In this document: one piece after another, positions 1 through 64,000 of the stretch
Layout of the letters: each line of letters opens with the position of its first letter
How positions within the stretch are numbered: the first letter of the stretch is position 1
From: Gemmatimonas sp.
GTDB taxonomy: Bacteria > Gemmatimonadota > Gemmatimonadetes > Gemmatimonadales > Gemmatimonadaceae
NCBI RefSeq assembly: GCF_021298855.1
Contig: NZ_JAJTHI010000045.1
Span: 10,709 to 74,708 of the forward strand
Length of the DNA: 64,000 nt
Direction of reading: 5' to 3'
Notes under the pieces: generated by a model
Told to the model about the DNA's origin: nothing
The model's input: the letters and a program-made list of their open reading frames with translations, nothing else
Databases searched by the model: none
Translations under genes and position numbers: made by a program

Positions 1-345
1 GGGGTGCCAGGTCAGGCGTGTTGGCTGACCGCCCTCCGCCGGCACGACGTACACGTCGGTGTTGCCGGCATACTCCGCGCTGAACGCCACCAGGCGTCCG
101 TCGGGCGACAGCTTGGGGTTCTGCGTCTGCCCCTGAAAGCTCGTCAACCGGCGCGCACTGCCGCCCGCGCGTTCCACGATCCACACGTTGTTGGCGTAGG
201 CAAAAGCGATATGGCGGCTGCTCACGCTGGGGGTGCGGAGCAGCCGGGTGGGCGACTGTGCGTGGACACGAACGCCGGTCAACAGCACAGCAGCCGCGAG
301 GCCGAACGCCGCGCCGCGGGAACGCGGACGATGCAGGAGAGACAT
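1..345 (-). CDS. Tricorn-like S41 protease, N-terminal part (runs off window start)
   Basis: Hand translation (not in ORF track): MSLLHRPRSRGAAFGLAAAVLLTGVRVHAQSPTRLLRTPSVSSRHIAFAYANNVWIVERAGGSARRLTSF...PKLSPDGRLVAFSAEYAGNTDVYVVPAEGGQPTRLTWHP; signal peptide plus PD40-type propeller start typical of tricorn homologues. Confidence 0.85.
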   Translation of the reverse strand, partial: MSLLHRPRSRGAAFGLAAAVLLTGVRVHAQSPTRLLRTPSVSSRHIAFAYANNVWIVERAGGSARRLTSFQGQTQNPKLSPDGRLVAFSAEYAGNTDVYVVPAEGGQPTRLTWHP

Positions 346-434
346 GCTCGGTTGGCGAGTGAGGACGGACACCATTGCCCGCGGGTCTACGTTACGCCGC
401 GCTCGGCACTGGCAGAAGGGTCGTGGGGGGCCGG

Positions 435-2261
435 TCAGTAGCTCCAGGGAATCCTGTCGGGGGCCACCCGCAGCGCCATGCTGAGCACGGTCTGCTCACG
501 GGCCATCACCCAGCCATCCTTATCGGGGCGCCGCACTTCGAGCACCACCCGCAGCGTGAGATCGCTGGCGACATCGAGGGCCGTGAGGCCGACCACGCCC
601 GCCGGCAAGGCCACTTGCCGTTCCTCGCTGCTGCGCCACGCCTGCGCCAGCGGGACCGCGACACTGCGTACCAGCCGTCCGTCAACCGACGACTGATCGC
701 GCACGCGCACGTCGAAGCGCAGGAAGCGACCACGCGGGTCGTCATCGAGCAGGCGCCTGGGGAGCGTCAGCACCACCACGGCCCCGGTGTCCGGCATCGC
801 GCTCCACTGTGGCCACGCCCGTTGCACGAAGCGATCGCGACGCAGCTCCTGCCCCGTCACCACCTGCAACGTGCCGTCGTAGGACGGACGGGGCTTGAGA
901 TCCCCGAAGCCGCCAAACTGTTCGCGCACGCGCCAGGCGACATCGTCATGCGGCACGACGCCATTGCTGAGCACGACCCCCAGGGCGTTGGTGGCGCCGA
1001 GCGCACCGTGCGTGCCGCCCAGCGGCCGCATGCGATTGGCCACCGAGACCATGCCCAGCCCCACGCGATGGTCGTCGGCCACGGACACCAACACGGGCGC
1101 GGGGTTCTGCGTGGCACCGACATGTCCGTGCACGATGCGCACGATGGCCGCGGGATACCGGTGCGAAGCGGTCTCGCGCACCCACACCGATTCGGGAGCG
1201 TACCCGTTCGCATCGAGCAACCCGGCCGCCTGCAGGCGACGCACCGTACCGGCCAGCTCCAGCGGATCCCCGCGCTGCGGCAGGTATCGGTAGCGTGCCT
1301 TGTCCCCGGCAGGCGGCACCATCTCTTCGATGATCGCGTCGTCCACGGAGCCGTCGGCGCGCCGTGCCGACACGGTGAAGCGATCGCGCGCCACGTGCGC
1401 CGTGACGACTTCTACTCCGGGTACGGTGGTGAGCAAGGCGGCCACGCGAGCCACGGAGTCGGGATGGCAGAACACCCCGAACCCCGTGGTGACGCCGTCG
1501 ACACTGAACGCCACCCGATTGGGAGTATCGAGCGCGCTCGCCGTTTCGAATCCATGTGCCGCCAGCGCCTCGGCAATGGGCACGAACGCCGCGTCGCGGG
1601 CACGATTGTGGCCGTGGTCGGAGAGCACGACGATGTTCAGCGAACGTCCCGTGCGCTGCCGGTATCGTTGCTGCAAGGTGTCGAGTCGATCACTGAGGTG
1701 ATCGAGGTACCGCGCAATGTCGCCGCGCGTATGCTGCAGCGCGTCCGGACCGACATTGTAGAGGTACACGGTTTCGCGCCCACGCGAGCGGAGCACATGC
1801 GCGACGTCGGTGTCGACTTCCTTCCTGGCAACCGGCCAGGAGATGAGATAGGCCCCCAGATGGTGGAACTTGGTATCGAACGCCTGGTCCATGCGCTCCT
1901 CGTACTCGATGGGGCGAATGGCCGAGAGCGCGTCACCCAGCACCCGGCGGTGCCGCGTGCTGTAGTACACCCGCTGGTAACCCGGCGGAGGATTCACGCC
2001 GAAGATGGCGTGCCAGGCAATGTCGCTGATCGACGGGAAGGTAGAAATGAGCCTCGCGGGCTCATGGAAGGCGGCAAAGCGTCCGCGCTGCCGGGCGTCG
2101 AGCACATCGCGATAGTCGAGGCCGTCGAGCGCCAGGACGACCCGCTTCGGGAGCGCCTCGGGGGGAACGGCACGGCGCAGCGGGGTACACCCTGACAGCA
2201 CCCAGATGAGGGAACTGAGCGTGAACCAGTGGCGCTTGCCCACGCAGGAGGCACGGATCAT
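435..2261 (-). CDS. Alkaline phosphatase superfamily (nucleotide pyrophosphatase/phosphodiesterase-like) exported protein, probable lipoprotein
   Basis: Motifs VVLALDG, STFPSIS, PDALQH, VLSDHGH, GTHGA; N-terminal hydrophobic stretch ending VLSGC. Confidence 0.75.
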   Translation of the reverse strand: MIRASCVGKRHWFTLSSLIWVLSGCTPLRRAVPPEALPKRVVLALDGLDYRDVLDARQRGRFAAFHEPARLISTFPSISDIAWHAIFGVNPPPGYQRVYYSTRHRRVLGDALSAIRPIEYEERMDQAFDTKFHHLGAYLISWPVARKEVDTDVAHVLRSRGRETVYLYNVGPDALQHTRGDIARYLDHLSDRLDTLQQRYRQRTGRSLNIVVLSDHGHNRARDAAFVPIAEALAAHGFETASALDTPNRVAFSVDGVTTGFGVFCHPDSVARVAALLTTVPGVEVVTAHVARDRFTVSARRADGSVDDAIIEEMVPPAGDKARYRYLPQRGDPLELAGTVRRLQAAGLLDANGYAPESVWVRETASHRYPAAIVRIVHGHVGATQNPAPVLVSVADDHRVGLGMVSVANRMRPLGGTHGALGATNALGVVLSNGVVPHDDVAWRVREQFGGFGDLKPRPSYDGTLQVVTGQELRRDRFVQRAWPQWSAMPDTGAVVVLTLPRRLLDDDPRGRFLRFDVRVRDQSSVDGRLVRSVAVPLAQAWRSSEERQVALPAGVVGLTALDVASDLTLRVVLEVRRPDKDGWVMAREQTVLSMALRVAPDRIPWSY

Positions 2262-2319
2262 GATTCATCGTAGCCCGCCCGCGCGTCCACACAAGTCCGC
2301 GCCCCTGAGCGCGCCCCCC

Positions 2320-3489
2320 ATGCGTATGTCCCGTTCGATGCATCGGCTCGTCCCACTGTGGGTGGCAATAGCCCTCACCGGCCTCGGCGCGACGGGGGCA
2401 CGCGCGCAGTCGGCTGGCGCAGCCACCGGGACGGTGCGCGGCACCGTGAACACCACCTTTGGCCTCCCCATTGGCGGCGCGCAGCTGCGCCTTCGCATCC
2501 CGGGACGCGGCACGACCACGTCGGTGGAGTCGGACGACAACGGCACGTTCACGGCGGCAGGGGTGCCGCTCGGGTCTGGGTGGCTGGTGGCCCGACGCAT
2601 TGGCTACCGACCGGACTCGGTTGCCGTGGAGATCACGGCGGGCGAGCCCGCGCGCGCGACCGTGCAGCTGGAGCGCATTGCCGTGGAACTGAGCACCGTC
2701 CGGGTTGTGGGCCGACGCGACGTGAACGGTCCCATGGCCGGCTTCTACCGGCGCATGGACTACGGGAGCGGGCGTTTCTTCACGGCGGCCGACCTCGAAC
2801 GCCGCAATGCGGCGCGCATGACGGACGTCTTCCGGATGGTGCCCGGCATGCGCATCGAGTCGCGCGGCCTGCAGAACGCCGTACGCATCCGCGGCAGCCG
2901 CTGTGCACCGCTCGTCTGGCTCGATGCCCAGCCGCTCTATGCCGGAGAAGTGGACCTCGACGCCTTCGACCCGCGAACGTTCGAGGGAATCGAGATCTAC
3001 AGTGGCGCGGCGTCGGTTCCGGTGGAGTTCCAGGGCAACCAGCGCATGAGCAGCGCCTGCGGGACCATCGTGCTCTGGTCGAAGCGCGGCGAGCTGCGTG
3101 AACGCAAGCGCAAGAAGGACGAGCCTACCCCCGCCATGCGTATTGCCCAGATGATCGAAGCGGGAGAGGCCTATGTGGCCAACGACGTGGACGCCAGCGC
3201 GCGCCCCGACTCCGCCAATCTGGTCCGTCCCATCTACCCGGACTCGCTCTTCGATGCGCAGACACCGGGGCGGGTGCTGGCGGAGTTCGTGGTGAGCGCG
3301 AATGGCGAACCCAACATGGACACCTTCAGCGCGGTCACCACGACCAATCGCCTGTTCGTGGAGCCGGTGCGCCGCGCCGTACGCGAGCAGCGGTTTGCGC
3401 CGGCGGTCCGCAAGGGGCGTTTGGTGCAGCAGGTCATGCAGTTGCCGTTCGAGTTTGTCCCCGATTCCACCGCCCGCCGCCGCAAGTGA
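2320..3489 (+). CDS. Secreted carboxypeptidase-regulatory-like domain + TonB-receptor plug + TonB C-terminal domain fusion
   Basis: Signal peptide; GTVRGTV..PIGGAQL..SDDNGTF..RRIGY (beta-sandwich); VFRMVPG..VRIRG..EGIEIYSG..CGTIVLWS (plug); PIYPD..GRVLAEFVVSANG..RFAPAVRKG..LPFEF (TonB_C). Start chosen at 2320 (2326 or 2338 also possible). Confidence 0.75.
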   Translation: MRMSRSMHRLVPLWVAIALTGLGATGARAQSAGAATGTVRGTVNTTFGLPIGGAQLRLRIPGRGTTTSVESDDNGTFTAAGVPLGSGWLVARRIGYRPDSVAVEITAGEPARATVQLERIAVELSTVRVVGRRDVNGPMAGFYRRMDYGSGRFFTAADLERRNAARMTDVFRMVPGMRIESRGLQNAVRIRGSRCAPLVWLDAQPLYAGEVDLDAFDPRTFEGIEIYSGAASVPVEFQGNQRMSSACGTIVLWSKRGELRERKRKKDEPTPAMRIAQMIEAGEAYVANDVDASARPDSANLVRPIYPDSLFDAQTPGRVLAEFVVSANGEPNMDTFSAVTTTNRLFVEPVRRAVREQRFAPAVRKGRLVQQVMQLPFEFVPDSTARRRK

Positions 3490-3944
3490 TGACCGCAGCC
3501 CCCGCGTTGCCCCGGTCCGCGTCCCGTTCCGTGATTGCCGGCTCGGCCCGACTCGTGTTGCTGTTGTGCACCCCGGCGCTCCTGGCGGCGCAGGGGCGCA
3601 AGACCACCAAGGAAATCGGCCGCACCAGTATTGGCACGCCAACCGCGGTGCTGGTCGAACCGGGTACGGTATCGCGCGCCGGCACGGTGGTGACGGCGGC
3701 CGTGCGCGTGGCCCTCGTGCCCCCGCTCAAGCATCCGAAGGGAGAGCTCAAGAGCTCCCGCACCATTGGCATGTACGATTGTGCCAAGCGCGTGGTGGCC
3801 ACCAAGGAGAGCTGGTACTACCTCGATGAGGCCGGCACGAAGGAGGGGATGCACCGGCAGGTGAAGATCCCGGGGTTCGGGCCGGTCTCGAAGGGGTCGG
3901 TGGCCGATGTGGCGCTTACGTGGCTGTGCGCCGCGAAGCCGTAG
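3489..3944 (+). CDS. Secreted hypothetical protein, surface-adhesin-E-like fold
   Basis: Signal peptide, MYDCAKR...WLC cysteine pair; TGATG coupling to upstream gene. Confidence 0.55.
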   Translation: MTAAPALPRSASRSVIAGSARLVLLLCTPALLAAQGRKTTKEIGRTSIGTPTAVLVEPGTVSRAGTVVTAAVRVALVPPLKHPKGELKSSRTIGMYDCAKRVVATKESWYYLDEAGTKEGMHRQVKIPGFGPVSKGSVADVALTWLCAAKP

Positions 3945-4815
3945 CCGCCAACACGACGCCGCCAATCACGGCGCTGGCGCCTACGACTCCCAGGAGCGAG
4001 AGCCGCTCCCCCCACAGCAGGAACGCCGCGCCCACGGCGAGTATGGGCTCCAGGGTGGCAATGGTGGACGCCCGCGACGCGCCAATGCGCTTGAGGCCAT
4101 TGGCGTTCGACAGGTACGCGCCGTACGTGGCCACCGTGGCCAGAAAGCCAATGGCGGCCCAGGCACGCCACGTGAGTGTCGCCCACTGTACGAACGGGGC
4201 GAGCACCACCGCGCCCGTTGCCAGCGCCCACCCCATCACGCGCGCCGGGGCGTTGTGCGCAAACAGCGACCGCCCCAGCAGGAAGTACATGGCGTAGGCC
4301 AGCCCCGACGCGAGTCCCCAGCTCACGGCTGCCGGCGTGGCCGCAATGTCCGCAGCACCGGAGGCCGGGAAGAGCGCCACCAGCACCACCCCCGCAAACG
4401 TCAGCAGCAGCGCGCCCGCCTCGCGGGCAGGCACGCGCTCGCGCAACACAAAGTGCGCCCCCAGCGCCACCCACACCGGCGCCGAGTACAGCAGAATGGC
4501 CGCGAGGGCCGCCCCACCCCGCTGTACGCTTTCGAAGTAGGACACGTACAACCCGGCGACCGCCACGACCCCCAGCAGCATGGCCGGCAACCGGTCCTGC
4601 TGCCGCAGCGCGTGGGCGCGGGTCACCGAGGCGTGCGCGGCGAAGAGCAGGGCGGCCACCGTCGCGCGCCAGAACGCCACCGTGAGCGGTGCAATGCCCT
4701 CGGCGAACGCGACGCGCGCCACGGGACCCAACAGCGCCCACTGAAAGGCCGCCGCAACGACCAGCCAGACACCCAGCCTTGCTCCACCGACCGCATGTCG
4801 ATCGGTGGAGGTCAC
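3916..4815 (-). CDS. EamA/DMT family transporter
   Basis: About 10 TM segments, two EamA repeats, ASTIATLEP motif. Confidence 0.9.
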   Translation of the reverse strand: MTSTDRHAVGGARLGVWLVVAAAFQWALLGPVARVAFAEGIAPLTVAFWRATVAALLFAAHASVTRAHALRQQDRLPAMLLGVVAVAGLYVSYFESVQRGGAALAAILLYSAPVWVALGAHFVLRERVPAREAGALLLTFAGVVLVALFPASGAADIAATPAAVSWGLASGLAYAMYFLLGRSLFAHNAPARVMGWALATGAVVLAPFVQWATLTWRAWAAIGFLATVATYGAYLSNANGLKRIGASRASTIATLEPILAVGAAFLLWGERLSLLGVVGASAVIGGVVLAATASRRTAT

Positions 4816-4834
4816 CTGCGGGCACGGGTCAACG

Positions 4835-7800
4835 TCACGGCACGATGCGGGCTGGCGACGCGCCCCGGTCGACGATCTTCGGCAAACCCTTCGCGTCGAG
4901 CATGCTGTTCACCGGCGGCAGTTCGCTGGCCAGGATGCCGTCGATCGTGCGCAGTGCCGCGCCAAGCTCGTTGGCAAGAATGCCCTGCACCTCGACATGC
5001 TGCGTCGTGGGAGCGAAGTCCGCCACCGCCACCCCATTGCTGAGATAGCCCATCTTGCCGATGAGTTTCGAGCCGAATCGCACCCCGTCCTGGCCGGTGC
5101 CCGTGAGTCGGAGGTCCACCAGTGCCATCTCGGCATCGATGAGCTGCTGATCGAGCGTGCGCAGGCGGGTGGCGGCATCGGCATCACCGCCCCCCCGCTG
5201 CAGCTGCGCGAGAAGCTGCTGCACCTGAAGCCGCACGTTCTCCACGCGCGCCACCGCCGTGGCCGCCTTGTCGAGCTCCGCCTTGAGCGCCATGAGCACG
5301 CGCACCTGGGCGGTGATCTCCGCCTCGGTGCCGGCGCTGTTCGGGTCCTTGCGCACCACCAGCGGATGCTCCTGCGTTGCGCCGTCGACGCGCAGGCGCA
5401 CGGTGTACGTCCCCGGCGGCATGAGGATCTGCAGGCGATTCGTTCCCGGCGCCACGCGCCCCTGCGGTCCCGTCACGATGTGCTCCGCGAACAGCGGACT
5501 CGTGAGCAGGCGCACCTCGAGGCCCGGCTCGTCACGCAGGTCCCAATGCAGGCGATTGAGCCCAGCCCGATTGCTGCCGCGCAACGTGCGCACCACCCGT
5601 CCGTTGTCGAGAATCTCCACGGTCGGCGCCGTCTTGGCCGGTGCCTTGAGGTAGTAGTTGATGGCGGCGCCGTACTCCGGATCGGTGCCGGCGGTGGGAT
5701 CGTCGTAGGTCGTGCTGGGCGCCGTGATGGGGCGGAAGCGATAGGCCGCGCGCGGGGCAAACAGGTGCGCCCCCTTGGCCAGCACCGCCGGCTCGAGCTG
5801 CTGCAACGGCGACAGATCGTCGAGGATCCAGAAGCCGCGCCCGTACGTGGAGATCACCAGATCGTTGAAGTGCTCCTGCACGATGATGCCCGACACCGGC
5901 GCGTGCGGGAGATTGTTCTGCAGCGGCAACCACGTGTCGCCGCGGTCGTACGACAGGTAGATCGCGTTCTCGGTGCCGAGGTAGAGCATGCCCGGCCGCA
6001 CCGGATCCTCGATGATGATCTTCGCGTAGCTCAGCATGCTGCGCGGAATGCCAGTGACGATCTTCGTCCACGTCTTGCCGTAGTCGGTGGTACGGTAGAC
6101 GTGCGGATCGCGATCGTTCTCCTGATGCGCATCCACGGTGATGTACGCCGTGGCGGCATCCCACTTCGACGCCGCGATGGAGCGCACCGACCCCCAGAAG
6201 GGGATGCCGGGAATGTTCGGCGTGAGGTTGGTCCATGTGGCGCCGTTGTCCCGCGTGAGCTGCACCAGCCCATCGTTGGTTCCCGCCCAGATGGTGCCCT
6301 TGGCCTTGGGCGACTCCGCGATGCCGTACACCACGCCGGAGTACTCCACGCCGATGTTGTCGGGCGTGAGCCCGCCGGAGCTCTTCATGCGCGACCGGTC
6401 GTTGCGCGTGAGATCGGGGCTGATCACCTGCCAGCTGTTGCCGCCGTCCTGCGTGCGATGCACATGCTGGCTGCCCGTGTAGAGCGTGTTGCGGTCGTGC
6501 GGCGAGATGAGCAGGGGGGCATCCCACACGAAGCGGTACTTCACCCCCTCGGCCGGACCGTTCGACTGCTGCGGCCACACCTCGACGTTGCGGAACTGCC
6601 GTCGGTTCTCCTCGAAGCGCACCACGATGCCGCCGACCATGCCGCTGCCGGAGGCCGTGCTCCAGATGATGTTCGGATCGACCGGATCGGGGGTGGCCCA
6701 GCCGCTCTCGCCGCCCCCCACGGAGTGCCACATGCCACGCGAGATGCCGGCACTGCGCCCGCCCTGCACCCGGCTGTTGCTGGGTCCGCGATAGCTCGGC
6801 TCATCCTGCTTGTTGCCGAGCACGTTGTACGGCACGTTGTTGTCGACGGTGACGTGATAGATCTGGGCGTTGCTGAGACGCTGGCGGAACCACGTCCGGC
6901 CGCGGTTGATCGTGATGGAGAGTCCCTGATCGTGCGCCACGATCTGCCGGTTGGCGTTCGTGGGATCGATCCAGATATCGTGGTGGTCTCCGCCCGGTGC
7001 TTCGCCGCCGGTCAGCGTGGTGAGCGTGCGTCCGCCATCGATCGACCGCGCGTAGCTCGCGGTAAGGAAGTAGAGCTCGTTGTCGTTGTCGGTGGCCACG
7101 GCGGTACGCGAGTAGTAGTGCGCGCGCCCCATCGCATTGCGGTCACGGGTCATGAGCTGCCAGGTGGCGCCGTCGTCGTCGGTGCGCCACAGCTGCCCGC
7201 TTTCGGTGGCCTCTCCCTCAAAGGGCAGGCCGTCTCCCGTCTCGATGAGGGCGTAGACCCGCGACGGGTTGCTGCGCGCGATCGCCAGCGCGTGCTTGCC
7301 GGTGATCTTCGTCGGCAATCCGTTGCCGACGAGTTTCGTCCAGGTCACGCCGCCGTCGGTGCTCTTGAAGAGGCCGCTCCCCGGCCCACCGCTGCGGCGC
7401 CCCCAGGTATGGATCTCGATGTGCCACATGCCCGCGTACAGCGTACGCGGATTGGCGGGGGACATGGCCAGATCACTGCAGCCGGCGTCGGGGGTGGTGA
7501 AGAGCACCCGGGTCCACGTGGATCCGCCATCGGTGGTACGGTACACGCCGCGTTCCTGCTGCGGGCCGTAGGCGGTACCCAACGCGCACGCCAGGACCAC
7601 ATCGGGGTTCGTGGGGTGCACCACCACGCGCGCAATGCGCCCCGTCTTCTCGAGTCCCATGAGCTGCCAGCTCTTGCCGGCATCGGTGGACTTGTAGATG
7701 CCCTGACCGATCGAGATATGGCTGCGGATGTGCGCTTCGCCGGTGCCCGCCCACACGATGTTCGGATCACTCGGGGCAATGGCCAGCGCACCGATCGACT

Positions 7801-8080
7801 GCACGGGCATGTCATCGAAGATCTCGCTCCAATGCACCCCACCGTCGGTCGTCTTGTAGATGCCGCCCGAGGCCGCGCCCACGTAATACGTGTGCGGATC
7901 GCCCGGTATGCCGACCGCCGCGCTGAAGCGATTGCCCTCGGGGCCGATGTGTCGCCAGGTGAGCCCCTGGTACAACGCCGGCGTGACGGCGGGTTGCGGG
8001 GAAGGGGGCGCGGGGCGCTGCGCGCCGAGGGCGGCGGGGAGGGCGGCCAGTGCCAACAGGGCGGCGAGTGGTCGGTGCAT
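4835..8080 (-). CDS. VPS10/BNR-repeat glycosyl-hydrolase-like secreted protein (1081 aa)
   Basis: Signal peptide, many Asp-box repeats (KTTDGG, KSTDAG, RTQDGG), WRHIGP..GNR start. Confidence 0.85.
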   Translation of the reverse strand: MHRPLAALLALAALPAALGAQRPAPPSPQPAVTPALYQGLTWRHIGPEGNRFSAAVGIPGDPHTYYVGAASGGIYKTTDGGVHWSEIFDDMPVQSIGALAIAPSDPNIVWAGTGEAHIRSHISIGQGIYKSTDAGKSWQLMGLEKTGRIARVVVHPTNPDVVLACALGTAYGPQQERGVYRTTDGGSTWTRVLFTTPDAGCSDLAMSPANPRTLYAGMWHIEIHTWGRRSGGPGSGLFKSTDGGVTWTKLVGNGLPTKITGKHALAIARSNPSRVYALIETGDGLPFEGEATESGQLWRTDDDGATWQLMTRDRNAMGRAHYYSRTAVATDNDNELYFLTASYARSIDGGRTLTTLTGGEAPGGDHHDIWIDPTNANRQIVAHDQGLSITINRGRTWFRQRLSNAQIYHVTVDNNVPYNVLGNKQDEPSYRGPSNSRVQGGRSAGISRGMWHSVGGGESGWATPDPVDPNIIWSTASGSGMVGGIVVRFEENRRQFRNVEVWPQQSNGPAEGVKYRFVWDAPLLISPHDRNTLYTGSQHVHRTQDGGNSWQVISPDLTRNDRSRMKSSGGLTPDNIGVEYSGVVYGIAESPKAKGTIWAGTNDGLVQLTRDNGATWTNLTPNIPGIPFWGSVRSIAASKWDAATAYITVDAHQENDRDPHVYRTTDYGKTWTKIVTGIPRSMLSYAKIIIEDPVRPGMLYLGTENAIYLSYDRGDTWLPLQNNLPHAPVSGIIVQEHFNDLVISTYGRGFWILDDLSPLQQLEPAVLAKGAHLFAPRAAYRFRPITAPSTTYDDPTAGTDPEYGAAINYYLKAPAKTAPTVEILDNGRVVRTLRGSNRAGLNRLHWDLRDEPGLEVRLLTSPLFAEHIVTGPQGRVAPGTNRLQILMPPGTYTVRLRVDGATQEHPLVVRKDPNSAGTEAEITAQVRVLMALKAELDKAATAVARVENVRLQVQQLLAQLQRGGGDADAATRLRTLDQQLIDAEMALVDLRLTGTGQDGVRFGSKLIGKMGYLSNGVAVADFAPTTQHVEVQGILANELGAALRTIDGILASELPPVNSMLDAKGLPKIVDRGASPARIVP

Positions 8081-8143
8081 GACGGGTCTCGAGGTGGAGG
8101 GGACCTCCCATGCTACCGCCGTCGCGCGTTGCCGTCAAAACGA

Positions 8144-8185
8144 AACCGGAGGAACGGTGGGGGAATCCCCTCCGTGCCTCCGGTT
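8144..8185 (-). terminator. Stem-loop downstream of icd
   Basis: AACCGGAGG/CCTCCGGTT arms plus inner ACGG/CCGT and GGGG/CCCC pairs; A-run at 8137-8145 gives a U-tract on the minus strand. Confidence 0.6.
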
Positions 8186-8207
8186 CTCCGTGCCTCGAGC
8201 CGCAGGC

Positions 8208-9425
8208 TCACCCCATCTTCGCCTGCAGACGACGGTCGATGGCGTCGAGGAAGTCTTCCGTGTGGAGGTACGGCGTCTTCCGATCGATGAGAATGGCCAG
8301 GTCCTTGGTCATCTCCCCCGCTTCCACCGCTTCGATGCACACCCGTTCGAGGGTCTCGGCGAACGCCGTTACCTCGGGCGTCCCATCGAGCTTGCCGCGA
8401 TGGGCGAGACCGCGCGTCCACGCGAAGATGCTCGCGATGGGATTGGTGGAGGTCTTGTTTCCCTTCTGGTGCTCGCGGAAGTGACGGGTGACCGTACCGT
8501 GTGCGGCTTCGGCCTCCATGGTCTTGCCGTCGGGGGTGAGGAGCACGCTGGTCATGAGCCCCAGCGAACCAAAGCCCTGCGCCACGATGTCCGACTGCAC
8601 GTCGCCATCGTAGTTCTTGCAGGCCCACACGTACCCGCCTTCCCACTTGAGCGCGGACGCGACCATGTCGTCGATGAGGCGGTGCTCGTAGGTGAGCCCC
8701 TTGGCGTCGTACTCCGCCTTGAACTCGGCCGCGAACACCTCCTCGAACAGATCCTTGAACTGGCCGTCGTACGCCTTGAGGATGGTGTTCTTGGTGGAGA
8801 GATACACCGGGAAGTTGCGCTGGAGGCCGTAGCGGAAACTGGCCCGCGCGAAGTCCCTGATGGAGTCGTTGAAGTTGTACATCCCCATGGCCACGCCGCC
8901 GTCCTGGCCGAACTTGGCGACCTCGAACTGCATCGGTTCGCTGCCATCGGCAGGCGTGTAGGTGATGGTGACCGTACCAGGCCCCGGCACCTTGAAGTCG
9001 GTGGCCTTGTACTGGTCGCCGTGCGCGTGGCGCCCCACCACGATGGGCTTCGTCCATCCCGGCACGAGGCGCGGGATATTCGAAATGATGATCGGTTCGC
9101 GGAAGATCACGCCACCGAGGATGTTGCGAATGGTGCCGTTGGGGCTCTTCCACATCTTCTTGAGCCCGAACTCCTTCACCCGCGCTTCGTCGGGGGTGAT
9201 CGTGGCGCACTTGACCGCCACACCATGCCGCTTGGTGGCTTCGGCCGAGTCGATGGTGACCTGATCGCCGGTGGCATCGCGATGCTCGATCCCGAGGTCG
9301 TAGTAGTCGAGCTGCACATCGAGGTACGGCAGCACCAGCTTGTCCTTGATGAACTGCCAGATGATGCGCGTCATCTCGTCGCCGTCCATCTCGACGACGG
9401 GGTTCACAACCTTGATCTTCGCCAT
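8208..9425 (-). CDS. icd: NADP-dependent isocitrate dehydrogenase (405 aa)
   Basis: [54 protein letters not shown]. Confidence 0.97.
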
Positions 9426-9656
9426 GCGGGGAGTGCCGGAGATTCGGGGGTGGAATGCGGCCTGAGCCGCCGAAGCGGCCGTGGAATCCTGCTGAACGGA
9501 AAATGGGGACGGGAACAGGGGGCTGGAAGCGGACCCGGCCCGTGGCCAGTCGGCCGACCGGGTGAACGCAGGCGCCGTCGGGTCACCCCCAACGGCAGAG
9601 ACGGGGGGCGCACCGTACACTTTTGCGGCCCTTTCCTCTTCCCACAGGACTTCGCC

Positions 9657-9941
9657 ATGGTGCCCTTTCCCCCTCCCCGGCCGGCGTGGCGCCGCCGCCT
9701 GGGTCTCCTGCTGGGCGGCGCGCTGTCGCTCGGCGCCCTCGTCCCGGTGGCCGATGCTCAGGCTCCTGCCCCGTCCGCCCAGCTGGTGGCCACCCGCGAG
9801 GCGCAGGAGCGCGAACTGCGTGCGTTGGCCGAGGTCCATCGCACCGACACACGGCGCTGCCGCGTCCCGCGCACGCGTCAGCGCCGTTCCTCGAACACGC
9901 CCACGTTGCGGTTCTTCTCCACGTTGTCCGCGGTGAAGTAG
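9657..9941 (+). CDS. Short secreted hypothetical protein, possibly a truncated remnant
   Basis: AGGA 10 nt upstream, TACACT -10-like element at 9616, signal peptide ([23 protein letters not shown]|Q); 3' end overlaps the asparaginase gene antisense by 64 bp. Confidence 0.45.
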
Positions 9942-10366
9942 CGGCCGTTCATGGCCACGTACACTCCGGCGGGCAGGCACTGCACGAAGCTGAGGGCGCT
10001 CCCGAGGTTGAACAGACCGTCGGAGCTGCCGAACGCATACGGGACCATGGCACCCGTGAGCACGATCGTCTTGGACAGCGCGGCAGCGGCGAGGTACTGC
10101 GCCGTCTCGACCATGGTATCGGTGCCATGCGTGATGAGCAGACGCGACTCGGGCGCGTCGCGGCAGGCCTGCACGATGCGCTGCCGATGCGACTCCTTCA
10201 TTTCGAGGCTGTCGATCATCATGAGCACATCGACCTGCACGTCGAGCATGCACCGCCCGCGCTGCAGCATTTCCGGCAGGTGCGTCTGCTCGAAGTGCAA
10301 CGTGCCGGTCAGCTCGTCGTATTCCTTGTCGAAGGTGCCGCCGGTGACGATGATGCGAACGCTCAT
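9878..10366 (-). CDS. Single-domain L-asparaginase family protein
   Basis: [27 protein letters not shown] motifs; ATGA overlap with trmD stop. Confidence 0.88.
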
Positions 10367-11175
10367 GCGTGCCCCTCGTCTCGGGCCCGCGCTCGTGCTC
10401 GCGCCGCCTTGGCGCGCGCCTTTTTCGCCGCCTTCTCGGCGGCCAGCCGCTCCGCTTCGGCCAGGCGGGCGTCGCGGGCCGCGATGTCACGGGCGCGGGC
10501 GGCCCACGCGGCGCCATCGCGCGCTTCGGCCTCTCGCGTGCGACGCAGGCTCTCCGCCTCACGCCACGCGGCGACCCGCGCGTGGTCGCCCCCCAGCAGT
10601 ACGTCCGGCACCGAATGGCCACGGTACTCCGCCGGCCGCGTGTAGCTGGGCGCACTGATGCCGCGATCGAAGAACGAGTCGGTGCGCGCGCTGTCCAGAT
10701 CGCTCATGGCGCCGGGGAGCAGGCGCACGGTGGCGTCCACGATGGCCAGGGCCGCCGGCTCGCCGCCGCTGAGGACGAAATCGCCGAGACTGAGTTCTTC
10801 GGTGGCCAGGTGCGAGGCCACGCGCTCATCGATGTCCTTGTAGTGCCCGCACAGCAGCGTGAGCTCCTGCCCTGCGGCAAAGCGCATGGCATCGGCATGG
10901 GTGAAGCGGCGGCCCCGCGGAGAGAGCAGGACGATGGGCGCCGTGGCCCCGAGGGATTCGACGGCCTCGAAGAACGGCCCCGGCTTCATGACCATGCCAG
11001 GCCCTCCGCCAAATGGATAGTCATCCACGGTGCGATGCCGATCGTGGGTGAAGTCCCGCAGGTTCACCAGCTGGTACGCCACACCGCCCGCCGCAGCGGC
11101 TTTCGCCGGGATGCTCAGGGACAGCGGTCCCGCGAAGAATTCCGGGAAGATCGTGACGATGTTGATGCGCAGCAT
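10363..11175 (-). CDS. trmD: tRNA (guanine-N1)-methyltransferase
   Basis: [40 protein letters not shown]; Ala/Arg/Lys-rich C-terminal tail. Confidence 0.96.
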
Positions 11176-11189
11176 CGCAGGCGGCGCGC

Positions 11190-11720
11190 TCAGTCGAAGA
11201 GGCCGTCGAGCGGCGCGAACACGATCGTGCCGGCACTCTCATCGACGGACAGCACCAGGTCATCGTTCCAGGGCACCAGCGGACGGCCGGTCGCCGTTTC
11301 GACTTCGAGGATGTACCCCTGGGGGGCATCGTAGACGTCGCGCACATGCCCCACCAGTCCGCGCCCCTCCACCTCCACCCGCATGCCGATCAGATCGCCC
11401 ACGTAGATCTCGTCGTCGTCGGCCTCGGGGAGCGTGGCGGCGGCGGCCAGCAGGTAGCGCCCGCGCCAGCTGTCGGCCACGTCGCGATCGGTGACTTCCG
11501 TGACGCGAACGAGCCACTCCTTGTTCATGGGGCGCCCATCTTCCACGTGGAGTGGATGCGCCACGGCGTCGGGAGCGAGATTCCCCTCCCGATCCCCCGC
11601 GAAAAGCAACGCGCCGGACGCGAGCATCACGTCCGGCGCACCGCTCAGCGATTCGACGGCCCAGGCGCCGCGCACCCCATGTGCGCGGCGGACCCGACCG
11701 ACGACGATGTACTCGGCCAG
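11190..11720 (-). CDS. rimM: 16S rRNA processing protein RimM (start uncertain, CTG at 11720 proposed)
   Basis: EYIVVGRVRRAHGVRG, YVGDLIGMRV, PRC barrel; lies between rpsP and trmD. Confidence 0.9.
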   Translation of the reverse strand: MAEYIVVGRVRRAHGVRGAWAVESLSGAPDVMLASGALLFAGDREGNLAPDAVAHPLHVEDGRPMNKEWLVRVTEVTDRDVADSWRGRYLLAAAATLPEADDDEIYVGDLIGMRVEVEGRGLVGHVRDVYDAPQGYILEVETATGRPLVPWNDDLVLSVDESAGTIVFAPLDGLFD

Positions 11721-11721
11721 C

Positions 11722-12036
11722 TCAGGCCTCGCCGGAGGGCAGGGCCACGGCGGCCGACTGCAGCTTGGCGGCAAGCCGGGCTTCGTGGCGCGCCTTCAGG
11801 ATGCCGGCGCGACGGATGAGCGAGCGCACCGTGTCCGTGGGCTGCGCGCCCACGTTGAGCCAGTAGTTGACGCGCTCGGTGTCGAGGTTGATGGCGTTCT
11901 CGCCACCACGCGGCTGGTACTGCCCGAGGATTTCAATGAAGCGGCCGTCGCGCGGGCTCTGCGAATCGGCAACGACGATGCGGTACATCGGGGTCTTCTT
12001 CCGGCCTTCGCGGCGGAGACGGATCTTGACGGCCAT
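11722..12036 (-). CDS. rpsP: 30S ribosomal protein S16
   Basis: [48 protein letters not shown]. Confidence 0.98.
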
Positions 12037-12150
12037 GCGAATCTCTCGGGGAGTGTGTGCAGCTGGGCAGCGTGGCGCTGCCCCGGGCTCCTCGCATCGC
12101 CGGCGTTTCCGGCGTGCACCCGTCCCGGGCAAAAACCCGGGTAGCCTTGA

Positions 12151-12180
12151 AATGTAGCCGGTCGGCGGAGCGGTATTCAA
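12151..12180 (-). promoter_or_regulatory. Sigma70-like promoter of the rpsP operon
   Basis: Minus strand TTGAAT-N18-TACATT. Confidence 0.65.
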
Positions 12181-12311
12181 CCCGGCCAGCCAGCCGGTGG
12201 GCTCAGGGGCGCCTGGCCCGCGGGAACTGGGGCGGTCCGGCAGCACAGCGGGGGCCCCCGGCGTAGTCTGTTCACACCGTTGCTCCCTCCTGCGGCCACC
12301 TGCCCTGCCCC

Positions 12312-14051
12312 ATGTCCGTCATCCCTCGCCTCTCGCGCACGCTCCGCGGCGCCGCCTTCCTCGCGTCGTTTGCCCCCGGGCTCGTTGCCACCCCGGCGCG
12401 GGCCCAGAGCGCGCCCAAGCCCGCCACCCCCGCCGAGGGGGCCAAGGGCATGGTCGTGTCGGCCAGCGCCATTGCCAGTCAGGTGGGGCGCGAGGTGTTG
12501 GCCAACGGCGGGAACGCCGTGGATGCGGCCATCGCCACCGGCTTCGCCCTTGCCGTGACCTACCCCACGGCCGGCAACATTGGCGGTGGGGGATTCATGG
12601 TCATTCGCTTCCCAGACGGGCGCGCGACCACCATCGACTTCCGCGAGCGGGCGCCCGCGGCGGCGACACCCACGATGTTCACCGACAGCACCGGCGCCTA
12701 TTCCGCGCGCATCCATCACGGGTCGCACAAAGCGGTTGGCGTGCCGGGCACGGTGGCCGGCTTCGATCTCGCGCATCAGAAGTACGGCAAGGTGAGCTGG
12801 GCCAAGCTCGTCGAGCCGGCCGCACGCATGGCGGACACGGGGTTCATTGTGCCCACCGGTCTGGCCGCGTCGCTCGGCAACCCCCGGCTGCAGGACCGAC
12901 TGGCGGCGTATCCCGCGACCATCGCGGCGTACTATCGCGACGGCAAGCCGTACGCCGCCGGCGACCGCATGCGGCTGTCTGATTTGGGCAATACCTTGGG
13001 GCGCATTCGCGACCTGCGGCGCGATGGCTTCTACAAGGGCACGACGGCGCACCTCATCGTGGCCGAAATGAAGAAGCACGGCGGGCTGATTTCGGAGCAG
13101 GATCTCGCCGCCTACGAGGCGCGGGAGCGGGCCCCCGTTCGCGGGACGTTCATGGGCTACGACATCATCACCATGCCTCCGCCAAGCAGCGGTGGGGTGG
13201 CCATGGTGGAGATGCTGAACATCCTCGAGGGCTTCGACCTCAAGGCTGCCGGGCACAATTCGCCCCAGTATGTCCACCTGCTCGCCGAGAGCATGCGGCG
13301 CGCGTATCGCGACCGCGCGGTCCACCTGGGCGATCCGGATTTCACCAAGCCCCCCGTGGAGCGACTCACCAGCAAGGCCTATGCAAACACCCTGCGGGCG
13401 GGCATCGACCTGTCGAAGGCCTCGCCGTCGTCACCGGCCGACGTGAGCCAGGGCTACGAGAGCGACGAAACCACCCACTACTCTGTGGTGGACAAGGATG
13501 GCGTGGCGGTGTCGGTGACCTACACGCTTGAAGCCGGCTACGGCCTGGGCGCAGTCGTGGAGGGCGCGGGCTTCCTGCTCAACAACGAAATGGGCGACTT
13601 CAACGGCAAGCCGGGACTCACCGACAGCACCGGCCTGATCGGCACCGCGCCCAACGTGGCCCAGCCAGGCAAGCGCATGCTGTCGAGCATGACCCCCACC
13701 ATTGTCGCGAAGAACGGCAAGCTGGTGGCGGTGGTGGGCAGCCCGGGCGGGCGCACCATCATCAATACGGTCATGCAGGTCGTGCTCAACGTGGTGGCAT
13801 TCGACATGCCCATCCAGCAGGCGGTGAACGCGCCACGCCTGCATCATCAGTGGCTGCCCAACGCCATCACCGTGGAGCGTGACGGCTTCCCGGCCTCCAC
13901 CCTCGACGCGCTGCGGGCCAAGGGGCACATGGTGCGGATCGGCAGCCAGCAGGGGACGGCGCATTCCATTGCCATCGATCCGCGCACGGGGGCTCGCCTT
14001 GGCGCTGCGGATCCCCGTGATCGCGACGCGGGGGCCGCCGGGCATCACTGA
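12312..14051 (+). CDS. ggt: Gamma-glutamyltransferase (secreted)
   Basis: [34 protein letters not shown] (catalytic Thr), [22 protein letters not shown]. Confidence 0.96.
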
Positions 14052-14059
14052 GCTGCCAT

Positions 14060-14163
14060 ACCCGGAACGCGAAACACGCCACCCGAAACTCCCGGTGGAT
14101 CGAGAAGAACTCGATCTCGACGGGGAGTTTCGGGTGGCGTGTTTCGTGTCGCGAGTTGCGGAT
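14060..14163. repeat. Long palindrome built from degenerate heptamers; probable bidirectional terminator
   Basis: Perfect 24-bp arms 14070-14093 and 14123-14146, inner GATCGAG/CTCGATC stem; 5+6 ACNCGNN-type heptamers in inverted orientation; lies between convergent genes. Confidence 0.8.
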
Positions 14164-14166
14164 TAC

Positions 14167-14748
14167 TTACTTGACCGCAAAGCCCGCGACGGCCTTGTAG
14201 GTGTCCCACATCACGATGATCTCCCCGCCCTTGCCGGCGGGCTTGACCTGAATCTCCATCTTCTCGACGACCGCGTTCTTGTCGGTGACCGTCATGGGGA
14301 TGCGCACGAGGTCCTGCGCCTTGTCGTACGCGGTGCCCCACTGCTTGGTCTGCTTGTTCACGATCAGCTCCCACTTGCCGTTCGCTTCGAGCTGCGTGAA
14401 CAGCGTGTAGGTGCCGGCCGGCACGGACTTGCCGCCGAAGTCCAGCGCCTTGCTGGTGGTGAAGTGCGTAGCTTCGTTGGCGCCCGTGCGCCACACCATG
14501 CCCCACTTCATGTCGTTCAGGCCGTTGAAGATCACGCGGCCACGCTTCGACGGGCGGCCGTAGTTGACCTTGATCTCGGCACCCGAGACGCTGGCCGTCA
14601 GCGAGTCACGCGGTGACGCGGGGGCCTGACCGCGGCCACCGCCCATCTGCATGCCACCCATGCCGCCCTGCGCGGTGGCCGACACGGAGAACACCGAAAC
14701 AGCAGCGAGCGCAAAGGCACCGCGGACCAACGAGCGAGAGATCGTCAT
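14167..14748 (-). CDS. DUF2911 domain secreted protein
   Basis: ASPRDS..IKVNYGRPSKRGRVIF..WRTGANEAT..PAGTYTLF..QWGT. Confidence 0.88.
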   Translation of the reverse strand: MTISRSLVRGAFALAAVSVFSVSATAQGGMGGMQMGGGRGQAPASPRDSLTASVSGAEIKVNYGRPSKRGRVIFNGLNDMKWGMVWRTGANEATHFTTSKALDFGGKSVPAGTYTLFTQLEANGKWELIVNKQTKQWGTAYDKAQDLVRIPMTVTDKNAVVEKMEIQVKPAGKGGEIIVMWDTYKAVAGFAVK

Positions 14749-14777
14749 GGCAGGAATGGTGAGGTAGAGGAAAGACG

Positions 14778-14807
14778 TCAGGCGGCACCCACCGGGGTGC
14801 CGCCTGA
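14778..14807 (-). terminator. Stem-loop between terB-like gene and DUF2911 gene
   Basis: Perfect 13-bp stem TCAGGCGGCACCC/GGGTGCCGCCTGA, 4-nt loop, weak U-tract. Confidence 0.6.
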
Positions 14808-14851
14808 ATGTTATCACCGTCGCCCAGTGGGTTGTTCCCCGCGCCCCGCCG

Positions 14852-15301
14852 CTACTCGGCCGACCGCCGGGCCTGCGAAAGGAAGGCCGGCTCCAACTCC
14901 AGCAGATTGGCCAACTTGCGAATGAGGTAGGCCTCCTGCTCGTCGAAGTGCCCGTCGGCCAGCACCACCTGCCACATCAGCTCCGCCAGCACGATGCGCT
15001 GGGCCAGACTGTACTCCTTGACCACCTGACGGGTGAAGACGAAGTGGTCGACGGCGTCCCGGTTTGCGGCCGCCGCCTCCGCAAGCAGCTCGCGCGCTCC
15101 CGCCTCATCAACCCCGAAGTGCCGCTGCAGGCTCTCCATGATGCGATGCTGCTCGGCATCGCTGAAGGTGCCGTCGGCGCACGAGAGCTCCACCAGCAGG
15201 GCGCAGGCGGCAATGCGCACATCGTGCGGGTACACCCGCGAGTGCGCCCCCGGGGTTCCGGGGACGCTGTCGCTCACCAACCGTCGAAGGGCATCGAACA
15301 T
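14852..15301 (-). CDS. TerB family (tellurite resistance / co-chaperone-like) protein
   Basis: AACALLVELSCADGTFSDAE..LWQVVLADGHF-like motif (MWQVVLADGHFDEQEAYLIRKLANLL). Confidence 0.85.
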   Translation of the reverse strand: MFDALRRLVSDSVPGTPGAHSRVYPHDVRIAACALLVELSCADGTFSDAEQHRIMESLQRHFGVDEAGARELLAEAAAANRDAVDHFVFTRQVVKEYSLAQRIVLAELMWQVVLADGHFDEQEAYLIRKLANLLELEPAFLSQARRSAE

Positions 15302-15317
15302 GTGAGGGTCCGTTGCC

Positions 15318-18300
15318 TTACATGCGGCGCTGCGGACCGATGGCCCGGTCCAGCTTGGCCTTGGCCGCTTCCAGCTCCTTCCGCAGGAAGGCGTACCGAT
15401 CGATGGCATCCTGGCCAACCTTCTGATCGGCCCGCGCCGTCATGCCGGCGAGATACGTGATATGCGCCTGCAGGCCGGGCTTGCCGTAGCGGATCGGCTG
15501 GGTGTTGAGCGTCTCGCTTACCTCTTTGACCTGCTTCGCCGTATCGGCCGCGGCCCCAGTGGCCCCCTTGTAGCGGGTCTCCGCCGCGCGGACACGGGCC
15601 AACAGGGCATTCACGTCCGCCACCATCTCGCGCAGCTTCACGTTGTGCGCGAACTGCGCCTGCAGGTCGGCTTCGGTGGTGCCGTCGGCCGCCAGTCGCG
15701 GATCAATGCGCACGCGGAGCGGCACCGACTGGGTGTCATTGCCCACGGTGAGGCGGGCCGTGTACTGCCCCGGCGGTGCGCCAAGCCCGTTCTGATGCTG
15801 CACGTTCCACACGAACCGGTTGAGCCCCGCGTTCTTCGTCACGAGGTTCATCGTCGGTCCGGCCGCCATCGCGGGTGCCCGACCGCCACGCCCCGCCATC
15901 ATCGACTCGTCGGGATCATCCTCTTCGCCGCCGCGCCGACGGGGCGGCTGAATGGGCGCCACACCGCTCTTGAAGCTGTTCACCACCTTGCCCGCTGCGT
16001 CCACGATCTCGATGCGCACCGTATCGGCGGGCGCCGTGGGCAGGTAGTAGTCGATGGTGGGGCCCAGGATCGACTGCCCCGTCGTGGTGCGATAGCCGTC
16101 GCGGGGACGGAACACGGTGTGCGAGGCGCTGGTCGTGGTGGGGCCCAGCTGCTGCAGCGGCGCGATGTTGTCGAGAATCCACGCCGCCCGTCCCTGCGTG
16201 GCGATCACGAGATCACCGCGATGCACGCGGATGTCGTTGATGGGGATGATGGGCATGTTCAGGTTGAACGGCTGCCAGTGCCCGCCGTTGTCGAACGAGA
16301 TGTACAGCCCGAACTCCGTGCCGGCGTAGAGCAGCCCTTCGCGCACGGGATCCTCACGCACCACGCGCACCGGCACGTCCGCGGCGATACCGTTGGTGCC
16401 GTCGGTGAGCAACTTCCAGGTCTTGCCGTAGTCGTTGGTGAGGTAGATGTACGGCTTGTAGTCGCCCAGCAGATAGCGGTACGTGGCGAAGTAGGCGGAG
16501 CCCTTTCGATGCGGCGACGCATCGATCCACGCCACGCGCCCGCCCTCACCAAGCCCCTTGGGCGTGATGCGCGTCCAGCTCTTGCCGTCGTCGCGCGTGA
16601 CGGAGAACGGGCCGTCGTTGGAGCCGGTCCAGATCACGCCCTTCTCCAGCGGCGACTCGGCGATGGCGTACAACGTGCTGTAGAACTCCTCACCGGTGAC
16701 GTCGCGCGTGATGGGCTCGCCGCTGCCCCCCTGGCAGCACTTGGGGAAGGCGGTGAGGTCGGGCGAAATCTTCTCCCAGTTCGCCCCGTTGTTGCGCGAC
16801 CGGTGCAGATACTGCGACCCGTAGTAGATGACCTTGGGATCGTGCGGCGACGTCGCCATGGGCGTCGTGCGCTGCATGCGGAAGATGAGATCGCCGCCGT
16901 CATTGCCGTAGAGTGACTGCGCACCGATCCAGTAGTTCTTGGTGACGCCGGCCTTCACGTTCATCACGGCGTACTGCCCCTTGCAGTTGCCGTGGATGAT
17001 GTTCTCGTCGGACGGGTGCGGAATGATGGGCCCCGTTTCGCAGCCCGGGCCCACGCGCACGGCGCCCATGTTGAACGGGTTGTTGAGACTCGGCACGATG
17101 TACGTGCTGTTGTCCTGCTGCGCCATGTACAGGTTGTACGGGAAGGCATTGTCGAGCCAGACGCCGTAGAACTCGGCCGTGGGCTGGATATCCTGCGAGC
17201 TCCACGTCTTGCCGCCGTCGAACGAGACGTTCGCGCCGCCGTCGTTCGACTGCACCATCGTGTTGCCGTCCTTCGGGTTGATCCAGATGTCGTGATTGTC
17301 ACCGTGCGGCGTGCGGAACGGCGTGACCGTCTTGCCGCCGTCGGTGCTCTTGTAGAAGGTCTCGGCCCCGCCGTACACCACGTCGGCGTTGGTCGGGTCG
17401 GCCCCGAGCGACGTGTAGTAGAAGGGACGCGTGATGAGCCCCGGCGTGCTGTTCACCAGCTGCCAGTTCTCACCGGCATCGTCACTGCGATAGAGCCCAC
17501 CCCCCGGCAGCGCCTCGACCAGCGCATACAGCCGGTTGGGGTTGGCCGCCGTCACGGCCACGTTGCCCTTGCCGATGAGCTGATTGGGCAGGCCGGTGGT
17601 CTGGATGCGCTTCCAGGTCTCGCCGCCGTCGGTGCTCTTGTAGAAGCCACCCTCGCGCGAACCGGAGATGATGCTCCATGGCTTGCGCTCGATGCGGTTC
17701 ATCCACGCGAACACCACGTTCGGATTGCCGGGCTGCAGCTCCACGTCCATGGCGCCCGTGCTGTCGCTCACGTACAGCGTCTTCTTCCACGACTTGCCGC
17801 CGTCGGTGGTCTTGAAGATGCCGCGCTCGGTGTTGGGCTTGAAGATGTCGCCGTAGGCCGCCACCCACGCCACGTCGGGGTTGGTGGGGTGCACACGCAC
17901 CGCGCCGATCTGGCCGGCGTTGTAGAGGCCCTTGAACTCCCAGGTGGCGCCGGCATCGGAGGAGCGATACACGCCGCGCCCGGTGGACACGTTCGAGCGC
18001 ACCCCGTCGGAACCGGTCCCCAGCCAGATCACCTTGGGGTCGCTGTCGGCCACCACCACGGAGCCCATCGACCCGACCGGCACCTTGCCATCGGTAATGG
18101 GCTCCCAGCTCTCGCCGCCATTGGTGGTGCGCCAGAGTCCGCCGCTGGCCACCCCCATGTAGAACGTCTTCGGTTGCGACGGCACGCCGGTGACCGTGGT
18201 GACGCGGCCGCCGCGGGAATGCCCCACGAGGCGATACTGCATGCCGCGGAAGAGCGCCGGATCGACCGACGCCATGAGGGGGGCCTTGGGGGCGGTGGCA

Positions 18301-18407
18301 GCGCGGGCGGTTGCCGGTCGGGCCGCCGGCTTGGCGGGCTGAGCGCCGGCGAAGGCGGGGGCCACGCCAAGCAAGGCAAGGAGGACCGGAGCGGGACGGC
18401 GAATCAT
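15318..18407 (-). CDS. Second VPS10/BNR-repeat glycosyl-hydrolase-like secreted protein (1029 aa)
   Basis: Signal peptide, YRLVGHSRGGR, Asp-box repeats (RTTNGG, KTTDGG, KSTDGG). Confidence 0.85.
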   Translation of the reverse strand: MIRRPAPVLLALLGVAPAFAGAQPAKPAARPATARAATAPKAPLMASVDPALFRGMQYRLVGHSRGGRVTTVTGVPSQPKTFYMGVASGGLWRTTNGGESWEPITDGKVPVGSMGSVVVADSDPKVIWLGTGSDGVRSNVSTGRGVYRSSDAGATWEFKGLYNAGQIGAVRVHPTNPDVAWVAAYGDIFKPNTERGIFKTTDGGKSWKKTLYVSDSTGAMDVELQPGNPNVVFAWMNRIERKPWSIISGSREGGFYKSTDGGETWKRIQTTGLPNQLIGKGNVAVTAANPNRLYALVEALPGGGLYRSDDAGENWQLVNSTPGLITRPFYYTSLGADPTNADVVYGGAETFYKSTDGGKTVTPFRTPHGDNHDIWINPKDGNTMVQSNDGGANVSFDGGKTWSSQDIQPTAEFYGVWLDNAFPYNLYMAQQDNSTYIVPSLNNPFNMGAVRVGPGCETGPIIPHPSDENIIHGNCKGQYAVMNVKAGVTKNYWIGAQSLYGNDGGDLIFRMQRTTPMATSPHDPKVIYYGSQYLHRSRNNGANWEKISPDLTAFPKCCQGGSGEPITRDVTGEEFYSTLYAIAESPLEKGVIWTGSNDGPFSVTRDDGKSWTRITPKGLGEGGRVAWIDASPHRKGSAYFATYRYLLGDYKPYIYLTNDYGKTWKLLTDGTNGIAADVPVRVVREDPVREGLLYAGTEFGLYISFDNGGHWQPFNLNMPIIPINDIRVHRGDLVIATQGRAAWILDNIAPLQQLGPTTTSASHTVFRPRDGYRTTTGQSILGPTIDYYLPTAPADTVRIEIVDAAGKVVNSFKSGVAPIQPPRRRGGEEDDPDESMMAGRGGRAPAMAAGPTMNLVTKNAGLNRFVWNVQHQNGLGAPPGQYTARLTVGNDTQSVPLRVRIDPRLAADGTTEADLQAQFAHNVKLREMVADVNALLARVRAAETRYKGATGAAADTAKQVKEVSETLNTQPIRYGKPGLQAHITYLAGMTARADQKVGQDAIDRYAFLRKELEAAKAKLDRAIGPQRRM

Positions 18408-18534
18408 GCGTCGAGGCGGTTGAGGGAGGGGCCGGCCAGGGCGCCGGACACTGATAAGCTACGCCCGATTCCGCCCTGCGTTGAGCGCGGCGCCGCAGGC
18501 CGCCGCCGGTCGCGGTCGGGGGCCGCGTGGGCGC

Positions 18535-19542
18535 CTAGCGGGCGATCACCCCCGCACGAATGCCGGTGGCGAGGTCGAACACTTGCCCCACCGCCCCCAC
18601 GACACAGTGTGCCCGGTCGAGTCCGAGCGACTGCCGGAACCGGTAGACCGTCTCGACGCCAGTGCAGTGGGCGCCGATCAGATGGCGTACCCCGAAGCCA
18701 CGCAGCTTCTGCTCCGTCCACGCCAGCGTCTGCTCGGACGCGTTGAAGAGGTGGATACCGCCGATGAGGGCGTGAACCGGCGCCGGGCGAACCACCTCGC
18801 GCGCGTATTCGATGATGTTCACCACACCGGCGTGCCCGCAGCCGGTGAGCACCACGAGGCCCTGGTCGGTGTCGACGATCATGGCCATGTCGTCGGGGAC
18901 GGTATCCTCCGCCAACTGCCCCCCGCGTTGCACGCGGGTCGGCCGCGCACCGACGCTCCAGTTGCGCTCCGGGTTTCGGCGCGGCACGGGACCCGTGAGC
19001 CACACGCCCGGGTGGATCTGCGTGGGCGCCCCGTGCACCACGAACGCGCCGCCGGCCGCCTCGTACTGCGGTCGCACGCGGTTCATCTCGTTGTAGTCGG
19101 TGGGGTCGCCGTCACGTACGCGCGGTGCGAAGATCCCCTCGGCCACGTGGGCCCGCGCCAGCGCCATCGGCTGTCGGGGGGCCACGTCGCGCCGCAGGGC
19201 CACGAGCCCGCTCGTATGGTCGGCGTGGAAGTGACTCAGCACCACCTCGGGCACCGTGTCGAGCGACACCTTCAGCTCCCGCGCGTTGCGCGCCACTACA
19301 TCGTCGTGCGCGCCGGTGTCGAACAGGAGGCGGCGGCCATCCACCTCCACGAGTGCCCCGAACCCCCACTCGCCGATCCCCTCGTCGGCCAGCATGGTGG
19401 AGAGAATGGTGATGCGCAGCTGACCCACCCTGCGGCGCGCGGGCCGGTGTGGCGCGGCGGCACTCGCCAGGCGGGTGGACGCAAACGGCAGCACCAGGCC
19501 GGCGAGGGTGAGGTGACGCAGAACGTCTCGGCGTGAGGTCAT
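18535..19542 (-). CDS. Tat-exported metallo-beta-lactamase fold hydrolase
   Basis: SRRDVL twin-arginine signal; GEWGFGALVE, LFDTG, LSHFHADHTSGL, LTGCGHAG, HCTG. Confidence 0.85.
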   Translation of the reverse strand: MTSRRDVLRHLTLAGLVLPFASTRLASAAAPHRPARRRVGQLRITILSTMLADEGIGEWGFGALVEVDGRRLLFDTGAHDDVVARNARELKVSLDTVPEVVLSHFHADHTSGLVALRRDVAPRQPMALARAHVAEGIFAPRVRDGDPTDYNEMNRVRPQYEAAGGAFVVHGAPTQIHPGVWLTGPVPRRNPERNWSVGARPTRVQRGGQLAEDTVPDDMAMIVDTDQGLVVLTGCGHAGVVNIIEYAREVVRPAPVHALIGGIHLFNASEQTLAWTEQKLRGFGVRHLIGAHCTGVETVYRFRQSLGLDRAHCVVGAVGQVFDLATGIRAGVIAR

Positions 19543-19584
19543 GGTGACGGAAGTTCGGGTTGAGGGGCTACGCGGGGGCGCGGG

Positions 19585-21216
19585 CTATCCGGCCCGCAGC
19601 ACCCGCCCCGTGCGGGCGAGATGCTGCCCGTCCCGAATGGCCACCACCCCATTCACGACCACGACGCGAATGCCCACCGGGTACTGAAACGGATTGGCGA
19701 ACGTGGCGCGATCGGCCACCGTGGCGGGGTCGAACACCACGGCATCACCCGCCATGCCCACCGCCAGCCGCCCGCGATCGCGCAGGTGCACCCGATCGGC
19801 GGGACGCGCCGTCATCTTGTGCATGGCATCGGCCAGCGGCAGCGCCTGGCGTTCCCGCACGAATCGACCGAGGACCCGCGGCATGGTACCCGCGCCGCGC
19901 GGATGGGGGCTGCCACGCCGTGTGGGGCCGTCAATCGCAAAGCCACCGCCATCGCTGCACACCATGCCGTACTCGTGCGCGAGCAGCTGGTCGATGTTCT
20001 CCTCGCTCATCGCGAAGCCCAGCATGCCCACATCCGCCTCGTTGCGGCGCAGCAACCCCACCGCGGCCTCGTAGGGATCCGCTCCCCGGGCACGAGCCCA
20101 GGCCCCGAGCCGCTGCCCTTCGGCATCACGATCGGCGGTGTTGCGCACCCGGGCGATCTGCACGTTGTCCCACCCGCCGATCATCTCCACCTTGCTCAGC
20201 GACTCGGACCGGATGCGGGGTGCCGTGGCGGAGTCGTCAAGCCGCTTGAGGAAGGCCGCATCCCCGCCGTCACGCGCCCACACCGGGAAGAGATTGGTGA
20301 GCCCCGTCTGGTAGGCCTCGTACGGGTACACATCGAACCACGCGTCGACACCGGCCGCGCGCGCGTCGCGCAGGCGCGCGAGCGAGGCCGTGAGCTTGGG
20401 CCAGTTGCGGGTGCCCTGCTGCTTGAGATGCGACAGCTGCAACGCGCAGGCTGCCCCACGCGCCACGGCGATGGACTCGTCGATGGCTTCGAGCAGCTGA
20501 TCATCTTCGTTGCGCATGTGGGTGGCGTACGGCAGCCCCCGTCGGGCGAGCGGACGACAGAGCGCCACGAGTTCATCGGTCGTGGCGAAGGCTCCGGGGG
20601 TGTATTCGAGTCCCGAGCTGGTGCCACAGGCGCCCTCCGACAACGCGCGCTCGACCATGGCCACCATACGGGCCAGCTCATCGGCGGTGGCGCGGCGGTC
20701 GGCCTCTCCCACGACGGCCCCGCGCACACTGCCCAGCCCGATCATGCTCGCCACGTTGACGGCCGGTGCCATGGCCGACACGTCGCGCTCCCAGTCGCTG
20801 AACGACCGGTCGGCGGCGCCGCTGAAGCGCGAGCTCCCGTCGGCGCCCACCACGACCGTGGTGATCCCCTGGCGAATGACCGACTCGGCGCGGGGATCCT
20901 CGCGCAGGCTGCTGTCGCCATGCGAGTGGATGTCCACGAAGCCCGGCGCCACCACCAGACCACGCGCATCGATCTCTTCGCGGCCGCGAACCGCCAGTCG
21001 TGGCGCCATGGCGGTGATGCGCCCGGCGCGCATGGCCACGTCCATCTCGCGGGCCGCCCCGCCCAACCCGTCGAAGACCGCGCCGCCGCGCAGCACCAGA
21101 TCGGGCGCCTGCCTCCCGGGCACATGAATGAAGGGCCCGACCGCACCCATCGCGGGCACGGCGCACGCCGCAGCCGTGCCCTGCACGAGGAACGCGCGGC
21201 GGGAGAGCGGCGTCAC
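19585..21216 (-). CDS. Tat-exported N-acyl-D-amino-acid deacylase family amidohydrolase
   Basis: SRRAFL signal; PGFVDIHSH, GITTVVVGADG, SSGLEY, HMRNE, SHLK, CSDG, HPRGAG. Confidence 0.88.
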   Translation of the reverse strand: MTPLSRRAFLVQGTAAACAVPAMGAVGPFIHVPGRQAPDLVLRGGAVFDGLGGAAREMDVAMRAGRITAMAPRLAVRGREEIDARGLVVAPGFVDIHSHGDSSLREDPRAESVIRQGITTVVVGADGSSRFSGAADRSFSDWERDVSAMAPAVNVASMIGLGSVRGAVVGEADRRATADELARMVAMVERALSEGACGTSSGLEYTPGAFATTDELVALCRPLARRGLPYATHMRNEDDQLLEAIDESIAVARGAACALQLSHLKQQGTRNWPKLTASLARLRDARAAGVDAWFDVYPYEAYQTGLTNLFPVWARDGGDAAFLKRLDDSATAPRIRSESLSKVEMIGGWDNVQIARVRNTADRDAEGQRLGAWARARGADPYEAAVGLLRRNEADVGMLGFAMSEENIDQLLAHEYGMVCSDGGGFAIDGPTRRGSPHPRGAGTMPRVLGRFVRERQALPLADAMHKMTARPADRVHLRDRGRLAVGMAGDAVVFDPATVADRATFANPFQYPVGIRVVVVNGVVAIRDGQHLARTGRVLRAG

Positions 21217-22931
21217 CGCTTCGCTCCCGGGCCAAGGACGACACGGCCTGGGGTAGCCCCCGTATGCTCACCCGCCCTCAGCACCGGCACCCCGTTCACG
21301 AACACATCACGCACGCCCGTGGCGTACTGGTGCGGCTGCTCGAAGGTGGCGTTGTCCCGGATGGTTCGGGGGTCGAACACCACCACGTCGGCGTGGTACC
21401 CGGGCTTGAGCCAGCCGCGCCGGGCAATGCGCAGGTTGGTGGCGGGCAGGCTCGTGAGTCGGCGAATGCCCTCCTGCAGCGTGAGCACCTGCTCGTCGCG
21501 CACGTACTTGCCCAGAAAGCGCGCGAAGGTGCCGTACGCTCGCGGGTGTGTGTTGCTCTTGAGAAACGCGCCTTCGGTGGCCATGGAGGCCGCATCGGAG
21601 CCCACACTCACCCACGGCTTGCGCAGCTGCGCGGCGATGTTGTCCTCGTTGATGATGAAGTAGATGGTGCCCACACGCGTGCCGTCCTTCACCACCAGAT
21701 CCATGGCCGTTTCTTCGGGCGACGTGCCGCGCAGCTTGGCCACGGCCGCGAGGGTCTTGCCCGTGTACTGCTTGAGCGAATCCGCCTTGAATCCCGCCAG
21801 CACGACGCGCTCCGGCGAACCGGCCGCCAACAGCAGGCTCTCCCACTGGTCCGTTGGCGTGCGCATTTCCTGCGCCACCTTCCGGCGAATGGCCGGGTCC
21901 TGCAATCGCTTCGCCCACGCGGCGTACCCGCCCTCCTGCACCCAGGGCGGCATGGCGGCGTCGAGTCCGGTGGCACCTGCGGTGTAGGGGTAGATGTCGG
22001 CGGTGATCTCGAGCCCCGCGGCCCGTGCCGAATCGATGCGCGCCAACACCCCCGCCATCTTCGGCCAGTTGGCCTCGCCCGCCGCCTTGAGATGATAGAT
22101 CTCGGCGCGCGCGCCACTCTCACGGGCAATGGTCAGGAGCTCCTCGACCGCCTCCTCGAAGCGCACTCCTTCGCTGCGCAAATGGGAGATGTACATGCCC
22201 CCGTACGGAGCGGCGGCCTTCATGAGCGCCACCAGTTCAGGGGTCTTCGCGTAGAACGCCGGCGCGTAGATGAGGGAGGAGCCCACACCCAGCGCGCCCT
22301 CCTCCATGGCCGTCCGCACATCGGCCTGCATGGCCGCCAACTCCGCCGGCGTGGGTTCACGATTGTCCCACCCCACGTGATTGATGCGGATGGTGGTGGC
22401 TCCCACGAACGACGCGATGTTGGTGCTGATCCCCTTCTTCACGAGGGAGTCCTGATAGCCACGCAGCGTGCGCCAGGTGATGGGATACCTGATGTCCCCC
22501 TGCTGCGACAGCATCTCGGCTCGCAGGGTATCGGAGAGCGGTCCCATGGACTCGCCCTCCCCCATCACCTCGAGCGTGACGCCCTGGCGAATGTCCCCCT
22601 GACTGCGGCCGTCCTCGATGAGCGATTCGGTGGCCCAGCTGAGCATGTTGATGAAACCGGGCGCCACGGCAAGCCCCGTGGCATCCACCTCCAGCTGCCC
22701 CTTCTCGGGCACCGTGCCCACCGCCACGATGGAGTCGCCGCGGATGGCCACGTCGGCCGTCATCGGGGCGCCTCCCGATCCATCGTAGACCGTGCCGCCG
22801 CGAATCACGACATCATAGGCCGGCTTCCCTCCGCAGGCGGAGGCCAGCGCCAGGGCACAGCCAAGCGGCACAGCTCGCCACAGGCGACGCCATGTCGCGT
22901 GGCAAACGGGAGAGAGGCGAAGTCGACGCAT
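21213..22931 (-). CDS. Lipoprotein N-acyl-D-amino-acid deacylase family amidohydrolase
   Basis: LASAC lipobox; YDVVIRGG, PGFINMLSW, GSSLIY, HLRSEG, YHLK, GSDA, HPRAYG; GTGA overlap with next gene. Confidence 0.88.
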   Translation of the reverse strand: MRRLRLSPVCHATWRRLWRAVPLGCALALASACGGKPAYDVVIRGGTVYDGSGGAPMTADVAIRGDSIVAVGTVPEKGQLEVDATGLAVAPGFINMLSWATESLIEDGRSQGDIRQGVTLEVMGEGESMGPLSDTLRAEMLSQQGDIRYPITWRTLRGYQDSLVKKGISTNIASFVGATTIRINHVGWDNREPTPAELAAMQADVRTAMEEGALGVGSSLIYAPAFYAKTPELVALMKAAAPYGGMYISHLRSEGVRFEEAVEELLTIARESGARAEIYHLKAAGEANWPKMAGVLARIDSARAAGLEITADIYPYTAGATGLDAAMPPWVQEGGYAAWAKRLQDPAIRRKVAQEMRTPTDQWESLLLAAGSPERVVLAGFKADSLKQYTGKTLAAVAKLRGTSPEETAMDLVVKDGTRVGTIYFIINEDNIAAQLRKPWVSVGSDAASMATEGAFLKSNTHPRAYGTFARFLGKYVRDEQVLTLQEGIRRLTSLPATNLRIARRGWLKPGYHADVVVFDPRTIRDNATFEQPHQYATGVRDVFVNGVPVLRAGEHTGATPGRVVLGPGAKR

Positions 22932-23057
22932 CGAAAATCCCGGGGAATCGGGTGGAATCCATAGGTTGTCCAGCGGTGCAGGAACTTGGCGCGTAGTTGA
23001 TCGCGGCGTTAGGCTCACCGAACGCCCCGGCTTGCTCCCCGCATCCCCACTGTCGCC

Positions 23058-24632
23058 ATGAGTACTCCAGCCGTCTCCGCTCCACAGGGCGAGAGCCCGG
23101 CCCTGCTGGCCGCCTGGCACGAGGATCTTCCCGCCTCCGTGGTCGTCTTTCTCGTGGCGCTGCCCCTCTGCCTCGGCGTCGCTCTCGCCTCGGGCGCCCC
23201 GCTGCTCTCCGGTGTCGTGGCAGGGATCGTGGGCGGCATCGTGGTGGGGGCTGCGTCGGGATCGCCGCTCATGGTGAGCGGCCCGGCGGCCGGGCTCACC
23301 GCCATCGTGCTCGCCGGCATTACCCAGGTGGGGGGCTTCCCGCGTTTTCTGCCGGCCGTGATTCTGGGCGGCGCCATGCAGGTGGCGCTGGGTGCGGCGC
23401 GTGCCGGCGTCATCGGGTACTACTTCCCTTCGAGCGTCATCAAGGGCATGCTGGCCGCCATCGGGCTCACGCTCATTCTCAAGCAGATTCCGCACGCGGT
23501 GGGATACGACGCCGATTACGAGGGCGACTTCGCCTTCGTGGGCGCGTCGGGTGAGAACACCTTCGGCGCCATTGGCTCCGCGCTGGCTCAGGTGCAACCC
23601 GGCGCCATCGCCGTGGCCTGCATCGGTGTGGCCCTCATGGTATGGTGGCCGCGCTCCCCCATGAAGCAGATCCGACTCCTTCCGGCTCCCCTCGCGGCCG
23701 TCGCCATTGGCGTGGGGCTCAATGAGTTGCTGCTGGCGCTGGAGCCGACCTTTGCCATTCGCGGGACGCACCTGGTGACCCTGCCCACCACCGGCGTGGG
23801 GGGTGTGCTGTCGCAGATCGCGCGTCCCGACTGGAGCGCCCTGCGTGACCAGCAGGTGTGGATGCTGGCGGCGACGCTGGGCATCGTGGCCAGCCTCGAG
23901 TCCCTGCTCAGTCTCGAGGCCACCAACAAGCTCGACCCGGACAAGCGCGACGCCCCCGCGAACCGTGAGCTGTTCGCACAGGGGATCGGCAACATGCTCT
24001 CCGGCTTTCTGGGCGGGCTTCCGGTCACCGGGGTCATCGTGCGCAGTTCCGCCAACGTGGATGCCGGTGCGCGTTCGCGTCTCTCGGCCATCGCGCACGG
24101 CGTGTGGCTCATCATCGCGGTGCTGGCGCTCGCCCCGGTGCTCAACCGCATTCCGCTGGCGGCGCTGGCCGCCGTGCTGCTCGTGACCGGCTTCAAGCTC
24201 ACCACGCCGTCCCTCTGGAAGAGCGCGTGGCGGCTGGGGTGGTCGCATTTCATTCCGTTCGCCGTCACCATCGTGGCCATCCTGTTCACCGACCTGCTGC
24301 GCGGCATTGCCGTGGGGTTGGTGGTGGGCATCGGGTTCATCATTGCGGAGCACATGCGTCGGCCGGCCCTTACCAAGGTGAGCCCGCCCGGCGCCGTGCT
24401 CACGCGCTACGTGCTCCCCGATCAGGTCACGTTCCTCAGCAAGTCGAACCTCATGCAGACGCTCGACGCGCTGCCGGCCGGATGTCGCGTGGAGATCGAT
24501 GGGCGCAAGACAACGCGCTTCGACTACGACGCGCTCGAAGCGCTGCTCGAGTTCCGCGACACCGCACGCTCCCGCAACATCGACTACCGGCTCGTGGGCA
24601 TTCCCGAGACCGCCCTCACGCCTGCCCACTGA
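23058..24632 (+). CDS. SulP family anion (probable bicarbonate) transporter with STAS domain
   Basis: DLPASVVVFLVALPLCLGVA, VSGPAAG, RELFAQGIGN, VIVRSSAN. Confidence 0.95.
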   Translation: MSTPAVSAPQGESPALLAAWHEDLPASVVVFLVALPLCLGVALASGAPLLSGVVAGIVGGIVVGAASGSPLMVSGPAAGLTAIVLAGITQVGGFPRFLPAVILGGAMQVALGAARAGVIGYYFPSSVIKGMLAAIGLTLILKQIPHAVGYDADYEGDFAFVGASGENTFGAIGSALAQVQPGAIAVACIGVALMVWWPRSPMKQIRLLPAPLAAVAIGVGLNELLLALEPTFAIRGTHLVTLPTTGVGGVLSQIARPDWSALRDQQVWMLAATLGIVASLESLLSLEATNKLDPDKRDAPANRELFAQGIGNMLSGFLGGLPVTGVIVRSSANVDAGARSRLSAIAHGVWLIIAVLALAPVLNRIPLAALAAVLLVTGFKLTTPSLWKSAWRLGWSHFIPFAVTIVAILFTDLLRGIAVGLVVGIGFIIAEHMRRPALTKVSPPGAVLTRYVLPDQVTFLSKSNLMQTLDALPAGCRVEIDGRKTTRFDYDALEALLEFRDTARSRNIDYRLVGIPETALTPAH

Positions 24633-24643
24633 CCGGATCGGCC

Positions 24644-25417
24644 ATGGAAAACTTCCGCAAGATCATTCAGCACAACCGCGAATGGGCGGCGGCCATGAAG
24701 GCGGCCGATCCGGACTACTTCGAGAAGCGGGCGGCGAAGCAGGAACCGCAATTCCTCTATATCGGCTGCTCCGACAGTCGCGTGCCTGCCAACGTGGTGA
24801 CGGGCACGGAGCCGGGCGAGCTCTTCGTGCACCGCAACATCGCCAACGTGGTGCTCCCGAGCGACCTCAACGCCATGAGCGTGCTGCAGTACGCCGTGGA
24901 GGTGCTCGACGTGAAGCACGTGATCGTGACCGGTCACTACAACTGCGGCGGCGTGAAGGCCGCCATGGGCACCGCCAGCTACGGGCTCGTGGACCTGTGG
25001 CTGCAGCCCATCCGCAACGTGGTGCGCTGGAACCGGCCGGAGCTCATGCAGATCGAGGATGAGCAGGCGCGGTTCGACCGCGTGGTGGAGCTCAACGTGC
25101 TGGAGCAGCTCTATCACCTGTCGGAAACGCCCATCGTGCAGAATGCGTGGGCCAAGGGGAAGCGCCCCCTGCTGCACGGCCTGGTGTACGACATCCACGA
25201 AGGGCTGCTGCGGGAGATCGCCACCGGCGTGGACTGCCAGGAGGCGGCCGATGCATTGGCGCAGCGGCGTCAGTCGGGGGTGCCGGCCGGCCCGCCGCCC
25301 ATCCTCGGGCGCATGTCCACGCCGGTGCTGGCTGGTGACGAGTTGGCGGACCAGATCGCGCAGCGTGTGATGGAACGCCTGTCGCGGCCAGGCGCGTCCG
25401 GCGGTCCGTCGAAGTAA
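24644..25417 (+). CDS. can: Beta-class carbonic anhydrase with C-terminal extension
   Basis: IGCSDSRVP, FVHRNIAN, LQYAV, GHYNCGG. Confidence 0.95.
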   Translation: MENFRKIIQHNREWAAAMKAADPDYFEKRAAKQEPQFLYIGCSDSRVPANVVTGTEPGELFVHRNIANVVLPSDLNAMSVLQYAVEVLDVKHVIVTGHYNCGGVKAAMGTASYGLVDLWLQPIRNVVRWNRPELMQIEDEQARFDRVVELNVLEQLYHLSETPIVQNAWAKGKRPLLHGLVYDIHEGLLREIATGVDCQEAADALAQRRQSGVPAGPPPILGRMSTPVLAGDELADQIAQRVMERLSRPGASGGPSK

Positions 25418-25425
25418 GTTGGGGC

Positions 25426-25908
25426 ATGCCCAAGATTCCTTCTCCGTTCAAGGCGCTCCCCATGGAGCGTCGGCAGTGGCTGGTGCTGCAGGCCCTGGCC
25501 AGGCACAAGAGCGCGAAAGCGCTGTACGCACAACGCATCGCGGCCAAGGGCGGCGGCTTCCGCGCGTCGACACTCGTCTCATGGCCCGCCGACAAGGTGG
25601 GCAAGGAAGCGCTCCGGCTGGGCGCCCTGACGCCGCAGGATGAACTGGAGCTCCTCCAGCTGCTCTACGTCGATCTCGAGCCGCAGTACCAGATCACGTT
25701 CCTCGACACCATGGGTGTGGCCCATGAGAACGGGGTGCTCCCCGAGGATCTGGAAGCGCCCTATGCCGACGCCGATGCCGTGAAGAAGGGCGCCGAGGCG
25801 GTGCTCGCCGCGCACGGTGACGCGGGTCGTCACTACCTGCGCACGCTCGTGGTGTACAACCTGGCGGCGTGGCCTGGGCTGGACCGCGTGGTGCCGGCCG
25901 AGGGCTGA
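25426..25908 (+). CDS. Conserved hypothetical protein (160 aa)
   Basis: GC-typical codon usage; FLDTMGVAHENG..YLRTL..W pattern; TAAGTT-N5-ATG start. Confidence 0.75.
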   Translation: MPKIPSPFKALPMERRQWLVLQALARHKSAKALYAQRIAAKGGGFRASTLVSWPADKVGKEALRLGALTPQDELELLQLLYVDLEPQYQITFLDTMGVAHENGVLPEDLEAPYADADAVKKGAEAVLAAHGDAGRHYLRTLVVYNLAAWPGLDRVVPAEG

Positions 25909-25910
25909 GG

Positions 25911-25936
25911 TCGGGATGCGCGTCAGCGCATCCCGA
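25911..25936. terminator. Hairpin between convergent hypothetical gene and ffh
   Basis: 11-bp stem TCGGGATGCGC/GCGCATCCCGA, with the ffh stop codon in the loop. Confidence 0.55.
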
Positions 25937-27281
25937 ACATCCCACCACCGCCGAAGGGGAGGCGCGGCATGCCGCCTTTGCCGCCACCCTGCATGCCGCC
26001 CATCTTCTTCATCATCTTCTGCATCTCGCGGAACTGCTCGAGCAGGCGGTTGACCTCGTTCACCGGCCGCCCGCACCCCTTGGCAATGCGCGCGCGGCGT
26101 GATCCGTTGATGATCTCGGGCTTCTTCCGCTCCTGCGGCGTCATGGAGAGCACGATGGCCTCGATGTGCTTCATGCGCTTGGGGTCCATCTTCACGTCCT
26201 TCAGCATCTTCGAGTTCACCCCGGGCAACAGCTTGAGGAGATTCTCGAAGGGCCCCAGCTTCTGCATCTGGCGCATGGCCGACAGGAAGTCCTCGAGGTC
26301 CATGCCTTCCTTGCGGACCTTCTTCTCGAGCTTCTTGGCCTCGGTTTCGTCGAACGCTTCCTGCGCCTTTTCCACGAGCGACACGATGTCGCCCATCTGC
26401 AGGATGCGGCCGGCCATGCGCTCGGGGTGGAACTCCTCGAGCGCGTCGGGCTTCTCGCCCACCCCGATGTACTTGATGGGCTTCTTGAGCACCCCGTAAA
26501 TCGAGAGCGCCGCACCGCCGCGGGCGTCACCGTCGAGCTTCGTGAGGATCACGCCCGTGATATCGAGCGCCTCGTTGAAGCCCTGCGCGATCTTGACCGC
26601 TTCCTGACCGGTCATGCCGTCGGCCACGAACAGGATTTCGTCGGGCTTGATCGCCGCCTTGAGCCGCTTGAGCTCGTCCATCATGTCGGCGTCGATCTGC
26701 AGGCGACCGGCGGTGTCCACGATGACCACCCGATCGCGGTTGCGGGTGCCCTGCTCAATGCCCGCCTTGGCGATCTTCACCACATCCTGCGTGGTGCGAT
26801 CCGCATAGACCGGCACGTCGAGGGCCTTGCCGAGCGTCTCGAGCTGATCGATGGCGGCCGGCCGGTACACGTCGGCCGCCACCAGCCGAGAACTCTTGGC
26901 CTCGAGCTTGAGCTTGCGGGCCAGCTTGCCGGCGGTGGTGGTTTTGCCCGACCCCTGCAACCCGACCATCATGATGATGGTGGGAGGCACGGTGCTCATG
27001 CGCAGCCCCTCGCGCCGTTCGCCCAGCATGGCGGTGAGCTCGTCGTGCACGATCTTCACCAACTGCTGCGCCGGCTGCACCGTCTTGAGCTGCAGCACGC
27101 CGACCGCCTGCTTCTCCACCCGCTCCAGGAACTCGCGGGTGAGGGCGAAGTTGACGTCGGCCTCGAGCAGGACGCGGCGGACCTCGCGCATCCCCTCCTT
27201 GATATCGGACTCGGTCAGGACGCCTCGTCCGCGCAGCTTGGCGAAGACGTTGCCGAGTTTGTCTGTGAGCTCGTCGAACAT
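25923..27281 (-). CDS. ffh: Signal recognition particle protein
   Basis: MFDELTDKL, LLEADV, GLQGSGKTTT, DTAGR, TKLDGDARGG, Met-rich M domain. Confidence 0.98.
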   Translation of the reverse strand: MFDELTDKLGNVFAKLRGRGVLTESDIKEGMREVRRVLLEADVNFALTREFLERVEKQAVGVLQLKTVQPAQQLVKIVHDELTAMLGERREGLRMSTVPPTIIMMVGLQGSGKTTTAGKLARKLKLEAKSSRLVAADVYRPAAIDQLETLGKALDVPVYADRTTQDVVKIAKAGIEQGTRNRDRVVIVDTAGRLQIDADMMDELKRLKAAIKPDEILFVADGMTGQEAVKIAQGFNEALDITGVILTKLDGDARGGAALSIYGVLKKPIKYIGVGEKPDALEEFHPERMAGRILQMGDIVSLVEKAQEAFDETEAKKLEKKVRKEGMDLEDFLSAMRQMQKLGPFENLLKLLPGVNSKMLKDVKMDPKRMKHIEAIVLSMTPQERKKPEIINGSRRARIAKGCGRPVNEVNRLLEQFREMQKMMKKMGGMQGGGKGGMPRLPFGGGGMFGMR

Positions 27282-27405
27282 AGACGGGAAAGGTAATCGA
27301 TCCGGGAGGCTGGCGGACCCACGGCCGCCCCTGACGCATTCCCGGCGCGTCCGTGCCCCCGGGCACCGCATTTTCTCCCGGGGGGTGACGGAGAGGGCCA
27401 CCGGT

Positions 27406-27459
27406 GACGCAACTTGCGTCGGAATCACGCGTTGCTCCCGTTTTTCGGCGCCCTAGATT
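27406..27459 (+). promoter_or_regulatory. Putative lon promoter with upstream palindrome
   Basis: TTGCTC-N16-TAGATT (27432-27459); perfect GACGCAA-C-TTGCGTC at 27406-27420. Confidence 0.45.
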
Positions 27460-27536
27460 GGCCCGCTCCCGGATCACGCTGTCACTCTTCCTGCCAGCCC
27501 GTGTCTTCACAGAACCCGCGGTACCCTGCCATCACG

Positions 27537-29987
27537 ATGCCTCGCGGACAGCGCAAGGAGGAAATCCTCCGGGCCGAGCTGCCGCCATCGCTCCCGCTCA
27601 TGGCCCTGCGCTCCACGCTCGTCTACCCGCTGGGAACGATCGCCGTGCAGATGGGGGCCCCCGAAAACCTGGCGCTGCTGCGGGCACACGAGGAATCGGG
27701 GCTGGTAGTGGCTCTGGTGGTGGCCTCCGGTGACGGGGACGACGCCATCGACCCGCAGCGGTTCGTGGGGCGGGTGGGGGTGGCGGCGCGTGTCCACGAG
27801 CGCATCAACCTGCCCGGGGAAACGGTGCAGATCACGCTGCAGGGGCTCCGCCGCATCACGATCGACGCCATCGATCAGGTGCAACCGTTCGCCATCGCGC
27901 GGGTGCAGGGCGCCCGGGAAACGCCCCCCGATCCGGCCGAACTCGACGAGCTGGTGGCGCGCACGGTCACCGCCGCCGAAACGCTCGCCGAGCTGGTCGA
28001 TCGCATTCCCAACGAGGTGCCGCAGATCCTCAAGATGAACGTCTCCGACCCGGGACGCTTCGCCGATCTCGCCGCCACCAACATGAACCTGCGCATCGCC
28101 GACAAGGAGGAGGTGCTGCAGCGCCTCGACATCGGCCAGCGCATCCGCTTCATCCTCTCGCGCCTCGAGCGCGAGGTGGCGCGCGCCCGTGTCATGGAGG
28201 ACGTGAAGAAGCAGACGGAAATCAAGATCGAGCAGCACCAGCGCGAGTTCTACCTGCGCCAGCAGCTGCGCGCCATTCAGTCCGAGCTGGGCGAGGCGGA
28301 TCCGAACGAAAAGGAGTCGGTGGACCTGCTGCGCCGCATCGACGAGGCGCACCTGCCGGAGAAGGTCGCCGCCGAGGCACGTCGCGAGACGGAACGCCTG
28401 CGCATGCTGTCGCCCGCCTCGAGCGAGTACCAGGTGCTTCGCACCTATCTGGACTGGGTGCTGGCGTTGCCGTGGCACACGCGCAGCGGCAACGACGAGG
28501 AGATTCTGCTCGCCAAGGTGGAAGACGCGCTCGAAGAGCGGCACTACGGCCTCGATGAAGCCAAGGAGCGCATCATCGAGTACCTCGCCGTCCGCAAGCT
28601 GCGGGGCGGCGATCCCACGGGCCCCATTCTCTGCCTCGTGGGGCCTCCGGGCACGGGCAAGACCTCACTGGGCGAGGCGATTGCCAAGAGCATCGGCCGC
28701 GCCTTCTACCGCATCTCCGTGGGTGGCGTACGCGATGAGGCGGAGATTCGCGGACATCGGCGCACCTACGTGGGTGCCATGCCGGGCATGCTCATCCAGG
28801 CGCTCCGGCGCGTGGAGGTGCGCGATCCGGTCATCATGATCGACGAAATCGACAAGATGTCGAGCGGCGGGCCCTCCGGAGATCCCACCGCGGCCATGCT
28901 CGAGGTGCTCGACCCGTCGCAGAACACGACGTTCGTCGACCACTACCTGAATCTGCCCTTCGACCTGTCGAGCACCCTGTTCATCTGCACCGCCAACAAT
29001 CTGTTCGATATCCCGGGGCCGCTGCGCGACCGCATGGAGGTCATCCGCATCGCCGGCTACACCATCGAGGAGAAGGTGGAGATCGCGCAGCGCTATCTCA
29101 TTCCGCGCCTGCTCGATGACCACGGGCTCACCCCGGAAGACCTGCATTTCTCCGAGACGGTGCTGGGCTTCATCACCAGTCGCTACTCACGCGAGGCCGG
29201 GCTGCGCACGTTCGAGCGCAGCATCGCCACCCTCATGCGCAAGCGGGCCCGCGCCAAGGCCGATGGCGACGAGAGCACCTGGGAGATCGGTGCCGCGCGG
29301 GCCGAGGAGCTGCTGGGACCGCCGCGCTTCACGCAGGAGGAAGCCGAGAAGGAGCCGGAGATCGGCGCCGTGACCGGCCTGGCGTGGACGGCCACCGGTG
29401 GTGAACTGATGACCATCGAAGCCCTGCGCATGCCGGGCGTGGGCAAGCTCACCGTGACCGGGCAACTGGGCGACGTGATGCGGGAGTCCACCGAGGCTGC
29501 CTATTCGTTCGTTCGCTCGCGTGCCGCCACCCTCAGCATTGCCGATGCGGAATTCCGCGAGAGCGACATGCACCTGCACTTCCCCGCCGGCGCCGTGCCC
29601 AAGGATGGTCCGTCCGCCGGCATCGCCGTCACGCTCGCTCTGGCCAGCGCCCTGTCGAGACGGCCGGTACGGCGCGACCTGGCGCTGACCGGCGAAGTCA
29701 CACTGCGCGGCAAGGTGCTGGAGATCGGTGGCGTGAAGGAGAAGGTGCTGGCGGCCTATCGGGCCGGACTGCGCGAAGTCATTCTGCCCAAGGGGAACGA
29801 GAAAGACGTGCGCGATGTCCCGCAGGAGGTGCGCGAGAAGATGGCGTTCACCTTTGCCAGCACGATGGACGAGGTGCTGCATCTCGCGCTGCTGCCACAC
29901 CCGGCCAGGCACCCGGCCGATCAGGTGGAGCGCCGCGCCACGCCGACCGGCCGCAAATCGCGGGCGGTACCTGCCGACTTGCGCTGA
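27537..29987 (+). CDS. lon: ATP-dependent Lon protease
   Basis: LON N-domain, [38 protein letters not shown]. Confidence 0.97.
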
Positions 29988-30002
29988 CCGGTGGTCGGCC
30001 GG

Positions 30003-31319
30003 TCAGCTCAGCGACTGACCGACCACATACAGCAGCAGTCCCACCAGGCCGCCCACCAGCGTGCCGTTGATGCGGATGAACTGCAGATCGCGACCGATCT
30101 GCAGTTCGATCTTGCGCGAGGTCGCGTCGGCGTCCCACGCCGCCACCGTCGTGGCGATCAGCGCGGCCACCTCCTCGCGCGCCTGCTCCACCGAGTACGT
30201 CACGAGCTCCACCACCCAGCCGTTCACCTTGTCGGCCAGAGCGGGATCGGCGAGTACCTTCTCGCCCAGCCCCGCCAACCACCGTTCCAGCTGATCGGGC
30301 TCGGCTTCCGTCTCGGTGGCCAACCGTTCGGCGTACTGCGCCAGACGCGACTTCACGTCGCCCCACACTTCGCGTGAGAATTCGGCCACGCCGGGGTGGT
30401 CGAGCAGCTCCAGCTTGATCTGCTCGGCACGGGCAATGGTCGCGGGATTCTCGCGCAGATTCTGCACGAAGCGCTCGACGGCCTCGTCGTAGCGCTTCCG
30501 CAGCGGGTGCGCCGGATCGGCGGCCACGGCCACGAGCGTCGCCTCCACACCACTCACGATCTTGTCCCCCAACCGGTTCTCCACGGCGCCCGGCACCCAC
30601 CACGGGCTCTCCTGCCGGATGCGCGCACGGATCATCTCCTCGTTCTCGTCGAGGAAACGCGCGGCGAGCCGCAGAGCATCGTCGAGCAGCGTCTGATGCC
30701 GTCCGTCCGCGGTGAGGAGCTCGAACGTCTTGGCGGCCAGCGGCGCCGCCTGCAGACGCCGCAACCGGGCCACGATGCCGCGGTCCACAAGCGTCTGCAC
30801 CTCCTCGTCGCGCAGCACTCCCACCGCACCGGACAGACCGTGCGCGGCGGCGCGCGCCAGGCGGCGGCTGTTCTCCGGCCGGGCCACCCACGCCGCCGCC
30901 CGCTCCCCCAGCTTCATGGCGCCCAGCTTGCTCGCCACGACCTCGCGCGTGAGGAAGTTGCGTTGCACGAAGTTGCCCAGCGCCGTCCCGATGCGATCCT
31001 TGCGCGCGGGCACGATGGCGGTGTGCGGAATGGGAATGCCCAGCGGGTGGCGAAAGAGGGCGGTCACCGCGAACCAGTCGGCAATGCCCCCCACCATGGC
31101 CGCTTCAGCGAAGGCGCGCAGATAGCCCAGCCACGGATACTGCGCCTCGTACACGCGGGCCGCGACGAACACCGCAGCCACCACCACCAGCATCGTGGTG
31201 GCGGCCCGCTTCATTTGCGCGAGGCGCACGCGACGCACTTCGTCGTCGGGGGTGATGCGCAGCGCCGCCGGCAGGGTGTGGTCGGCCGTGGGGGGGCCCA
31301 GCGGAGCAGGATTGGTCAT
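30003..31319 (-). CDS. DUF445 family membrane protein
   Basis: EAAMVGGIADWFAVTALFRHPLGIPIPHTAIVP..DLQFIRINGTLVGG. Confidence 0.92.
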   Translation of the reverse strand: MTNPAPLGPPTADHTLPAALRITPDDEVRRVRLAQMKRAATTMLVVVAAVFVAARVYEAQYPWLGYLRAFAEAAMVGGIADWFAVTALFRHPLGIPIPHTAIVPARKDRIGTALGNFVQRNFLTREVVASKLGAMKLGERAAAWVARPENSRRLARAAAHGLSGAVGVLRDEEVQTLVDRGIVARLRRLQAAPLAAKTFELLTADGRHQTLLDDALRLAARFLDENEEMIRARIRQESPWWVPGAVENRLGDKIVSGVEATLVAVAADPAHPLRKRYDEAVERFVQNLRENPATIARAEQIKLELLDHPGVAEFSREVWGDVKSRLAQYAERLATETEAEPDQLERWLAGLGEKVLADPALADKVNGWVVELVTYSVEQAREEVAALIATTVAAWDADATSRKIELQIGRDLQFIRINGTLVGGLVGLLLYVVGQSLS

Positions 31320-31351
31320 GGGCACGTCATGCCCGTCCCCGGTCGGTGTGG

Positions 31352-32671
31352 TCAGCGGCCGCCGGCCGGGGGGTCCACCACGATGCGGGACGGATCGATG
31401 GGGGCCGAAACGGCGGCAGGAAGGTCCATGTAGACCACTACGGGTGTTCCGTTCACCTGTTCCACGCTCAACGTCACCGTGCGCGCGCCGCGCACCGGTG
31501 TGGCGGCCACCTCGTAGCGGCGCGTCGTACTTCCGCCCGTGACTTCCGGCTTGGGCAGCGCATAGCGCCGACGCGCCGCGTCGCCCATGGCATCCAGAAA
31601 GTCCGCCGCATCCGCCGGGGAATCCCACACGGAGGCCCAGACGAGGGCGTTGCCCTGCGCCGTCCGAATGACGGCATAGCGGTCTCCGTCCACGCCGGTG
31701 GCGGCGCGCCGTGCGAGCTCGTCGTCCTTGATGTGCTGCACCAGCGCCAGCCGCGTTTCGAACTCGCCGAAGGTGTTGCTGTAGATCACCTCTCCCGCAC
31801 GCGGCGCCGGCAAGGTGACCCGCGCGGGCAGGTCACGCCCGGATGCCCCGCCACCGAAGTACGCGGAGTCGCTGAGGATCTGCTTGGTGGAGACCGGCAG
31901 GTCGGTCAGGAGTTCCTTCTCCGGCCGCACGTTGATGAAGCGCCGTACGAAGTCAGCCCCGCCGAGGTAGGGGAAGAGCAACCCCTCACGCACGGCGCGC
32001 GGCGCCGACGCGAAGACCGGCATCCCCACCGAGCCCTCGCGGATCATGTCCCGGATGCGATCCCAGCCACCAGGCGCCTTGAGCATGGGCCCGGCATTGG
32101 CGTCGATGCGCAACTGCATGAACACCGCCTGGCCTTCCAGCACCGCCTGCGCCGCCACCTGGCGATCCCCGTCGTCCACCTGGGCCTGAATGGAATCGAC
32201 CTTCACATACTGGTCCTGCAAGGCGTGCACCAGTTCGTGCGAGACCGTCTGCTTGAGCAGCGCGTCGGGCGCCCCTTCCACCACGTAGAGCACCTTGGTG
32301 GCCGGGTCGTAATACCCTACGATCTGCTCCTCCAGCAGACGTTGCAGCAGCACGCCCAGCTGCATCGTGTCGGGCACAAGGCCGAGCAGCTTGTACGCGG
32401 CCTCCTGTCCGGCCACTTGCGTGCGCCCACGCTCGCTCTCGAGCTGCTTGCGCACGAACGCCGCCACCTCGTCGCGCGAGCGCTGCTCCACCTTGGGCGG
32501 CGTCTTGAAGGGCAGCCCCATTTCCCGCTCGATCTTGGGCACGAACTCGGCCACGAGGTCGGCATAGGGGCCCTCACCGTTCTTCGGCGTGTCGCCGCAG
32601 GCCGCGACGACGGAGGCAACCAGGACGAACGCCGCCGCACGGATGCGCGGCAGGCGGAGCGAATGGGTCAT
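31352..32671 (-). CDS. Lipoprotein, putative zinc metallopeptidase (HExxH)
   Basis: VVAAC lipobox; GYYDP, SHELVHALQDQ, AVLEGQA, LFPYLGG. Confidence 0.75.
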   Translation of the reverse strand: MTHSLRLPRIRAAAFVLVASVVAACGDTPKNGEGPYADLVAEFVPKIEREMGLPFKTPPKVEQRSRDEVAAFVRKQLESERGRTQVAGQEAAYKLLGLVPDTMQLGVLLQRLLEEQIVGYYDPATKVLYVVEGAPDALLKQTVSHELVHALQDQYVKVDSIQAQVDDGDRQVAAQAVLEGQAVFMQLRIDANAGPMLKAPGGWDRIRDMIREGSVGMPVFASAPRAVREGLLFPYLGGADFVRRFINVRPEKELLTDLPVSTKQILSDSAYFGGGASGRDLPARVTLPAPRAGEVIYSNTFGEFETRLALVQHIKDDELARRAATGVDGDRYAVIRTAQGNALVWASVWDSPADAADFLDAMGDAARRRYALPKPEVTGGSTTRRYEVAATPVRGARTVTLSVEQVNGTPVVVYMDLPAAVSAPIDPSRIVVDPPAGGR

Positions 32672-32679
32672 GGGCAAGG

Positions 32680-33600
32680 TCAGGCGGAGAACGCGCGCTC
32701 GACGTACCAGCGGATCAGCGCATCACCCCAAAGCAAGGTGAGCAACGCACCGGGCGCAAGGAAGACACCAAAAGGGACGTCCGGGAAGGCGAACGCCTCA
32801 CCGCGCCGACTCGTGCGCAGCTTCACGATGGGTCCCACGATCAGCAGGAACGTGACGGCCCCCACGAACGCCCCCGTGATGATGGTGAGCAGCGAGCGTT
32901 CGGCCCCCAGGGCCGCCCCCACCACCGCCATGGGCGTCGTCTGCCCGAACCCCATGGCCTCGCGCTTCATGATCACCTCCGCCAGCCACCCGATGATCGT
33001 GATGGCACCGGCTCCGACACAGGCGCCAAGAATGGCCGGCCAGGGCGAGACGAAGTGCGAGGGTTCGCCCACGAAGACGTTGGCGACGGCAAAGAGCAGC
33101 ATGAGCAGCAGCCCCGAGACGGTGAAGCCGTCGGGGATGAGGTAATGCTTGGCGTCGGTGACGGCGATCCCCAGGAGCAGCGTGGCAAAGGTGGCCACCC
33201 GCACGGCTTCGAGCGTGACCCCGAAGTGGTAGACCGCCGCCGTCCACCCCAGTCCCACGATCACTTCGATCAACGGGTACTGGACGGAGATCGGCAACGC
33301 GCAGCCGGCGCACTGGCCGCGCAGGAGCAGCCAGCTGAGCACCGGGATGTTTTCGAACCAGCGGATTTGCCGTTCGCAGCGCGGACAGCGCGACCGCGGA
33401 CGCACCACGCTCAGTTCGAGCGGCCAGCGCGCAATGCAGACGTTGAGAAACGATCCGAAGCAGGCGCCCACCACGAAGGCCGAGAGCAGAACCAGCAACA
33501 GCTCCGCGAGGGGGAACGACGCGAGCGCGGGGCCGGTGGACAGACCGCTCAGGGCGGCCGAATCGGCGACGGCGGGGGCAAACGGGGGCGATGCGTGCAT
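32680..33600 (-). CDS. pilD: Prepilin peptidase A24 family (GxGD motif altered to GFGQ)
   Basis: GSFLNVCIARWP, RSRCPRC, ENIPVLSWLLLRGQCAGC, SVQYPLIE, TDAKHYLIPD, PFGVFLA. Confidence 0.9.
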   Translation of the reverse strand: MHASPPFAPAVADSAALSGLSTGPALASFPLAELLLVLLSAFVVGACFGSFLNVCIARWPLELSVVRPRSRCPRCERQIRWFENIPVLSWLLLRGQCAGCALPISVQYPLIEVIVGLGWTAAVYHFGVTLEAVRVATFATLLLGIAVTDAKHYLIPDGFTVSGLLLMLLFAVANVFVGEPSHFVSPWPAILGACVGAGAITIIGWLAEVIMKREAMGFGQTTPMAVVGAALGAERSLLTIITGAFVGAVTFLLIVGPIVKLRTSRRGEAFAFPDVPFGVFLAPGALLTLLWGDALIRWYVERAFSA

Positions 33601-33604
33601 GCCG

Positions 33605-34393
33605 TCAGGACGACCGAGCGCCCGCCTGCGCCACGCCCAGCGCGTACAGCACGATGGCGGCGGCTGCCGCCACGTTGAACGATTCCACCGTGGCAGCCAT
33701 GGGAATGCGCAGCCGGCGATCGACCGCCGCCGCCACGTGGGGGGACAGCCCGGCCCCCTCGTTGCTCACCACCAGCGCCAGCCGCTCGGGGAGCGCACCG
33801 GCCGCGACCTCGGGGAGCGGGTCTCCCTCGAGATCGGCAGCCCAGAGCGCCACCCGATGCTGGGCCAGGAACCCCGCCAGATCATTCCACCCCATGGTGG
33901 CCACGGGATGATGAAAGAGCGCCCCCATACTGCTGCGCACGACCTTGGCGTTCCAGAAGTCGACCGTCCCGGGGAGGGCGATGGTGGCAGTGACCCCGAG
34001 CGCGGCGGCGGTGCGCACCACGGTGCCCACGTTGCCCGGGTCCTGCAGGGCGTCGAGCACCAGATACCGCGCGCCGGCGCCTGGAGCGAGGGTCGCCGCC
34101 GCGGGGATATCGGCCACCGCGAGCACTCCCTGCGGCGCGTCGGTGTCGCTCGCACTGGCCAGTTCGTCCTCCGTCACGACGTGCACCGGCACCCCGCGCG
34201 TTTCCGCTTGCTGCTGCAGCGCCAATCCGCGTGCCTGTCGTGGCAGCGCGTCGGTGACCAGCATGCCGGTTACGGTGACCGGGGAGGCGAGCAGCGCCTC
34301 CACCGTCCGCACGCCTTCGGCCACGAACCGGTGCTGCCGTTCGCGGCCCTTCCGACGCTGCAGGTCACGCGCAAGTGTGAGTAGCTTCACCAA
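33605..34393 (-). CDS. TrmH/SpoU family RNA 2'-O-methyltransferase
   Basis: FVAEG, LDALQDPGNVGTVVRT, VVRSSMG, NEGAG, IPM..ESFNVA. Confidence 0.92.
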   Translation of the reverse strand: MVKLLTLARDLQRRKGRERQHRFVAEGVRTVEALLASPVTVTGMLVTDALPRQARGLALQQQAETRGVPVHVVTEDELASASDTDAPQGVLAVADIPAAATLAPGAGARYLVLDALQDPGNVGTVVRTAAALGVTATIALPGTVDFWNAKVVRSSMGALFHHPVATMGWNDLAGFLAQHRVALWAADLEGDPLPEVAAGALPERLALVVSNEGAGLSPHVAAAVDRRLRIPMAATVESFNVAAAAAIVLYALGVAQAGARSS

Positions 34394-34539
34394 AATGGGG
34401 GCAACTCGCGGAGTTCGCGGGTAGTACGTAACAGAGGCTCGGCAGCGGCCATCGGGCCGCGCGGAACAGCGGCAAGTGCCACGGCGGAGGGAATATGGCG
34501 GGAAACGGGGCGTGGGGTAGCGGTGCCGACACCGGCAGG

Positions 34540-35349
34540 GTGACCACGCGTGTGCGCCGCGCAGCGGCCGTGGGCGCCCTGTTGGCCGTGGGGGCCTGTG
34601 TTCCCGGCACGGCCCAGGAGGTGGCCATGGGCAGCCAGTATGCGCAGCAGATCGAGCAGCAGCTGCCCATGGTGCGCGACCCGGAGATCGTGCGCTACAT
34701 CAACGTGCTGGGTGATTCCATCGCGCGGGTCGTGGACGATCGCAGTCTCACCTGGCGCTTCAACGTCGTCGACCAGCCCGAGATCAACGCCTTCGCCGTG
34801 CCGGGGGGGCACATCTACGTGAACCGCGGGCTCATCGAGCGCACCACCAACATGTCGGAGCTTGCCGGCGTGCTGGGGCACGAGATCGCCCACGTGACGC
34901 AGCGGCACAGCATGAAGCAGATGGCCGCCGCGCAGCGCGCCAACTACGGCCTCAGCATCGGCTGCATTCTGGCCCCCTCCTTCTGCCAGGGCCTTGCCGG
35001 GACGGGGGTCTCGGTGCTGGCGCAGGCCGGCTTTGCCAAGTTCAGCCGGGACGATGAAACCGAGTCCGATCGTTTTGGCGTGAAGTACGTCACGCGGGCC
35101 GGCATCGATCCGCGCGGCATGCCCAGCATGTTCCGCATTCTGCTGCGGGAACGCGAACGCAATCCGGGATCGGTGGAAGCGTGGTTCGCGTCGCACCCCA
35201 TCGAAGAAAGCCGCATTCGCACCACCGAAGAGGAAATCGACCGCATTGACCCGGTGGTGCTGCGCTCGCTCACGCGCGACTCGCGCAGCTTCCAGTCCTT
35301 CAAGGAACGGTTGGCGGCGCTCCCCCGCTCACCGGCTCCGCGGCGATAA
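34540..35349 (+). CDS. M48 family zinc metalloprotease, lipoprotein
   Basis: AVGAC lipobox; INAFAVPGGHIYVNRGL, ELAGVLGHEIAH, FSRDDETESD, SHP. Confidence 0.92.
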   Translation: MTTRVRRAAAVGALLAVGACVPGTAQEVAMGSQYAQQIEQQLPMVRDPEIVRYINVLGDSIARVVDDRSLTWRFNVVDQPEINAFAVPGGHIYVNRGLIERTTNMSELAGVLGHEIAHVTQRHSMKQMAAAQRANYGLSIGCILAPSFCQGLAGTGVSVLAQAGFAKFSRDDETESDRFGVKYVTRAGIDPRGMPSMFRILLRERERNPGSVEAWFASHPIEESRIRTTEEEIDRIDPVVLRSLTRDSRSFQSFKERLAALPRSPAPRR

Positions 35350-35351
35350 CG

Positions 35352-36197
35352 TCAGGGGAGTCGCCGCACGAACTCGGTAATCAGGGCCTCGAACTGGCCG
35401 CCGGCGGCCTTCCCCGCCTCCATCACCTCGGCATGACTGAGCCGGTCAGCCGACAGTCCGGCCGCCTTGTTGGTGATGCACGAGACGGCCACGACGCGCA
35501 GGCCGATGGCGCGCGCCATGATGACCTCGGGCACCGTGGACATGCCCACGGCATCTGCGCCAAGGCGCTCGAGCATGCGCACCTCGGCCGGTGTTTCGTA
35601 CGTCGGTCCCAGCAGTCCGCAGTACACCCCGTCCTGCAGCGGCACACCGACCGCCGATGCCGCCTCGCGCATGAGTGCACGCAGCGCCGGATCGTACGGA
35701 TCGGACATGTCGGGGAATCGTTCGTCACCCGGCTCGACGGGCCCCGTGAGGGGATTGCGGAACATCAGGTTGATGTGATCGGCAATGAGCATCAGATCGC
35801 CCGGCGCGAAGGAACGGCGCACCCCACCGGCGGCGTTGGAGGCGATGTACACGGGGGCGCCCAGCGCGTGCAGCACGCGCACCGGGAACGCAGCGAGAGA
35901 CGCCTGGTGCCCCTCGTACATGTGGAATCGACCCGCCAGCATGACCACCGGCCGGCCGGCGAGACGTCCCAGCAGCACCTGCCCCGCATGACCGGCCACC
36001 GTGGCCACCGGAAAGCCGGGGATATGGGAGAACGGGATGGCCCGCGCCTGCTCGAGGCGGTGCGCCAACCCCCCGAGCCCTGACCCCAGCACGATGCCGG
36101 CCACGGGGGCCTCCCAGTCGCCCCCGCCCTGCTCGCGAATGAACGCCGCCGCGGCCTGCGCGTGCGGGCCCCCCGCCGACTGCCTGGCGGTCGTCAT
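35352..36197 (-). CDS. punA: Purine-nucleoside phosphorylase (trimeric type)
   Basis: GIVLGSGLG, GHAG, GRFHMYEG, NAAGG, GPTYETPAE, VGMSTVPE. Confidence 0.95.
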   Translation of the reverse strand: MTTARQSAGGPHAQAAAAFIREQGGGDWEAPVAGIVLGSGLGGLAHRLEQARAIPFSHIPGFPVATVAGHAGQVLLGRLAGRPVVMLAGRFHMYEGHQASLAAFPVRVLHALGAPVYIASNAAGGVRRSFAPGDLMLIADHINLMFRNPLTGPVEPGDERFPDMSDPYDPALRALMREAASAVGVPLQDGVYCGLLGPTYETPAEVRMLERLGADAVGMSTVPEVIMARAIGLRVVAVSCITNKAAGLSADRLSHAEVMEAGKAAGGQFEALITEFVRRLP

Positions 36198-37291
36198 GCG
36201 GCACCATCCACCTGATGGCCGGCCGGTAGAAAGAGCGCTGGCCAGGGCGATGTCATGCGGGCGAGGTCGCGTTCGGCGCTCGCGCGCAGCGCCTGTCGCT
36301 CCGCGTACGGCAGAAACCCGGCATCGAAGGCCTGGAGGGCCACCTGCGCCAGCGTCTCGTGGCTCCAGCCGAGGTGCACGGCGCAGCTCACGAATTCATC
36401 GGTGAGCGACACCCCGCTCATCATGGTGTTGTCCGTGTTCACCGTGACCAGCGCGCCCAGCTGGCGATAGCGTTCGATGGGGTGCTCGGCAAAAACGTGC
36501 ACGACCCGCGTCTGCACGTTGCTGGTGGGGCACACCTCGAGCGCGATGCGTCGGTCCACCACATAGGCCTCGAGCGCCGGGTCTTCGCGCAGCCGCGTCC
36601 CGTGTCCGATGCGATTGGCCCCACACTGGTGCACCGCCTCGTGGATGGATGCGGCGCCGTCGCCCTCGCCGGCATGGACCGTGACGGCCAGGTTGTTGTG
36701 CCGTGCGTACTCGAAGGCGGGGGCATGCGCCCGCGCCGGGTTGCCACGTTCACCACCCGCCAGATCGAAGGCCACGACCCCACGTCGCTGGTAGGCCACG
36801 GCGAGTTCGGCCATTGCCATGCTGTGCGGCCACGGCAGGCTGCGTAGCGCGCACACGATGAGCCGCGCCACGACGCCCCCCGGTGCCTCCCCCGCCTGCA
36901 GTCCAGCCAGCACCGCCTCCATGACCGCATCGGCCGAGAGGCCTTCGCGCGTGTGCAGCGCGGGACAGAACCGCACCTCCACGTAACGGATGCCGTCGGC
37001 GGCCGCATCGGCCACGAGTTCCCGTGCAATGCGCCGGAGTTCATCCGCCGTCTGCATGACCGCCAGGGTGATCTCGAACCGGGCGAGGTACTCCGCCAGG
37101 TCGTGCGCATCGTCGACGCGCATCCAGCGGGCCAGCGCTGCGTCATGCTGATGCGGCAGCGCGAGCCCGCGGGCGGCCGAGAGTTCGCGCAGCGTGGCCG
37201 CACGCAGGGAGCCGTCGAGGTGGCAGTGCAGCTCGGCCTTGGGCATCGCGCGGACGTGGGCGACGAAATCGGGATTGAGCGTCGGGGTCAT
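36194..37291 (-). CDS. add: Adenosine deaminase
   Basis: PKAELHCHLDGSLR, YVEVRF, FDLAGGE, TVHAGE, RIGHG, CPTSN, NTDN. Confidence 0.95.
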   Translation of the reverse strand: MTPTLNPDFVAHVRAMPKAELHCHLDGSLRAATLRELSAARGLALPHQHDAALARWMRVDDAHDLAEYLARFEITLAVMQTADELRRIARELVADAAADGIRYVEVRFCPALHTREGLSADAVMEAVLAGLQAGEAPGGVVARLIVCALRSLPWPHSMAMAELAVAYQRRGVVAFDLAGGERGNPARAHAPAFEYARHNNLAVTVHAGEGDGAASIHEAVHQCGANRIGHGTRLREDPALEAYVVDRRIALEVCPTSNVQTRVVHVFAEHPIERYRQLGALVTVNTDNTMMSGVSLTDEFVSCAVHLGWSHETLAQVALQAFDAGFLPYAERQALRASAERDLARMTSPWPALFLPAGHQVDGAA

Positions 37292-37527
37292 GGCGTACCG
37301 TCGCTCAGCCGCTCGCGCGCCGTCACGACCCGGAAGATCGCGCCGCCCACCACTGGCGTGTCGGCGGCGATGGGCAGTCCCCGACTGTCGGTGAGGCGCA
37401 GCCGTCCGCTTGCCAGGCCGTCCGCATCGTCGGGGAAAAGGGCGCGCACCGCATCGAGTGCCACCGTTCCGGCGGGCACGGACACGCCACGCTCGTTCAC
37501 GAACACACGGACATCCGTGTTGGACAT
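37288..37527 (-). CDS. Small (79 aa) cysteine-free beta-grasp/ubiquitin-like hypothetical protein
   Basis: MSNTDVRVFVNERGVSVPAGTVALDAV..RLTDSRG..GGAIFRVV; coupled on both sides (TGATG and ATGA). Confidence 0.75.
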   Translation of the reverse strand: MSNTDVRVFVNERGVSVPAGTVALDAVRALFPDDADGLASGRLRLTDSRGLPIAADTPVVGGAIFRVVTARERLSDGTP

Positions 37528-40500
37528 CAATTGCTCCCTGCCGTGATGGGACGCACCCGCTCGGTGGGGTCGCCACGCACCGGTTGCGGCTGTTGCGAGA
37601 GGAAGGCGCGTACGGCGTCGATATCGCGCACCGTGAGAAACTCGGTGGCGATGGCTCCGGCCAGCTGCCCGCTGAAGTCGTTCTCCACCATGAAATCGTT
37701 CATGGCCACCGTGTAGATCCGATCGGGCTCGATGGGGCGCCCTGCCGCGTCGAGCGCGCGCACGACCCGCGCCCCGCGTGGACGGGCCGGGTCGTATTCG
37801 ACGGACACTCCGCTCACGTGTGCGTCCGGCCGACCGCGATCCACCGTGGCTTCGAGCAGCTGCAGCAGCGTACGCCCGCGCAGGCGGACGCGTGCCACGA
37901 GATTGCCGAACGGCGTCACGTAGTGGATCCCGCCGTAGTTCAGTGGGCCGGCGGCAAGGTCGGCCCGCACGCCGCCATTGTTCCACATCCCCACGTCGCT
38001 TCCGGCAGCAGCGCGGACAGCGTCGGCCAGCATGTTCCCCACCGGGTTCTGCGCACCGGCCCGCCGCATGGGCTCGGCCAACGTGGCCACCGGCTGCTGC
38101 AATTGCGGACGTACGCGCTCCATGGCCATGCGCACGATCGAATCGACCTCCGGCACAGCCTCGGCCACCTCATCACCGCGCACCGGGCGTACCTCGGTGC
38201 GTGCCGGTCCGCCACCCACCGGCACGTCCACCACCACGATGCCACGGCCACTCGATGTGGGTTCGACGGCAGGCATGCCGTTGAAGTCGAGCGAGAGGTT
38301 CACATGGGCGTGTCCCATGACGTACACGTCGGGGCGATCCGCCCCCATCTCGCCCAGGCGCCGGCCAATATCGATGCCGGCACCGCTGCAGTCGGTGGGG
38401 CGATCGCGCTCACAGCGGCCGCCGTCGTGAATGACCGCCACCACGACCTGTGCGCCCGCCGCGCGCAACGCGCGGGTGCGCTCGACGAACACCGGGACCG
38501 GGTCGAGGAAGGTGAGCGGCCCCACCTTGCGGCGGCTGGCGGTGTTGGGGGTGTGCGTTCCGGCGGCGCCCACGATGCCGATTCGCACCGTGCCACGCGT
38601 GACGATCGTGTCGGCACGCAGCCAGGCGGGCCGCTCGCCGTCGGGGCCACGCACGTTCGCGCCCAAGATGGCGTGGCGCAGCTCGCGCATGCGCGCGCGC
38701 AGCGTGTCCTGACCGAAGTCGAATTCATGATTGCCCAGCGCACCGGCGGCCACGTCGAGGCGGTTCACCACGTCCACGGTGGGCCGTCCGCCGTGCCAGT
38801 CGGAGGCCGGCGAGCCGGTGAACAGGTCGCCGGCATCGATCACCACATGCTGGCAGGCGGGGGGCTGGCATTCCCGTTGGGCGCGCCGAATGGCCGCCGA
38901 CAGCGCCACGGCGCCCCCCACGGGGGCGTTGCCCTGATCGAACTGCGGACGCAACGCCGCGTGAAAATCGCTCATGGCGATCACCCGCACGGTCGGCGAT
39001 CCGGAAGGGGCGCTGGCCGCGCGCCCCGGCTGCTGCTCGGCGTAGGCCTGCTCGCGGGCCGACGCCGGTTCCAACGTCCAGTTTCGCTGCGCGTAGGCGG
39101 CGGGATCGAGCGTGCCGGCCCGGCGCACTTCATCGATGACCAGCTGCCGGATGTCGAGGTCCCGGTCGTAGACCAGCGGCGCGCCGGCCAACATGGAGAA
39201 CCCGCCGCCGCCCCCCTGCCGGTAATTGTTGAGGGCCATCGTGAAGCTGTCGGTGGGGAGCACCTCGCGCCCGCGTACCTGCAGACGGGTGATGCGCTGG
39301 CCGACCGGGCGCCGCAGGTCGATCGTGTAGTCCGCGCCACTCACGACATCGAAGTTGTAGCCCGGTACCGACGGATCGAGGATGCCCCCGGCGGCCCGGC
39401 CATCGGCCCCCACGGTGCGATAGTATCGCGCCGCATGTTCGAGGAAGTCCCGGAGCTGCGCGCCGGTGATGCGCACGGCGCGGAGCGTATTGTCGTAGGG
39501 ATACAGCCGCGACAGCTCGGCCTGGGTGATGGCGCCCGTATCGAGCGCCGCCTCCAGGGAAAAGGCGGCCGTGGCCGACAGCTCGGCGCCGGTGGTGCGT
39601 CGCATGACCTCGTTGACGAGGTCCGTGATGGGGGCGTCGGTGACGCGCGCGCTGTCGGCGCGCCACGCCACGCTCGTACGCCCCACCGGCTCATTGACCC
39701 ACGCAACGGTGGCCTCGTGTGTGCTGCGCGCCGCCGCCAGCACGTCGGGGTGCTCGCGATGCCCCGCCACCCGCACGGCGCGCCCGGTACGCGCCACCAC
39801 GCTCCAGCGGCCCTGGCGCCGCTCGAGGGTGAGCGTGCCCAGCCCCACCGACCCCGCCCAGTTGCGGGGCTGCATGACGAGCGCCCCGTTGATGGTGGAA
39901 TCCACCAGCTCGCGGTGCGAGTGCCCGTAGACCACGACGTCGATGCCGTCGATTTCCCGTGGAATGCGTGCCGCCACGTTTTCGGACGGGAGCCCCGTGG
40001 CGACCGTGTCGTAGCTCGCCGGTTCGTTCAACCCGGAGTGCAGCAGCACCAGCACGACATCGGCCTTCGCGCGGCGCGCCTCCTGCACACGCTGACGCAC
40101 CGCCGGCACGATATCGGTGACCGTCAGCCCCGCGGCCTTGAGATGTTCGCGATCCCACACCATGGAGCCGGGGGTCGTCCCCCCGATGATGGCCACCCGC
40201 ACGCCGCGTCGCGTGACCATGGTATACGGGGCCACCCAGGGTTTCCCCTGCGCGTCCAGCACGTTGGCCGCCACGAACGGAAAGCCCGCCTGCGCGATCG
40301 CCTTCTGCAGCAGCGGCACGCCGTAGTTGAACTCGTGGTTCCCCAGCACGGCGGCATCGTAGCGCATGACGTTCATGGCGGCGATGACGGGGTGCACCGG
40401 CGTGGGCCGAACGCGCGCCGCCACGTAGAGCAGCGGGTTGCCCTGCAGGATGTCGCCCCCTTCCACGAGCACGACGCCGTCGGGATTGGCCCGCCGGGCG

Positions 40501-40730
40501 GAGTCGACAATGGTGGCGGCCGCCGCCAGGGAGTGCGCCGGGTCGGCGCGCCCCGCGTAGTAGTCCCACCCACGCAACCGCCCGTGCACGTCGGTAGTGG
40601 CGGCAATCGTGAGCTCGACGCGGCGCGGGGCCCGTTGCGCCGCCAGCGGCTCGATCATCAACGCGGCCAGCGAGGCCAGCCCCCCGGCGGGCAGCAGTAC
40701 GGCACACAGCCAAGACAATGGACGTCCCAT
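37527..40730 (-). CDS. Secreted tandem 2',3'-cyclic-nucleotide phosphodiesterase / 5'-nucleotidase (two metallophosphoesterase + two 5'-NT C-domains)
   Basis: Module 1: TTDVHG, GGDILQG, GNHEFNYG, GHSH, LYPYDN. Module 2: SDFHA, AGDLFTG, GNHEFDFG, GHAH, NNGGVR, VTPFGN. Confidence 0.92.
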   Translation of the reverse strand: MGRPLSWLCAVLLPAGGLASLAALMIEPLAAQRAPRRVELTIAATTDVHGRLRGWDYYAGRADPAHSLAAAATIVDSARRANPDGVVLVEGGDILQGNPLLYVAARVRPTPVHPVIAAMNVMRYDAAVLGNHEFNYGVPLLQKAIAQAGFPFVAANVLDAQGKPWVAPYTMVTRRGVRVAIIGGTTPGSMVWDREHLKAAGLTVTDIVPAVRQRVQEARRAKADVVLVLLHSGLNEPASYDTVATGLPSENVAARIPREIDGIDVVVYGHSHRELVDSTINGALVMQPRNWAGSVGLGTLTLERRQGRWSVVARTGRAVRVAGHREHPDVLAAARSTHEATVAWVNEPVGRTSVAWRADSARVTDAPITDLVNEVMRRTTGAELSATAAFSLEAALDTGAITQAELSRLYPYDNTLRAVRITGAQLRDFLEHAARYYRTVGADGRAAGGILDPSVPGYNFDVVSGADYTIDLRRPVGQRITRLQVRGREVLPTDSFTMALNNYRQGGGGGFSMLAGAPLVYDRDLDIRQLVIDEVRRAGTLDPAAYAQRNWTLEPASAREQAYAEQQPGRAASAPSGSPTVRVIAMSDFHAALRPQFDQGNAPVGGAVALSAAIRRAQRECQPPACQHVVIDAGDLFTGSPASDWHGGRPTVDVVNRLDVAAGALGNHEFDFGQDTLRARMRELRHAILGANVRGPDGERPAWLRADTIVTRGTVRIGIVGAAGTHTPNTASRRKVGPLTFLDPVPVFVERTRALRAAGAQVVVAVIHDGGRCERDRPTDCSGAGIDIGRRLGEMGADRPDVYVMGHAHVNLSLDFNGMPAVEPTSSGRGIVVVDVPVGGGPARTEVRPVRGDEVAEAVPEVDSIVRMAMERVRPQLQQPVATLAEPMRRAGAQNPVGNMLADAVRAAAGSDVGMWNNGGVRADLAAGPLNYGGIHYVTPFGNLVARVRLRGRTLLQLLEATVDRGRPDAHVSGVSVEYDPARPRGARVVRALDAAGRPIEPDRIYTVAMNDFMVENDFSGQLAGAIATEFLTVRDIDAVRAFLSQQPQPVRGDPTERVRPITAGSN

Positions 40731-40867
40731 CAGGGAATGCTAGTCGGTCCCCCGGGTCGTTTGGAGTGGCGTACGCGGCGGTCCGAATCCGTCCTTGCCG
40801 GGTCCCCCCTGCCGCCGCGAACTTCCCGTGGCACGGTCCGATCGGCCCCGGTTGCCGATACCTACTC

Positions 40868-40910
40868 GTTACACCGCCGTAACCGTCCGGAAACGACGGC
40901 GGTCCATGCT
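40868..40910 (+). promoter_or_regulatory. Pho-box-like promoter of udk-phoB-phoR
   Basis: GTTAC (40868), GTAAC (40879), GAAAC (40890) at 11-bp spacing, then CATGCT at 40905. Confidence 0.6.
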
Positions 40911-40947
40911 TGAGACATCCCTCGTGGACGACCCGGTCACTCCGCTC

Positions 40948-41622
40948 ATGAAACCGCTCATCATCGGCATCGCGGGCGGCACCGGCTCGGGGAAATCGAC
41001 GGTGGCTCGCAAGGTGGCAGAAGCCCTCCCCAACGCCTCCGTCGCCTTCCTGGAGATGGACGCGTATTACCGGGATTTCCGGCACCTGACCCTGCAGCAG
41101 CTGCATCACGTCAACTGGGATCATCCCGATGCCTTCGACGTGGAGTTGCTCTCGACTCACCTCGAGGCGCTCGCCCGCGGCGAAGCGGTGGACATGCCGG
41201 TGTACGAGTTTGCCACGCACTCCCGCAGCAGTCGCACCCGGCGCATCGAGCCGGCGGACGTCGTCGTGATCGACGGCATCCTGCTCCTGTCGGACCCCAA
41301 CGTCCGGGCGCAGTGCGATGTGAAGGTGTTCGTCGATGCCGATCCGGATATCCGCCTCATTCGCCGCATCCGACGCGATACGGCCGTGCGCGGCCGCACG
41401 CTCGAATCGGTGCTCGACCAGTATCTCACGACCGTGCAGCCGATGCATCTGCAGTTCGTCGAACCCAGCAAGCGGTACGCCGACGTCATCGTCCCACGGG
41501 GAGGGAGCAACACGGTCGCGATCGAGATGATCGTGGCCAAGATCCAGCGTCGGCTGCACACCCGCGCCCAGTCGCGGGTGCCGCGCGCCGACGCCGAACC
41601 GGCCGACGCCGGCACCTACTGA
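40948..41622 (+). CDS. udk: Uridine kinase
   Basis: IIGIAGGTGSGKST, MDAYY, NWDHPDAFD, IDGIL, RLIRRIRRD, FVEPSKRYADVIVP. Confidence 0.96.
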   Translation: MKPLIIGIAGGTGSGKSTVARKVAEALPNASVAFLEMDAYYRDFRHLTLQQLHHVNWDHPDAFDVELLSTHLEALARGEAVDMPVYEFATHSRSSRTRRIEPADVVVIDGILLLSDPNVRAQCDVKVFVDADPDIRLIRRIRRDTAVRGRTLESVLDQYLTTVQPMHLQFVEPSKRYADVIVPRGGSNTVAIEMIVAKIQRRLHTRAQSRVPRADAEPADAGTY

Positions 41623-41629
41623 CCCGTGC

Positions 41630-42352
41630 ATGAACCCTGCTCCGAGCACCGCTGATCGCATTCTCGTCGTGGACGACGAAACCGAGATCGTCGCCCTGGT
41701 GGCTTACCACCTGGCGAAAACCGGTTATCGCGTCTCCACGGCGTCGTCGGGGCAGGACGCACTCGAGTTGGCGCGTCGTGAGCGCCCGTCGCTCATCGTG
41801 CTCGACCTCATGCTGCCGGGCATGTCGGGGTTCGACGTGCTCGAGCAACTGCGCCTCGACGAGAGTACGCGCGACATCGCCGTCATCATGCTCACGGCCC
41901 GCCGGGAAGAACCTGATCGCATCCGCGGCCTGTCGCTGGGTGCCGATGACTATCTCACCAAACCGTTCTCGCCGGCCGAACTGGTGCTGCGGGTGGCGGC
42001 CATTCTGCGCCGGACCGGGTCCGTGCAGCCGTCCGGCAACACCGATGCCCTGGTCATTGGGCCGCTGCACATCGACCGGGCGGCCATGACGGTGAACGTG
42101 AGCGGCGAGGCCGTGGAGCTTACCCCCACCGAGTTCAAGCTGCTCCTCACCCTGGCCGAGCGCCGCGGGCGCGTCCAGGGACGCGGGCACCTGCTGGAAA
42201 CCGTGTGGGAAGCCGCCCCGGACATTCAGACCCGCACGGTCGACATGCACGTGCAGCGACTGCGCACCAAGCTGGGCACCGCCGGCGACCTCATCGAGAC
42301 CGTGCGCGGATTCGGCTACCGCCTGCGCGCCGCGGCGCCGCGCGCCTACTGA
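41630..42352 (+). CDS. phoB: OmpR-family response regulator, PhoB-like
   Basis: ILVVDDE, LDLMLPG, GADDYLTKPFS, RTVDMHVQRLRTKLG; phosphate gene context. Confidence 0.85.
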   Translation: MNPAPSTADRILVVDDETEIVALVAYHLAKTGYRVSTASSGQDALELARRERPSLIVLDLMLPGMSGFDVLEQLRLDESTRDIAVIMLTARREEPDRIRGLSLGADDYLTKPFSPAELVLRVAAILRRTGSVQPSGNTDALVIGPLHIDRAAMTVNVSGEAVELTPTEFKLLLTLAERRGRVQGRGHLLETVWEAAPDIQTRTVDMHVQRLRTKLGTAGDLIETVRGFGYRLRAAAPRAY

Positions 42353-43792
42353 GTGCGGCTCACCCAGCGACTGCTGCTGCAGAGCGCCGTGGTCGCCACG
42401 CTACTGGTGGCGATCATTCTGGGGGCTGTGGAGTGGCGGGTACGGCACCGGCTGGAGCTGCAGGATACCGTCGCCGTGGGGATGGCCCAACCGGCCGACC
42501 GCGCCAGCCTGGAGGCGGCCGCCGATGAGGCGCTGTTGCGGGCCATCCGCAACGACGTGCTCATTGCCAGTGGCATCGCGCTCATCGTGGCCCTGCTGTT
42601 GGCGCGCGGACTCGCCGGGCAGGTGACGCGCCCCATGCAGGAGTTGCGCGACATGGCGCAGGATCTGGCCGGCGGCGATCTCACCGCCCGACCGTCGCGG
42701 TCCATCAGTGGCGGCGAGGTGGGGGACCTGGCCGATTCGCTGCGCCGCGTGGCCGAGCAGATGGAAACGCGCCTCTGGGAGATGCAGTCGGAGGAAGCGC
42801 TCCTGGTGGCGCTTACGGAGTCGCTCAACGAAGGCGTCGTGGCCGTGGACGCGCGCAAGCGGGTGGTGCGCATCAATGAGCGCGGACGTCAGCTGCTCAA
42901 CTTGCGTCAGCCGCTCCCCTTCCCCGCCAACGAGCTGCCACAGGAACCGCAGCTGCAGGAAGCGTTGCAGCTGGTGTTGTCGGGGGCCCCGCCCATCGTG
43001 CGCGAAATCCAGCTCGCCGGTCGCACGCTGGCGCTCACGGTACGCGCTCTGAGTGGCGGGGGCGCCGTGTTTGCCATGTACGACCTCACCCCGGTTCGCC
43101 GGCTCGAGACGGTGCGCAGCGACTTCGTGGCCAATGTGTCCCACGAGCTGCGCACGCCGCTCACGATCATTGGCGGATTCGTGGAGACGCTGCAGGACGA
43201 CGATGTCCCGCCCGACCTGCGGCGGCAGTTCCTGGGCATGGCGGAGGCCAACGTGCAGCGCATGCAGCGCATCGTCGATGACCTGCTCGACCTCTCCCGC
43301 ATCGAGTCGGGAGGATGGCGTCCGGCGCCAATGGAGCTGCGCGTCGAGGAGCTCGCCGCGGATGCCCTCGCCCCGTTGCAGTCCCGCGCCGATGACAAGG
43401 GAGTATCACTGGGCATCGACGTGGCCCCCAACGCCCGGTTCATCCGGTGCGATCCCACCGCGGCGGGACAGATACTGGTGAATCTCGCCGAGAACGCCCT
43501 GCGCCACACGGCCGCGGGGCGGGTGGTCGTGTTTGCTGAACGCGAGGGGGACGGGGTATGGATGGGGGTGCACGATACCGGCATGGGGATCGGTCCCGAA
43601 CATCTGCCGCGCATCTTCGAGCGGTTCTACCGCGCCGATCCCGGTCGGTCCCGCGAGGCCGGCGGCACGGGCCTCGGCCTCTCCATCGTGCGCCACCTGG
43701 CAGAGGCGCACCACGGACGCGTCCGGGCTGAAAGCACGGTGGGGGTGGGCACGACCATTGCCGTCTGGCTCCCCACCCCACTGCCCGCCTGA
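42353..43792 (+). CDS. phoR: Sensor histidine kinase, PhoR-like (2 TM, HAMP, PAS, HisKA, HATPase)
   Basis: DFVANVSHELRTPLT, NLAENA, DTGMGI, FERFYR, GGTGLGL. Confidence 0.85.
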   Translation: MRLTQRLLLQSAVVATLLVAIILGAVEWRVRHRLELQDTVAVGMAQPADRASLEAAADEALLRAIRNDVLIASGIALIVALLLARGLAGQVTRPMQELRDMAQDLAGGDLTARPSRSISGGEVGDLADSLRRVAEQMETRLWEMQSEEALLVALTESLNEGVVAVDARKRVVRINERGRQLLNLRQPLPFPANELPQEPQLQEALQLVLSGAPPIVREIQLAGRTLALTVRALSGGGAVFAMYDLTPVRRLETVRSDFVANVSHELRTPLTIIGGFVETLQDDDVPPDLRRQFLGMAEANVQRMQRIVDDLLDLSRIESGGWRPAPMELRVEELAADALAPLQSRADDKGVSLGIDVAPNARFIRCDPTAAGQILVNLAENALRHTAAGRVVVFAEREGDGVWMGVHDTGMGIGPEHLPRIFERFYRADPGRSREAGGTGLGLSIVRHLAEAHHGRVRAESTVGVGTTIAVWLPTPLPA

Positions 43793-43845
43793 CCGGACCG
43801 CTGGCGACCTCGCGCCCCGCCGCGACGCCGCCAGCGCGGCCGCGT

Positions 43846-44691
43846 TCAGGCCGATTCCGCCTGCCGTCTGGCGCGGCGACCGGCAAACGCTTCAGCGATG
43901 AGCCGCGGCAGCATGACCCCGGCCGGCCCTTCGATGGGCAGGATGCTGGGGCCCGAGCGCTGCCCCTCCATGGTGGGATTCACCACAATGACCGTGGCCC
44001 CGTGCGTCGCCGAGATCCACGGCAGCGAGGCTGCCGGTTCGACGATGTTGGAGGTGCCCACCGAGATGAACACGTCACACGCCACGGCGGCGTTGCGGGC
44101 GGCCTCGAAGGGGGGCATGGGGAGCGTTTCCCCGAACCACACCACATCGGGGCGCAGGAGCGCCCCGCACTGCGGACAGGTCGGCACGTCGGCGCGCTGC
44201 TCGTCGCTGACCGCCACCGAGCCGGCGCACCCCGCGCTGCACCGCGCGTGCATGAGGGAGCCGTGCAACCGAACCACGTCGCGACTACCGGCCCGCTCGT
44301 GGAGGTCGTCAACGTTCTGGGTGACCAGCGTACAGTGGGCGACTCGTGACGCGAGCGTGACGAGCGCCACATGCGCCGGGTTGGGCTGTGCCGCCCGAAC
44401 CATGGCGCGCCGCGCCGCATACCATTGCCAGACCCGTGTGGGGTGGGCCGCGAAGGCGTCAGGCGTGGCCAGCTCCTGCGGGCTGAACTGCGCCCAGGTG
44501 CCGGTCTGCGCTTCGCGAAACGTGGGGATACCGCTTTCGGCCGACACGCCGGCGCCCGTGAGCACGCACACGTGCTCGGCCGCGCGAAGCGCCTTGGCGG
44601 CGACCGTGAGCGCCTCGGCGCGTGTCTGGGGATCGGTTGGCGGCGGGGAGGCGACCCGGCGCCGCTGAAGATTGGGATCAGTCGGGACCAT
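43846..44691 (-). CDS. cobB: NAD-dependent protein deacylase (class III sirtuin)
   Basis: LTGAGVSAESGIPTFR, WYAARR (YxxR), TQNVDDLHERAG, LHGS, two Cys pairs, RPDVVWFGE. Confidence 0.93.
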   Translation of the reverse strand: MVPTDPNLQRRRVASPPPTDPQTRAEALTVAAKALRAAEHVCVLTGAGVSAESGIPTFREAQTGTWAQFSPQELATPDAFAAHPTRVWQWYAARRAMVRAAQPNPAHVALVTLASRVAHCTLVTQNVDDLHERAGSRDVVRLHGSLMHARCSAGCAGSVAVSDEQRADVPTCPQCGALLRPDVVWFGETLPMPPFEAARNAAVACDVFISVGTSNIVEPAASLPWISATHGATVIVVNPTMEGQRSGPSILPIEGPAGVMLPRLIAEAFAGRRARRQAESA

Positions 44692-44781
44692 ACTCGGGCG
44701 ACAATACTGCGCGGACCTGTCTCGCACCAGATCGCCCGCCCGCGGATACCGCCCCATCGCGCTGACCGGGTCCGGACCTGG

Positions 44782-44850
44782 CTGTCACGACCGGCCGTGA
44801 CCAATTCGTTGCACGACTGTCGAATGATCGAAACCTGAGTCACGGAGCTT
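44782..44850 (+). promoter_or_regulatory. Pho-box-like promoter of the TonB-dependent receptor
   Basis: CTGTCAC at 44782; GTGAC/GTTGC/GTCGA/GAAAC at 44797/44808/44819/44830; GAGCTT at 44845. Confidence 0.5.
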
Positions 44851-44913
44851 GCTCAGTGTCCGGAGCGCACCACGCGCCTCGCGACCTGTCTTCCTCAAAG
44901 CTCCGAATATCCC

Positions 44914-47709
44914 ATGCGGATTTCCGTACACGCGCTATACCGTGCCGCGCGTCGCGCGATGCTGGCGACCACGGTGGCCGTCGTTCCCGCTGCAGGGTCC
45001 GTTCTTCTTCTTCTTCCTGCCTCTGCCCCCGCGCAGGAGGCGGCGACCGGCAAGATCACCGGGCGCATCGTGGATGCCGTCACCGGCCAGCCGATTCCTG
45101 CGGCGCAGATTCAGGTGGTGGGCACCGCCTTCGGCACGCAGACGGCGGTCGATGGCCGGTACACCCTGCTGCGCGTGCCCGCTGGCACCCTCACGCTGCA
45201 GGTGCGCCGCATCGGCTACGGCCCCAAGACCGTCACCGGACTGCTGCTGCCGGCGAACGGCGCGCTGGAGCAGGACATCTCGCTGCGCAGTGCCGACGTG
45301 CAGCTCGCGGCGGTCAGTGTCACGGCCACCAAGGAAAAGGGGTCGGTGAACGACGCCCTCAACGCGCAGAAGAACGCCACGAACGTGGTGAACGCCATCA
45401 CCGCCGAACAGATCGCGCGCAGCCCCGACGGCGACGCGGCCGCGGCCGCGCAGCGCGTGAGCGGCGTGACGGTGCAGGACGGCAAGTACCTGCAGGTGCG
45501 CGGCCTCTCCGAGCGCTATACCACGGCGTCGCTGAACGGGGCGCGCATTCCGAGTCCGGAGCCCGAGCGCAAGGTCGTGCCGCTCGACCTGTTCCCGGCG
45601 AGCCTGCTGCAGGACGTCACCACGGCCAAGACCTTCACCCCCGACATGCCGGGTGACTTCGCGGGCGCCAACGTGAACATCCGCACCCGTGAGTTCCCCG
45701 CGCGCCGGCAGGTGAACTATTCCACGAGCTTCGGCTTCGGTGATCGCGTGCTGGGGCAGACCCTGCCCTTTGCCCCGCGCGCCGGCGGCGAGCTGTTCGG
45801 GAATGCGTCGGCGAACCGCCGCATGCCGGCGGCCATCGCCAGCGCGAACTTCCTGGGGAATGTGTCGCAGTCCCAGTACAACCAGATGGCGCGTCAGCAG
45901 CGCAACGTGTGGAGCCCGTCGCTCCGCAATGGCGGGGTGAACGGCTCGTTCGGCATGTCCACCGGCGGCAACAACATCCTGGGCAAGCGTGTCGGGTATG
46001 TCCTGAGCGGCAACTACGGCTACAGTGAGGAAGTGCGCGCCGACGAGCGCTATGCCATTGGCAACCAGGGCGCGAACAACACGGTCGTGCCCCTCACCGA
46101 AGTGCGCGGGCAGACGGGGCGCGCCAGCGCGTCGTGGGGCGGCATCGCCAACCTGTCGACGCTCGTGGGGCGCAACTCGCGCCTCGCCCTCAACACGACG
46201 GTCACCCGCAGCGCCGACAACGAGGCGCGGACCGACCGCGGCTTCGACGAAAACCTGAACGACAGCATTCAGCGCACCACCCTGCGCTACGTCGAACGCG
46301 GGGTGGCCACCGTAACCGGATCGGGCGAGCACCAGCTGAGTGATCGCAACCGCACCGCCTGGGCCGTGACGTTCGGCCAGACGGATCGGCGCGAGCCCGA
46401 CCGCTCCGATGTGGTGTATGCGCGCACCCCCGAGGGGCCGTATCAGATTCTGGCGTCGCTCGATGGCGCCCGTCGCCTCTATTTCGACCTGCAGGAGAAC
46501 AACGTCACCGGCCAGGTCGATCATACGATCAATCTGGGCGAAGTGGCGAAGCAGAACACGCTCAAGGTGGGCGCCTACCTGCGCACCACCGATCGCACCG
46601 CCGACGCCCCCATCTTCGCCTTCATCAGCCGCGCCGGCGAAAGCGTGGTGCGTCAGACGCCCGATGTGATCTTCGGCGAGGCCCAGGCGTGTGACAACTG
46701 CGCCCTCATCAACGTGCAGCCCATCGGACAGGCCGGCTCCTACCTGGCGAGCGATCGCACGGCGGCCGGCTATCTCATGTCCGATATCGGCCTCGGGTCG
46801 CGGGTGCGCATGATCGCGGGCGCGCGGCTCGAGCAGGCGCGCATCACCGTGGATGCCTCCACCCAGGGCGGGTTCACCACCAGCGCGGTGCTCGACAACA
46901 CCGACGTGCTCCCCTCGCTGCTGCTCAACACGCAGCTCTCGTCCACGCAGAATCTGCGCTTCGGCATCACGCGCACGCTGGCGCGCCCGGAGTACCGCGA
47001 GCTCGCGCCGGTGACCTTCCGCGACGTGCTGGGCGGCGTGAGCGTCACCGGCAACGCCGCGCTGGTGCGGTCACTCATCGACAACGTGGACCTGCGCTGG
47101 GAGATGTTCCCCAATCCCGGCGAAGTCCTCAGTGTGGGCGTGTTCGCCAAGCGCTTCGATCGTCCGATCGAACGTCTCGAGCAGGCCACCTCGGGCGCGT
47201 ACCAGGCGCGTTTCCAGAATGCGCTCAGCGCCACCAACGTGGGTGTGGAGCTCGAGGCCCGCAAGCAGCTGGGAGTCCTTGGCTCGTGGGGCGAGGCCTT
47301 CACCGCCTTTGGCAACGTGACGCTCATGCAGTCGAACGTGGAACTCGACCCCACTGGCGGCCTCACGGTAACCGACCAGAGCCGCCGCCTCGTGGGTCAG
47401 GCGCCGTACGTGATCAATACGGGGCTCACGTACTCGAACATGAGTGGCAACACGAACGCCACGATTCTGTACAACGTGGTGGGCGAACGCATCACGGCGG
47501 CGGGCGTGGTGCCCCTCCCCAACATCGTGGAAAAGCCGCGCCACCTGCTCGACCTGTCGCTGCGGTTCCCCGTGCGCGGCAACCTCTCGGCCCGCATGGA
47601 TGCCCGCAACCTCCTGGACGCCCGCTACCGCTTCATGCAGGGCAATCTGGAGCGGGAGGGATGGAATGCCGGCCGCGTCATCTCGATGGGGCTGAGCTGG
47701 CGGCAGTAG
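44914..47709 (+). CDS. TonB-dependent outer membrane receptor (931 aa)
   Basis: Signal peptide, carboxypeptidase-regulatory-like domain, plug (RVSGVTV..VRGLSERY..VPLDLFP..GDFAG), barrel ending NLLDARY..GLSW. Confidence 0.93.
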   Translation: MRISVHALYRAARRAMLATTVAVVPAAGSVLLLLPASAPAQEAATGKITGRIVDAVTGQPIPAAQIQVVGTAFGTQTAVDGRYTLLRVPAGTLTLQVRRIGYGPKTVTGLLLPANGALEQDISLRSADVQLAAVSVTATKEKGSVNDALNAQKNATNVVNAITAEQIARSPDGDAAAAAQRVSGVTVQDGKYLQVRGLSERYTTASLNGARIPSPEPERKVVPLDLFPASLLQDVTTAKTFTPDMPGDFAGANVNIRTREFPARRQVNYSTSFGFGDRVLGQTLPFAPRAGGELFGNASANRRMPAAIASANFLGNVSQSQYNQMARQQRNVWSPSLRNGGVNGSFGMSTGGNNILGKRVGYVLSGNYGYSEEVRADERYAIGNQGANNTVVPLTEVRGQTGRASASWGGIANLSTLVGRNSRLALNTTVTRSADNEARTDRGFDENLNDSIQRTTLRYVERGVATVTGSGEHQLSDRNRTAWAVTFGQTDRREPDRSDVVYARTPEGPYQILASLDGARRLYFDLQENNVTGQVDHTINLGEVAKQNTLKVGAYLRTTDRTADAPIFAFISRAGESVVRQTPDVIFGEAQACDNCALINVQPIGQAGSYLASDRTAAGYLMSDIGLGSRVRMIAGARLEQARITVDASTQGGFTTSAVLDNTDVLPSLLLNTQLSSTQNLRFGITRTLARPEYRELAPVTFRDVLGGVSVTGNAALVRSLIDNVDLRWEMFPNPGEVLSVGVFAKRFDRPIERLEQATSGAYQARFQNALSATNVGVELEARKQLGVLGSWGEAFTAFGNVTLMQSNVELDPTGGLTVTDQSRRLVGQAPYVINTGLTYSNMSGNTNATILYNVVGERITAAGVVPLPNIVEKPRHLLDLSLRFPVRGNLSARMDARNLLDARYRFMQGNLEREGWNAGRVISMGLSWRQ

Positions 47710-47736
47710 TTCCGCGACCTCCCCGGCGCGGTATCG

Positions 47737-47790
47737 CATGACCCGGTTTCGGTGACACAACCGTGACCGGGTCATGACGTTTTGACGACA
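47737..47790. promoter_or_regulatory. Intercistronic hairpin overlapping four 11-bp-phased GAC repeats
   Basis: CATGACCCGG/CCGGGTCATG arms; GTGAC 47752, GTGAC 47763, ATGAC 47774, ACGAC 47785. Confidence 0.5.
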
Positions 47791-47861
47791 GAGCGCGCGC
47801 TCATTACGGAAGGGATCGTCAGGTCTCGACGATGCCGTTCACCATTCAATCACGACTCCCG

Positions 47862-49598
47862 ATGACGATGACCGTGCGCCTGCGCACTCTCGCGCTCACG
47901 TCGTTTGCCGCGCTGGCCTTCGCCGCCTGCGGTGGCAGTGACGACCCGATTTCGCCCACCCCCACTCCCGCCAACGGCTCGCTGGCGGTGACGGTGTCGG
48001 GGCTCCCCGCCGGTGTGAACGCGGCGGTCACCGTGACCGGGCCGAGCAACTTCAGCCAGGCGGTCACGGGCACCACCACGTTGAGTGTCGCGGCGGGCAG
48101 CTACAGCGTGGCGGCCGCGCAGGTGACGGCCAGCAACGTGCGCTACAACGCGACCATCACCGGCTCGCCGGCCACGGTTGCGGCGAATGCCACGGCCACC
48201 GTCACGGTGGCCTACGCGGTTGCCGCCAACCCCACGGTGGTGCTGAGCGGCTCCATCGCCACCAACCGCACGCTCACCCCCGATACCAGTTACGTGTTGC
48301 GCGGCTTCGTCTACGTGAACAGTGGCGCCACGCTCACGGTGAACGCGGGTACGCGCATCGTGGGGGACACCACCGCGCTGGGCTCGGCGCTGTTCGTGCT
48401 GCGTGGGGCCCGCCTGGTGGCCAACGGCACGGCCGCGGCGCCCGTGGTCTTCACCTCGCAGCGGTCCGCCGGCAATCGCTCGCCGGGTGACTGGGGCGGC
48501 CTGGTCATCGTGGGCAATGCCCGCGCCAACCGCGTTGGCAACGTGATCGTGGAAGGCTCGAACGGCTCGGTGGTGGGCGCCGATCCGGCCGGCATCGTGT
48601 ACACCGGCGGCACGGTGGACAGTGACAACAGCGGCACGCTGCGCTACGTGCGCGTGGAGTTTGCCGGGTACGCCACGCTGGCGGATGCCGAGCTCAACTC
48701 CTTCACGTTCGCTGCGGTGGGCAGCGGGACCACGGTCGAGTACGTGCAGGCGCTGGCCGGCCTCGACGACCACTTCGAATGGTTCGGCGGCACGGTGAAC
48801 GGTCGCTACCTCGTCTCGTACGAGTCGGGCGACGATCATTTCGACGGGTCCGAAGGCTATCGCGGCCTCAATCAGTTCCTCATCGGTCTGCAGTCCACCT
48901 ACCTCACGCCGCGTGCCGGTGCCGGTGCCGTGTCGGCCGACCCGCAGGGCTTCGAAGTCGACGGGTGCAACGGCGGTGGCTGTGTGGCGCCGTCGGGGGC
49001 CAATGCGCAGAGTGCCGGGCGTGACGAGGGGCTGTGGAACATGAACGTGTTCGCGAACTTCACGCTCGTCGGTCCGGCGTCGGGCGTAACGGTGCCGGGC
49101 AGCGGTGGCGTGGGTGCCGTGCTCCGCCGCGGCACGGGTGGCTACTACGTGAACGGCGTGATCGCCCGCTGGCCGCGCGGCGGCATCTCACTGCGCGACT
49201 CCACGTCCAACAACCGTTTCCAGGTGGATTCCCTCATCGTGCGCAACCTGTACTTTGCCGAAAACGGTGGCGCCGACGGCGGCTTCGATGCGGCGGGCAC
49301 GAACTTCGGCCAGGCCAGCGCCCTTACGGCCCGCAACGCGAACATCGTGGTGGGCACGGGTGTGACGGCGGCGACCCTCTTCACGGCACTGCCCGCCACC
49401 CCGACCAACGGCGCCAGCCTCGACTGGTCGCCGGCGGCCAACTCGCCGATCGCCACGGGTGGCCTGGCCACCTTCGCGGCCGACCCGCGCATTGCGGCGC
49501 GCGTGGGCACCTTCATCACCCCCACCGTGTACCGCGGCGCCGCCGCCCCCGGCGGGCCGAAGTGGTGGGAAGGCTGGACCAGCTACGCCCGCAACTGA
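47862..49598 (+). CDS. Lipoprotein with Ig-like domain and parallel beta-helix-like domain, function unknown
   Basis: AFAAC lipobox; Thr/Ala/Val-rich Ig-like part; GDWGGLVIVGNA, DNSGTLRYVRVEFAG, DDHFEWFGGTV, GDDHFD, GFEVD, WWEGWT. Confidence 0.85.
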   Translation: MTMTVRLRTLALTSFAALAFAACGGSDDPISPTPTPANGSLAVTVSGLPAGVNAAVTVTGPSNFSQAVTGTTTLSVAAGSYSVAAAQVTASNVRYNATITGSPATVAANATATVTVAYAVAANPTVVLSGSIATNRTLTPDTSYVLRGFVYVNSGATLTVNAGTRIVGDTTALGSALFVLRGARLVANGTAAAPVVFTSQRSAGNRSPGDWGGLVIVGNARANRVGNVIVEGSNGSVVGADPAGIVYTGGTVDSDNSGTLRYVRVEFAGYATLADAELNSFTFAAVGSGTTVEYVQALAGLDDHFEWFGGTVNGRYLVSYESGDDHFDGSEGYRGLNQFLIGLQSTYLTPRAGAGAVSADPQGFEVDGCNGGGCVAPSGANAQSAGRDEGLWNMNVFANFTLVGPASGVTVPGSGGVGAVLRRGTGGYYVNGVIARWPRGGISLRDSTSNNRFQVDSLIVRNLYFAENGGADGGFDAAGTNFGQASALTARNANIVVGTGVTAATLFTALPATPTNGASLDWSPAANSPIATGGLATFAADPRIAARVGTFITPTVYRGAAAPGGPKWWEGWTSYARN

Positions 49599-49665
49599 CC
49601 GGCCGCGCGATCGGCACCTACCTTTCCGGTAACGATCCGCCGCGGTGATGTCGTGTGCTGCGTGA

Positions 49666-49708
49666 AACGGCCAGGGTCGCGATGCGGCCCTGGCCGTTCT
49701 CCTGTTTT
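49666..49708 (+). terminator. Intrinsic terminator-like hairpin after the beta-helix lipoprotein
   Basis: 15-bp stem AACGGCCAGGGTCGC/GCGGCCCTGGCCGTT (one G-U pair), followed by CTCCTGTTTTT. Confidence 0.65.
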
Positions 49709-49724
49709 TCACCGTTCTGCTCTC

Positions 49725-50366
49725 ATGCCACAGCCTTCGCGTCCTTCTGTCCTGCTCGCCGTGGCCGTCGCCACATGCCTCGCGGCGGCATGCGGCGAAC
49801 CGTCCCCACGCACGGCGGCCGATTCCCAGGCGGCTCACGTCGCCGAGGTCATCGCCGCCGGCGGCACGGTCGATTCCATCCTGCCCATGGCCGAGCAGCT
49901 GCGTCGCTTCCGGGTGGGTCTCGACTCGGTGGACACGCTGCGCCACGCGGCGCCCGACCGCGAGTCGCTGGTGCGCCGCTTCCTGACGGCACTCTCGACG
50001 AGCGATACAGCCACGCTCAACGCCCTCACGCTCGACCGGGCCGAGTTTGCGTATCTGTACTACCCCACATCGGCCATGAGCCAGCCACCGTATGAAGCGC
50101 CACCCCAGTTGCTGTGGGGACAGATCATGACCAGCAGCAACGAGAGTCTGCCCAAGGCGCTGGCGCGACTGGCCGGCACCTCGGTTTCGCTCGCGCAGCT
50201 GCGCTGCCCCGATTCCGCGACGGTTGAGGGGAAGAACCGGCTGCATCAGCAATGCGCGCTGCGCCTGCGTGCGGGGTCGACCACGCTGCCCGACGGGCGC
50301 TGGTTCGGCACCATCCTCGAGCGTGAGGGGCGATTCAAGTTCATCGGCTACGCCAACGCGTTATGA
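49725..50366 (+). CDS. Hypothetical lipoprotein (213 aa)
   Basis: LAAAC lipobox; ATGA overlap with pstS. Confidence 0.78.
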   Translation: MPQPSRPSVLLAVAVATCLAAACGEPSPRTAADSQAAHVAEVIAAGGTVDSILPMAEQLRRFRVGLDSVDTLRHAAPDRESLVRRFLTALSTSDTATLNALTLDRAEFAYLYYPTSAMSQPPYEAPPQLLWGQIMTSSNESLPKALARLAGTSVSLAQLRCPDSATVEGKNRLHQQCALRLRAGSTTLPDGRWFGTILEREGRFKFIGYANAL

Positions 50367-51517
50367 GGGCGTGGCGCCGACACGGCGTACGTCTTTCGGC
50401 CGTGCTTGCCGTTGCCACACTGCCTGCGGTGTCGTGTGGCGAGGGGGTGCGCCAGCCCCCCATGGACAGCGCCGGCGCCCCGGCGGCAACCAGTGAGGGC
50501 GTGTCCGTAGCCGAATCCCAACGGCTGCGGCTGACCGGCGTCGGCGCCACGCTGCCGTACCCGCTGTATGCGCGCTGGTTCAACGAGTATGCGGCGGTCG
50601 CCCCCGTGCGCATCACCTACCGGTCGGAAGGATCGCCGCAGGGGATCGCCGCGGCGCTCAACGGGTCGGCGGATTTCGGCGCATCCGACATTCCGGTGTC
50701 CGATAGCGCCATGGTGGCCAGCGGCCGTTCGGTGGTGCATATCCCCATGGCGGTCGGCGCCGTGGCGATTACGTACAACGTCCCCGGCGCCACGCGTCCG
50801 CTGCGCCTGTCCGGGGAGGTCATCGCCGATCTGTTTCGCGGGCGCATTGCGTTTTGGGACGATGCACGCCTTCGCGCCATCAACCCCGGCGTGACGCTGC
50901 CGCACCTCGCGGTGCGCCCCGTGCGTCGCAGCGACGGCAGCGGCACGGCGCGCATCTTTGCCCGGTACCTGCAGTTGGTGCAAGGCGCGGACGCCCCGTG
51001 GCCAGACGGGGACTCGGTGATCGTGCGTGACGGGAACGAGGCGGTCGCCGCCGAGGTGAAGGCCACGGCCGGAGCGGTGGCGTACCTCGAGGTCGTGTAT
51101 GCGCGACAGAACCGTTTGCCCGCGGCGCACGTCCGCAATCGCGCGGGGCAGTTCGTGTCGCCCATGCCCTTCGAGATTGCGACCGCTGCGGCCAACACCC
51201 TCGACGGTCTCGCCCCGTTCGACGACGAGGGGGTGAGCGGGTTTCGCCTGTCACTGCTGGACGCCGAGGGCAGACAGGCGTATCCGCTGGCGGCCTTCAC
51301 TTGGCTATTGATCGTACCGTCGCAACTCTCGGCGGCCAAGCGTACCGCCCTTGCCGATTTTCTGCATTGGGCGTTTCTCGAAGGGGCGGCAAGCGCCAGC
51401 AGCATGGGCTATGTGCCGCTCCCGTCCGCCGTGGCGGACGCCGTGTTGGCGCGGGTGGATGCCGCGCTGCGATGCAACCCTTGCGCGACGGGGGCGGCTT
51501 CCGGTACGGTACGCTGA
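50363..51517 (+). CDS. pstS: Phosphate-binding protein PstS (lipoprotein)
   Basis: GATLPYPLY, GS, DFGASD, RSDGSGT, AYLE, YPLAAFTW, MGYVPLP; AVSC lipobox. Confidence 0.92.
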   Translation: MRAWRRHGVRLSAVLAVATLPAVSCGEGVRQPPMDSAGAPAATSEGVSVAESQRLRLTGVGATLPYPLYARWFNEYAAVAPVRITYRSEGSPQGIAAALNGSADFGASDIPVSDSAMVASGRSVVHIPMAVGAVAITYNVPGATRPLRLSGEVIADLFRGRIAFWDDARLRAINPGVTLPHLAVRPVRRSDGSGTARIFARYLQLVQGADAPWPDGDSVIVRDGNEAVAAEVKATAGAVAYLEVVYARQNRLPAAHVRNRAGQFVSPMPFEIATAAANTLDGLAPFDDEGVSGFRLSLLDAEGRQAYPLAAFTWLLIVPSQLSAAKRTALADFLHWAFLEGAASASSMGYVPLPSAVADAVLARVDAALRCNPCATGAASGTVR

Positions 51518-51593
51518 GGGTTGCCGATCGACCGGGGGAACCGGACCACAGGCCGGCGTGACCCGCACCTGTTCTCCTGCCCCCGGCTGCCAC

Positions 51594-53186
51594 ATGACGG
51601 CTCCAGTAGCAAGCACCGGCGATGTTCGCATCGCGGCCATCGACATCGGGTCGAACTCGGTGCGGCAGATCATCGCCGATGTCTCGCCGGCGGGCGGCAT
51701 TCGGGTGGTCGATGAAATGAAGGCCATGCCCCGTTTGGGCGATGGCCTGGAGAGCACGGGGGCGCTGTCGACCACCGCGATCGACTCGGCCGTGGCTGCG
51801 GTGCAGCGCATGGTCACGCTGGCCCGGCAGCTGGCTGCCGCGCGTATCGAGATCGTGGCCACCAGCGCGGTGCGTGACGCGAGCAATTCGCGCGAGTTCA
51901 CGGCGCGCCTCACCGCTGCCACCGGGCAACCGGTGCGGGTCCTCAGCGGCGAAGAGGAAGCGCTGCTCTGTTTCCGCAGCGCTCTGGCGCACTTCGAGCT
52001 GGGCGCGGGACGCACCGTGGTCATGGACATCGGGGGCGGTTCCCTCGAACTCGTGCTCGCGAAGGATGGTCTCATCGAGCGCGTGGCCTCGCTCCCCTTC
52101 GGGGCCGTGCGGCTCACCGAGAAGTTCCTCACCCCGGCCGTGCGGCCGCGCCGGGTGCGGGCGCTGCGCGAGCATGTGCGCGAGGGGCTGCGCAAGGCCG
52201 TGCCGGTCAAGGACTGGCGCGGCGCCCAGGTGATCGGGTCAGGCGGCACGTTCACGAATCTCGCGGGCATCGTGCTGGCGCGGCAGCACGTCACCGTGCG
52301 TTCGGCGCACGGCACGCGCGTCACGCGGGCCGAACTCGAGCATGTGCTGGAGTGGCTGCAGCGCATGGAGGCGCCGGAGCGGCAACAGGTGCCCGGGCTC
52401 AACCCTGCGCGCGCCGACATCATCGTGGCGGGGCTTGCCGTGGCGGCCGAAGTGCTGGCACGCTTCGACCCGCGCGATCTGCTCACCTCGGCCTTCGGCA
52501 TTCGCGAAGGCATTCTGCTGGAAGCCGCCCGCGTTACCCCCCGGGTGGCCGATCCCGGCGTCGCTCGCGACCGATCGGTGCGGGAGTTCGCGGAACGCTG
52601 TCACTTCGAGGCGCCGCACGCCCGGCAGGTGCAGGCCCTGTCGCTGCAGCTGTTCGATGCCCTCGAGGCACGCCTCGGACTCACGGCGGCCGACCGCCGC
52701 CTCCTGTCCGACGCGGCCCTGTTGCACGATGTGGGCTACCACATCAACTACGAAAAGCATCACAAGCATTCGTTCCATCTCATCTCGCACGCCGATCTGC
52801 TGGGCATGACGCCGGCCGAGCAGATCATGATTGCGCACATTGCGCGCTATCATCGCGGCGCGCCGCCCAAGGCCAAGCACGCGGGCTTCGGTCAGCTCGA
52901 CCGCGCCACCCGTGAGCGCATCGTGAAGCTGTCGGCGCTGCTGCGGTTCGCCGACGGCATGGATCGCGGGCATGTGAGCGCCGTGGGCGGCATGGCGGTA
53001 AAGTGGACGACCGACGCCGTGCGGGTCACGGTGCATGAAGCCGAAGGCGCCACGAACGTGCGGCTCGAATGCTGGGGCGCGAGCCGGAAGCGCCGGCTGC
53101 TGGAGGAGGTGCTGGGGCGGCCGATCATCGTCCTGCTTCCCGACGGCACCCCCATCAGCGCCGACGACGAAGGCGACGGCGAGTGA
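51594..53186 (+). CDS. ppx: Exopolyphosphatase Ppx/GppA with HD domain
   Basis: AAIDIGSNSVR, ATSAVRDA, SGEEEA, DIGGGSLEL, GIREG, LLHDVG. Confidence 0.94.
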   Translation: MTAPVASTGDVRIAAIDIGSNSVRQIIADVSPAGGIRVVDEMKAMPRLGDGLESTGALSTTAIDSAVAAVQRMVTLARQLAAARIEIVATSAVRDASNSREFTARLTAATGQPVRVLSGEEEALLCFRSALAHFELGAGRTVVMDIGGGSLELVLAKDGLIERVASLPFGAVRLTEKFLTPAVRPRRVRALREHVREGLRKAVPVKDWRGAQVIGSGGTFTNLAGIVLARQHVTVRSAHGTRVTRAELEHVLEWLQRMEAPERQQVPGLNPARADIIVAGLAVAAEVLARFDPRDLLTSAFGIREGILLEAARVTPRVADPGVARDRSVREFAERCHFEAPHARQVQALSLQLFDALEARLGLTAADRRLLSDAALLHDVGYHINYEKHHKHSFHLISHADLLGMTPAEQIMIAHIARYHRGAPPKAKHAGFGQLDRATRERIVKLSALLRFADGMDRGHVSAVGGMAVKWTTDAVRVTVHEAEGATNVRLECWGASRKRRLLEEVLGRPIIVLLPDGTPISADDEGDGE

Positions 53187-53193
53187 GCCGACC

Positions 53194-53220
53194 CGAGGCG
53201 GACGCGTTCAGTCCGCCTCG
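53194..53220. terminator. Hairpin between convergent ppx and ppk1
   Basis: Perfect 10-bp stem CGAGGCGGAC/GTCCGCCTCG followed by a pyrimidine tract. Confidence 0.65.
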
Positions 53221-53228
53221 CCCTTCTT

Positions 53229-55328
53229 CTAGCGCTTGGGCGGTCGCGCCGCCTCGGTACCCCACGGTTCCTTCATGAAAATCTGGTGCGTGGCGCGCGC
53301 GGCCTCACCCCGTGGCTCCCGCCGGCGGTACTGCCCGTCGGCCCCCAATTCCCAGGCCTGCCGGTTGTCGCTCAGGCAGGTGGCCAGCACCGCCTCCAAC
53401 CCCTTGTGCAGGAGTTGGTCCTCGATGGGCGTCATGACTTCCACGCGCCGATCGAAGTTGCGCGGCATCCAGTCGGCCGAGCCGATGTAGTACTCCGGGT
53501 TGCCGGCGTTCGCGAAGAACGCCAGCCGTGAGTGCTCGAGGAAGCGCCCGATGATGCTCACCACCCGGATATGCTCGCTCATGCCCGCCAAGCCCGGCAC
53601 GAGGCAACAGATGCCGCGCACGATGAGGTCGATCTTCACTCCGGCCTGCGACGCGCGGTACAGGGCCGCAATGATCTCGGGATCGACGAGGGCGTTCATC
53701 TTGGCAATGATGCGCCCGCCCTTCCCGGCGATCGCGTGCGCCGTTTCCCGTTCGATGAGTTCCAAGAGGCGCGCACGCAGCGAGACCGGGGCCACCGCGA
53801 GCCGCCGATAATGCTTCTGCCGCGACACACCGGTCAGCGAATTGAACAGGTCGGACAGGTCGGCGCCGATTTCCGGATGACAGGTGAACAACCCCATGTC
53901 GGTGTACAGCCGGGCCGTCCTGCTGTTGTAGTTGCCGGTGCCGATGTGCACATAGCGACGAATGCCGTCGGCGTCTCGGCGCACGACGAGTACCGTCTTG
54001 GCGTGGGTCTTGAGCCCCGGCAGCCCGTATGCCACATGAATGCCCACACTTTCCATGGTGCGGGCAAAGGTGATGTTGTTGGTCTCGTCGAAGCGCGCCT
54101 GCAGCTCGATGATGACCGCCACCTGCTTGCCCGCTTCGGCCGCCTCGGTGAGCGCCCGGACGATGGCCATGTCACCGGAAGTGCGGTACAGCGTGAGCTT
54201 GATGGCCAGCACCTGCGGATCGTTGGCCGCCGCCTCGAGAAACGTCTCGACCGATGCGGTGAACGACTCGAAGGGATGGTGCACGAGCACATCGCGCTCG
54301 CGAATCACGTCGAACAGGTTGCGCCCGTCCCGGAAGGCGGGCGGCACCTGCGGCGTGTGCGGCGGGTCGCGCAGTTCGGGAAGGTCGGTGAGGGCGAGCT
54401 GCAAGAGGTCACCCATCTCGAGCAGGTCATCCACGTCGTGCACATCGTCCGGCCCGAGGGGCGCCACCAGCTGGGTCTCGCTTTCGCTGAGCTCCTCCAG
54501 CAGCAGCGCCCGAATGCGTTCGGGCATGTCGTGCTGCACTTCGAGCCGCACCACTTCACCAAAGCGCCGCTGGAAGACCTGCTGTTCGATGGTTTCGAGC
54601 AGATCCTCGGGCTGGTCCATCTGGCCCAGGTCGAGGTCGGAGTAGCGCGTGATGCGGAAGGTGAACCAGCGCTGCACCTCCATGCCCGGGAACAGTGCTC
54701 CGAGGTGGGCGCCAATGACATCCTCGAGCGGCACATAGCAGTGTCCGCGCCCGAACGACACCCACCGCGGCAGCGAGCGCGGCACCTTCACGCGCGCGAA
54801 GTGCGCCTTGCCCGTGACCGGGTCGCGAATGTCCACCGCCAGCGAGAGCGAGAGGTTGGAGATGTAGGGGAACGGGTGTCCGGGGTCGACCGCGAGCGGC
54901 GTGAGCACCGGGAACACCTGGGCCTCGAAGAACTCGTGCACGCGCGCCCGCTCGGCATCGTCGAGCGTCTCCATCTTGACCAGATGGATGTCGTGGCGCG
55001 CGAGTCCGGGCAGCAGTTCGCGCTTGAGGACGCGACGCCGGCGGGCCAGCAGTTCGCGCACGCGCGTGCGAATGGCGACCAGCTGCTCGGCCGGTGCCAG
55101 CGGATCGGGGGCGTATTGCGGGGCCCCCGAGGCCACCTTTCGGCGCAGCCCGGCGACCCGCACCATGTAGAATTCGTCGAGGTTGGTGCTGAAGATCGCC
55201 AGGAACTTGAGGCGCTCGAGCAGCGGCACCCGTTCATCGAGGGCTTCTTCCAGCACCCGCGCATTGAAGTCGAGCCACGAGAGCTCGCGATTCAGATAGG
55301 GCAGCGACAGCGACGTGACCGAGGACAT
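53229..55328 (-). CDS. ppk1: Polyphosphate kinase 1
   Basis: LNRELSWLDFNARVL, NLDEFYMVRV, DPGHPFP, HHPF, ARFDE, KTHAK, GTGNYN, GRFLEHSR, SADWM. Confidence 0.98.
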   Translation of the reverse strand: MSSVTSLSLPYLNRELSWLDFNARVLEEALDERVPLLERLKFLAIFSTNLDEFYMVRVAGLRRKVASGAPQYAPDPLAPAEQLVAIRTRVRELLARRRRVLKRELLPGLARHDIHLVKMETLDDAERARVHEFFEAQVFPVLTPLAVDPGHPFPYISNLSLSLAVDIRDPVTGKAHFARVKVPRSLPRWVSFGRGHCYVPLEDVIGAHLGALFPGMEVQRWFTFRITRYSDLDLGQMDQPEDLLETIEQQVFQRRFGEVVRLEVQHDMPERIRALLLEELSESETQLVAPLGPDDVHDVDDLLEMGDLLQLALTDLPELRDPPHTPQVPPAFRDGRNLFDVIRERDVLVHHPFESFTASVETFLEAAANDPQVLAIKLTLYRTSGDMAIVRALTEAAEAGKQVAVIIELQARFDETNNITFARTMESVGIHVAYGLPGLKTHAKTVLVVRRDADGIRRYVHIGTGNYNSRTARLYTDMGLFTCHPEIGADLSDLFNSLTGVSRQKHYRRLAVAPVSLRARLLELIERETAHAIAGKGGRIIAKMNALVDPEIIAALYRASQAGVKIDLIVRGICCLVPGLAGMSEHIRVVSIIGRFLEHSRLAFFANAGNPEYYIGSADWMPRNFDRRVEVMTPIEDQLLHKGLEAVLATCLSDNRQAWELGADGQYRRREPRGEAARATHQIFMKEPWGTEAARPPKR

Positions 55329-55374
55329 GGTCCATGTGGCCGGCGGTCGAACAGGACCGCCGGCCGTCTCCGCG

Positions 55375-56412
55375 TCAGAGAGGATTGAAGGCCGCGAGCA
55401 GCCAGTAGCTCAGTGCTGCCATGCCCGCACTCGCGGGGATGGTAATGACCCACGCCCACACAATGCGGCTGGCCAGCCCCCAGCGCACGGCCGACAGGCG
55501 ATTGGTGGCCCCCACCCCCACGATCGCGCCGGTGATCGTGTGGGTCGTGGACACGGGAATCCCCAGTTTGGAGGCGGCGAGAATGACCATCGCGCCGCCC
55601 GTTTCGGCACAGAAGCCGCCCACGGGGCGCAGTTTGGTGATGCGGGTCCCCATGGTGTGCACAATGCGCCAGCCACCGAAGAGCGTACCCAGCGAGATCA
55701 TGGTGTAGGCACTGAGCTCCACCCACACCGGGATGACGTCGAGCGACGTGACGTGGAAGTGCGCCAGCCACCCGGTCTGGTTGGCGAAGGTGGCCTGCGT
55801 GGCCACGAGCAGCCCCACGATGATGCCCATCGTCTTCTGGGCATCGTTGCCACCGTGCGCGAGCGAGAGCAGCGCCGAACTGGTGAGTTGCAGCACCCGG
55901 AACACCCTCTCCGCCTTCGTGTTGACCACGTTGCGGAAGAGGTTGAAGACCAGCACCATGAGCAGGAAGCCCATGAGCGCGCCGAGCATGGGCGAGAGCA
56001 CGATGGCCGAGAGCGTCTCGATCCACTTCTTGCCCCACAGCAGCGCCGAGAAGCCGACCTTGGCCACCGCGGCGCCGGCATAGCCGCCGATGAGGGCGTG
56101 GGAGGAGCTCGACGGAATGCCGAACCACCACGTGATGAGATTCCACGCAATGGCGCCCAGCAGCCCGCCCAGAATGACGTTGGCATCGACCACGTTGAGG
56201 TCGATGAAGCCGGCCGCGACCGACTTGGCCACGGCGGTGCCCACGAAGAACAGCGCGGAGAAGTTGAACACCGCCGCCCAGATGACGGCGGCGAGGGGAC
56301 TCAGCACGCGCGTGCCGACGATGGTGGCGATCGAGTTGGCGGAGTCGTGGAAGCCGTTGATGAAGTCGAAGGCCAACGCAACCGCGACGATGAAGATGAC
56401 GAAGGTGACCAC
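55375..56412 (-). CDS. pit: Inorganic phosphate transporter, PiT family
   Basis: GFHDSANSIAT, PSSSSHAL, AHGGNDAQK, PVSTTH. Confidence 0.96.
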   Translation of the reverse strand: MVTFVIFIVAVALAFDFINGFHDSANSIATIVGTRVLSPLAAVIWAAVFNFSALFFVGTAVAKSVAAGFIDLNVVDANVILGGLLGAIAWNLITWWFGIPSSSSHALIGGYAGAAVAKVGFSALLWGKKWIETLSAIVLSPMLGALMGFLLMVLVFNLFRNVVNTKAERVFRVLQLTSSALLSLAHGGNDAQKTMGIIVGLLVATQATFANQTGWLAHFHVTSLDVIPVWVELSAYTMISLGTLFGGWRIVHTMGTRITKLRPVGGFCAETGGAMVILAASKLGIPVSTTHTITGAIVGVGATNRLSAVRWGLASRIVWAWVITIPASAGMAALSYWLLAAFNPL

Positions 56413-56430
56413 GGAGCGATCAGCGGCGCG

Positions 56431-57042
56431 TCAGCTGTTCTTGAGCGCGATGCTCTCGAGGGCGTTGGACACGTCCTCGCACTCGTCGATGGCTTCCTCG
56501 AGCGCATCGAAGATCTCCTTCCACTTCAGCACTTCGATTGCCGGCTCGTCATGTTCGAAGAGCGCGCCCACCGACTGCGCGTAGAGCACATCGCCCTCTT
56601 CCTCCAGCAGCTTGATGGCCCGGCCATGCTCCATCATGCGCTGCCGCTTGGAAATGTCCCCGACCGAGGCCAGGATCTCCTTGCCGCACCGCACCAGCAC
56701 ATCGGCCATCTGCACCCCGCCGTCGCGCGCCGTGGTCACCCGGAACATCACGACACGGCGCGAAGCCCCGTTGATGAGGTCAATGACGTTGTCGAGCCGC
56801 TTCGCGAGCAGGTGAATGTCTTCGCGATCGAGCGGCGTGACGAAGCTCGTGTCGATGCGCTGGTTGATGAGGTGCACGATGGCGTCCCCATCGGTCTCCA
56901 CCTTCTTGATCTGCACCGAGATCTGCGCCGCGTTGGCGGGATTCTCGAAGAGGGTGCGCAGCAACGTGGCCGCTTCGCCGATATGCACGGCAAGGCCGCG
57001 GAAGTGGTCGAAGAACGTTTCGTCTTTGGAGAAAAGCTTCAC
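56431..57042 (-). CDS. DUF47 (PhoU-like) Pit accessory protein
   Basis: ETDGD..SFVTPLDREDI..LDNVID, LEEEGD..LKWKEI..LEEAID. Confidence 0.92.
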   Translation of the reverse strand: MKLFSKDETFFDHFRGLAVHIGEAATLLRTLFENPANAAQISVQIKKVETDGDAIVHLINQRIDTSFVTPLDREDIHLLAKRLDNVIDLINGASRRVVMFRVTTARDGGVQMADVLVRCGKEILASVGDISKRQRMMEHGRAIKLLEEEGDVLYAQSVGALFEHDEPAIEVLKWKEIFDALEEAIDECEDVSNALESIALKNS

Positions 57043-57136
57043 GGCAGCGTGTTGGATTGAGGAGGTGTTCGGCGCCGCAGTGGGGACGGGCTCGGCAGAA
57101 GCTGCGGGCTTCGCGTCCCGGTGTGACTGCGGCTGT

Positions 57137-57210
57137 GTAACGAAAACGTCACCGAGGGAACTCCGCCATCCACCCGCTGGCCCCGATTTCCCTTGTTACA
57201 GAGGCGAGAC
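57137..57210 (-). promoter_or_regulatory. Two pairs of 11-bp-spaced GTNAC-like repeats upstream of DUF47-pit-ppk1
   Basis: GTAAC 57137 / GTCAC 57148; GTTAC 57195 / GAGAC 57206. Confidence 0.35.
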
Positions 57211-57243
57211 AATGGTTCATGGATGGTGCGCCTCCCGATTGGT

Positions 57244-57732
57244 TCAGGACCAAACCACCTTGGCGTCGGCAACCGCCCGGCGTCGCCGCACGAGTTGGGG
57301 ATCCTCGAACAGCTTGGCCAGCAACGCCCCCGCCACGAAACCGCCCACGTGCGCCCACACGGCCACCCCGCCCGAAATCTCCCGGCGCAGGGGGGAAAGC
57401 TCAGGCAGTCCGCTCACCACCTGGCTGCCGAACCACAGGATAAGCACGAGCCATGCCGGGAAATGCAGCAGGAAGACCGGGGGAATGAAGGTGCGTACAC
57501 GAACCCGGGGATAGAGCAGCAGATAGGCGCCCATGATGCCCGAAATGGCCCCCGACGCCCCACCGTGGGCACGGGAGAACCGGGGTCGACCGCCAGGTGC
57601 GCCATGGCCGCGGCCACACCGGTCAGCAGGTAGAACGCTACGAAGCGCCCGCGCCCCATGCTGTCCTCGACGTTGTTGCCGAAGACCCACCGGCGTGCGC
57701 AGCGTCGGGTTGTCGTCAGCGATGGGGAACAT
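57244..57732 (-). pseudogene. Rhomboid family protease with internal deletion and compensating frameshift (ORF stays open)
   Basis: [15 protein letters not shown] is joined out of frame to [12 protein letters not shown]...PTVG; frame returns at a 4-G run into [19 protein letters not shown]. Confidence 0.8.
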
Positions 57733-57835
57733 GGCATTGCACCGGTCAAATTGGCAGACTGCCGCACAGGCAGCGGGTAAAGCGCGGCTGCGCGGGCGAA
57801 TTGCGCCGCTTCGGCAGAACAAAACCGGCCCGCCC

Positions 57836-57862
57836 CTTGCCCTTCTCCCTATCGAGTGGCAG
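57836..57862 (+). promoter_or_regulatory. Degenerate CIRCE-like element upstream of dnaK
   Basis: CTTGCCCTT-N9-GAGTGGCAG versus TTAGCACTC-N9-GAGTGCTAA (5/9 and 6/9 matches). Confidence 0.35.
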
Positions 57863-57920
57863 AAGGCGCCGGCGATCCCGCCGGCCCTTCTTCAACATCA
57901 GGACCTCCACAGAGATCCCC

Positions 57921-59861
57921 ATGGCTGAGAAAGTTATCGGCATCGACCTTGGCACCACCAACTCCGTGGTGTCCGTGCTGGAAGGTGGCGATCCCATCGT
58001 GATTCCCAATGCCGAGGGCGGGCGTACGACCCCGTCCGTGGTCGGCTTTACGAAGGATGGCGAGCGCCTCGTCGGGCAGATTGCCAAGCGTCAGGCGGTC
58101 ACCAATCCGCAAAATACGATCTTCTCCATCAAGCGCTTCATGGGCCGCCGCGTGGCCGAGGCGCAGCAGGAGCAGTCGCGTGTTCCCTACAAGATCGTGG
58201 CCGGCCCCAACGATGTGGCCGCCGTGGAGGTCCAGGGCAAGCGGTTCACGCCGCCCGAGATCTCGGCCATGGTGCTGCAGAAGATGAAGCAGACGGCCGA
58301 GGACTATCTTGGCCATCAGGTGACCAAGGCGGTCATCACCGTGCCGGCCTACTTCAATGACGCTCAGCGTCAGGCCACCAAGGACGCCGGCAAGATTGCC
58401 GGCCTGGAAGTGCTGCGCATCGTGAACGAGCCCACGGCGGCGGCGCTGGCCTACGGGCTCGACAAGAACAAGAAGAAGGACGAGAAGGTCGCCGTGTTCG
58501 ACCTGGGTGGCGGCACGTACGACATCTCCATTCTCGAACTCTACGACGTGGACGGCACGCGTCAGTTCGAGGTGAAGAGCACCAACGGCGATACCCATCT
58601 GGGCGGCGACGACTTCGACCAGCGCGTCATCGACTGGCTCGTGGCGGAGTTCAAGCGCGACCAGGGGATCGATCTGTCGAAGGACCCCATGGCCATCCAG
58701 CGCCTCAAGGAGGCCGGTGAGAAGGCCAAGATGGAGCTGTCGAGCGCCAGCACGACGGATATCAACCTGCCGTTCATCACCGCCGACGCCTCGGGACCGA
58801 AGCACCTCAACTACACGCTCACGCGGGCCAAGTTCGAGCAGCTCGTGGACGATCTCGTGCAGCGCACCCTGGAGCCCATGAAGCAGGCGCTCAAGGACGC
58901 CGGCATGCAGCCCAGCGAGGTGGACGAAGTGATCCTCGTGGGCGGATCGACGCGCATCCCGAAGATTCAGCAGGTGGTGAAGGACTTCTTCGGCAAGGAG
59001 CCGAACAAGGGCGTGAACCCCGACGAAGTGGTGGCGGTGGGGGCGGCCATTCAGGGCGCGGTGCTCACCGGCGAGCAGAAGGACGTGCTGCTGCTCGACG
59101 TCACGCCGCTCTCGCTCGGTATCGAAACGCTGGGTGGCGTGATGACGGTGCTCATCCCGCGCAACACCACCATTCCCACGAAGAAGGCGGAAACGTTCTC
59201 CACCGCCGACGACAACCAGACCACGGTCGAGATCCACGTGCTGCAGGGTGAGCGCGATCTGGCGGTGTACAACCGCACGATCGGCAAGTTCCAGCTCACG
59301 GGCATCCCGCCCGCCCCGCGTGGCATGCCGCAGGTCGAGGTGACCTTCGACATCGACGCGAACGGCATCCTGCATGTGACGGCGCGCGACAAGGCGAGCG
59401 GCAAGGAGCAGAAGATCCGCATCGAAGCGTCCAGCGGCCTGTCGGACAACGAGATCGACCGCATGGTGAAGGACGCCGAGAAGAACGCGGCCGAGGACAA
59501 GAAGCGTCGCGAGGAGATCGACACCCGCAACCGGCTCGACTCGCAGACGTATGAAGTCGAGAAGAACGTCAAGGAGTGGGGCGACAAGGTGGCCGCCCCC
59601 CTCAAGGAGCGGATCGATGCGTCGATCGAGCGTGCCCGCAAGGCGCTGCGCGGTGATGACATGAACGAGATCCGCGCCGCGCAGGAAGAGCTGAGCAAGG
59701 CGTACAGTGAGGCGGGTCAGGCGTTCTACCAGCAGCAGGCGGCGCCGGACGGTGGCGCGCCGGCCGACGCGGGGGCGCCGGGCGCCCAGGGCGAGCCGCA
59801 GGGTGGCAAGGCCGACGACGTGGTCGAAGCCGACTACGAGATCGTCGACGACAAGAAGTAG
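57921..59861 (+). CDS. dnaK: Chaperone DnaK
   Basis: [48 protein letters not shown]. Confidence 0.99.
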
Positions 59862-59880
59862 GCACGCCCGTTCATGCCAG

Positions 59881-59906
59881 GCCCCGCCGGAAACTCCCGG
59901 CGGGGC
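59881..59906 (+). terminator. Terminator-like hairpin after dnaK
   Basis: 10-bp stem GCCCCGCCGG/CCGGCGGGGC, then TTCGGTGTCTT. Confidence 0.6.
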
Positions 59907-59975
59907 TTCGGTGTCTTATCATGGCAGGTGCGCGTTTCGCGCGTGCGTATCGCAACACCAAACGACCAACGAACC

Positions 59976-61505
<1,530 letters not shown>

Positions 61506-61533
61506 TGCGCGGGTAGTCCTGCGAGAGCTCGCG

Positions 61534-61574
61534 AAAAGAGCCCGGATGGCAACGCCTCACCGCCATCCGGGCTC
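61534..61574. terminator. Hairpin between convergent degP and outer-membrane protein genes
   Basis: 13-bp stem GAGCCCGGATGGC/GCCATCCGGGCTC, preceded by AAAA. Confidence 0.7.
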
Positions 61575-61627
61575 GATTCATACTGCTCACTTACCCTCTA
61601 GTGCTTCAGCGGCGACCCTTTCGCCGG

Positions 61628-62200
61628 TCAACGCCCGAAGAGGTAGAGCGACGCGCCCGCCTGCACTCTCGTTCCCGTGGACGTGAACTGCTGGTCGATC
61701 GTGTTGCCCGACAGCTGGTTGGCGCGCGTCAGGTTGCCGAAGGTCCACAGGGCGGTGCCGTGCACCGCCAGCCCCGACGACAGGAACAGCTGCACACCGC
61801 CGCCGCCGGTAGGCGCGATGCTTTCAAAGTCACGACCGGCGTTGGCGCTGCGGGCGGTGGCGCCGCCGGTCACGAAGAGCTTCAGCGGAGACGCCGCGCC
61901 AATGAGATGCAGCCGCAGCAACGCGTCGTATTGCGTGAGTCGCACGTCGGCGCTGTTGCCGGTGAGGAGGCTGCGATCGAAGTTGGCCAGCACACTCCAC
62001 CGTTCGCTCAGCCCCACCCCGGCGTGCACGCCGAAGCCATTGCCGAACTCGAGATCCTCGGCGGCCTCCTGCACGTTTACGGACGCGCCGGCATATTGGA
62101 TGCCCACGAACAGCCCCTTGCCGGACTGTGCCTCGGCCTTCGCGGCCGCCGTTGCGGACAGGGCGGCGGCCGCGAGAGCCGCGCGCAGCATACGGGTCAT
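61628..62200 (-). CDS. Small outer-membrane beta-barrel protein
   Basis: Signal peptide, alternating beta-strands, C-terminal ASLYLF; AGGAG RBS. Confidence 0.8.
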   Translation of the reverse strand: MTRMLRAALAAAALSATAAAKAEAQSGKGLFVGIQYAGASVNVQEAAEDLEFGNGFGVHAGVGLSERWSVLANFDRSLLTGNSADVRLTQYDALLRLHLIGAASPLKLFVTGGATARSANAGRDFESIAPTGGGGVQLFLSSGLAVHGTALWTFGNLTRANQLSGNTIDQQFTSTGTRVQAGASLYLFGR

Positions 62201-62214
62201 GATGTCTCCTGCAG

Positions 62215-63129
62215 TCAGTCGGTGTTGATGAAGCGGTAGAGTACGCGGATGAGACGGTACGCATCCGGCATGGACTCGCGGGTGAATTCCATCGTCGTCG
62301 CGTCCACCAGGCGGATCTCCCGGAAGGCCGCGGCTACCTCCGGAATCGTCGGGTCGCGCATTTCCATGCGTACCGTGTAGCGGGCCAGACGTTCCGGCGG
62401 CGCCTTCCGTGCCGCGGCCACCGCCGCCTTGGCGGCGTCCTGAATGTCCCGACGCGCATCGGCGAGCGGACGCAACTCCACCGCCCGCGAGTTGATGGCG
62501 CGCTTCACTACCACGCCCCGCACCGTGGGCACGGTGGCCTTCTGTTCCTCCACGGCCACGTCATCGCCGGTGACCAGGATCACCGGCACGCCGTACCAGC
62601 GCGCGAGAAAGGCGTTCATGCCCCCCTCGCCAACCGAGAGCCCGTTGATCTGCAGGTCACGCAGAACGCCCGAGCCGGTGTGCGCGAAGACCCCGCGTGG
62701 CGACCCGGCCTTGGCATGGTAGCCCACGAAGATCACCGCGTCGAAGGTGGAGTCGAGCCCCTCCATCATGCCGTAGCGCTTGAAGCTGTGGCTGATGAGG
62801 CGCACGCGGGGATCGAGATCCTCCGGCAGGATGTTGCGCTGGCTGCCGTGCGAATCGTTCACGACCACCTCGGTGGCCCCGCCCTCGAAGGCCCCGCGAA
62901 TGGCGGCGTTGGCATCTTCGGCCATGAGCTTGCGGGCACGCCCGTACTCGGCGCCGGCGGCGGAGGTCTGGTTGTCACCGTTCACGCCACTGATGCCCTC
63001 CATGTCCACGGAGATGTAGACCTTGCGGGCCTGGGAGGACGCCGTGTCGGGCGAGAGCGTCAGGGCGACAAGCGCGGACAGCGCGAGGCGAAGTGATCGC
63101 ATGGGGAGCAGGGTGAAGGTGGTCGGCAT
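62215..63129 (-). CDS. M55 family (DppA-like) D-aminopeptidase, secreted
   Basis: VYISVDMEGISGV, VNDSHG, VGYHA, AHT, GEGG, TGDD. Confidence 0.9.
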   Translation of the reverse strand: MPTTFTLLPMRSLRLALSALVALTLSPDTASSQARKVYISVDMEGISGVNGDNQTSAAGAEYGRARKLMAEDANAAIRGAFEGGATEVVVNDSHGSQRNILPEDLDPRVRLISHSFKRYGMMEGLDSTFDAVIFVGYHAKAGSPRGVFAHTGSGVLRDLQINGLSVGEGGMNAFLARWYGVPVILVTGDDVAVEEQKATVPTVRGVVVKRAINSRAVELRPLADARRDIQDAAKAAVAAARKAPPERLARYTVRMEMRDPTIPEVAAAFREIRLVDATTMEFTRESMPDAYRLIRVLYRFINTD

Positions 63130-63145
63130 GCAGGGCGAAGATTGT

Positions 63146-64000
63146 TCAGCGGCACCCGGGCAGGCGGAAAGCGCCAATGCGCGTGGTGTAGCTGGTGGCG
63201 CCGGCGGGCAGATAGTCGCCCACGTACCAGATCGTGCAGTCGTCCACCGGGTCGATGGCCGTCTGCGTGTAGTCCTCCCACCGCAACGTGGTCTGCTGTG
63301 CGGCGGCCCCGTTGGCCAGCACGACCTCCCGGAAGCCGAGCGTCCCGAGGGGATGCCGTGGCGCGCGCCCGGCGAATCGCTGCCCGGGGAACGTGTGGGC
63401 ATCGCCGACGGAGTACCCGATACCGATGTTGCCTAGCCGGTCCATTGCCGCACTGGGGAGCCATCGGTACAGGCTGTCGGGAGTAAAGGTGCCCTGCTGA
63501 TGCACGGTCATGGTGCCACTCGCCGCATATCGCAGTTCATACCAGCGCACGCCACCCGTGCCGCGACTGCTGTTGATGCTGTGCGTGGCCACGAGCGACG
63601 CGTGGCCGGCAAACTGCCGGTACACCAGCCTCGGCATGAGCTTGTCGCCTTGCGCATCGAGCCGGCGGTCGGTGCCAGGTTGCGGCACGCAACTGGTGAG
63701 CTGGCCACCGCACAGATAGCGGTACGGCGCGACCGGAATGCGCTCGGGACCGGTGAGCTGTGTGCGGGCGGTGTCCTGCCAATTGACCGCAAAGCGCCAC
63801 AGCTGCAGCTCGTCGCTGTCCACGTTGCCCGCCAACTGTGTCCCCCCGGTCGCGAGCACGAGATTGGGCGTTCCGGCCGGGGGCAACCGCCGTCCGTCGA
63901 GATCGGCGGTATTGAGGAAGTTGACCCCGGGCACGATGCGGCACAGTTCACGCGCGGGCTCGCCGCGCAGCATGCGCGCCCGTTCGGCGACGCACACATG
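63146..64000 (-). CDS. C-terminal part of a large hypothetical protein (runs off window end)
   Basis: LVYR..GVRWYELR..QQGT..RW..GNIGIGYS..RWEDY..IDPVDDCTIWY pattern. Confidence 0.75.
   Translation of the reverse strand, partial: HVCVAERARMLRGEPARELCRIVPGVNFLNTADLDGRRLPPAGTPNLVLATGGTQLAGNVDSDELQLWRFAVNWQDTARTQLTGPERIPVAPYRYLCGGQLTSCVPQPGTDRRLDAQGDKLMPRLVYRQFAGHASLVATHSINSSRGTGGVRWYELRYAASGTMTVHQQGTFTPDSLYRWLPSAAMDRLGNIGIGYSVGDAHTFPGQRFAGRAPRHPLGTLGFREVVLANGAAAQQTTLRWEDYTQTAIDPVDDCTIWYVGDYLPAGATSYTTRIGAFRLPGCR

Follow-up and report, generated by a model that had tools for sequence, protein, structure and literature searches.

A PHO box is by definition built of direct-repeat units of 11 nt, seven of them conserved and four variable (PMC4415409); in the classical cases, at least two such units are bound head-to-tail by an OmpR-family regulator, with CTGTCAT as the unit in E. 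coli and GTTCACC in S. coelicolor, and Pho systems regulate Pit in variable directions (PMC4415409). In Gemmatimonas aurantiaca T-27, a remark of 2012 describes a single phosphate cluster with pstSCAB, ppx, ppk, pit, and five regulators, which holds all predicted phosphate genes, the regulators included (PMC3473371). Phosphate depletion also acts at the outer membrane. In Flavobacterium johnsoniae, the genes of a CarboxypepD_reg-type/Plug transporter and, following it, a pectin-lyase-fold lipoprotein form the pairs Fjoh_0545/0546 and Fjoh_3857/3856 (PUSIV/PUSIII), both strongly induced by Pi depletion and the former located in the phoBR operon (PMC8115612). Caulobacter crescentus makes the outer-membrane lipoprotein ElpS (CC0170) on phosphate starvation; it is encoded beside the TonB-dependent receptor CC0171, which is reported to be constitutively expressed, and the genes of ElpS and such receptors co-occur widely (PMC2996285). 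The same family, tied by the literature to Fjoh_0545/0546 and ElpS/CC0171, includes BT4055/BT4056, a non-SusC transporter and an adjacent pectin-lyase-superfamily lipoprotein with a predicted 'lid' role, and genes of this type are found in proximity in 621 genera (10.1101/2023.03.17.533168).

The locus described here lies in a 64-kb stretch of DNA from a Gemmatimonas sp. (the window), in which 15 consecutive genes at positions 35352-57042 (Table 1) are probably the central phosphate-response (Pho) locus of a freshwater Gemmatimonas species; clusters of this type have been described before. Most of the picture is already known from the G. aurantiaca cluster and from the transporter/lipoprotein family that Flavobacterium and Caulobacter are reported to induce when phosphate is depleted. 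New are the repeat motif itself, the covarying hairpin around its copy between the transporter and lipoprotein genes, and the apparent lineage-specific loss of pstCAB-phoU here, together with the faster evolution of the orphan pstS.

Table 1. Features of the locus, in window coordinates
Feature	Position	Strand	Evidence
pnp, purine-nucleoside phosphorylase, 281 aa	35352..36197	-	NF006054 347 bits, cut-off 218; PF01048
add, adenosine deaminase (longest ORF)	36194..37576	-	TIGR01430 311 bits, cut-off 216
Putative exported tandem nucleotidase or 2',3'-cyclic phosphodiesterase	37527..40730	-	PF00149 + PF02872, two stretches each
PHO-box-like site 1, three phased units cGATACctact cGTTACAccgc cGTAACc	40856..40883	+	exact match; 19.0 and 12.4 bits
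udk leader hairpin CCGCCGT/ACGGCGG	40875..40905	+	predicted fold
udk, uridine kinase	40906..41622	+	NF004018 287 bits, cut-off 180
OmpR-family response regulator, PhoB-like	41630..42352	+	TIGR02154 (PhoB) 241 bits, cut-off 296
Histidine kinase, PhoR-like	42353..43792	+	PnpS 299 bits (cut-off 400), PhoR 257 bits (cut-off 334)
Sir2/CobB NAD-dependent deacylase	43846..44757	-	NF001753 256 bits, cut-off 243
PHO-box-like array 5' of transporter gene	44797..44845	+	top matrix site, 23.9 bits
TonB-dependent outer-membrane transporter	44914..47709	+	Pfam; TIGR01782 224 bits
Conserved intergenic hairpin enclosing site 3	47737..47776	+	-30.3 kcal/mol, z=-6.0
PHO-box-like site 3, GTGACAcaac cGTGACCgggt cATGAC	47752..47778	+	exact match; 22.2 bits
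U588, surface-type lipoprotein	47832..49598, likely start 47862	+	lipobox FAAC; PF28492 on homologues
Intrinsic terminator after U588, 15-bp stem + T-rich tail CTCCTGTTTT	49666..49698	+	
U237, family-specific lipoprotein	49725..50366	+	lipobox LAAAC
pstS, phosphate-binding lipoprotein, without pstCAB	50363..51517	+	TIGR00975 280 bits, cut-off 205
ppx, Ppx/GppA-family exopolyphosphatase	51594..53186 (ORF opens 51351)	+	PF02541, PF21447
Hairpin terminator between convergent ppx and ppk1	53194..53220	.	
ppk1, polyphosphate kinase 1	53229..55328	-	TIGR03705 837 bits, cut-off 466
pit, PHO4-family inorganic phosphate transporter	55375..56412	-	PF01384 312 bits
DUF47/PhoU_div, usual Pit-associated PhoU-like protein	56431..57042	-	PF01865 65 bits
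PHO-box-like site 4, sense strand gGTGACGtttt cGTTACAc	57135..57153	-	exact match; 19.4 bits

Gene content and order

Gene functions were called with Pfam and NCBIfam. The genes are, in order, pnp, add, the exported double nucleotidase, udk, the PhoB/PhoR-like pair, sir2, the TonB-dependent transporter, a beta-helix lipoprotein (U588), a small lipoprotein (U237), pstS, ppx, ppk1, pit, and DUF47. PNP, adenosine deaminase, uridine kinase, PstS, and PPK1 (the last also with its four domains) score above the curated NCBIfam equivalog cut-offs; the nucleotidase, regulator, kinase, TonB-dependent receptor, Ppx/GppA, PHO4/Pit, and DUF47/PhoU_div are family-level matches. Every function named in the first-pass annotation was recovered in this way, its 16 genes became 15, and sir2 had to be added to its list. 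In several cases the longest ORF opens 5' of the likely start (udk, opening at 40795, start probably at 40906 or 40948; U588, 47862; U237, 49725; ppx, 51594); in Add, the domain begins at residue 106 and the N-terminal translation points to Met95 (~37294) as the likely start.

The entire gene order recurs unchanged in G. phototrophica AP64 and five MAG loci, and sir2, which has no evident phosphate role, stays in the cluster wherever a relative's sequence extends to it. The left flank carries prepilin peptidase, SpoU methylase, and M48 peptidase genes and the right flank those of rhomboid, DnaK, and HtrA, all without a phosphate link; among them, the M48 peptidase, rhomboid, and DnaK genes are syntenic too. 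Synteny, which had been proposed as a check, is present, but as unrelated neighbours keep their order equally well, clustering inside Gemmatimonadaceae is weak evidence when taken alone.

Adenosine deaminase, PNP, and uridine kinase act on nucleosides, from which phosphate has already been removed, and PNP uses up Pi. Among the nucleotide-related genes, phosphate capture is predicted only for the exported nucleotidase, a 1067-aa protein with the signal peptide MGRPLSWLCAVLLPAGGLASLAALMIEPLAAQ and two metallophosphoesterase + 5'-nucleotidase_C modules, whose CpdB/UshA-type NCBIfam matches fall below the cut-offs. The earlier proposal of nucleotide-derived phosphate capture can be kept for this enzyme, but not for add, pnp, and udk, which, like sir2, have no direct phosphate-capture role.

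For the response regulator, PhoB is the best of 95 matching NCBIfam families, yet below the equivalog cut-off; RegX3, PhoP, and PhoB, but also PrrA, MtrA, and BaeR, are among the solved structures closest to it. The kinase has the architecture TM-TM-HAMP-PAS-HisKA-HATPase (Pfam plus two N-terminal hydrophobic segments). Of pstSCAB-phoU, only pstS is linked to this pair in the window. Its product keeps the motifs GATL, GSP, FGASD, and RRSDGSGT in an alignment to solved PstS, which we take to be the phosphate-binding residues by assignment from E. coli PstS. A tblastn search of the window with a relative's PstC, PstA, PstB, and PhoU gave no match at E<=1e-3, in line with the absence noticed at first pass. 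In the window, in G. phototrophica, and in L002, L003, L004, L007, L008, and L016, pstS is directly followed by ppx; in the sister loci L006, L010, L011, L012, and L015, pstC-pstA-pstB-pstB-phoU lies exactly between the two, so that pstSCABB-phoU shares the cluster with the regulator and kinase. Because sister lineages hold the block at this position, its absence looks like a secondary, lineage-specific loss from this site rather than an original design feature. The orphan pstS evolves ~3x faster in loci without pstCAB.

The product of ppx clearly belongs to the Ppx/GppA family by Pfam (195 bits) and scores below the cut-off of TIGR03706 (265 vs 307 bits), so either Ppx or GppA would fit. The pit gene lies directly downstream of DUF47 on the same strand, after an 18-nt gap.

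The transporter contains CarboxypepD_reg-type and Plug domains (PF13620, PF13715, PF07715) followed by the barrel and is homologous (E=1e-44) to a Bacteroides transporter preceding a Beta_helix_4 lipoprotein. U588 consists of an Ig-like N-domain and a right-handed beta-helix (PF28492, Beta_helix_4); PF28492 is found on all of its homologues, and the Bacteroides family member P0319 is 39% identical to it (E=2e-61). Its AlphaFold model (pLDDT 78) contains the beta-helix, which matched beta-helix structures of the PDB only weakly. The protein is a putative partner or 'lid' of the transporter, and homology to the Bacteroides member, together with the published descriptions, probably places the pair in the family whose induction on phosphate depletion is reported from other phyla. 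Distant transporter/lipoprotein pairs adjoin pstS, pstC, phoU, ppk1, or pit at 5 of 25 loci, in Bacteroidota, Ignavibacteria, Myxococcota-type, and Opitutia MAGs, and homologous regulators (46-53% identity) with pst genes flank the pair in other phyla; the other 20 have no phosphate gene nearby, and gammaproteobacterial pairs adjoin TonB-ExbBD or unrelated genes. U237, the stop codon of which overlaps the pstS start, has no Pfam or NCBIfam match; an HMM finds no homologue in the distant loci, and the single-sequence model (pLDDT 39) is unusable.

The 11-bp repeat

The sense-strand consensus is cGT(G/T)ACA-N4-cGTT(A/G)CA, with 11-bp phasing. The exact pattern GTNAC-N6-GTNAC occurs four times in the window vs 0.6 expected, a number reached in 0/100 shuffles, and its positions are kept in relatives, so the phased repeat reported at first pass is real. 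The exact matches lie at 40868, 47752, and 57137, all intergenic, and at 44346 inside sir2; the remaining intergenic copy that had been listed, at 44797 (GTGAC-N6-GTTGC), has one mismatch, yet is the best conserved of all. When a matrix built from relatives only was run over the 64-kb window, four strong sites of 19-24 bits were obtained (40867, 44796, 47751, and 57135), all intergenic and co-oriented with the downstream gene. The next-best site scored 12.7 bits and nothing else reached 10 bits.

Site positions are conserved over ~20 Gemmatimonadaceae loci, in spacers that are otherwise poorly conserved, and the matrix scan places the motif at the same four positions in G. phototrophica. Site 1, in the divergent nucleotidase/udk spacer, is kept in ~13/14 relatives. 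The array upstream of the transporter gene reads GTGACCaatt cGTTGCAcgac tGTCGAatga tcGAAACC, then GTCACGGAGCTT; it extends over four or five units with 11-bp phasing, and GTGAC and GTTGC are invariant in 20/20 relatives. Except for the start-codon region, no other block of this spacer is conserved. Site 3 was found in every relative spanning the transporter/lipoprotein spacer (18 loci). Site 4 precedes DUF47-pit-ppk1; its second unit, GTTACA, is present in 6/6 relatives and the full site in 3/6. Among the five relatives with pstCAB-phoU, four carry the motif between pstS and pstC.

Both half-sites carry the extended form c-GTnAC-A, which indicates that the repeats are direct and not inverted, and a PHO-box layout of 11-nt direct-repeat units is found upstream of udk and the regulator and kinase genes here, and upstream of pstC in relatives. 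As the motif directly precedes pstC in relatives having pstCAB-phoU, it is most likely the (putative) PHO box of Gemmatimonadaceae. Its sharing by four units and by the pstCAB-phoU of relatives is what a common PhoB-type regulon predicts. The integrated regulon proposed earlier is supported by this directional motif at four of the ~six transcription units; the U237-pstS-ppx unit had no box upstream in the relatives-only matrix scan.

Hairpins, signal and gene order as alternatives

Being self-complementary, GTNAC lets each site fold as a short hairpin as well, and site 3 lies inside a long covarying one; for these reasons, part of the motif conservation may act at the RNA level. It is unlikely, though, that the conserved elements are mainly RNA structures, i.e., processing, stabilising, or attenuating hairpins with the 11-bp repeat as a stem-loop by-product. 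Such a role would suit the stability of the site-3 hairpin (Table 1), the stem of which has 87.7% of cells paired over 19 loci vs 21-41% in slid controls, with three pairs changed on both sides and single sense-strand changes that are compatible with G.U pairing; it would also suit the 7-bp hairpin just 5' of the udk start, which overlaps the last repeat unit of site 1 and which relatives replace by GTCGT/ACGAC, both arms changing complementarily (read by eye from the alignment). Related sequences can, however, exceed shuffle controls in such a pairing count without any structure, and no Rfam family matched the site-3 hairpin. The loop and repeat bases are invariant, where variation would be expected of a purely structural element, the half-site flanks are directly repeated and not inverted, and the best-conserved site, with its phased units upstream of the transporter gene, has no hairpin in the predicted fold. 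At the U588 terminator, relatives have hairpins of differing sequence.

It is quite improbable that the two-component system senses something else (nucleotides, envelope stress, or the transporter substrate) and that the motif marks a smaller, local, non-phosphate regulon. Scores under the PhoB/PhoR equivalog cut-offs, the non-Pho regulators PrrA, MtrA, and BaeR among the closest solved ones, and the absence here of pstCAB-phoU, the usual sensory partner of PhoR, would be compatible with another signal; PhoB and PnpS/PhoR nevertheless remain the top-scoring families, the motif precedes pstCAB-phoU in relatives, the related regulators beside the pair in other phyla are accompanied by pst genes, and in G. 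aurantiaca the predicted phosphate genes and regulators are all in one cluster (PMC3473371). It is very improbable that the neighbourhood merely reflects gene order inherited through close kinship, with each unit regulated alone and no shared control. The equally syntenic M48 peptidase, rhomboid, and DnaK genes, sir2 in mid-cluster, and the unboxed U237-pstS-ppx unit agree with it, but one directional motif is common to four units and found nowhere else in the 64 kb, the spacers are otherwise poorly conserved, and links of the transporter pair to pst genes recur in unrelated phyla.

A candidate phosphate regulon and its described counterparts

In the preferred reading, a phosphate regulon, the PhoR-like kinase and PhoB-like OmpR-family regulator encoded in the udk operon would respond to phosphate. 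We infer that the regulator binds the 11-bp direct-repeat units head-to-tail, with cGT(G/T)ACA as the seven conserved bases followed by four variable ones, and activates or represses the individual units: its own operon, from the spacer common with the divergent nucleotidase-add-pnp operon, the transporter gene, the beta-helix lipoprotein gene, and the DUF47-pit-ppk1 operon. Under phosphate limitation, the exported nucleotidase would free Pi from nucleotides, and the transporter and surface lipoprotein might carry some phosphorus-containing substrate across the outer membrane. PstS would bind Pi in the periplasm, Pit with DUF47 would move it over the inner membrane, and Ppk1 would build the polyphosphate store that Ppx draws down. 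The window's lineage would have lost the pstC-pstA-pstB-pstB-phoU block here.

The window motif has the same layout as the classical PHO boxes, whereas its consensus cGT(G/T)ACA is specific to Gemmatimonadaceae (PMC4415409 for the classical units). Its complement is TGT(C/A)AC, near the E. coli half-site, and its orientation to the gene is thus opposite to that in E. coli. The cluster layout of G. aurantiaca (PMC3473371) is displayed by the five sister MAG loci; the window and G. phototrophica AP64 differ from it in having no pstC, pstA, pstB, or phoU at the site. The 2012 remark is a single sentence, which mentions neither a motif nor a transporter/lipoprotein pair nor nucleotide genes.

The outer-membrane pair of the window appears to be the same as that of F. 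johnsoniae, and its position matches the phoBR neighbourhood of Fjoh_0545/0546 (PMC8115612); the link runs via the Bacteroides member and a preprint statement that BT4056 is 40% identical to Fjoh_0546 (10.1101/2023.03.17.533168). F. johnsoniae was not among the matches listed when a Flavobacterium homologue served as the query. Flavobacterium has no Pst at all, whereas pstS is present in the window, and U588 has an extra Ig-like N-domain compared with the Flavobacterium lipoprotein. Release of Caulobacter ElpS is aided by an adjacently encoded type II secretion system (PMC2996285), unlike at the window locus, which has none; the homology of ElpS to U588 is taken from the literature. The correspondence to BT4055/BT4056 (10.1101/2023.03.17.533168) is by description, while P0319 and the CarboxypepD_reg transporter that it follows are homologous to the window pair.

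Gene content and transcription units

Genes were chosen by third-position G+C and named by Pfam and NCBIfam. The window has a G+C content of 68%, its proteins share 73-88% identity with those of Gemmatimonas and Gemmatimonadaceae genomes, and its sequence is also present in freshwater metagenomes and absent from the RNA runs searched. The 15 genes of the phosphate cluster form about six transcription units (see the table); the cluster is flanked by non-phosphate genes on the left (SRP54, Lon, prepilin peptidase, SpoU methylase, and M48 peptidase) and on the right (rhomboid, DnaK, and HtrA). The first-pass annotation assigned the functions correctly but counted 16 genes and did not mention sir2. 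The products of add, pnp, and udk act on nucleosides, not on phosphate. Phosphate from nucleotides or polymers would, in the first-pass interpretation, pass through Pit to polyphosphate, a route that is inferred.

Positions of features in the window
Feature	Position	Strand	Content or remark
Phosphate cluster	35352-57042		15 genes
Unit 1		-	exported tandem nucleotidase, add, pnp
Upstream of nucleotidase ATG	40731-40747	-	CTAGCATTCCCTG-ATG
Unit 2		+	udk, OmpR-family regulator, histidine kinase
Unit 3		-	sir2
Unit 4		+	TonB-dependent transporter, U588
Transporter gene	44914-47709	+	
U588 gene	47832-49598	+	588-aa beta-helix lipoprotein
End of unit 4	49666-49698		strong intrinsic terminator
Unit 5		+	U237, pstS, ppx
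U237 gene	49725-50366	+	small lipoprotein
End of unit 5	53194-53220		hairpin
Unit 6		-	DUF47, pit, ppk1
Motif site	40867		before udk
Motif site	44796		before transporter gene
Motif site	47751		before U588 gene
Motif site	57135		before DUF47 gene
Weaker unit	40857		GATAC
Weaker unit	47774		ATGAC
Exact repeat	44346-44361		within sir2 coding sequence
Second block	57192-57213		upstream of DUF47 gene
Hairpin	47737-47776		encloses motif site before U588
Rhomboid gene	57244-57900	-	between DUF47 and dnaK; 192-aa ORF
Plug/TonB_C ORF	2206-3489	+	427 aa
Sortilin/BNR-repeat paralogue	4835-8080	-	1081 aa
Sortilin/BNR-repeat paralogue	15318-18407	-	1029 aa

For the lipoprotein U237, no family (Pfam, NCBIfam), no solved relative, and, by HMM search of distant loci, no homologue outside Gemmatimonadaceae were found, and its single-sequence structure model is unusable (pLDDT 39). 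Outside the cluster, the rhomboid ORF has poor codon bias and corresponds to a protein of 256 aa in G. phototrophica; it may contain a frameshift or an assembly error. The left part of the window encodes the two large Sortilin/BNR-repeat paralogues and an unusual plug-plus-TonB_C fusion, composed of CarboxypepD_reg, Plug, and TonB C-terminal domains, in which no barrel was detected.

A candidate PHO box and its hairpins

Repeats of the GTNAC type had been reported in the first-pass annotation from four intergenic regions. Three of them are exact matches to GTNAC-N6-GTNAC, while the one placed at 44797 has a single mismatch (GTTGC); the window holds four exact matches versus 0.6 expected. The remaining exact match, within sir2, has a counterpart at equivalent codon positions in the related locus L016 and probably reflects coding constraint, not a site.

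Judged from sequence conservation, the case for the motif is strengthened far beyond the window alone by comparison with relatives, in which the orthologous spacers of some 20 Gemmatimonadaceae loci were aligned. The sir2/transporter spacer is weakly conserved across these loci save for the start-codon region and the block cGTGACAnnnncGTTGCAnnnncGTnnGnnnncGAAACC...GTCACGGAGCTT, where conserved bases recur every 11 nt. The transporter/U588 spacer contains GTGACACAACCGTGAC in all loci spanning it, GTTACAnnnncGT(G/A)(G/A)C is found upstream of udk in about 13 of 14 loci, and the second unit upstream of DUF47 reads GTTACA in all six. A weight matrix trained on relatives alone, leaving out the sites of the window itself, returned exactly four window sites at 19-24 bits (next best 12.7 bits, all others below 10 bits) and the same four positions in G. 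phototrophica AP64. All sites lie on the strand of the downstream gene. A CRP/FNR-type inverted repeat was rejected, since both half-sites are alike in the extended form c-GTnAC-A, with the same flanks, and further, weaker units keep the 11-bp phase. The motif shares the architecture of PHO boxes, in which direct-repeat units of 11 nt, seven of them conserved and four variable, are bound head-to-tail (PMC4415409). Its tie to phosphate comes from the five sister loci with pstC-pstA-pstB-pstB-phoU: in four of them the motif overlaps the pstS stop codon, some 45-60 nt ahead of pstC.

The best reading, and a reasonably probable one, is that a PhoB-type regulator jointly controls at least four of the units; the integrated regulon proposed earlier is to that extent supported. 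The regulator has PhoB as its best family and the kinase PnpS and PhoR, all below the curated cut-offs, and the closest solved regulators include non-Pho proteins besides the mycobacterial phosphate regulator RegX3; the pair is therefore called PhoBR-like by context, not by score. The kinase is laid out as two N-terminal hydrophobic segments followed by HAMP, PAS, HisKA, and HATPase domains.

A hairpin of -30.3 kcal/mol (z=-6.0) encloses the site between the transporter gene and that of U588. Over 19 loci its stem pairing reaches 87.7%, versus 21-41% in slid controls; both sides change at three pairs, and one-sided changes keep G.U pairing possible on the sense strand. Some self-pairing is unavoidable because GTNAC is self-complementary, but nine outer pairs exceed that self-complementarity. 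A similar hairpin is present in the udk leader, with arms that differ complementarily from those of relatives when read by eye. Rfam returned no family for the window, including the udk leader and the transporter/U588 spacer element. The latter may combine an internal promoter box with an RNA structure that sets the transporter:lipoprotein transcript ratio.

Other upstream elements were also observed. A second block before DUF47, with the sense strand TGTCTCGCnnnTGTAACAA, is conserved in six of six loci. It lies about 150 nt from the start and likewise comprises two units spaced 11 nt apart; its matrix score is only 8.8 bits, on the opposite strand. At the nucleotidase start, all relatives share the block GAATGCTAG; a -10-like TAGCAT precedes the start codon by 6 nt and a Shine-Dalgarno sequence is lacking, so that the mRNA may be leaderless. 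A sigma-70 promoter scan of 40-58 kb gave a single, intragenic match, no better than shuffles.

Absence of pst genes and the outer-membrane pair

The reported lack of pstCAB and phoU in the window was borne out by tblastn with pstC, pstA, pstB, and phoU of a relative, which gave no match there. In the window, G. phototrophica, and several related loci (L002, L003, L004, L007, L008, and L016), pstS is directly followed by ppx; in others (L006, L010, L011, L012, and L015), pstCABB-phoU lies between them. Two tandem pstB genes are a feature of the pst-retaining relatives (pstC-pstA-pstB-pstB-phoU, L006 18360-19996; same place in L010, L012, and L015). Mean pairwise identity in loci without versus with pstCAB is 57% versus 80% for PstS, 80% versus 81% for the transporter, 80% versus 78% for U588, and 84% versus 83% for Ppx, i.e., the groups differ only in PstS. 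The window PstS aligns with solved PstS at the phosphate-binding motifs. By comparison of the loci, the absence of pstCAB-phoU at the window's site is regarded as the derived state. Loci without pstCAB fall in two clades of a crude neighbour-joining tree without bootstrap, a hint that the genes may have been lost more than once.

A more far-reaching scenario, which we consider unlikely, is that the G. phototrophica-like lineage, including the window, lost Pst and PhoU genome-wide, possibly more than once. In that case, PhoR-like sensing and high-affinity uptake would have come to rely on the TonB-dependent transporter and lipoprotein, an orphan, fast-evolving PstS still binding Pi, and Pit with DUF47. 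If true, the Pho system would run without canonical Pst/PhoU sensory input.

U588 has a lipobox, and PF28492 (Beta_helix_4), a recent Pfam family, is found on all its homologues. Its AlphaFold model (pLDDT 78) comprises an Ig-like N-domain and a right-handed beta-helix. No sequence relatives were found in the PDB, and Foldseek returned generic beta-helix enzymes and tailspikes (E>=0.005, TM<=0.43); these matches are too weak and generic to assign an enzyme activity. Loci of Myxococcota-type, Ignavibacteria, Bacteroidota, Eisenbacteria, and Gammaproteobacteria also carry the transporter/lipoprotein pair. Of 25 distant loci with the pair, five have pstS, pstC, phoU, ppk1, or pit no more than about 18 kb away, where only a few per cent would be expected by chance on a rough guess. 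In one Bacteroidota locus the order is transporter, lipoprotein, x, pstS, pstC, pstA, pstB, phoU, kinase; for the gammaproteobacterial pairs, a phosphate link was not found.

In a Bacteroides member of the family, the lipoprotein shares 39% identity with U588 (E=2e-61) and the transporter is homologous to that of the window. In BT4055/BT4056, a non-SusC transporter is described as paired with a putative lid protein, and BT4056 is reported to be 40% identical to Fjoh_0546 and a distant relative of Caulobacter ElpS (10.1101/2023.03.17.533168). Fjoh_0545/0546 of F. johnsoniae lie in a phoBR operon and are among the genes most induced on Pi depletion (PMC8115612), while ElpS is produced on phosphate starvation from a gene beside a TonB-dependent receptor (PMC2996285). 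The window pair probably belongs to this BT4055/BT4056 - Fjoh_0545/0546 - ElpS family, with Fjoh_0546, BT4056, and ElpS known by description; F. johnsoniae was absent from the best 120 matches of a homology search with a Flavobacterium MAG protein.

The distant loci vary in arrangement. In Pseudoalteromonas and Halioglobus (L063 and L064), the Beta_helix_4 lipoprotein has two domain copies (about 900-1170 aa), and its gene precedes that of the transporter; in Pseudoalteromonas it comes immediately after a DUF3450-ExbB-ExbB-ExbD-TonB-TPR cluster. On a gut Bacteroides contig (L065), the pair follows a FecR-like gene, and a PstS-family (PBP_like_2) gene (11413-12519) lies 4 kb downstream.

Significance and relation to known clusters

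The first Gemmatimonas isolate was obtained as a polyphosphate accumulator, and relatives of the genus are frequent in lakes and soils; phosphate regulation in Gemmatimonas has, to our knowledge, never been addressed by experiment. With a candidate PHO box and a set of operons that carry it, the regulon can be tested directly in two cultured strains, G. phototrophica AP64 and G. aurantiaca T-27. The recurrent link of the transporter and beta-helix lipoprotein with pst and pho genes in several phyla bears on the substrate of a widespread, uncharacterised pair, and lineages with and without pstCAB-phoU bear on phosphate sensing by PhoR when Pst and PhoU are missing from the cluster.

As for synteny, the complete gene order is the same in G. 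phototrophica AP64 (CP011454.1, positions 2819452-2841185), L002, L003, L004, L007, and L008, but gene order alone says little because the unrelated flanking genes are conserved as well. The supercluster as such is not new: all predicted phosphate genes of G. aurantiaca (pstSCAB, ppx, ppk, pit, and five regulators) were placed in one cluster in the 2012 genome paper (PMC3473371), and a phylum-wide survey of 2023 listed pstSCAB, phoBR, and ppk (PMC10581226). What is added to these accounts is a candidate PHO box for Gemmatimonadota, pst gene loss with accelerated PstS evolution, and a hairpin-embedded box.

Follow-up and report, generated by a model that had tools for sequence, protein, structure and literature searches.

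A predicted PhoB-dependent promoter with two tandem Pho boxes upstream of the udk-phoB-phoR operon in Gemmatimonas sp.

The 64,000-nucleotide stretch of Gemmatimonas sp. DNA analysed here, referred to as the window, carries a three-gene operon on its forward strand. The first gene, udk (40948-41622), encodes a uridine kinase, which matches NF004018 with 288 bits (cut-off 180) and covers the full model from the ATG at 40948. The in-frame upstream starts GTG 40924 and ATG 40906 are probably unused, and one congener has a stop codon inside this upstream extension. The second gene (41630-42352) encodes an OmpR-family response regulator with Response_reg and Trans_reg_C domains, and the third (42353-43792) a PhoR-like histidine kinase of HAMP-PAS-HisKA-HATPase architecture, whose best NCBIfam matches, PnpS and phoR_proteo, are both below cut-off. 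A gap of 7 nt separates udk from the regulator gene, the kinase gene follows with 0 nt between them, and a search of 40600-44950 turned up no terminator-like site. The best-scoring NCBIfam family of the regulator is TIGR02154 (PhoB), though its 241 bits miss the equivalog cut-off of 296.2; thus, we call the protein PhoB-like and assign its function from context. Neither its recognition helix TRTVDMHVQRLRTKL nor its wing RGFGY is distinctive, both being generic within the family. The protein is the single close PhoB homolog in this genome, and a survey of 40 relatives gave one clear PhoB ortholog in each. A PhoB is usually paired with a PhoR-type kinase (PAS-HisKA-HATPase, with little periplasmic domain) and encoded among phosphate genes, and this regulator fits that pattern: the phosphate island in the window includes a TonB receptor (TBDR), two unknown genes, a PstS-like protein, Ppx, Ppk1, Pit, PhoU_div, and a nucleotidase. 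The latter, a secreted double 5'-nucleotidase/cyclic-nucleotide phosphodiesterase, is encoded divergently upstream of udk (37527-40742, minus strand), along with adenosine deaminase and purine nucleoside phosphorylase.

Upstream of udk, an earlier note on this DNA had described GTTAC-N6-GTAAC-N6-GAAAC followed after 10 nt by CATGCT, and this string was confirmed letter for letter: GTTAC (40868-40872), ACCGCC, GTAAC (40879-40883), CGTCCG, GAAAC (40890-40894), GACGGCGGTC (10 nt), and CATGCT (40905-40910). The 11-bp spacing of the repeats also stands, but their number is four rather than three, since a further in-phase pentamer, GATAC, is located at 40857-40861. The four repeats start at 40857, 40868, 40879, and 40890, in exact 11-bp steps, which places them at -48, -37, -26, and -15 relative to the first base of CATGCT, the presumed -10 hexamer. 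GTWAC-N6-GTWAC has one match in the window against 0.02 expected (2 of 100 shuffled sequences contained a match), and it occurs in only two places in the 4.09-Mb genome (68.6% GC), the second being directly 5' of a Porin_O_P gene. Four GWWAC pentamers at 11-bp steps are found nowhere in the genome except in the udk array, with 2.7e-5 occurrences expected from the pentamer frequency.

In 20 congeners, udk also precedes the PhoB ortholog, and an alignment of the udk upstream regions shows four conserved cores of 7 bp with variable spacers between them. Conservation in these genomes is 0.85-0.95 for core columns, 0.50-0.83 for spacers, and 0.44 for the upstream flank. Unit 1 has the core CCGATAC (40855-40861; 95% column conservation), unit 2 TCGTTAC (40866-40872; 91%, with G, T, A, and C invariant), unit 3 CCGTAAC (40877-40883; 85%), and unit 4 CGGAAAC (40888-40894; 90%). 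The pattern among congeners is CCGATAC, yCGTTAC, yCGTGGC (CCGTAAC in the subclade of this genome), and CGGACAC (CGGAAAC here), from which the unit consensus YCG(T/A)NAC, or YCGWNAC, was derived. By definition, a PHO box is a pair of direct repeats of 11 nt in which 7 bases are conserved and 4 less so (PMC4415409); the udk upstream alignment shows this 7+4 architecture in four such repeats. The array stands in place of a -35 element, and its proximal unit ends about 10 bp before the -10, as assigned from sequence and conservation. Similar boxes are present at core Pho regulon genes, namely at pstS in two congeners and, in this genome, at Pit, the PstS-like-Ppx operon, porin O/P, and a pstS remnant. 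A hairpin formed by ACCGCCGT and ACGGCGGT (40873-40880 and 40896-40903) was also considered and was rejected, as the arms are placed differently in the other subclade when inspected by eye; such arms also follow from the near-palindromic CGTNACG core.

The proposal that CATGCT serves as the -10 gained support from two sides. A40906 and T40911 are invariant in the 20-congener alignment, where the subclade of this genome has one extra base at the hexamer and its own T40910 fits the same hexamer. Furthermore, CATGCT, like GAGCTT, CAGCTT, and GAAGTT at the promoters described below, resembles the genome -10 consensus TAGCTT/TAGATT/TAGGCT, which was obtained from strand-asymmetric hexamers in about 950-1200 upstream regions and is preceded by a weak TTG 17 nt upstream. 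These observations support CATGCT (40905-40910) as the probable -10 of a PhoB-dependent promoter, P2, with transcription predicted to start near 40917, although the hexamer is a weak one. A strict sigma-70 plus terminator scan of 40600-44950 gave no match. A second T-rich block lies 5-6 nt beyond the hexamer (TAnTCAT in relatives, about 40911-40918 here) and is partly conserved. Taken as an alternative -10, this block would be in phase with the porin promoter, but it has neither the invariant A/T pair nor the shared +15 offset; it was rejected on these grounds and is retained as a caveat.

To look for further sites, we scanned this genome with a position matrix built only from the arrays of relatives, its own sequence being left out. 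With the four-unit sum, the udk site ranked first with 35.4 bits, and the next non-overlapping match, at the PAP2 phosphatase promoter, scored 21.6. The TBDR operon promoter (44795-44838) followed with 20.9, and the PhoU_div-Pit promoter (57154-57111, minus strand) was seventh with 18.2. The best two-unit matches added the porin promoter and the promoter of a pstS'-'pstB fusion relic (C18:52547). Except for the porin, these promoters have in common the geometry -48/-37/-26/-15 from an xAxxxT hexamer, which is CATGCT at udk, GAAGTT at PAP2, GAGCTT at TBDR, CAGCTT at Pit, and TAACGT at the pstS relic. As the -10 is not part of the matrix, its offset provides an independent test: xAxxxT stands at the exact offset in four of the seven top matches (binomial P about 1e-5), and among the top 30 matches the exact offset scores 6, versus 0-2 at neighbouring offsets. 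The two-unit pattern is not enriched genome-wide (53 matches vs 49 for the reversed control), and neither are GWNAC pairs or triples at 11-bp steps or the looser GWNAC-N4-YCGTKRC. The information content of the motif is low, and the case thus rests on phasing, -10 offset, and conservation.

The second Pho promoter in the window (44795-44850, plus strand; CCGTGAC, TCGTTGC, CTGTCGA, TCGAAAC, GAGCTT) is the third-best distinct four-unit match and would drive the genes for TBDR (44914), the two unknown proteins, the PstS-like protein, and Ppx. Its GAAAC starts at 44830 and its GAGCTT at 44845, so that the offset of +15 claimed for this promoter, equal to that at udk, proved correct. In 14 congeners, CCGTGAC-N4-TCGTTGC-N4-CCGTGGG-N4-TCGAAAC-CTGGGTCACG-GAGCTT is conserved, with 84-99% for the cores, 88% for the -10, and 41-52% for the flanks. 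The linker CTGGGTCACG itself (44835-44844), which holds another GTCAC, is 98% conserved in these genomes, far above the spacers, suggesting that an extra contact or a second factor may exist. The third Pho promoter (57099-57154, minus strand; CGGTGAC-GTTT-TCGTTAC, two degenerate units, CAGCTT) is the second-best two-unit match and would drive PhoU_div (56431-57042) and Pit (55375-56412), both named by Pfam; CGGTGAC-GCAA-TCGTTAC is kept amid diverged flanks in 18 of 19 congeners. At the PAP2 promoter, units 1, 2, and 4 and the A and T of the -10 are conserved in 18 congeners, with the ATG 7 nt later. Of the congener pstS promoters, one reads CTGTCAC-CATT-TCGTGAC-N10-TAGTTA-N7-ATG and the other CCGTGAC-TCAT-TCGTGAC with TATGCT at +48; canonical pstS is present in 3 of the 26 genomes of the genus. 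Inside the TBDR operon, 5' of a 588-aa gene, are three to four further phased Pho-like units (47750-47793, plus strand; CGGTGAC, CCGTGAC, TCATGAC, TGACGAC), with CTCATT and no -10 at the canonical offset.

The porin promoter is organized differently. In 7-9 congeners it shows TGTAAC-N6-GTCAC, the palindrome GTTACATGTAAC, and a clear TAGACT or TAGGCT -10 in a different phase. In this genome, six GTNAC pentamers are clustered within 56 bp (C49:31059-31125) 5' of the Porin_O_P gene (31170-32423), with TAGACT as -10, and the cluster is conserved in congeners. The pentamers lie at -13, -20, -33, -44, -53, and -64, unlike those of the other Pho promoters; the first is part of the 3' arm of a hairpin located after the upstream gene, and the palindrome reads GTGACATGTAAC here.

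Taken together, the architecture of the array, its conservation, and its recurrence at phosphate genes lead us to propose, with a probability of about 0.8, that the udk-phoB-phoR promoter is PhoB-dependent and positively autoregulated, with two tandem Pho boxes in the -35 region. The Pho-type, autoregulated promoter suggested in the earlier note is thus favoured by both the 20-congener footprint and the phosphate genes at which the box recurs. The 44-bp array (40855-40898) would represent two tandem Pho boxes made of four head-to-tail 11-bp units, each with a 7-bp core and 4 variable bases. Under low phosphate, PhoR would phosphorylate the PhoB-like regulator encoded two genes downstream of the array, and two PhoB dimers would occupy the array in head-to-tail order and bring RNA polymerase to the promoter, which lacks a -35 of its own. 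Transcription would then proceed from near 40917 through udk, phoB, and phoR. As it would read through both regulatory genes, the system would amplify itself, and a nucleoside-salvage kinase would be co-expressed with PhoBR. The same box and xAxxxT distance would define a small regulon comprising the TonB receptor-PstS-like-Ppx genes, PhoU_div-Pit, the PAP2 phosphatase, and, where present, pstS; a phosphate-selective porin would also belong to it, with a different phase.

Other explanations of the array have to be weighed against this one. Since GWWAC pairs at 11 bp are no commoner genome-wide than expected, the array might have no function and consist of A/T-containing pentamers that happen to cluster in a GC-rich intergenic region. 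The conservation pattern refutes this, as the cores but not the spacers are conserved across 20 genomes, the architecture recurs at other phosphate promoters, and the expected number of four-unit arrays is as small as given above; we regard the probability of a chance cluster as negligible. Equally negligible is the reading, raised in the earlier note, of GGAAAC (40889-40894) as the -35 of an ECF sigma-factor promoter. In its favour, ECF promoters typically carry a GGAAC-like -35 box, but the reading fails because the element is not conserved: 15 of the 20 congeners have GGACAC, GGTCAC, or GAATAC at this position. Moreover, the udk promoter has no CGT-type -10 at 16-17 nt after GGAAAC, and the element is simply one of four equally conserved phased units. 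An OmpR-family regulator other than the adjacent PhoB-like protein might bind the array, in which case the regulon would answer another signal. Points in its favour are that regulators throughout the OmpR/PhoB family use direct repeats spaced by 10-11 bp, that the PhoB match does not reach the equivalog cut-off, and that the recognition-helix residues are generic. We nevertheless find such a regulator improbable, because the regulon members point specifically to phosphate (pstS, Pit, porin O/P, Ppx, PAP2, phoBR), the core overlaps the canonical PhoB core, with a literal CTGTCAC at the pstS of a congener, similar boxes lie 45-70 nt 5' of phoB orthologs in Verrucomicrobia, and this genome has only one close PhoB homolog.

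The remaining alternative concerns a conventional promoter-like element, TTGCCG-N18-GAACTT (40795-40824, plus strand), located 35-60 bp 5' of the array. Its block CCGCGAA(C/G)TTCC is nearly invariant in the 20 congeners and CTTGCC is present in most of them, and the element is a candidate constitutive promoter, P1. In that case, two promoters would serve the operon, and the array, which lies about 25-65 nt past the expected P1 start, might also hinder P1 transcripts. One could thus view the array as a mainly negative or switch-like operator, at which bound PhoB blocks P1 with or without activating P2. The retention of the P1-like block in most of the 20 congeners and the position of the array between this block and udk are in line with such action on P1. 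On the other hand, no such upstream element accompanies the TBDR, Pit, PAP2, and pstS promoters, although their array-to-(-10) geometry is the same, which indicates activation at P2; in addition, P1 is a sequence match that the strict sigma-70 scan missed. A mainly negative or switch-like role therefore seems quite unlikely to us, and a PhoB-activated P2 remains the preferred reading. The interval from the P1-like element to the array contains a palindrome, CCGATCGG (40838-40845), that does not follow the 11-bp phase; its ATCGG part is kept in most congeners.

The proposed promoter resembles well-known Pho systems in several respects. As at the Escherichia coli Pho box promoters, its units of 11 bp are arranged head-to-tail, and 7 bases of each unit are conserved and 4 variable (PMC4415409). 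As in E. coli pstS, two tandem boxes with four units stand in place of the -35, and, as in the autoregulated E. coli phoBR promoter, the operon of the regulator is itself a predicted target. The distance of 10 nt from the end of the last 7-mer to the -10 is likewise that of the E. coli pstS promoter. The Gemmatimonas core shares C1, G3, T4, and A6 with the E. coli CTGTCAY, but its second base is C or G, not T, its fifth base is free (T/A/G/C), and its spacers are GC-rich rather than A/T-rich. Unlike E. coli phoBR, the operon starts with udk, in a genome without PhoU and intact PstSCAB, and is known here from sequence. The PhoP operators of Streptomyces coelicolor (core GTTCACC) likewise consist of 11-nt direct repeat units in a high-GC genome (PMC4415409), and there too a promoter has a variable number of units, which are of unequal strength (PMC4415409; see also PMC2275107). 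They differ in core sequence and in regulator subfamily, and they have been verified by binding assays.

The earlier note had envisaged a lineage-specific box with a consensus near GT(T/C/A/G)AC-N6. The box does have a consensus of its own, YCG(T/A)NAC, but it is only mildly lineage-specific, since it overlaps the canonical CTGTCAY and occurs 5' of phoB in Verrucomicrobia as well. We conclude that it is best described as a GC-adapted version of the canonical CTGTCAY box, not a strongly lineage-specific one. A similar box is found 5' of the phoB ortholog in another family of the same order. Upstream of phoB orthologs of three Verrucomicrobia (L037:2430-2445, L038:2432-2447, L039:2443-2458), TGTGAC-N6-GTCAC or GTAAC-N6-GTAAC is located 45-70 nt before the start, and the GTNAC-N6-GTNAC box at phoB may thus extend beyond Gemmatimonadota.

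This genome lacks PhoU and an intact PstSCAB. Outside the window, C18:52609-53517 is one 302-aa frame with the first ~98 residues of PstS (PBP_like_2) and the C-terminal two thirds of a PstB-type ABC ATPase, which looks like a deletion relic of pstSCAB. It keeps an intact Pho box promoter (CCGTGAC-CAAC-TCGTGAC ... TAACGT-N6-ATG), and its divergent neighbour encodes a secreted NPP phosphodiesterase; no footprint of this intergenic region was obtainable because synteny is not conserved in congeners. Canonical pstS of the type of the relic is found in only two other congeners. Neither this genome nor its closest relatives encode PhoU (PF01895), which is present in 13 of 26 congeners. PhoBR and Pho boxes thus persist here without Pst and PhoU, and phosphate might be sensed by another route, for example by way of PhoU_div-Pit or of the TonB receptor-PstS-like module, which are themselves predicted regulon members. 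It is tempting to speculate that the subclade lost PhoU and reduced PstSCAB to the pstS'-'pstB relic while keeping PhoBR and the Pho regulon, and that phosphate sensing became independent of Pst and PhoU, possibly along with a P1-blocking and P2-activating switch at the udk-phoBR array; as a whole, this scenario is tentative and rather unlikely.

The mechanism itself is textbook, and the same design recurs at the other phosphate genes of the genome; it is an ordinary design, here in Gemmatimonadota. A full-text literature search found no paper combining Gemmatimonadetes and Pho box, and a survey of the phylum only notes the presence of pstSCAB and phoRB (PMC10581226). For Gemmatimonadota, the consensus and promoters described here would be a first sequence-level description of the Pho box, along with a minimal Pho regulon. 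Members of this phylum are abundant in soil and wastewater and are known for polyphosphate accumulation. A simple rule, YCG(T/A)NAC units at -48, -37, -26, and -15 from xAxxxT, could be used to predict phosphate-starvation genes in metagenome-assembled genomes of the group, with the uncharacterised TonB receptor module and the PAP2 phosphatase among the predictable targets. The analysis also indicates that the canonical PhoB core and promoter geometry reach well beyond Proteobacteria.

A minor observation concerns the spacing between -10 hexamers and start codons. The divergent nucleotidase gene has a -10, TAGCAT (40742-40737), which is kept in at least two congeners and has no Pho unit at -15, -26, -37, or -48 by eye. 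This hexamer lies only 6 nt before the ATG, suggesting a leaderless mRNA. A -10 hexamer 6-7 nt before the ATG is likewise present at PAP2 (GAAGTT; C31:26933-26950) and at pstS in congeners (L181), and leaderless mRNAs seem to be common in this lineage.

Follow-up and report, generated by a model that had tools for sequence, protein, structure and literature searches.

What does a TonB-dependent transporter (TBDT) import when its gene lies inside a large cluster of phosphate genes? This question is raised by a 64-kb stretch of Gemmatimonas DNA (the window), on which five co-oriented open reading frames encode a TBDT, a lipoprotein of 588 amino acids, a lipoprotein of 213 amino acids, the phosphate-binding protein PstS and the exopolyphosphatase Ppx. 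A preliminary description, which had placed the five frames where we found them, had interpreted this run as a candidate undescribed uptake system for a larger phosphorus substrate behind a Pho-like promoter, with PstS and Ppx taken as pointers to polyphosphate or oligophosphate. We analysed gene content, folds, homology, synteny, repeat arrays, a hairpin and in-situ RNA, and data on phosphate-specific induction and surface exposure were taken from the literature on homologues. The ORF positions and the domain and family matches bore out the five-gene run, and its interpretation as a phosphate-regulon outer-membrane uptake module with a partner lipoprotein that is not SusD-like and with similar pairs in other phyla was upheld. 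The term undescribed and the deduction of polyphosphate capture from Ppx had to be given up. The pair in Gemmatimonas is a version of a known, still uncharacterised phosphate-starvation system, and what is new here is the lineage-specific third lipoprotein, the phoBR/pst-ppx-ppk-pit setting, the two repeat arrays, the hairpin and the metatranscriptome pattern.

The transporter and its partner lipoprotein

The TBDT (931 amino acids; 44914..47709, plus strand) was identified by Pfam and NCBIfam matches and combines a signal peptide and a CarboxypepD_reg domain at the N-terminus with a plug and a barrel. Its top NCBIfam model, TIGR01782, scored under the cutoff of this model and the match to the NCBIfam siderophore-receptor model was negligible (16 bits); orthologues bear PF00593 and PF14905. 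The gene lies immediately 5' of the gene of the larger lipoprotein at 45 of 49 Gemmatimonadota and 21 of 24 Bacteroidota loci, and an order so nearly invariant across phyla speaks for partners that are linked physically or by stoichiometry.

The 588-amino acid frame of the partner lipoprotein (47832..49598, plus strand) was assigned by PF28492 (Beta_helix_4), its AlphaFold2 model and BLASTP homology, and M11 at 47862 is a likelier start than the beginning of the frame at 47832. Its lipobox cysteine (Cys33) is near-invariant among homologues, and the C-x-x-D-D signature after the lipid cysteine, which is common to this protein and its Bacteroidales homologues, points to surface exposure. The AlphaFold2 model (pLDDT 87, pTM 0.81) shows an Ig-like stalk (residues 49-131) followed by a parallel beta-helix (residues ~135 to 480), and the Foldseek matches agree with both. 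All three acidic motifs highlighted in the preliminary description (GLDDHFEW, ESGDDHFD, GFEVDG) were found in this protein. The conserved acidic ladder (D313, D334, D335, D338, E375, D377), which would lie on one face of the beta-helix, could equally serve to bind cations or metals or to form a catalytic site. In fold class the protein groups with polysaccharide hydrolases, lyases and tailspike depolymerases, and it resembles pectin-active enzymes, but the enzyme matches were weak (E 0.0046 or worse, TM 0.38 or less) and Foldseek comparison of the model allowed no catalytic motif to be mapped. A C-terminal motif (YRGA..WWxGWT) is also conserved. Precomputed PF28492 matches are present on every close homologue and on the Bacteroides homologues, and multi-copy relatives of the lipoprotein are T9SS-secreted proteins.

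The small lipoprotein, PstS, Ppx and neighbouring phosphate genes

The small lipoprotein (213 amino acids; 49725..50366, plus strand) was defined by conservation and AlphaFold2; its frame spans 49653-50366 and M25 at 49725 is the true start. It did not match any Pfam model, and a search gave only 412 homologues, of which all named ones are Gemmatimonas-type. The lipid cysteine (Cys23) and the motifs PPYEAPPxLLW and FG..ER.GRFKF are invariant, and the AlphaFold2 model (pLDDT 89) resembles NTF2 and ketosteroid-isomerase folds only weakly in Foldseek. Since the gene follows that of the beta-helix lipoprotein at 40 of 45 Gemmatimonadota but at 0 of 24 Bacteroidota loci, the protein is, as judged from sequence comparison, a third module member specific to Gemmatimonadota.

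Its gene overlaps by 4 bp with pstS (384 amino acids; 50363..51517, plus strand), the product of which scored 280 bits against TIGR00975 (cutoff 205). A lipobox is probable in PstS, with the lipobox cysteine present in most orthologues. The 64-kb window lacks pstCAB; in relatives, pstCAB-phoU comes after pstS, so that a complete pstSCAB-phoU set stands between the lipoproteins and ppx. For Ppx/GppA (51594..53186, plus strand; Pfam Ppx-GppA and domain III) the frame opens at 51351, and the true start at 51594 yields 530 amino acids and matches the G. phototrophica gene call. Its N-terminus (MTAPVAS..IDIGSNS) carries no signal peptide, so the enzyme should be cytoplasmic. The genes ppx and ppk are arranged tail-to-tail and share a terminator-like hairpin (53194-53220) 3' of ppx. 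Such pairing is the ordinary arrangement for internal, cytoplasmic polyphosphate, and together with the missing signal peptide it removes Ppx as a pointer to external polyphosphate uptake.

Upstream of the module, a phoB-like response regulator gene (41630-42352, plus strand; top NCBIfam PhoB, 241 bits) and a phoR/pnpS-like histidine kinase gene (42353-43792, plus strand; top NCBIfam PnpS/PhoR) encode its presumed regulators, both of which score under the PhoB/PhoR equivalog cutoffs. The module is thereby located between phoBR and pstS(CAB-phoU)-ppx/ppk-pit, inside the large phosphate gene cluster. This setting recurs in the phylum: phoBR precedes the TBDT gene by no more than 5 kb at 22 of 39 Gemmatimonadota loci, PstS follows the module at 18 of 38, and at least one Pho gene was found at 22 of 32 long loci. 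In other Gemmatimonadota the three-gene module (TBDT and both lipoproteins) is also found away from PstS, Ppx and Ppk.

Repeat arrays, hairpin and RNA

Upstream of the TBDT gene we found a Pho-box-like array of four direct repeats with an 11-bp period (P1; 44794..44837, plus strand; CCGTGAC-n4-TCGTTGCA-n3-CTGTCGA-n4-TCGAAAC), which ends 77 bp upstream of the start codon. Its CGTT[GA]CA core is present upstream of the TBDT gene at 35 of the 47 Gemmatimonadota loci examined, and this conservation backs the Pho-like promoter proposed earlier. A P1 matrix made leaving out the window's own site was used to scan the 64 kb and 10 shuffles. It matched only three times in the window, each time in the promoter region of a phosphate gene, and not at all in the shuffles. 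Apart from P1 itself (52 bits), it recognised an array at 40854..40897 (plus strand; 19.3 bits), 51-94 bp upstream of the likely udk start at 40948, and an array at 57112..57155 (minus strand; 25.7 bits), which ends 70 bp upstream of the start codon of the PhoU_div (DUF47)-PiT operon (55375-57042, minus strand). The former array separates udk-phoB-phoR from an operon for a secreted double 5'-nucleotidase on the minus strand. The architecture and the position of these arrays suggest that they may be bound by PhoB.

A second Pho-box-like element (P2; 47752..47778, plus strand; GTGAC-n6-GTGAC-n6-ATGAC) is located in the spacer that separates the TBDT gene from that of the beta-helix lipoprotein. 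This triple repeat occurs once in the window (chance expectation 0.01) and its core is kept in 10 of 10 aligned close Gemmatimonadaceae loci. On the 3' side of the beta-helix lipoprotein gene, a GC-rich hairpin (49666..49698, plus strand) has a 15-bp stem followed by CTCCTGTTTT, and strong hairpins of other sequence were seen at the matching position in 13 of 20 related loci checked. It likely acts as a partial terminator of the lipoprotein mRNA or stabilises its 3' end. Both conserved elements divide the five-gene run, which is not one simple operon.

The region was found in five freshwater metatranscriptomes from four studies. In three of the five the beta-helix lipoprotein gene clearly had the top contig depth, which is a poor measure of expression. 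RNA contigs began at 47820/47821 in two independent metatranscriptomes, ~42 bp downstream of P2, and ended at 49629-49661, just short of the hairpin, where the depth dropped ~4- to 6-fold (runs X17 and X25) or to near zero (X29 and X33). The flat background of run X17 may be DNA; in the four runs without such background phoR, sir2, ppx and ppk showed little or no RNA.

Related systems in other phyla

The pair belongs with Caulobacter ElpS, Flavobacterium FII and Bacteroides BT4055/BT4056 (bioRxiv 10.1101/2023.03.17.533168), ElpS being placed in this family by its layout and the literature, and Fjoh_0546 by the literature. The TBDT-adjacent lipoprotein of B. thetaiotaomicron aligned with the window lipoprotein in BLASTP (35% over 249 amino acids, E 2e-34) and fits the BT4055/56 pair. 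For an elpS-type protein of Sphingomonas the identity was 37% over 223 amino acids (E 2e-27), and its layout, lipoprotein-TBDT-gspNDE (T2SS), matches that of elpS. Further pairs occur in Indioceanicola, Pseudoalteromonas, Hymenobacter and Bacteroides. In Chitinophagaceae the pair is preceded by PiT and PhoU_div, and in Chryseobacterium by a divergent response regulator and kinase, but Pho genes were absent nearby in gut Bacteroides and at about two-thirds of the sampled Bacteroidota loci. The Proteobacteria and Bacteroidota loci examined lacked ppx beside the pair, and an association with pstS was absent at the loci sampled outside Gemmatimonadota.

The preliminary description had named induction by iron or carbon as evidence against its reading. 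ElpS is induced by depletion of phosphate, not of iron or nitrogen (PMC2996285), and Fjoh_0545/0546, the FII pair of a phoBR operon, rise 2^8- to 2^10-fold under phosphate depletion and are abundant in the exoproteome, where FI to FIII rank among the most abundant low-phosphate proteins (PMC8115612). ElpS is shed from the cell after cleavage, and its overexpression raises the phosphatase activity of the supernatant; the protein itself lacks pNPP phosphatase activity and elpS deletion leaves phosphatase activity unchanged (PMC2996285), so that a soluble role is possible. For this class of pairs, AlphaFold-Multimer and cofitness favour a lid role and proximity is conserved in 621 genera, but BT4055/56 mutants had no clear phenotype and few AlphaFold-Multimer contacts were predicted (bioRxiv 10.1101/2023.03.17.533168). 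As assumed in the preliminary description, a ligand has so far been found by experiment for no family member.

Proposed mechanism and alternative explanations

With moderate confidence we regard the locus as the Gemmatimonas member of the ElpS/FII/BT4056 phosphate-starvation outer-membrane modules, for which we infer PhoB binding, a role of the lipoprotein in capture or as a lid, bridging by metal and the kind of substrate. At low phosphate, the adjacent PhoB-like regulator would bind the two arrays of 11-bp-spaced repeats, one driving the TBDT gene and the other separately driving the beta-helix lipoprotein gene, the mRNA of which would end mostly at the conserved hairpin. With its separate promoter and this mRNA end, the lipoprotein would outnumber the transporter. 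After export to the cell surface, where it would stand on its Ig-like stalk, it may use the Asp/Glu ladder, probably with a divalent metal, to capture or cut a phosphorus ligand that porins could not supply because of its size or scarcity, and pass this ligand to the TBDT for import by TonB energy. Phosphate could then be freed in the periplasm, e.g. by the co-regulated secreted 5'-nucleotidase, and be caught by the lipoprotein PstS for the inner-membrane carriers (Pst or PiT), and Ppx and Ppk would manage the cytoplasmic polyphosphate store. The small NTF2-like lipoprotein may serve as a Gemmatimonadota-specific accessory.

The excess of lipoprotein could also mean that it is mainly shed and acts in the medium, as ElpS does, aiding the breakdown of polymers rich in phosphate (e.g. 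teichoic acids, phosphoglycans, nucleic acids outside the cell) or helping other phosphatases, with the TBDT importing the products without a lid. Release of ElpS and its overexpression effect (PMC2996285), the top abundance of FI to FIII (PMC8115612), the lipoprotein's own promoter-like element with an RNA level far above that of the TBDT gene, a depolymerase-like fold class with acidic residues on successive rungs, and T9SS secretion of multi-copy relatives are consistent with this. We consider it rather unlikely because the near-invariant gene order indicates partnership, ElpS lacks pNPP phosphatase activity and a deletion phenotype (PMC2996285), and the enzyme matches are weak (E >=0.0046, TM <=0.38) with no mappable catalytic motif. 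Capture of external polyphosphate or oligophosphate for processing by PstS and Ppx, as originally suggested, appears improbable. The genus Gemmatimonas accumulates polyphosphate, the genes ppx, ppk, pit and pstS are neighbours, and the ladder could bind polyphosphate via Ca or Mg; however, Ppx is cytoplasmic and paired with ppk as usual for the internal polymer, pstCAB-phoU intervenes in relatives, and the module also occurs away from PstS, Ppx and Ppk, as do homologous pairs of Proteobacteria and Bacteroidota away from ppx.

An energised route for inorganic phosphorus, i.e. orthophosphate or small metal-phosphate complexes that the acidic lipoprotein strips from minerals and that pass straight to PstS, would explain why phoBR and pstS flank the module in Gemmatimonadota, why the small lipoprotein gene and pstS share 4 bp, why a complete pstSCAB-phoU follows the module in relatives and why the module has no hydrolase gene of its own, and the ladder would suit Ca or Fe. 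Yet no TonB-dependent transporter is known to carry phosphate, which porins let through, the pstS link is missing outside Gemmatimonadota, and the co-regulated 5'-nucleotidase indicates organic sources, which makes this route quite improbable. For most characterised TonB-dependent transporters the cargo is an iron chelate or a glycan, the fold of the lipoprotein is like that of pectin-active enzymes, and the copies in gut Bacteroides lack Pho genes in their neighbourhood. A pair for iron, a siderophore or a pectin-like glycan that lies among phosphate genes by chance is nevertheless very hard to believe, since the P1 motif recurs at the window's other phosphate promoters, synteny with phoBR (22/39) and pstS (18/38) is phylum-wide, the siderophore-receptor match is negligible, and in the homologues ElpS and Fjoh_0545/0546 the response is to phosphate rather than iron or nitrogen (PMC2996285, PMC8115612). 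For the favoured phosphate-starvation module, we rank phosphoesters derived from nucleic acids or nucleotides first as candidate substrates, other organic or polymeric phosphate second and inorganic forms last.

Organization of the locus and candidate Pho boxes

The window (G+C content about 68%), whose proteins most resemble those of Gemmatimonas species, carries on its forward strand the genes for a TonB-dependent transporter (TBDT, 931 amino acids; 44914-47709), a 588-amino acid lipoprotein (47832-49598), a 213-amino acid lipoprotein (49725-50366), PstS (50363-51517) and Ppx (51594-53186). This run of five same-direction genes and the acidic motifs quoted in the preliminary description are present as stated there. 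Upstream on the same strand, we found the genes for a uridine kinase (udk; about 40948-41622), a PhoB-like response regulator (41630-42352) and a PhoR/PnpS-like kinase (42353-43792). Downstream, the reverse strand encodes Ppk1 (53229-55328), PiT (55375-56412) and a PhoU_div/DUF47 protein (56431-57042). The gene for a double 5'-nucleotidase with a signal peptide (37527-40730, reverse strand) precedes those for adenosine deaminase and purine nucleoside phosphorylase, which have the same orientation. The secreted nucleotidase comprises 1067 amino acids, and its operon with the other two genes (35352-40730, reverse strand) is transcribed away from udk-phoB-phoR; a Pho-box-like array (40854-40897) separates the two. 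A Sir2 deacetylase gene (43846-44757, reverse strand) sits between phoR and the TBDT gene. This placement is limited to the Gemmatimonas-like clade, and phoR of more distant Gemmatimonadota directly adjoins the TBDT promoter with no Sir2 gene between them.

Of 47 Gemmatimonadota loci, 35 have the motif CGTT[GA]CA upstream of the TBDT gene. The motif is part of a four-unit direct-repeat array with 11-bp spacing, the consensus of which is CCGTGAC-n4-TCGTTGCA-n3-CCGTnnn-n4-TCGAAAC. Direct repeats spaced by 11 bp are the architecture of PhoB and PhoP boxes. When the window was scanned with a 44-bp position matrix built from 22 other genomes (the window's own site excluded, threshold 8 bits), three sites scored above 8 bits and none was obtained in 10 shuffles. 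The strongest of them (44794-44837, forward strand, 52 bits) precedes the TBDT gene, another (57112-57155, reverse strand, 25.7 bits) precedes PhoU_div-PiT and the third (40854-40897, 19.3 bits) is the one between the 5'-nucleotidase operon and udk-phoBR. For all three arrays, the distance from the array end to the start codon is 51-77 bp. The Pho-like promoter proposed in the preliminary description is supported by this architecture, 11-bp tandem repeats that are common to several phosphate operons and end about 50-80 bp before the start codons. By architecture and position, we consider the arrays candidate Pho boxes, in a phylum for which none has been described.

A second repeat element (47752-47778; GTGAC-n6-GTGAC-n6-ATGAC) is located in the spacer between the TBDT and the large lipoprotein genes. 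Its core is kept in all 10 close loci aligned, and it is unique in the window, where 0.01 occurrences were expected by chance. The 44-bp matrix missed this element, which became visible only in the spacer alignment. A looser two-repeat pattern gave 3 matches versus 0.63 expected, which is barely over chance, and was not relied on. Directly 3' of the large lipoprotein gene, there is a hairpin with a 15-bp stem and a T-rich tail (49666-49698). Of 20 related loci examined, 13 have a strong hairpin of other sequence at this position. An Rfam search of 40000-58000 revealed no known RNA.

Conservation of the gene neighborhood

A genome scan yielded 80 loci (54 from Gemmatimonadota and 26 others, nearly all from Bacteroidota), to which 4 Gemmatimonadota loci fetched earlier were added, and neighborhoods were counted by tblastn with the window's proteins against these loci. 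The TBDT gene is directly upstream of the large lipoprotein gene on the same strand in 45/49 Gemmatimonadota and 21/24 Bacteroidota loci. The small lipoprotein gene directly follows in 40/45 Gemmatimonadota but in 0/24 Bacteroidota loci. At most 5 kb upstream of the TBDT gene, phoB-phoR occurs in 22/39 Gemmatimonadota and 1/19 Bacteroidota loci, and PstS is encoded within 3.5 kb downstream in 18/38 and 0/23 loci, respectively. Among loci of at least 15 kb, at least one Pho gene was present in 22/32 Gemmatimonadota and 6/20 Bacteroidota loci. The phoBR association extends to a Longimicrobium locus, and the gene order of G. phototrophica is exactly that of the window. Several relatives carry a complete pstSCAB-phoU set between the small lipoprotein gene and ppx, and one Gemmatimonadaceae locus has the TBDT and the two lipoproteins alone in a non-Pho context. 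In Chitinophagaceae, PiT and PhoU_div are upstream of the pair, with a kinase and a regulator adjoining; in Chryseobacterium, a regulator and a kinase are divergently upstream of it, as in Flavobacterium johnsoniae. From these counts and gene orders, it follows that the conserved unit is the TBDT plus the beta-helix lipoprotein. The small lipoprotein is a Gemmatimonadota addition, and PstS and Ppx are neighbors in a Pho supercluster rather than parts of the machine. Many Gemmatimonadota loci also keep the 5'-nucleotidase and udk beside phoBR, which suggests that nucleotide scavenging is part of the phosphate response of this phylum.

Structure of the two lipoproteins

Neither lipoprotein matched NCBIfam or our local Pfam copy, which does not contain the PF28492 model. 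However, PF28492.1 is precomputed for P0001, a protein 99% identical to the large lipoprotein of the window, and for all 120 homologues listed. This family is named Beta_helix_4, Bacteroides homologues fall under the same model, and a literature search on PF28492 gave no result. The lipobox of the large lipoprotein reads ..AALAFAAC33GGSDD, and Cys33 is near-invariant in alignments. The C-x-x-D-D signature after the lipid cysteine, which recurs in Bacteroidales homologues and is lacking in the small lipoprotein, gives a hint of surface export of the large one.

The AlphaFold2 model of the large lipoprotein (pLDDT 87, pTM 0.81) consists of a disordered lipoprotein tether, an Ig-like sandwich (residues 49-131) and a parallel beta-helix (about 135 to 480), accompanied by a C-terminal segment that is well packed. 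Matches found by Foldseek in the PDB were weak (E >= 0.0046, TM <= 0.38), but right-handed beta-helix proteins, enzymes and tailspikes among them, take the top ranks (most of the top 24). The parallel beta-helix that had been predicted for the partner lipoprotein is thus supported by the model and, weakly, by the fold comparison. Foldseek likened the stalk to the N-domain of BT_1938, another TBDT-associated lipoprotein. PDB sequence searches gave nothing beyond chance matches or, with relatives, FN3 matches to their stalk. In an alignment of members from Gemmatimonadota, Hymenobacter, Sphingomonas and Marinobacter, polar residues are conserved at GDWGG, D265-x-S267, R274, E276, Q306, N409 and R432. 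In addition, a ladder of Asp and Glu residues is conserved on successive rungs (D313; D334, D335, D338; E375, D377), and W578, W582 and T583 are conserved at the C-terminus. A motif Y-[RV]-G-A-(6-9)-W-x-x-G-W-T ends the lipoprotein (residues 562-588, window 49515-49595) in Gemmatimonadota, Hymenobacter and Marinobacter, and the same W-rich motif precedes the beta-helix in the Sphingomonas protein in a permutation-like manner. Besides the window, this observation covers the related loci L005 (Hymenobacter; 7857-9290) and L002 (7362-8990). This motif may be a docking or capping element.

Many relatives (homologues P0122-P0270) are 1000-4900 amino acids long and carry 2-4, at times more, Beta_helix_4 copies or arrays of stalk domains; lengths of 1000-2400 amino acids with two to four copies are frequent. 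When 11 long multi-copy relatives were tested, 7 had a T9SS sorting tail; no enzyme-domain fusion was found in them, the only matches being T9SS tails, PKD and generic beta-helix models. As these long T9SS-tailed relatives show, the Beta_helix_4 domain occurs as a secreted multi-copy surface protein as well as a TBDT partner.

For the small lipoprotein, we found 412 homologues; every named one is Gemmatimonas-type, and none of the 412 has a Pfam match. Invariant features are PPYEAPPxLLW, FG..ER.GRFKF and two cysteines besides the lipid Cys. In the model (pLDDT 89), the N-terminal half is helical and there is a curved sheet; Foldseek pointed weakly (E >= 0.035) to NTF2, ketosteroid-isomerase and cystatin-like folds. 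Since the fold-class matches were weak for both models, we conclude from Foldseek and the sequence searches that the PDB holds no solved structure of a relative of either lipoprotein. Both in the window and in G. phototrophica, the small lipoprotein gene and pstS share a 4-bp overlap.

Relation to known TBDT-lipoprotein pairs

The preliminary description had called the system undescribed. This part did not stand, since three papers already cover such TBDT-lipoprotein pairs (ElpS, FII, BT4055/BT4056). The locus is a further member of this known family, in a new phylum and with an additional NTF2-like partner. The link to ElpS and Fjoh_0546 is an indirect one, via synteny and published homology statements, homologues from a plasmid collection and a cluster member from B. 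thetaiotaomicron. In the plasmid collection, tblastn located homologues beside TBDTs in five genera. Those of Sphingomonas and Indioceanicola have the elpS layout (lipoprotein, TBDT, gsp genes); the other pairs are from Pseudoalteromonas (after exbBD-tonB), Bacteroides finegoldii and Hymenobacter. By BLASTP, the window protein shares 37% identity over 223 amino acids (E 2e-27) with the Sphingomonas elpS-layout protein. The earlier remark that comparable pairs occur in other phyla is supported, as they were found in Bacteroidota loci and in Sphingomonas, Indioceanicola and Pseudoalteromonas. On the Hymenobacter plasmid (NZ_CP110137.1; L005 7857-9290), the public record gives the Beta_helix_4 lipoprotein the name "cell shape-determining protein MreB", which looks like a misannotation; genes for a DNA/RNA non-specific endonuclease, for a porin and for a T9SS protein are among the neighbors. 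In B. finegoldii (NZ_OY725943.1; L004 6866-8119), a frameshift or sequencing error divides the homologue into two ORFs, and the gene table lacks it; intact 417-amino acid copies are common among other assemblies of this species.

The gene for ElpS (CC_0170) of Caulobacter crescentus has as neighbors the TBDT gene CC_0171 and those of a type II secretion system (T2SS). ElpS is a surface lipoprotein produced only in phosphate starvation, with iron having no effect; it is freed by a T2SS-dependent protease and has itself no pNPP phosphatase activity (Le Blastier et al. 2010, PMC2996285). As for ElpS, the lipoprotein gene of the window adjoins a TBDT gene, but surface anchoring and phosphate-only induction are Caulobacter data. 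Moreover, the alphaproteobacterial order is reversed (lipoprotein first) and followed by the T2SS genes, whereas there is no T2SS here. ElpS is about 50 kDa with no stalk domain reported, and on its side there is neither an NTF2-like partner nor an adjoining pstS or ppx.

In the phoBR cluster of F. johnsoniae, the TBDT Fjoh_0545 and the lipoprotein FII (Fjoh_0546), which has a pectin-lyase fold and is related to ElpS, are abundant in the exoproteome with phosphate depletion as sole inducer (Lidbury et al. 2020, PMC8115612). This locus (PUSIV) shares with ours a TBDT followed by a pectin-lyase-fold lipoprotein beside phoBR, but the strong low-phosphate induction is a Flavobacterium finding. The domain set of Fjoh_0545 (Plug, CarbopepD_reg_2, OMP_b-brl_3) is that of the Gemmatimonadota and Bacteroidota orthologues studied here. 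However, PUSIV belongs to another phylum, the window protein is about 35-42% identical to the Bacteroidota homologues sampled, and where the window has the NTF2-like lipoprotein, pstS and ppx, Flavobacterium has OprP and a CARDB lipoprotein. PstSCAB has been reported to be missing from plant-associated Bacteroidota (PMC8115612).

BT4055/BT4056 were proposed to form a TBDT with a non-SusD lid, and homologous pairs, ElpS included, occur in 621 genera (Price et al. 2023, bioRxiv 10.1101/2023.03.17.533168). Together with the 7083 clusters (50% identity, E <= 0.001) that we counted for the Beta_helix_4 family, this number indicates that such pairs are very widespread. The B. thetaiotaomicron homologue P0525 carries PF28492, its gene directly follows that of a non-SusC TBDT, and it is 35% identical to the window lipoprotein over 249 amino acids (E 2e-34), this level of identity being found in the helix core. 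From the description in the paper and the neighboring nuo genes, P0525 is probably BT4056. Both loci share a TBDT of the non-SusC type, an adjacent lipoprotein of the pectin-lyase superfamily and an acidic signature after the lipid Cys. In contrast, the Bacteroides protein has 403 amino acids without an Ig stalk, and instead of Pho genes, its pair has an AraC regulator and a PAS/GAF kinase as neighbors.

PstS, Ppx and polyphosphate

PstS reached the equivalog model TIGR00975 (279.8 bits vs. a cutoff of 205), and lipoboxes were found on PstS orthologues in the phylum. No pstC, pstA, pstB or phoU gene was detected in the 64-kb window, whereas the related locus L012 (12489-19327) reads pstS-pstC-pstA-pstB-phoU-ppx. 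The window and G. phototrophica have a diverged pstS alone (about 50% identity) with ppx directly after it. Either the pst permease genes moved elsewhere or the PstS of the window is an orphan binding protein. Ppx has the Ppx/GppA domains, but scored 265 bits with TIGR03706 (cutoff 307), and no export signal was present at its N-terminus (MTAPVASTGDVRIAAIDIGSNS). PstS and Ppx had been taken as pointers to capture of external polyphosphate. Because Ppx is cytoplasmic, without a signal peptide, and only loosely linked to the module of TBDT and two lipoproteins, this idea loses its main support. What stood of the original proposal is a phosphorus-uptake module with a non-SusD partner; polyphosphate did not.

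Proposed function of the module

We suggest that the locus encodes a Pho-regulated outer-membrane module for capture and import. An abundant surface lipoprotein with an acidic, probably metal-loaded face would bind or cut a phosphorus-bearing ligand, which the TBDT would then import. Periplasmic enzymes, such as the co-regulated 5'-nucleotidase, would free phosphate for collection by the lipoprotein PstS, and Ppx and Ppk would handle the internal polyphosphate pool. A precedent in mechanism is provided by PusCD1/2, SusCD-like importers of phospho(inositol)lipids in Flavobacterium (bioRxiv 10.64898/2026.09.03.749221). They likewise combine a phosphate-starvation TBDT with a surface lipoprotein and import organophosphorus compounds for periplasmic hydrolysis, and most plausibly the module studied here shares this type of mechanism. 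However, their lipoprotein is SusD-like and helical with a tryptophan stacking site, whereas here it is a beta-helix. For the Pus3 and Pus4 loci, function was in September 2026 still termed hard to predict.

As for the ligand, we infer that nucleic-acid or nucleotide-derived phosphoesters rank first among the candidate substrates, since the 5'-nucleotidase-deaminase-phosphorylase operon and udk are conserved neighbors under the same motif and a DNA/RNA endonuclease adjoins the Hymenobacter pair. The wiring of the three-part module into pstS could also be read as a TonB-energised outer-membrane route for inorganic phosphorus (orthophosphate, metal-phosphate complexes, short polyphosphate). We regard this reading as quite improbable; if true, the module would be the outer-membrane counterpart of Pst and define a new class of TonB-dependent substrates. 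A SusC/SusD pair was rejected, because the TBDT scored 44 bits with TIGR04056 (SusC/RagA; cutoff 368) over the N-terminal residues 47-189 only, and so was a SusD-like partner, because there is no SusD Pfam match and the fold is a beta-helix. A siderophore or iron reading of the TBDT-lipoprotein pair was rejected as well.

Pairs of a Beta_helix_4 lipoprotein and a TBDT are among the most strongly induced and abundant phosphate-starvation proteins in Flavobacterium and Caulobacter. Their context in Gemmatimonadota is the most explicit seen here: phoBR, the module, pstS(CAB-phoU), ppx/ppk and pit are grouped together, and the operon of the secreted 5'-nucleotidase shares the repeat motif. What phosphate-starved bacteria import via these TBDTs is directly testable, since cultured relatives (G. 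phototrophica) carry the same locus. The answer bears on phosphorus cycling in freshwater and soil and on phosphorus removal from wastewater.

Transcription of the locus in freshwater

Freshwater DNA runs covered the region evenly at a depth of about 105. Five metatranscriptomes from four studies contain the region. In the four without a flat background, the deepest RNA contigs were those of the large lipoprotein gene, which suggests that this gene is highly transcribed in lakes. RNA depth was 16-23 for the lipoprotein gene versus 1-5 for the TBDT gene in metatranscriptome X25, and 8 versus 0-2 in X29. In two independent runs, RNA contigs started at 47820 and 47821, about 42 bp past the second repeat element, and contigs ended at 49629-49661, just short of the hairpin. 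Past the hairpin, only a weak RNA signal continued into the small lipoprotein gene. There was some signal over udk-phoB and PhoU_div, but essentially none over phoR, sir2, ppx and ppk. Since contig depth is a crude measure, we read this pattern as suggestive; it fits a separate, stronger transcription of the large lipoprotein gene, and also the excess of the lipoproteins FI-FIII over TBDTs reported for Flavobacterium. The reading as a single five-gene operon was rejected, since a second repeat element, a hairpin and the RNA pattern speak against it.

In the metatranscriptome X17, a high-depth RNA contig starts at 47145 (window 47145-47166) in the 3' part of the TBDT gene, whereas those of X25 and X29 start at 47820. 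Processing of the RNA, a difference between strains or the assembly could account for this start. Finally, one low-depth contig of the DNA run X1 (depth 2 vs. about 105) fuses 42631 to 53146, so that a stretch of 10.5 kb is missing that begins in phoR and reaches the end of ppx. The junction may represent a rare deletion variant without the whole module or an assembly chimera.
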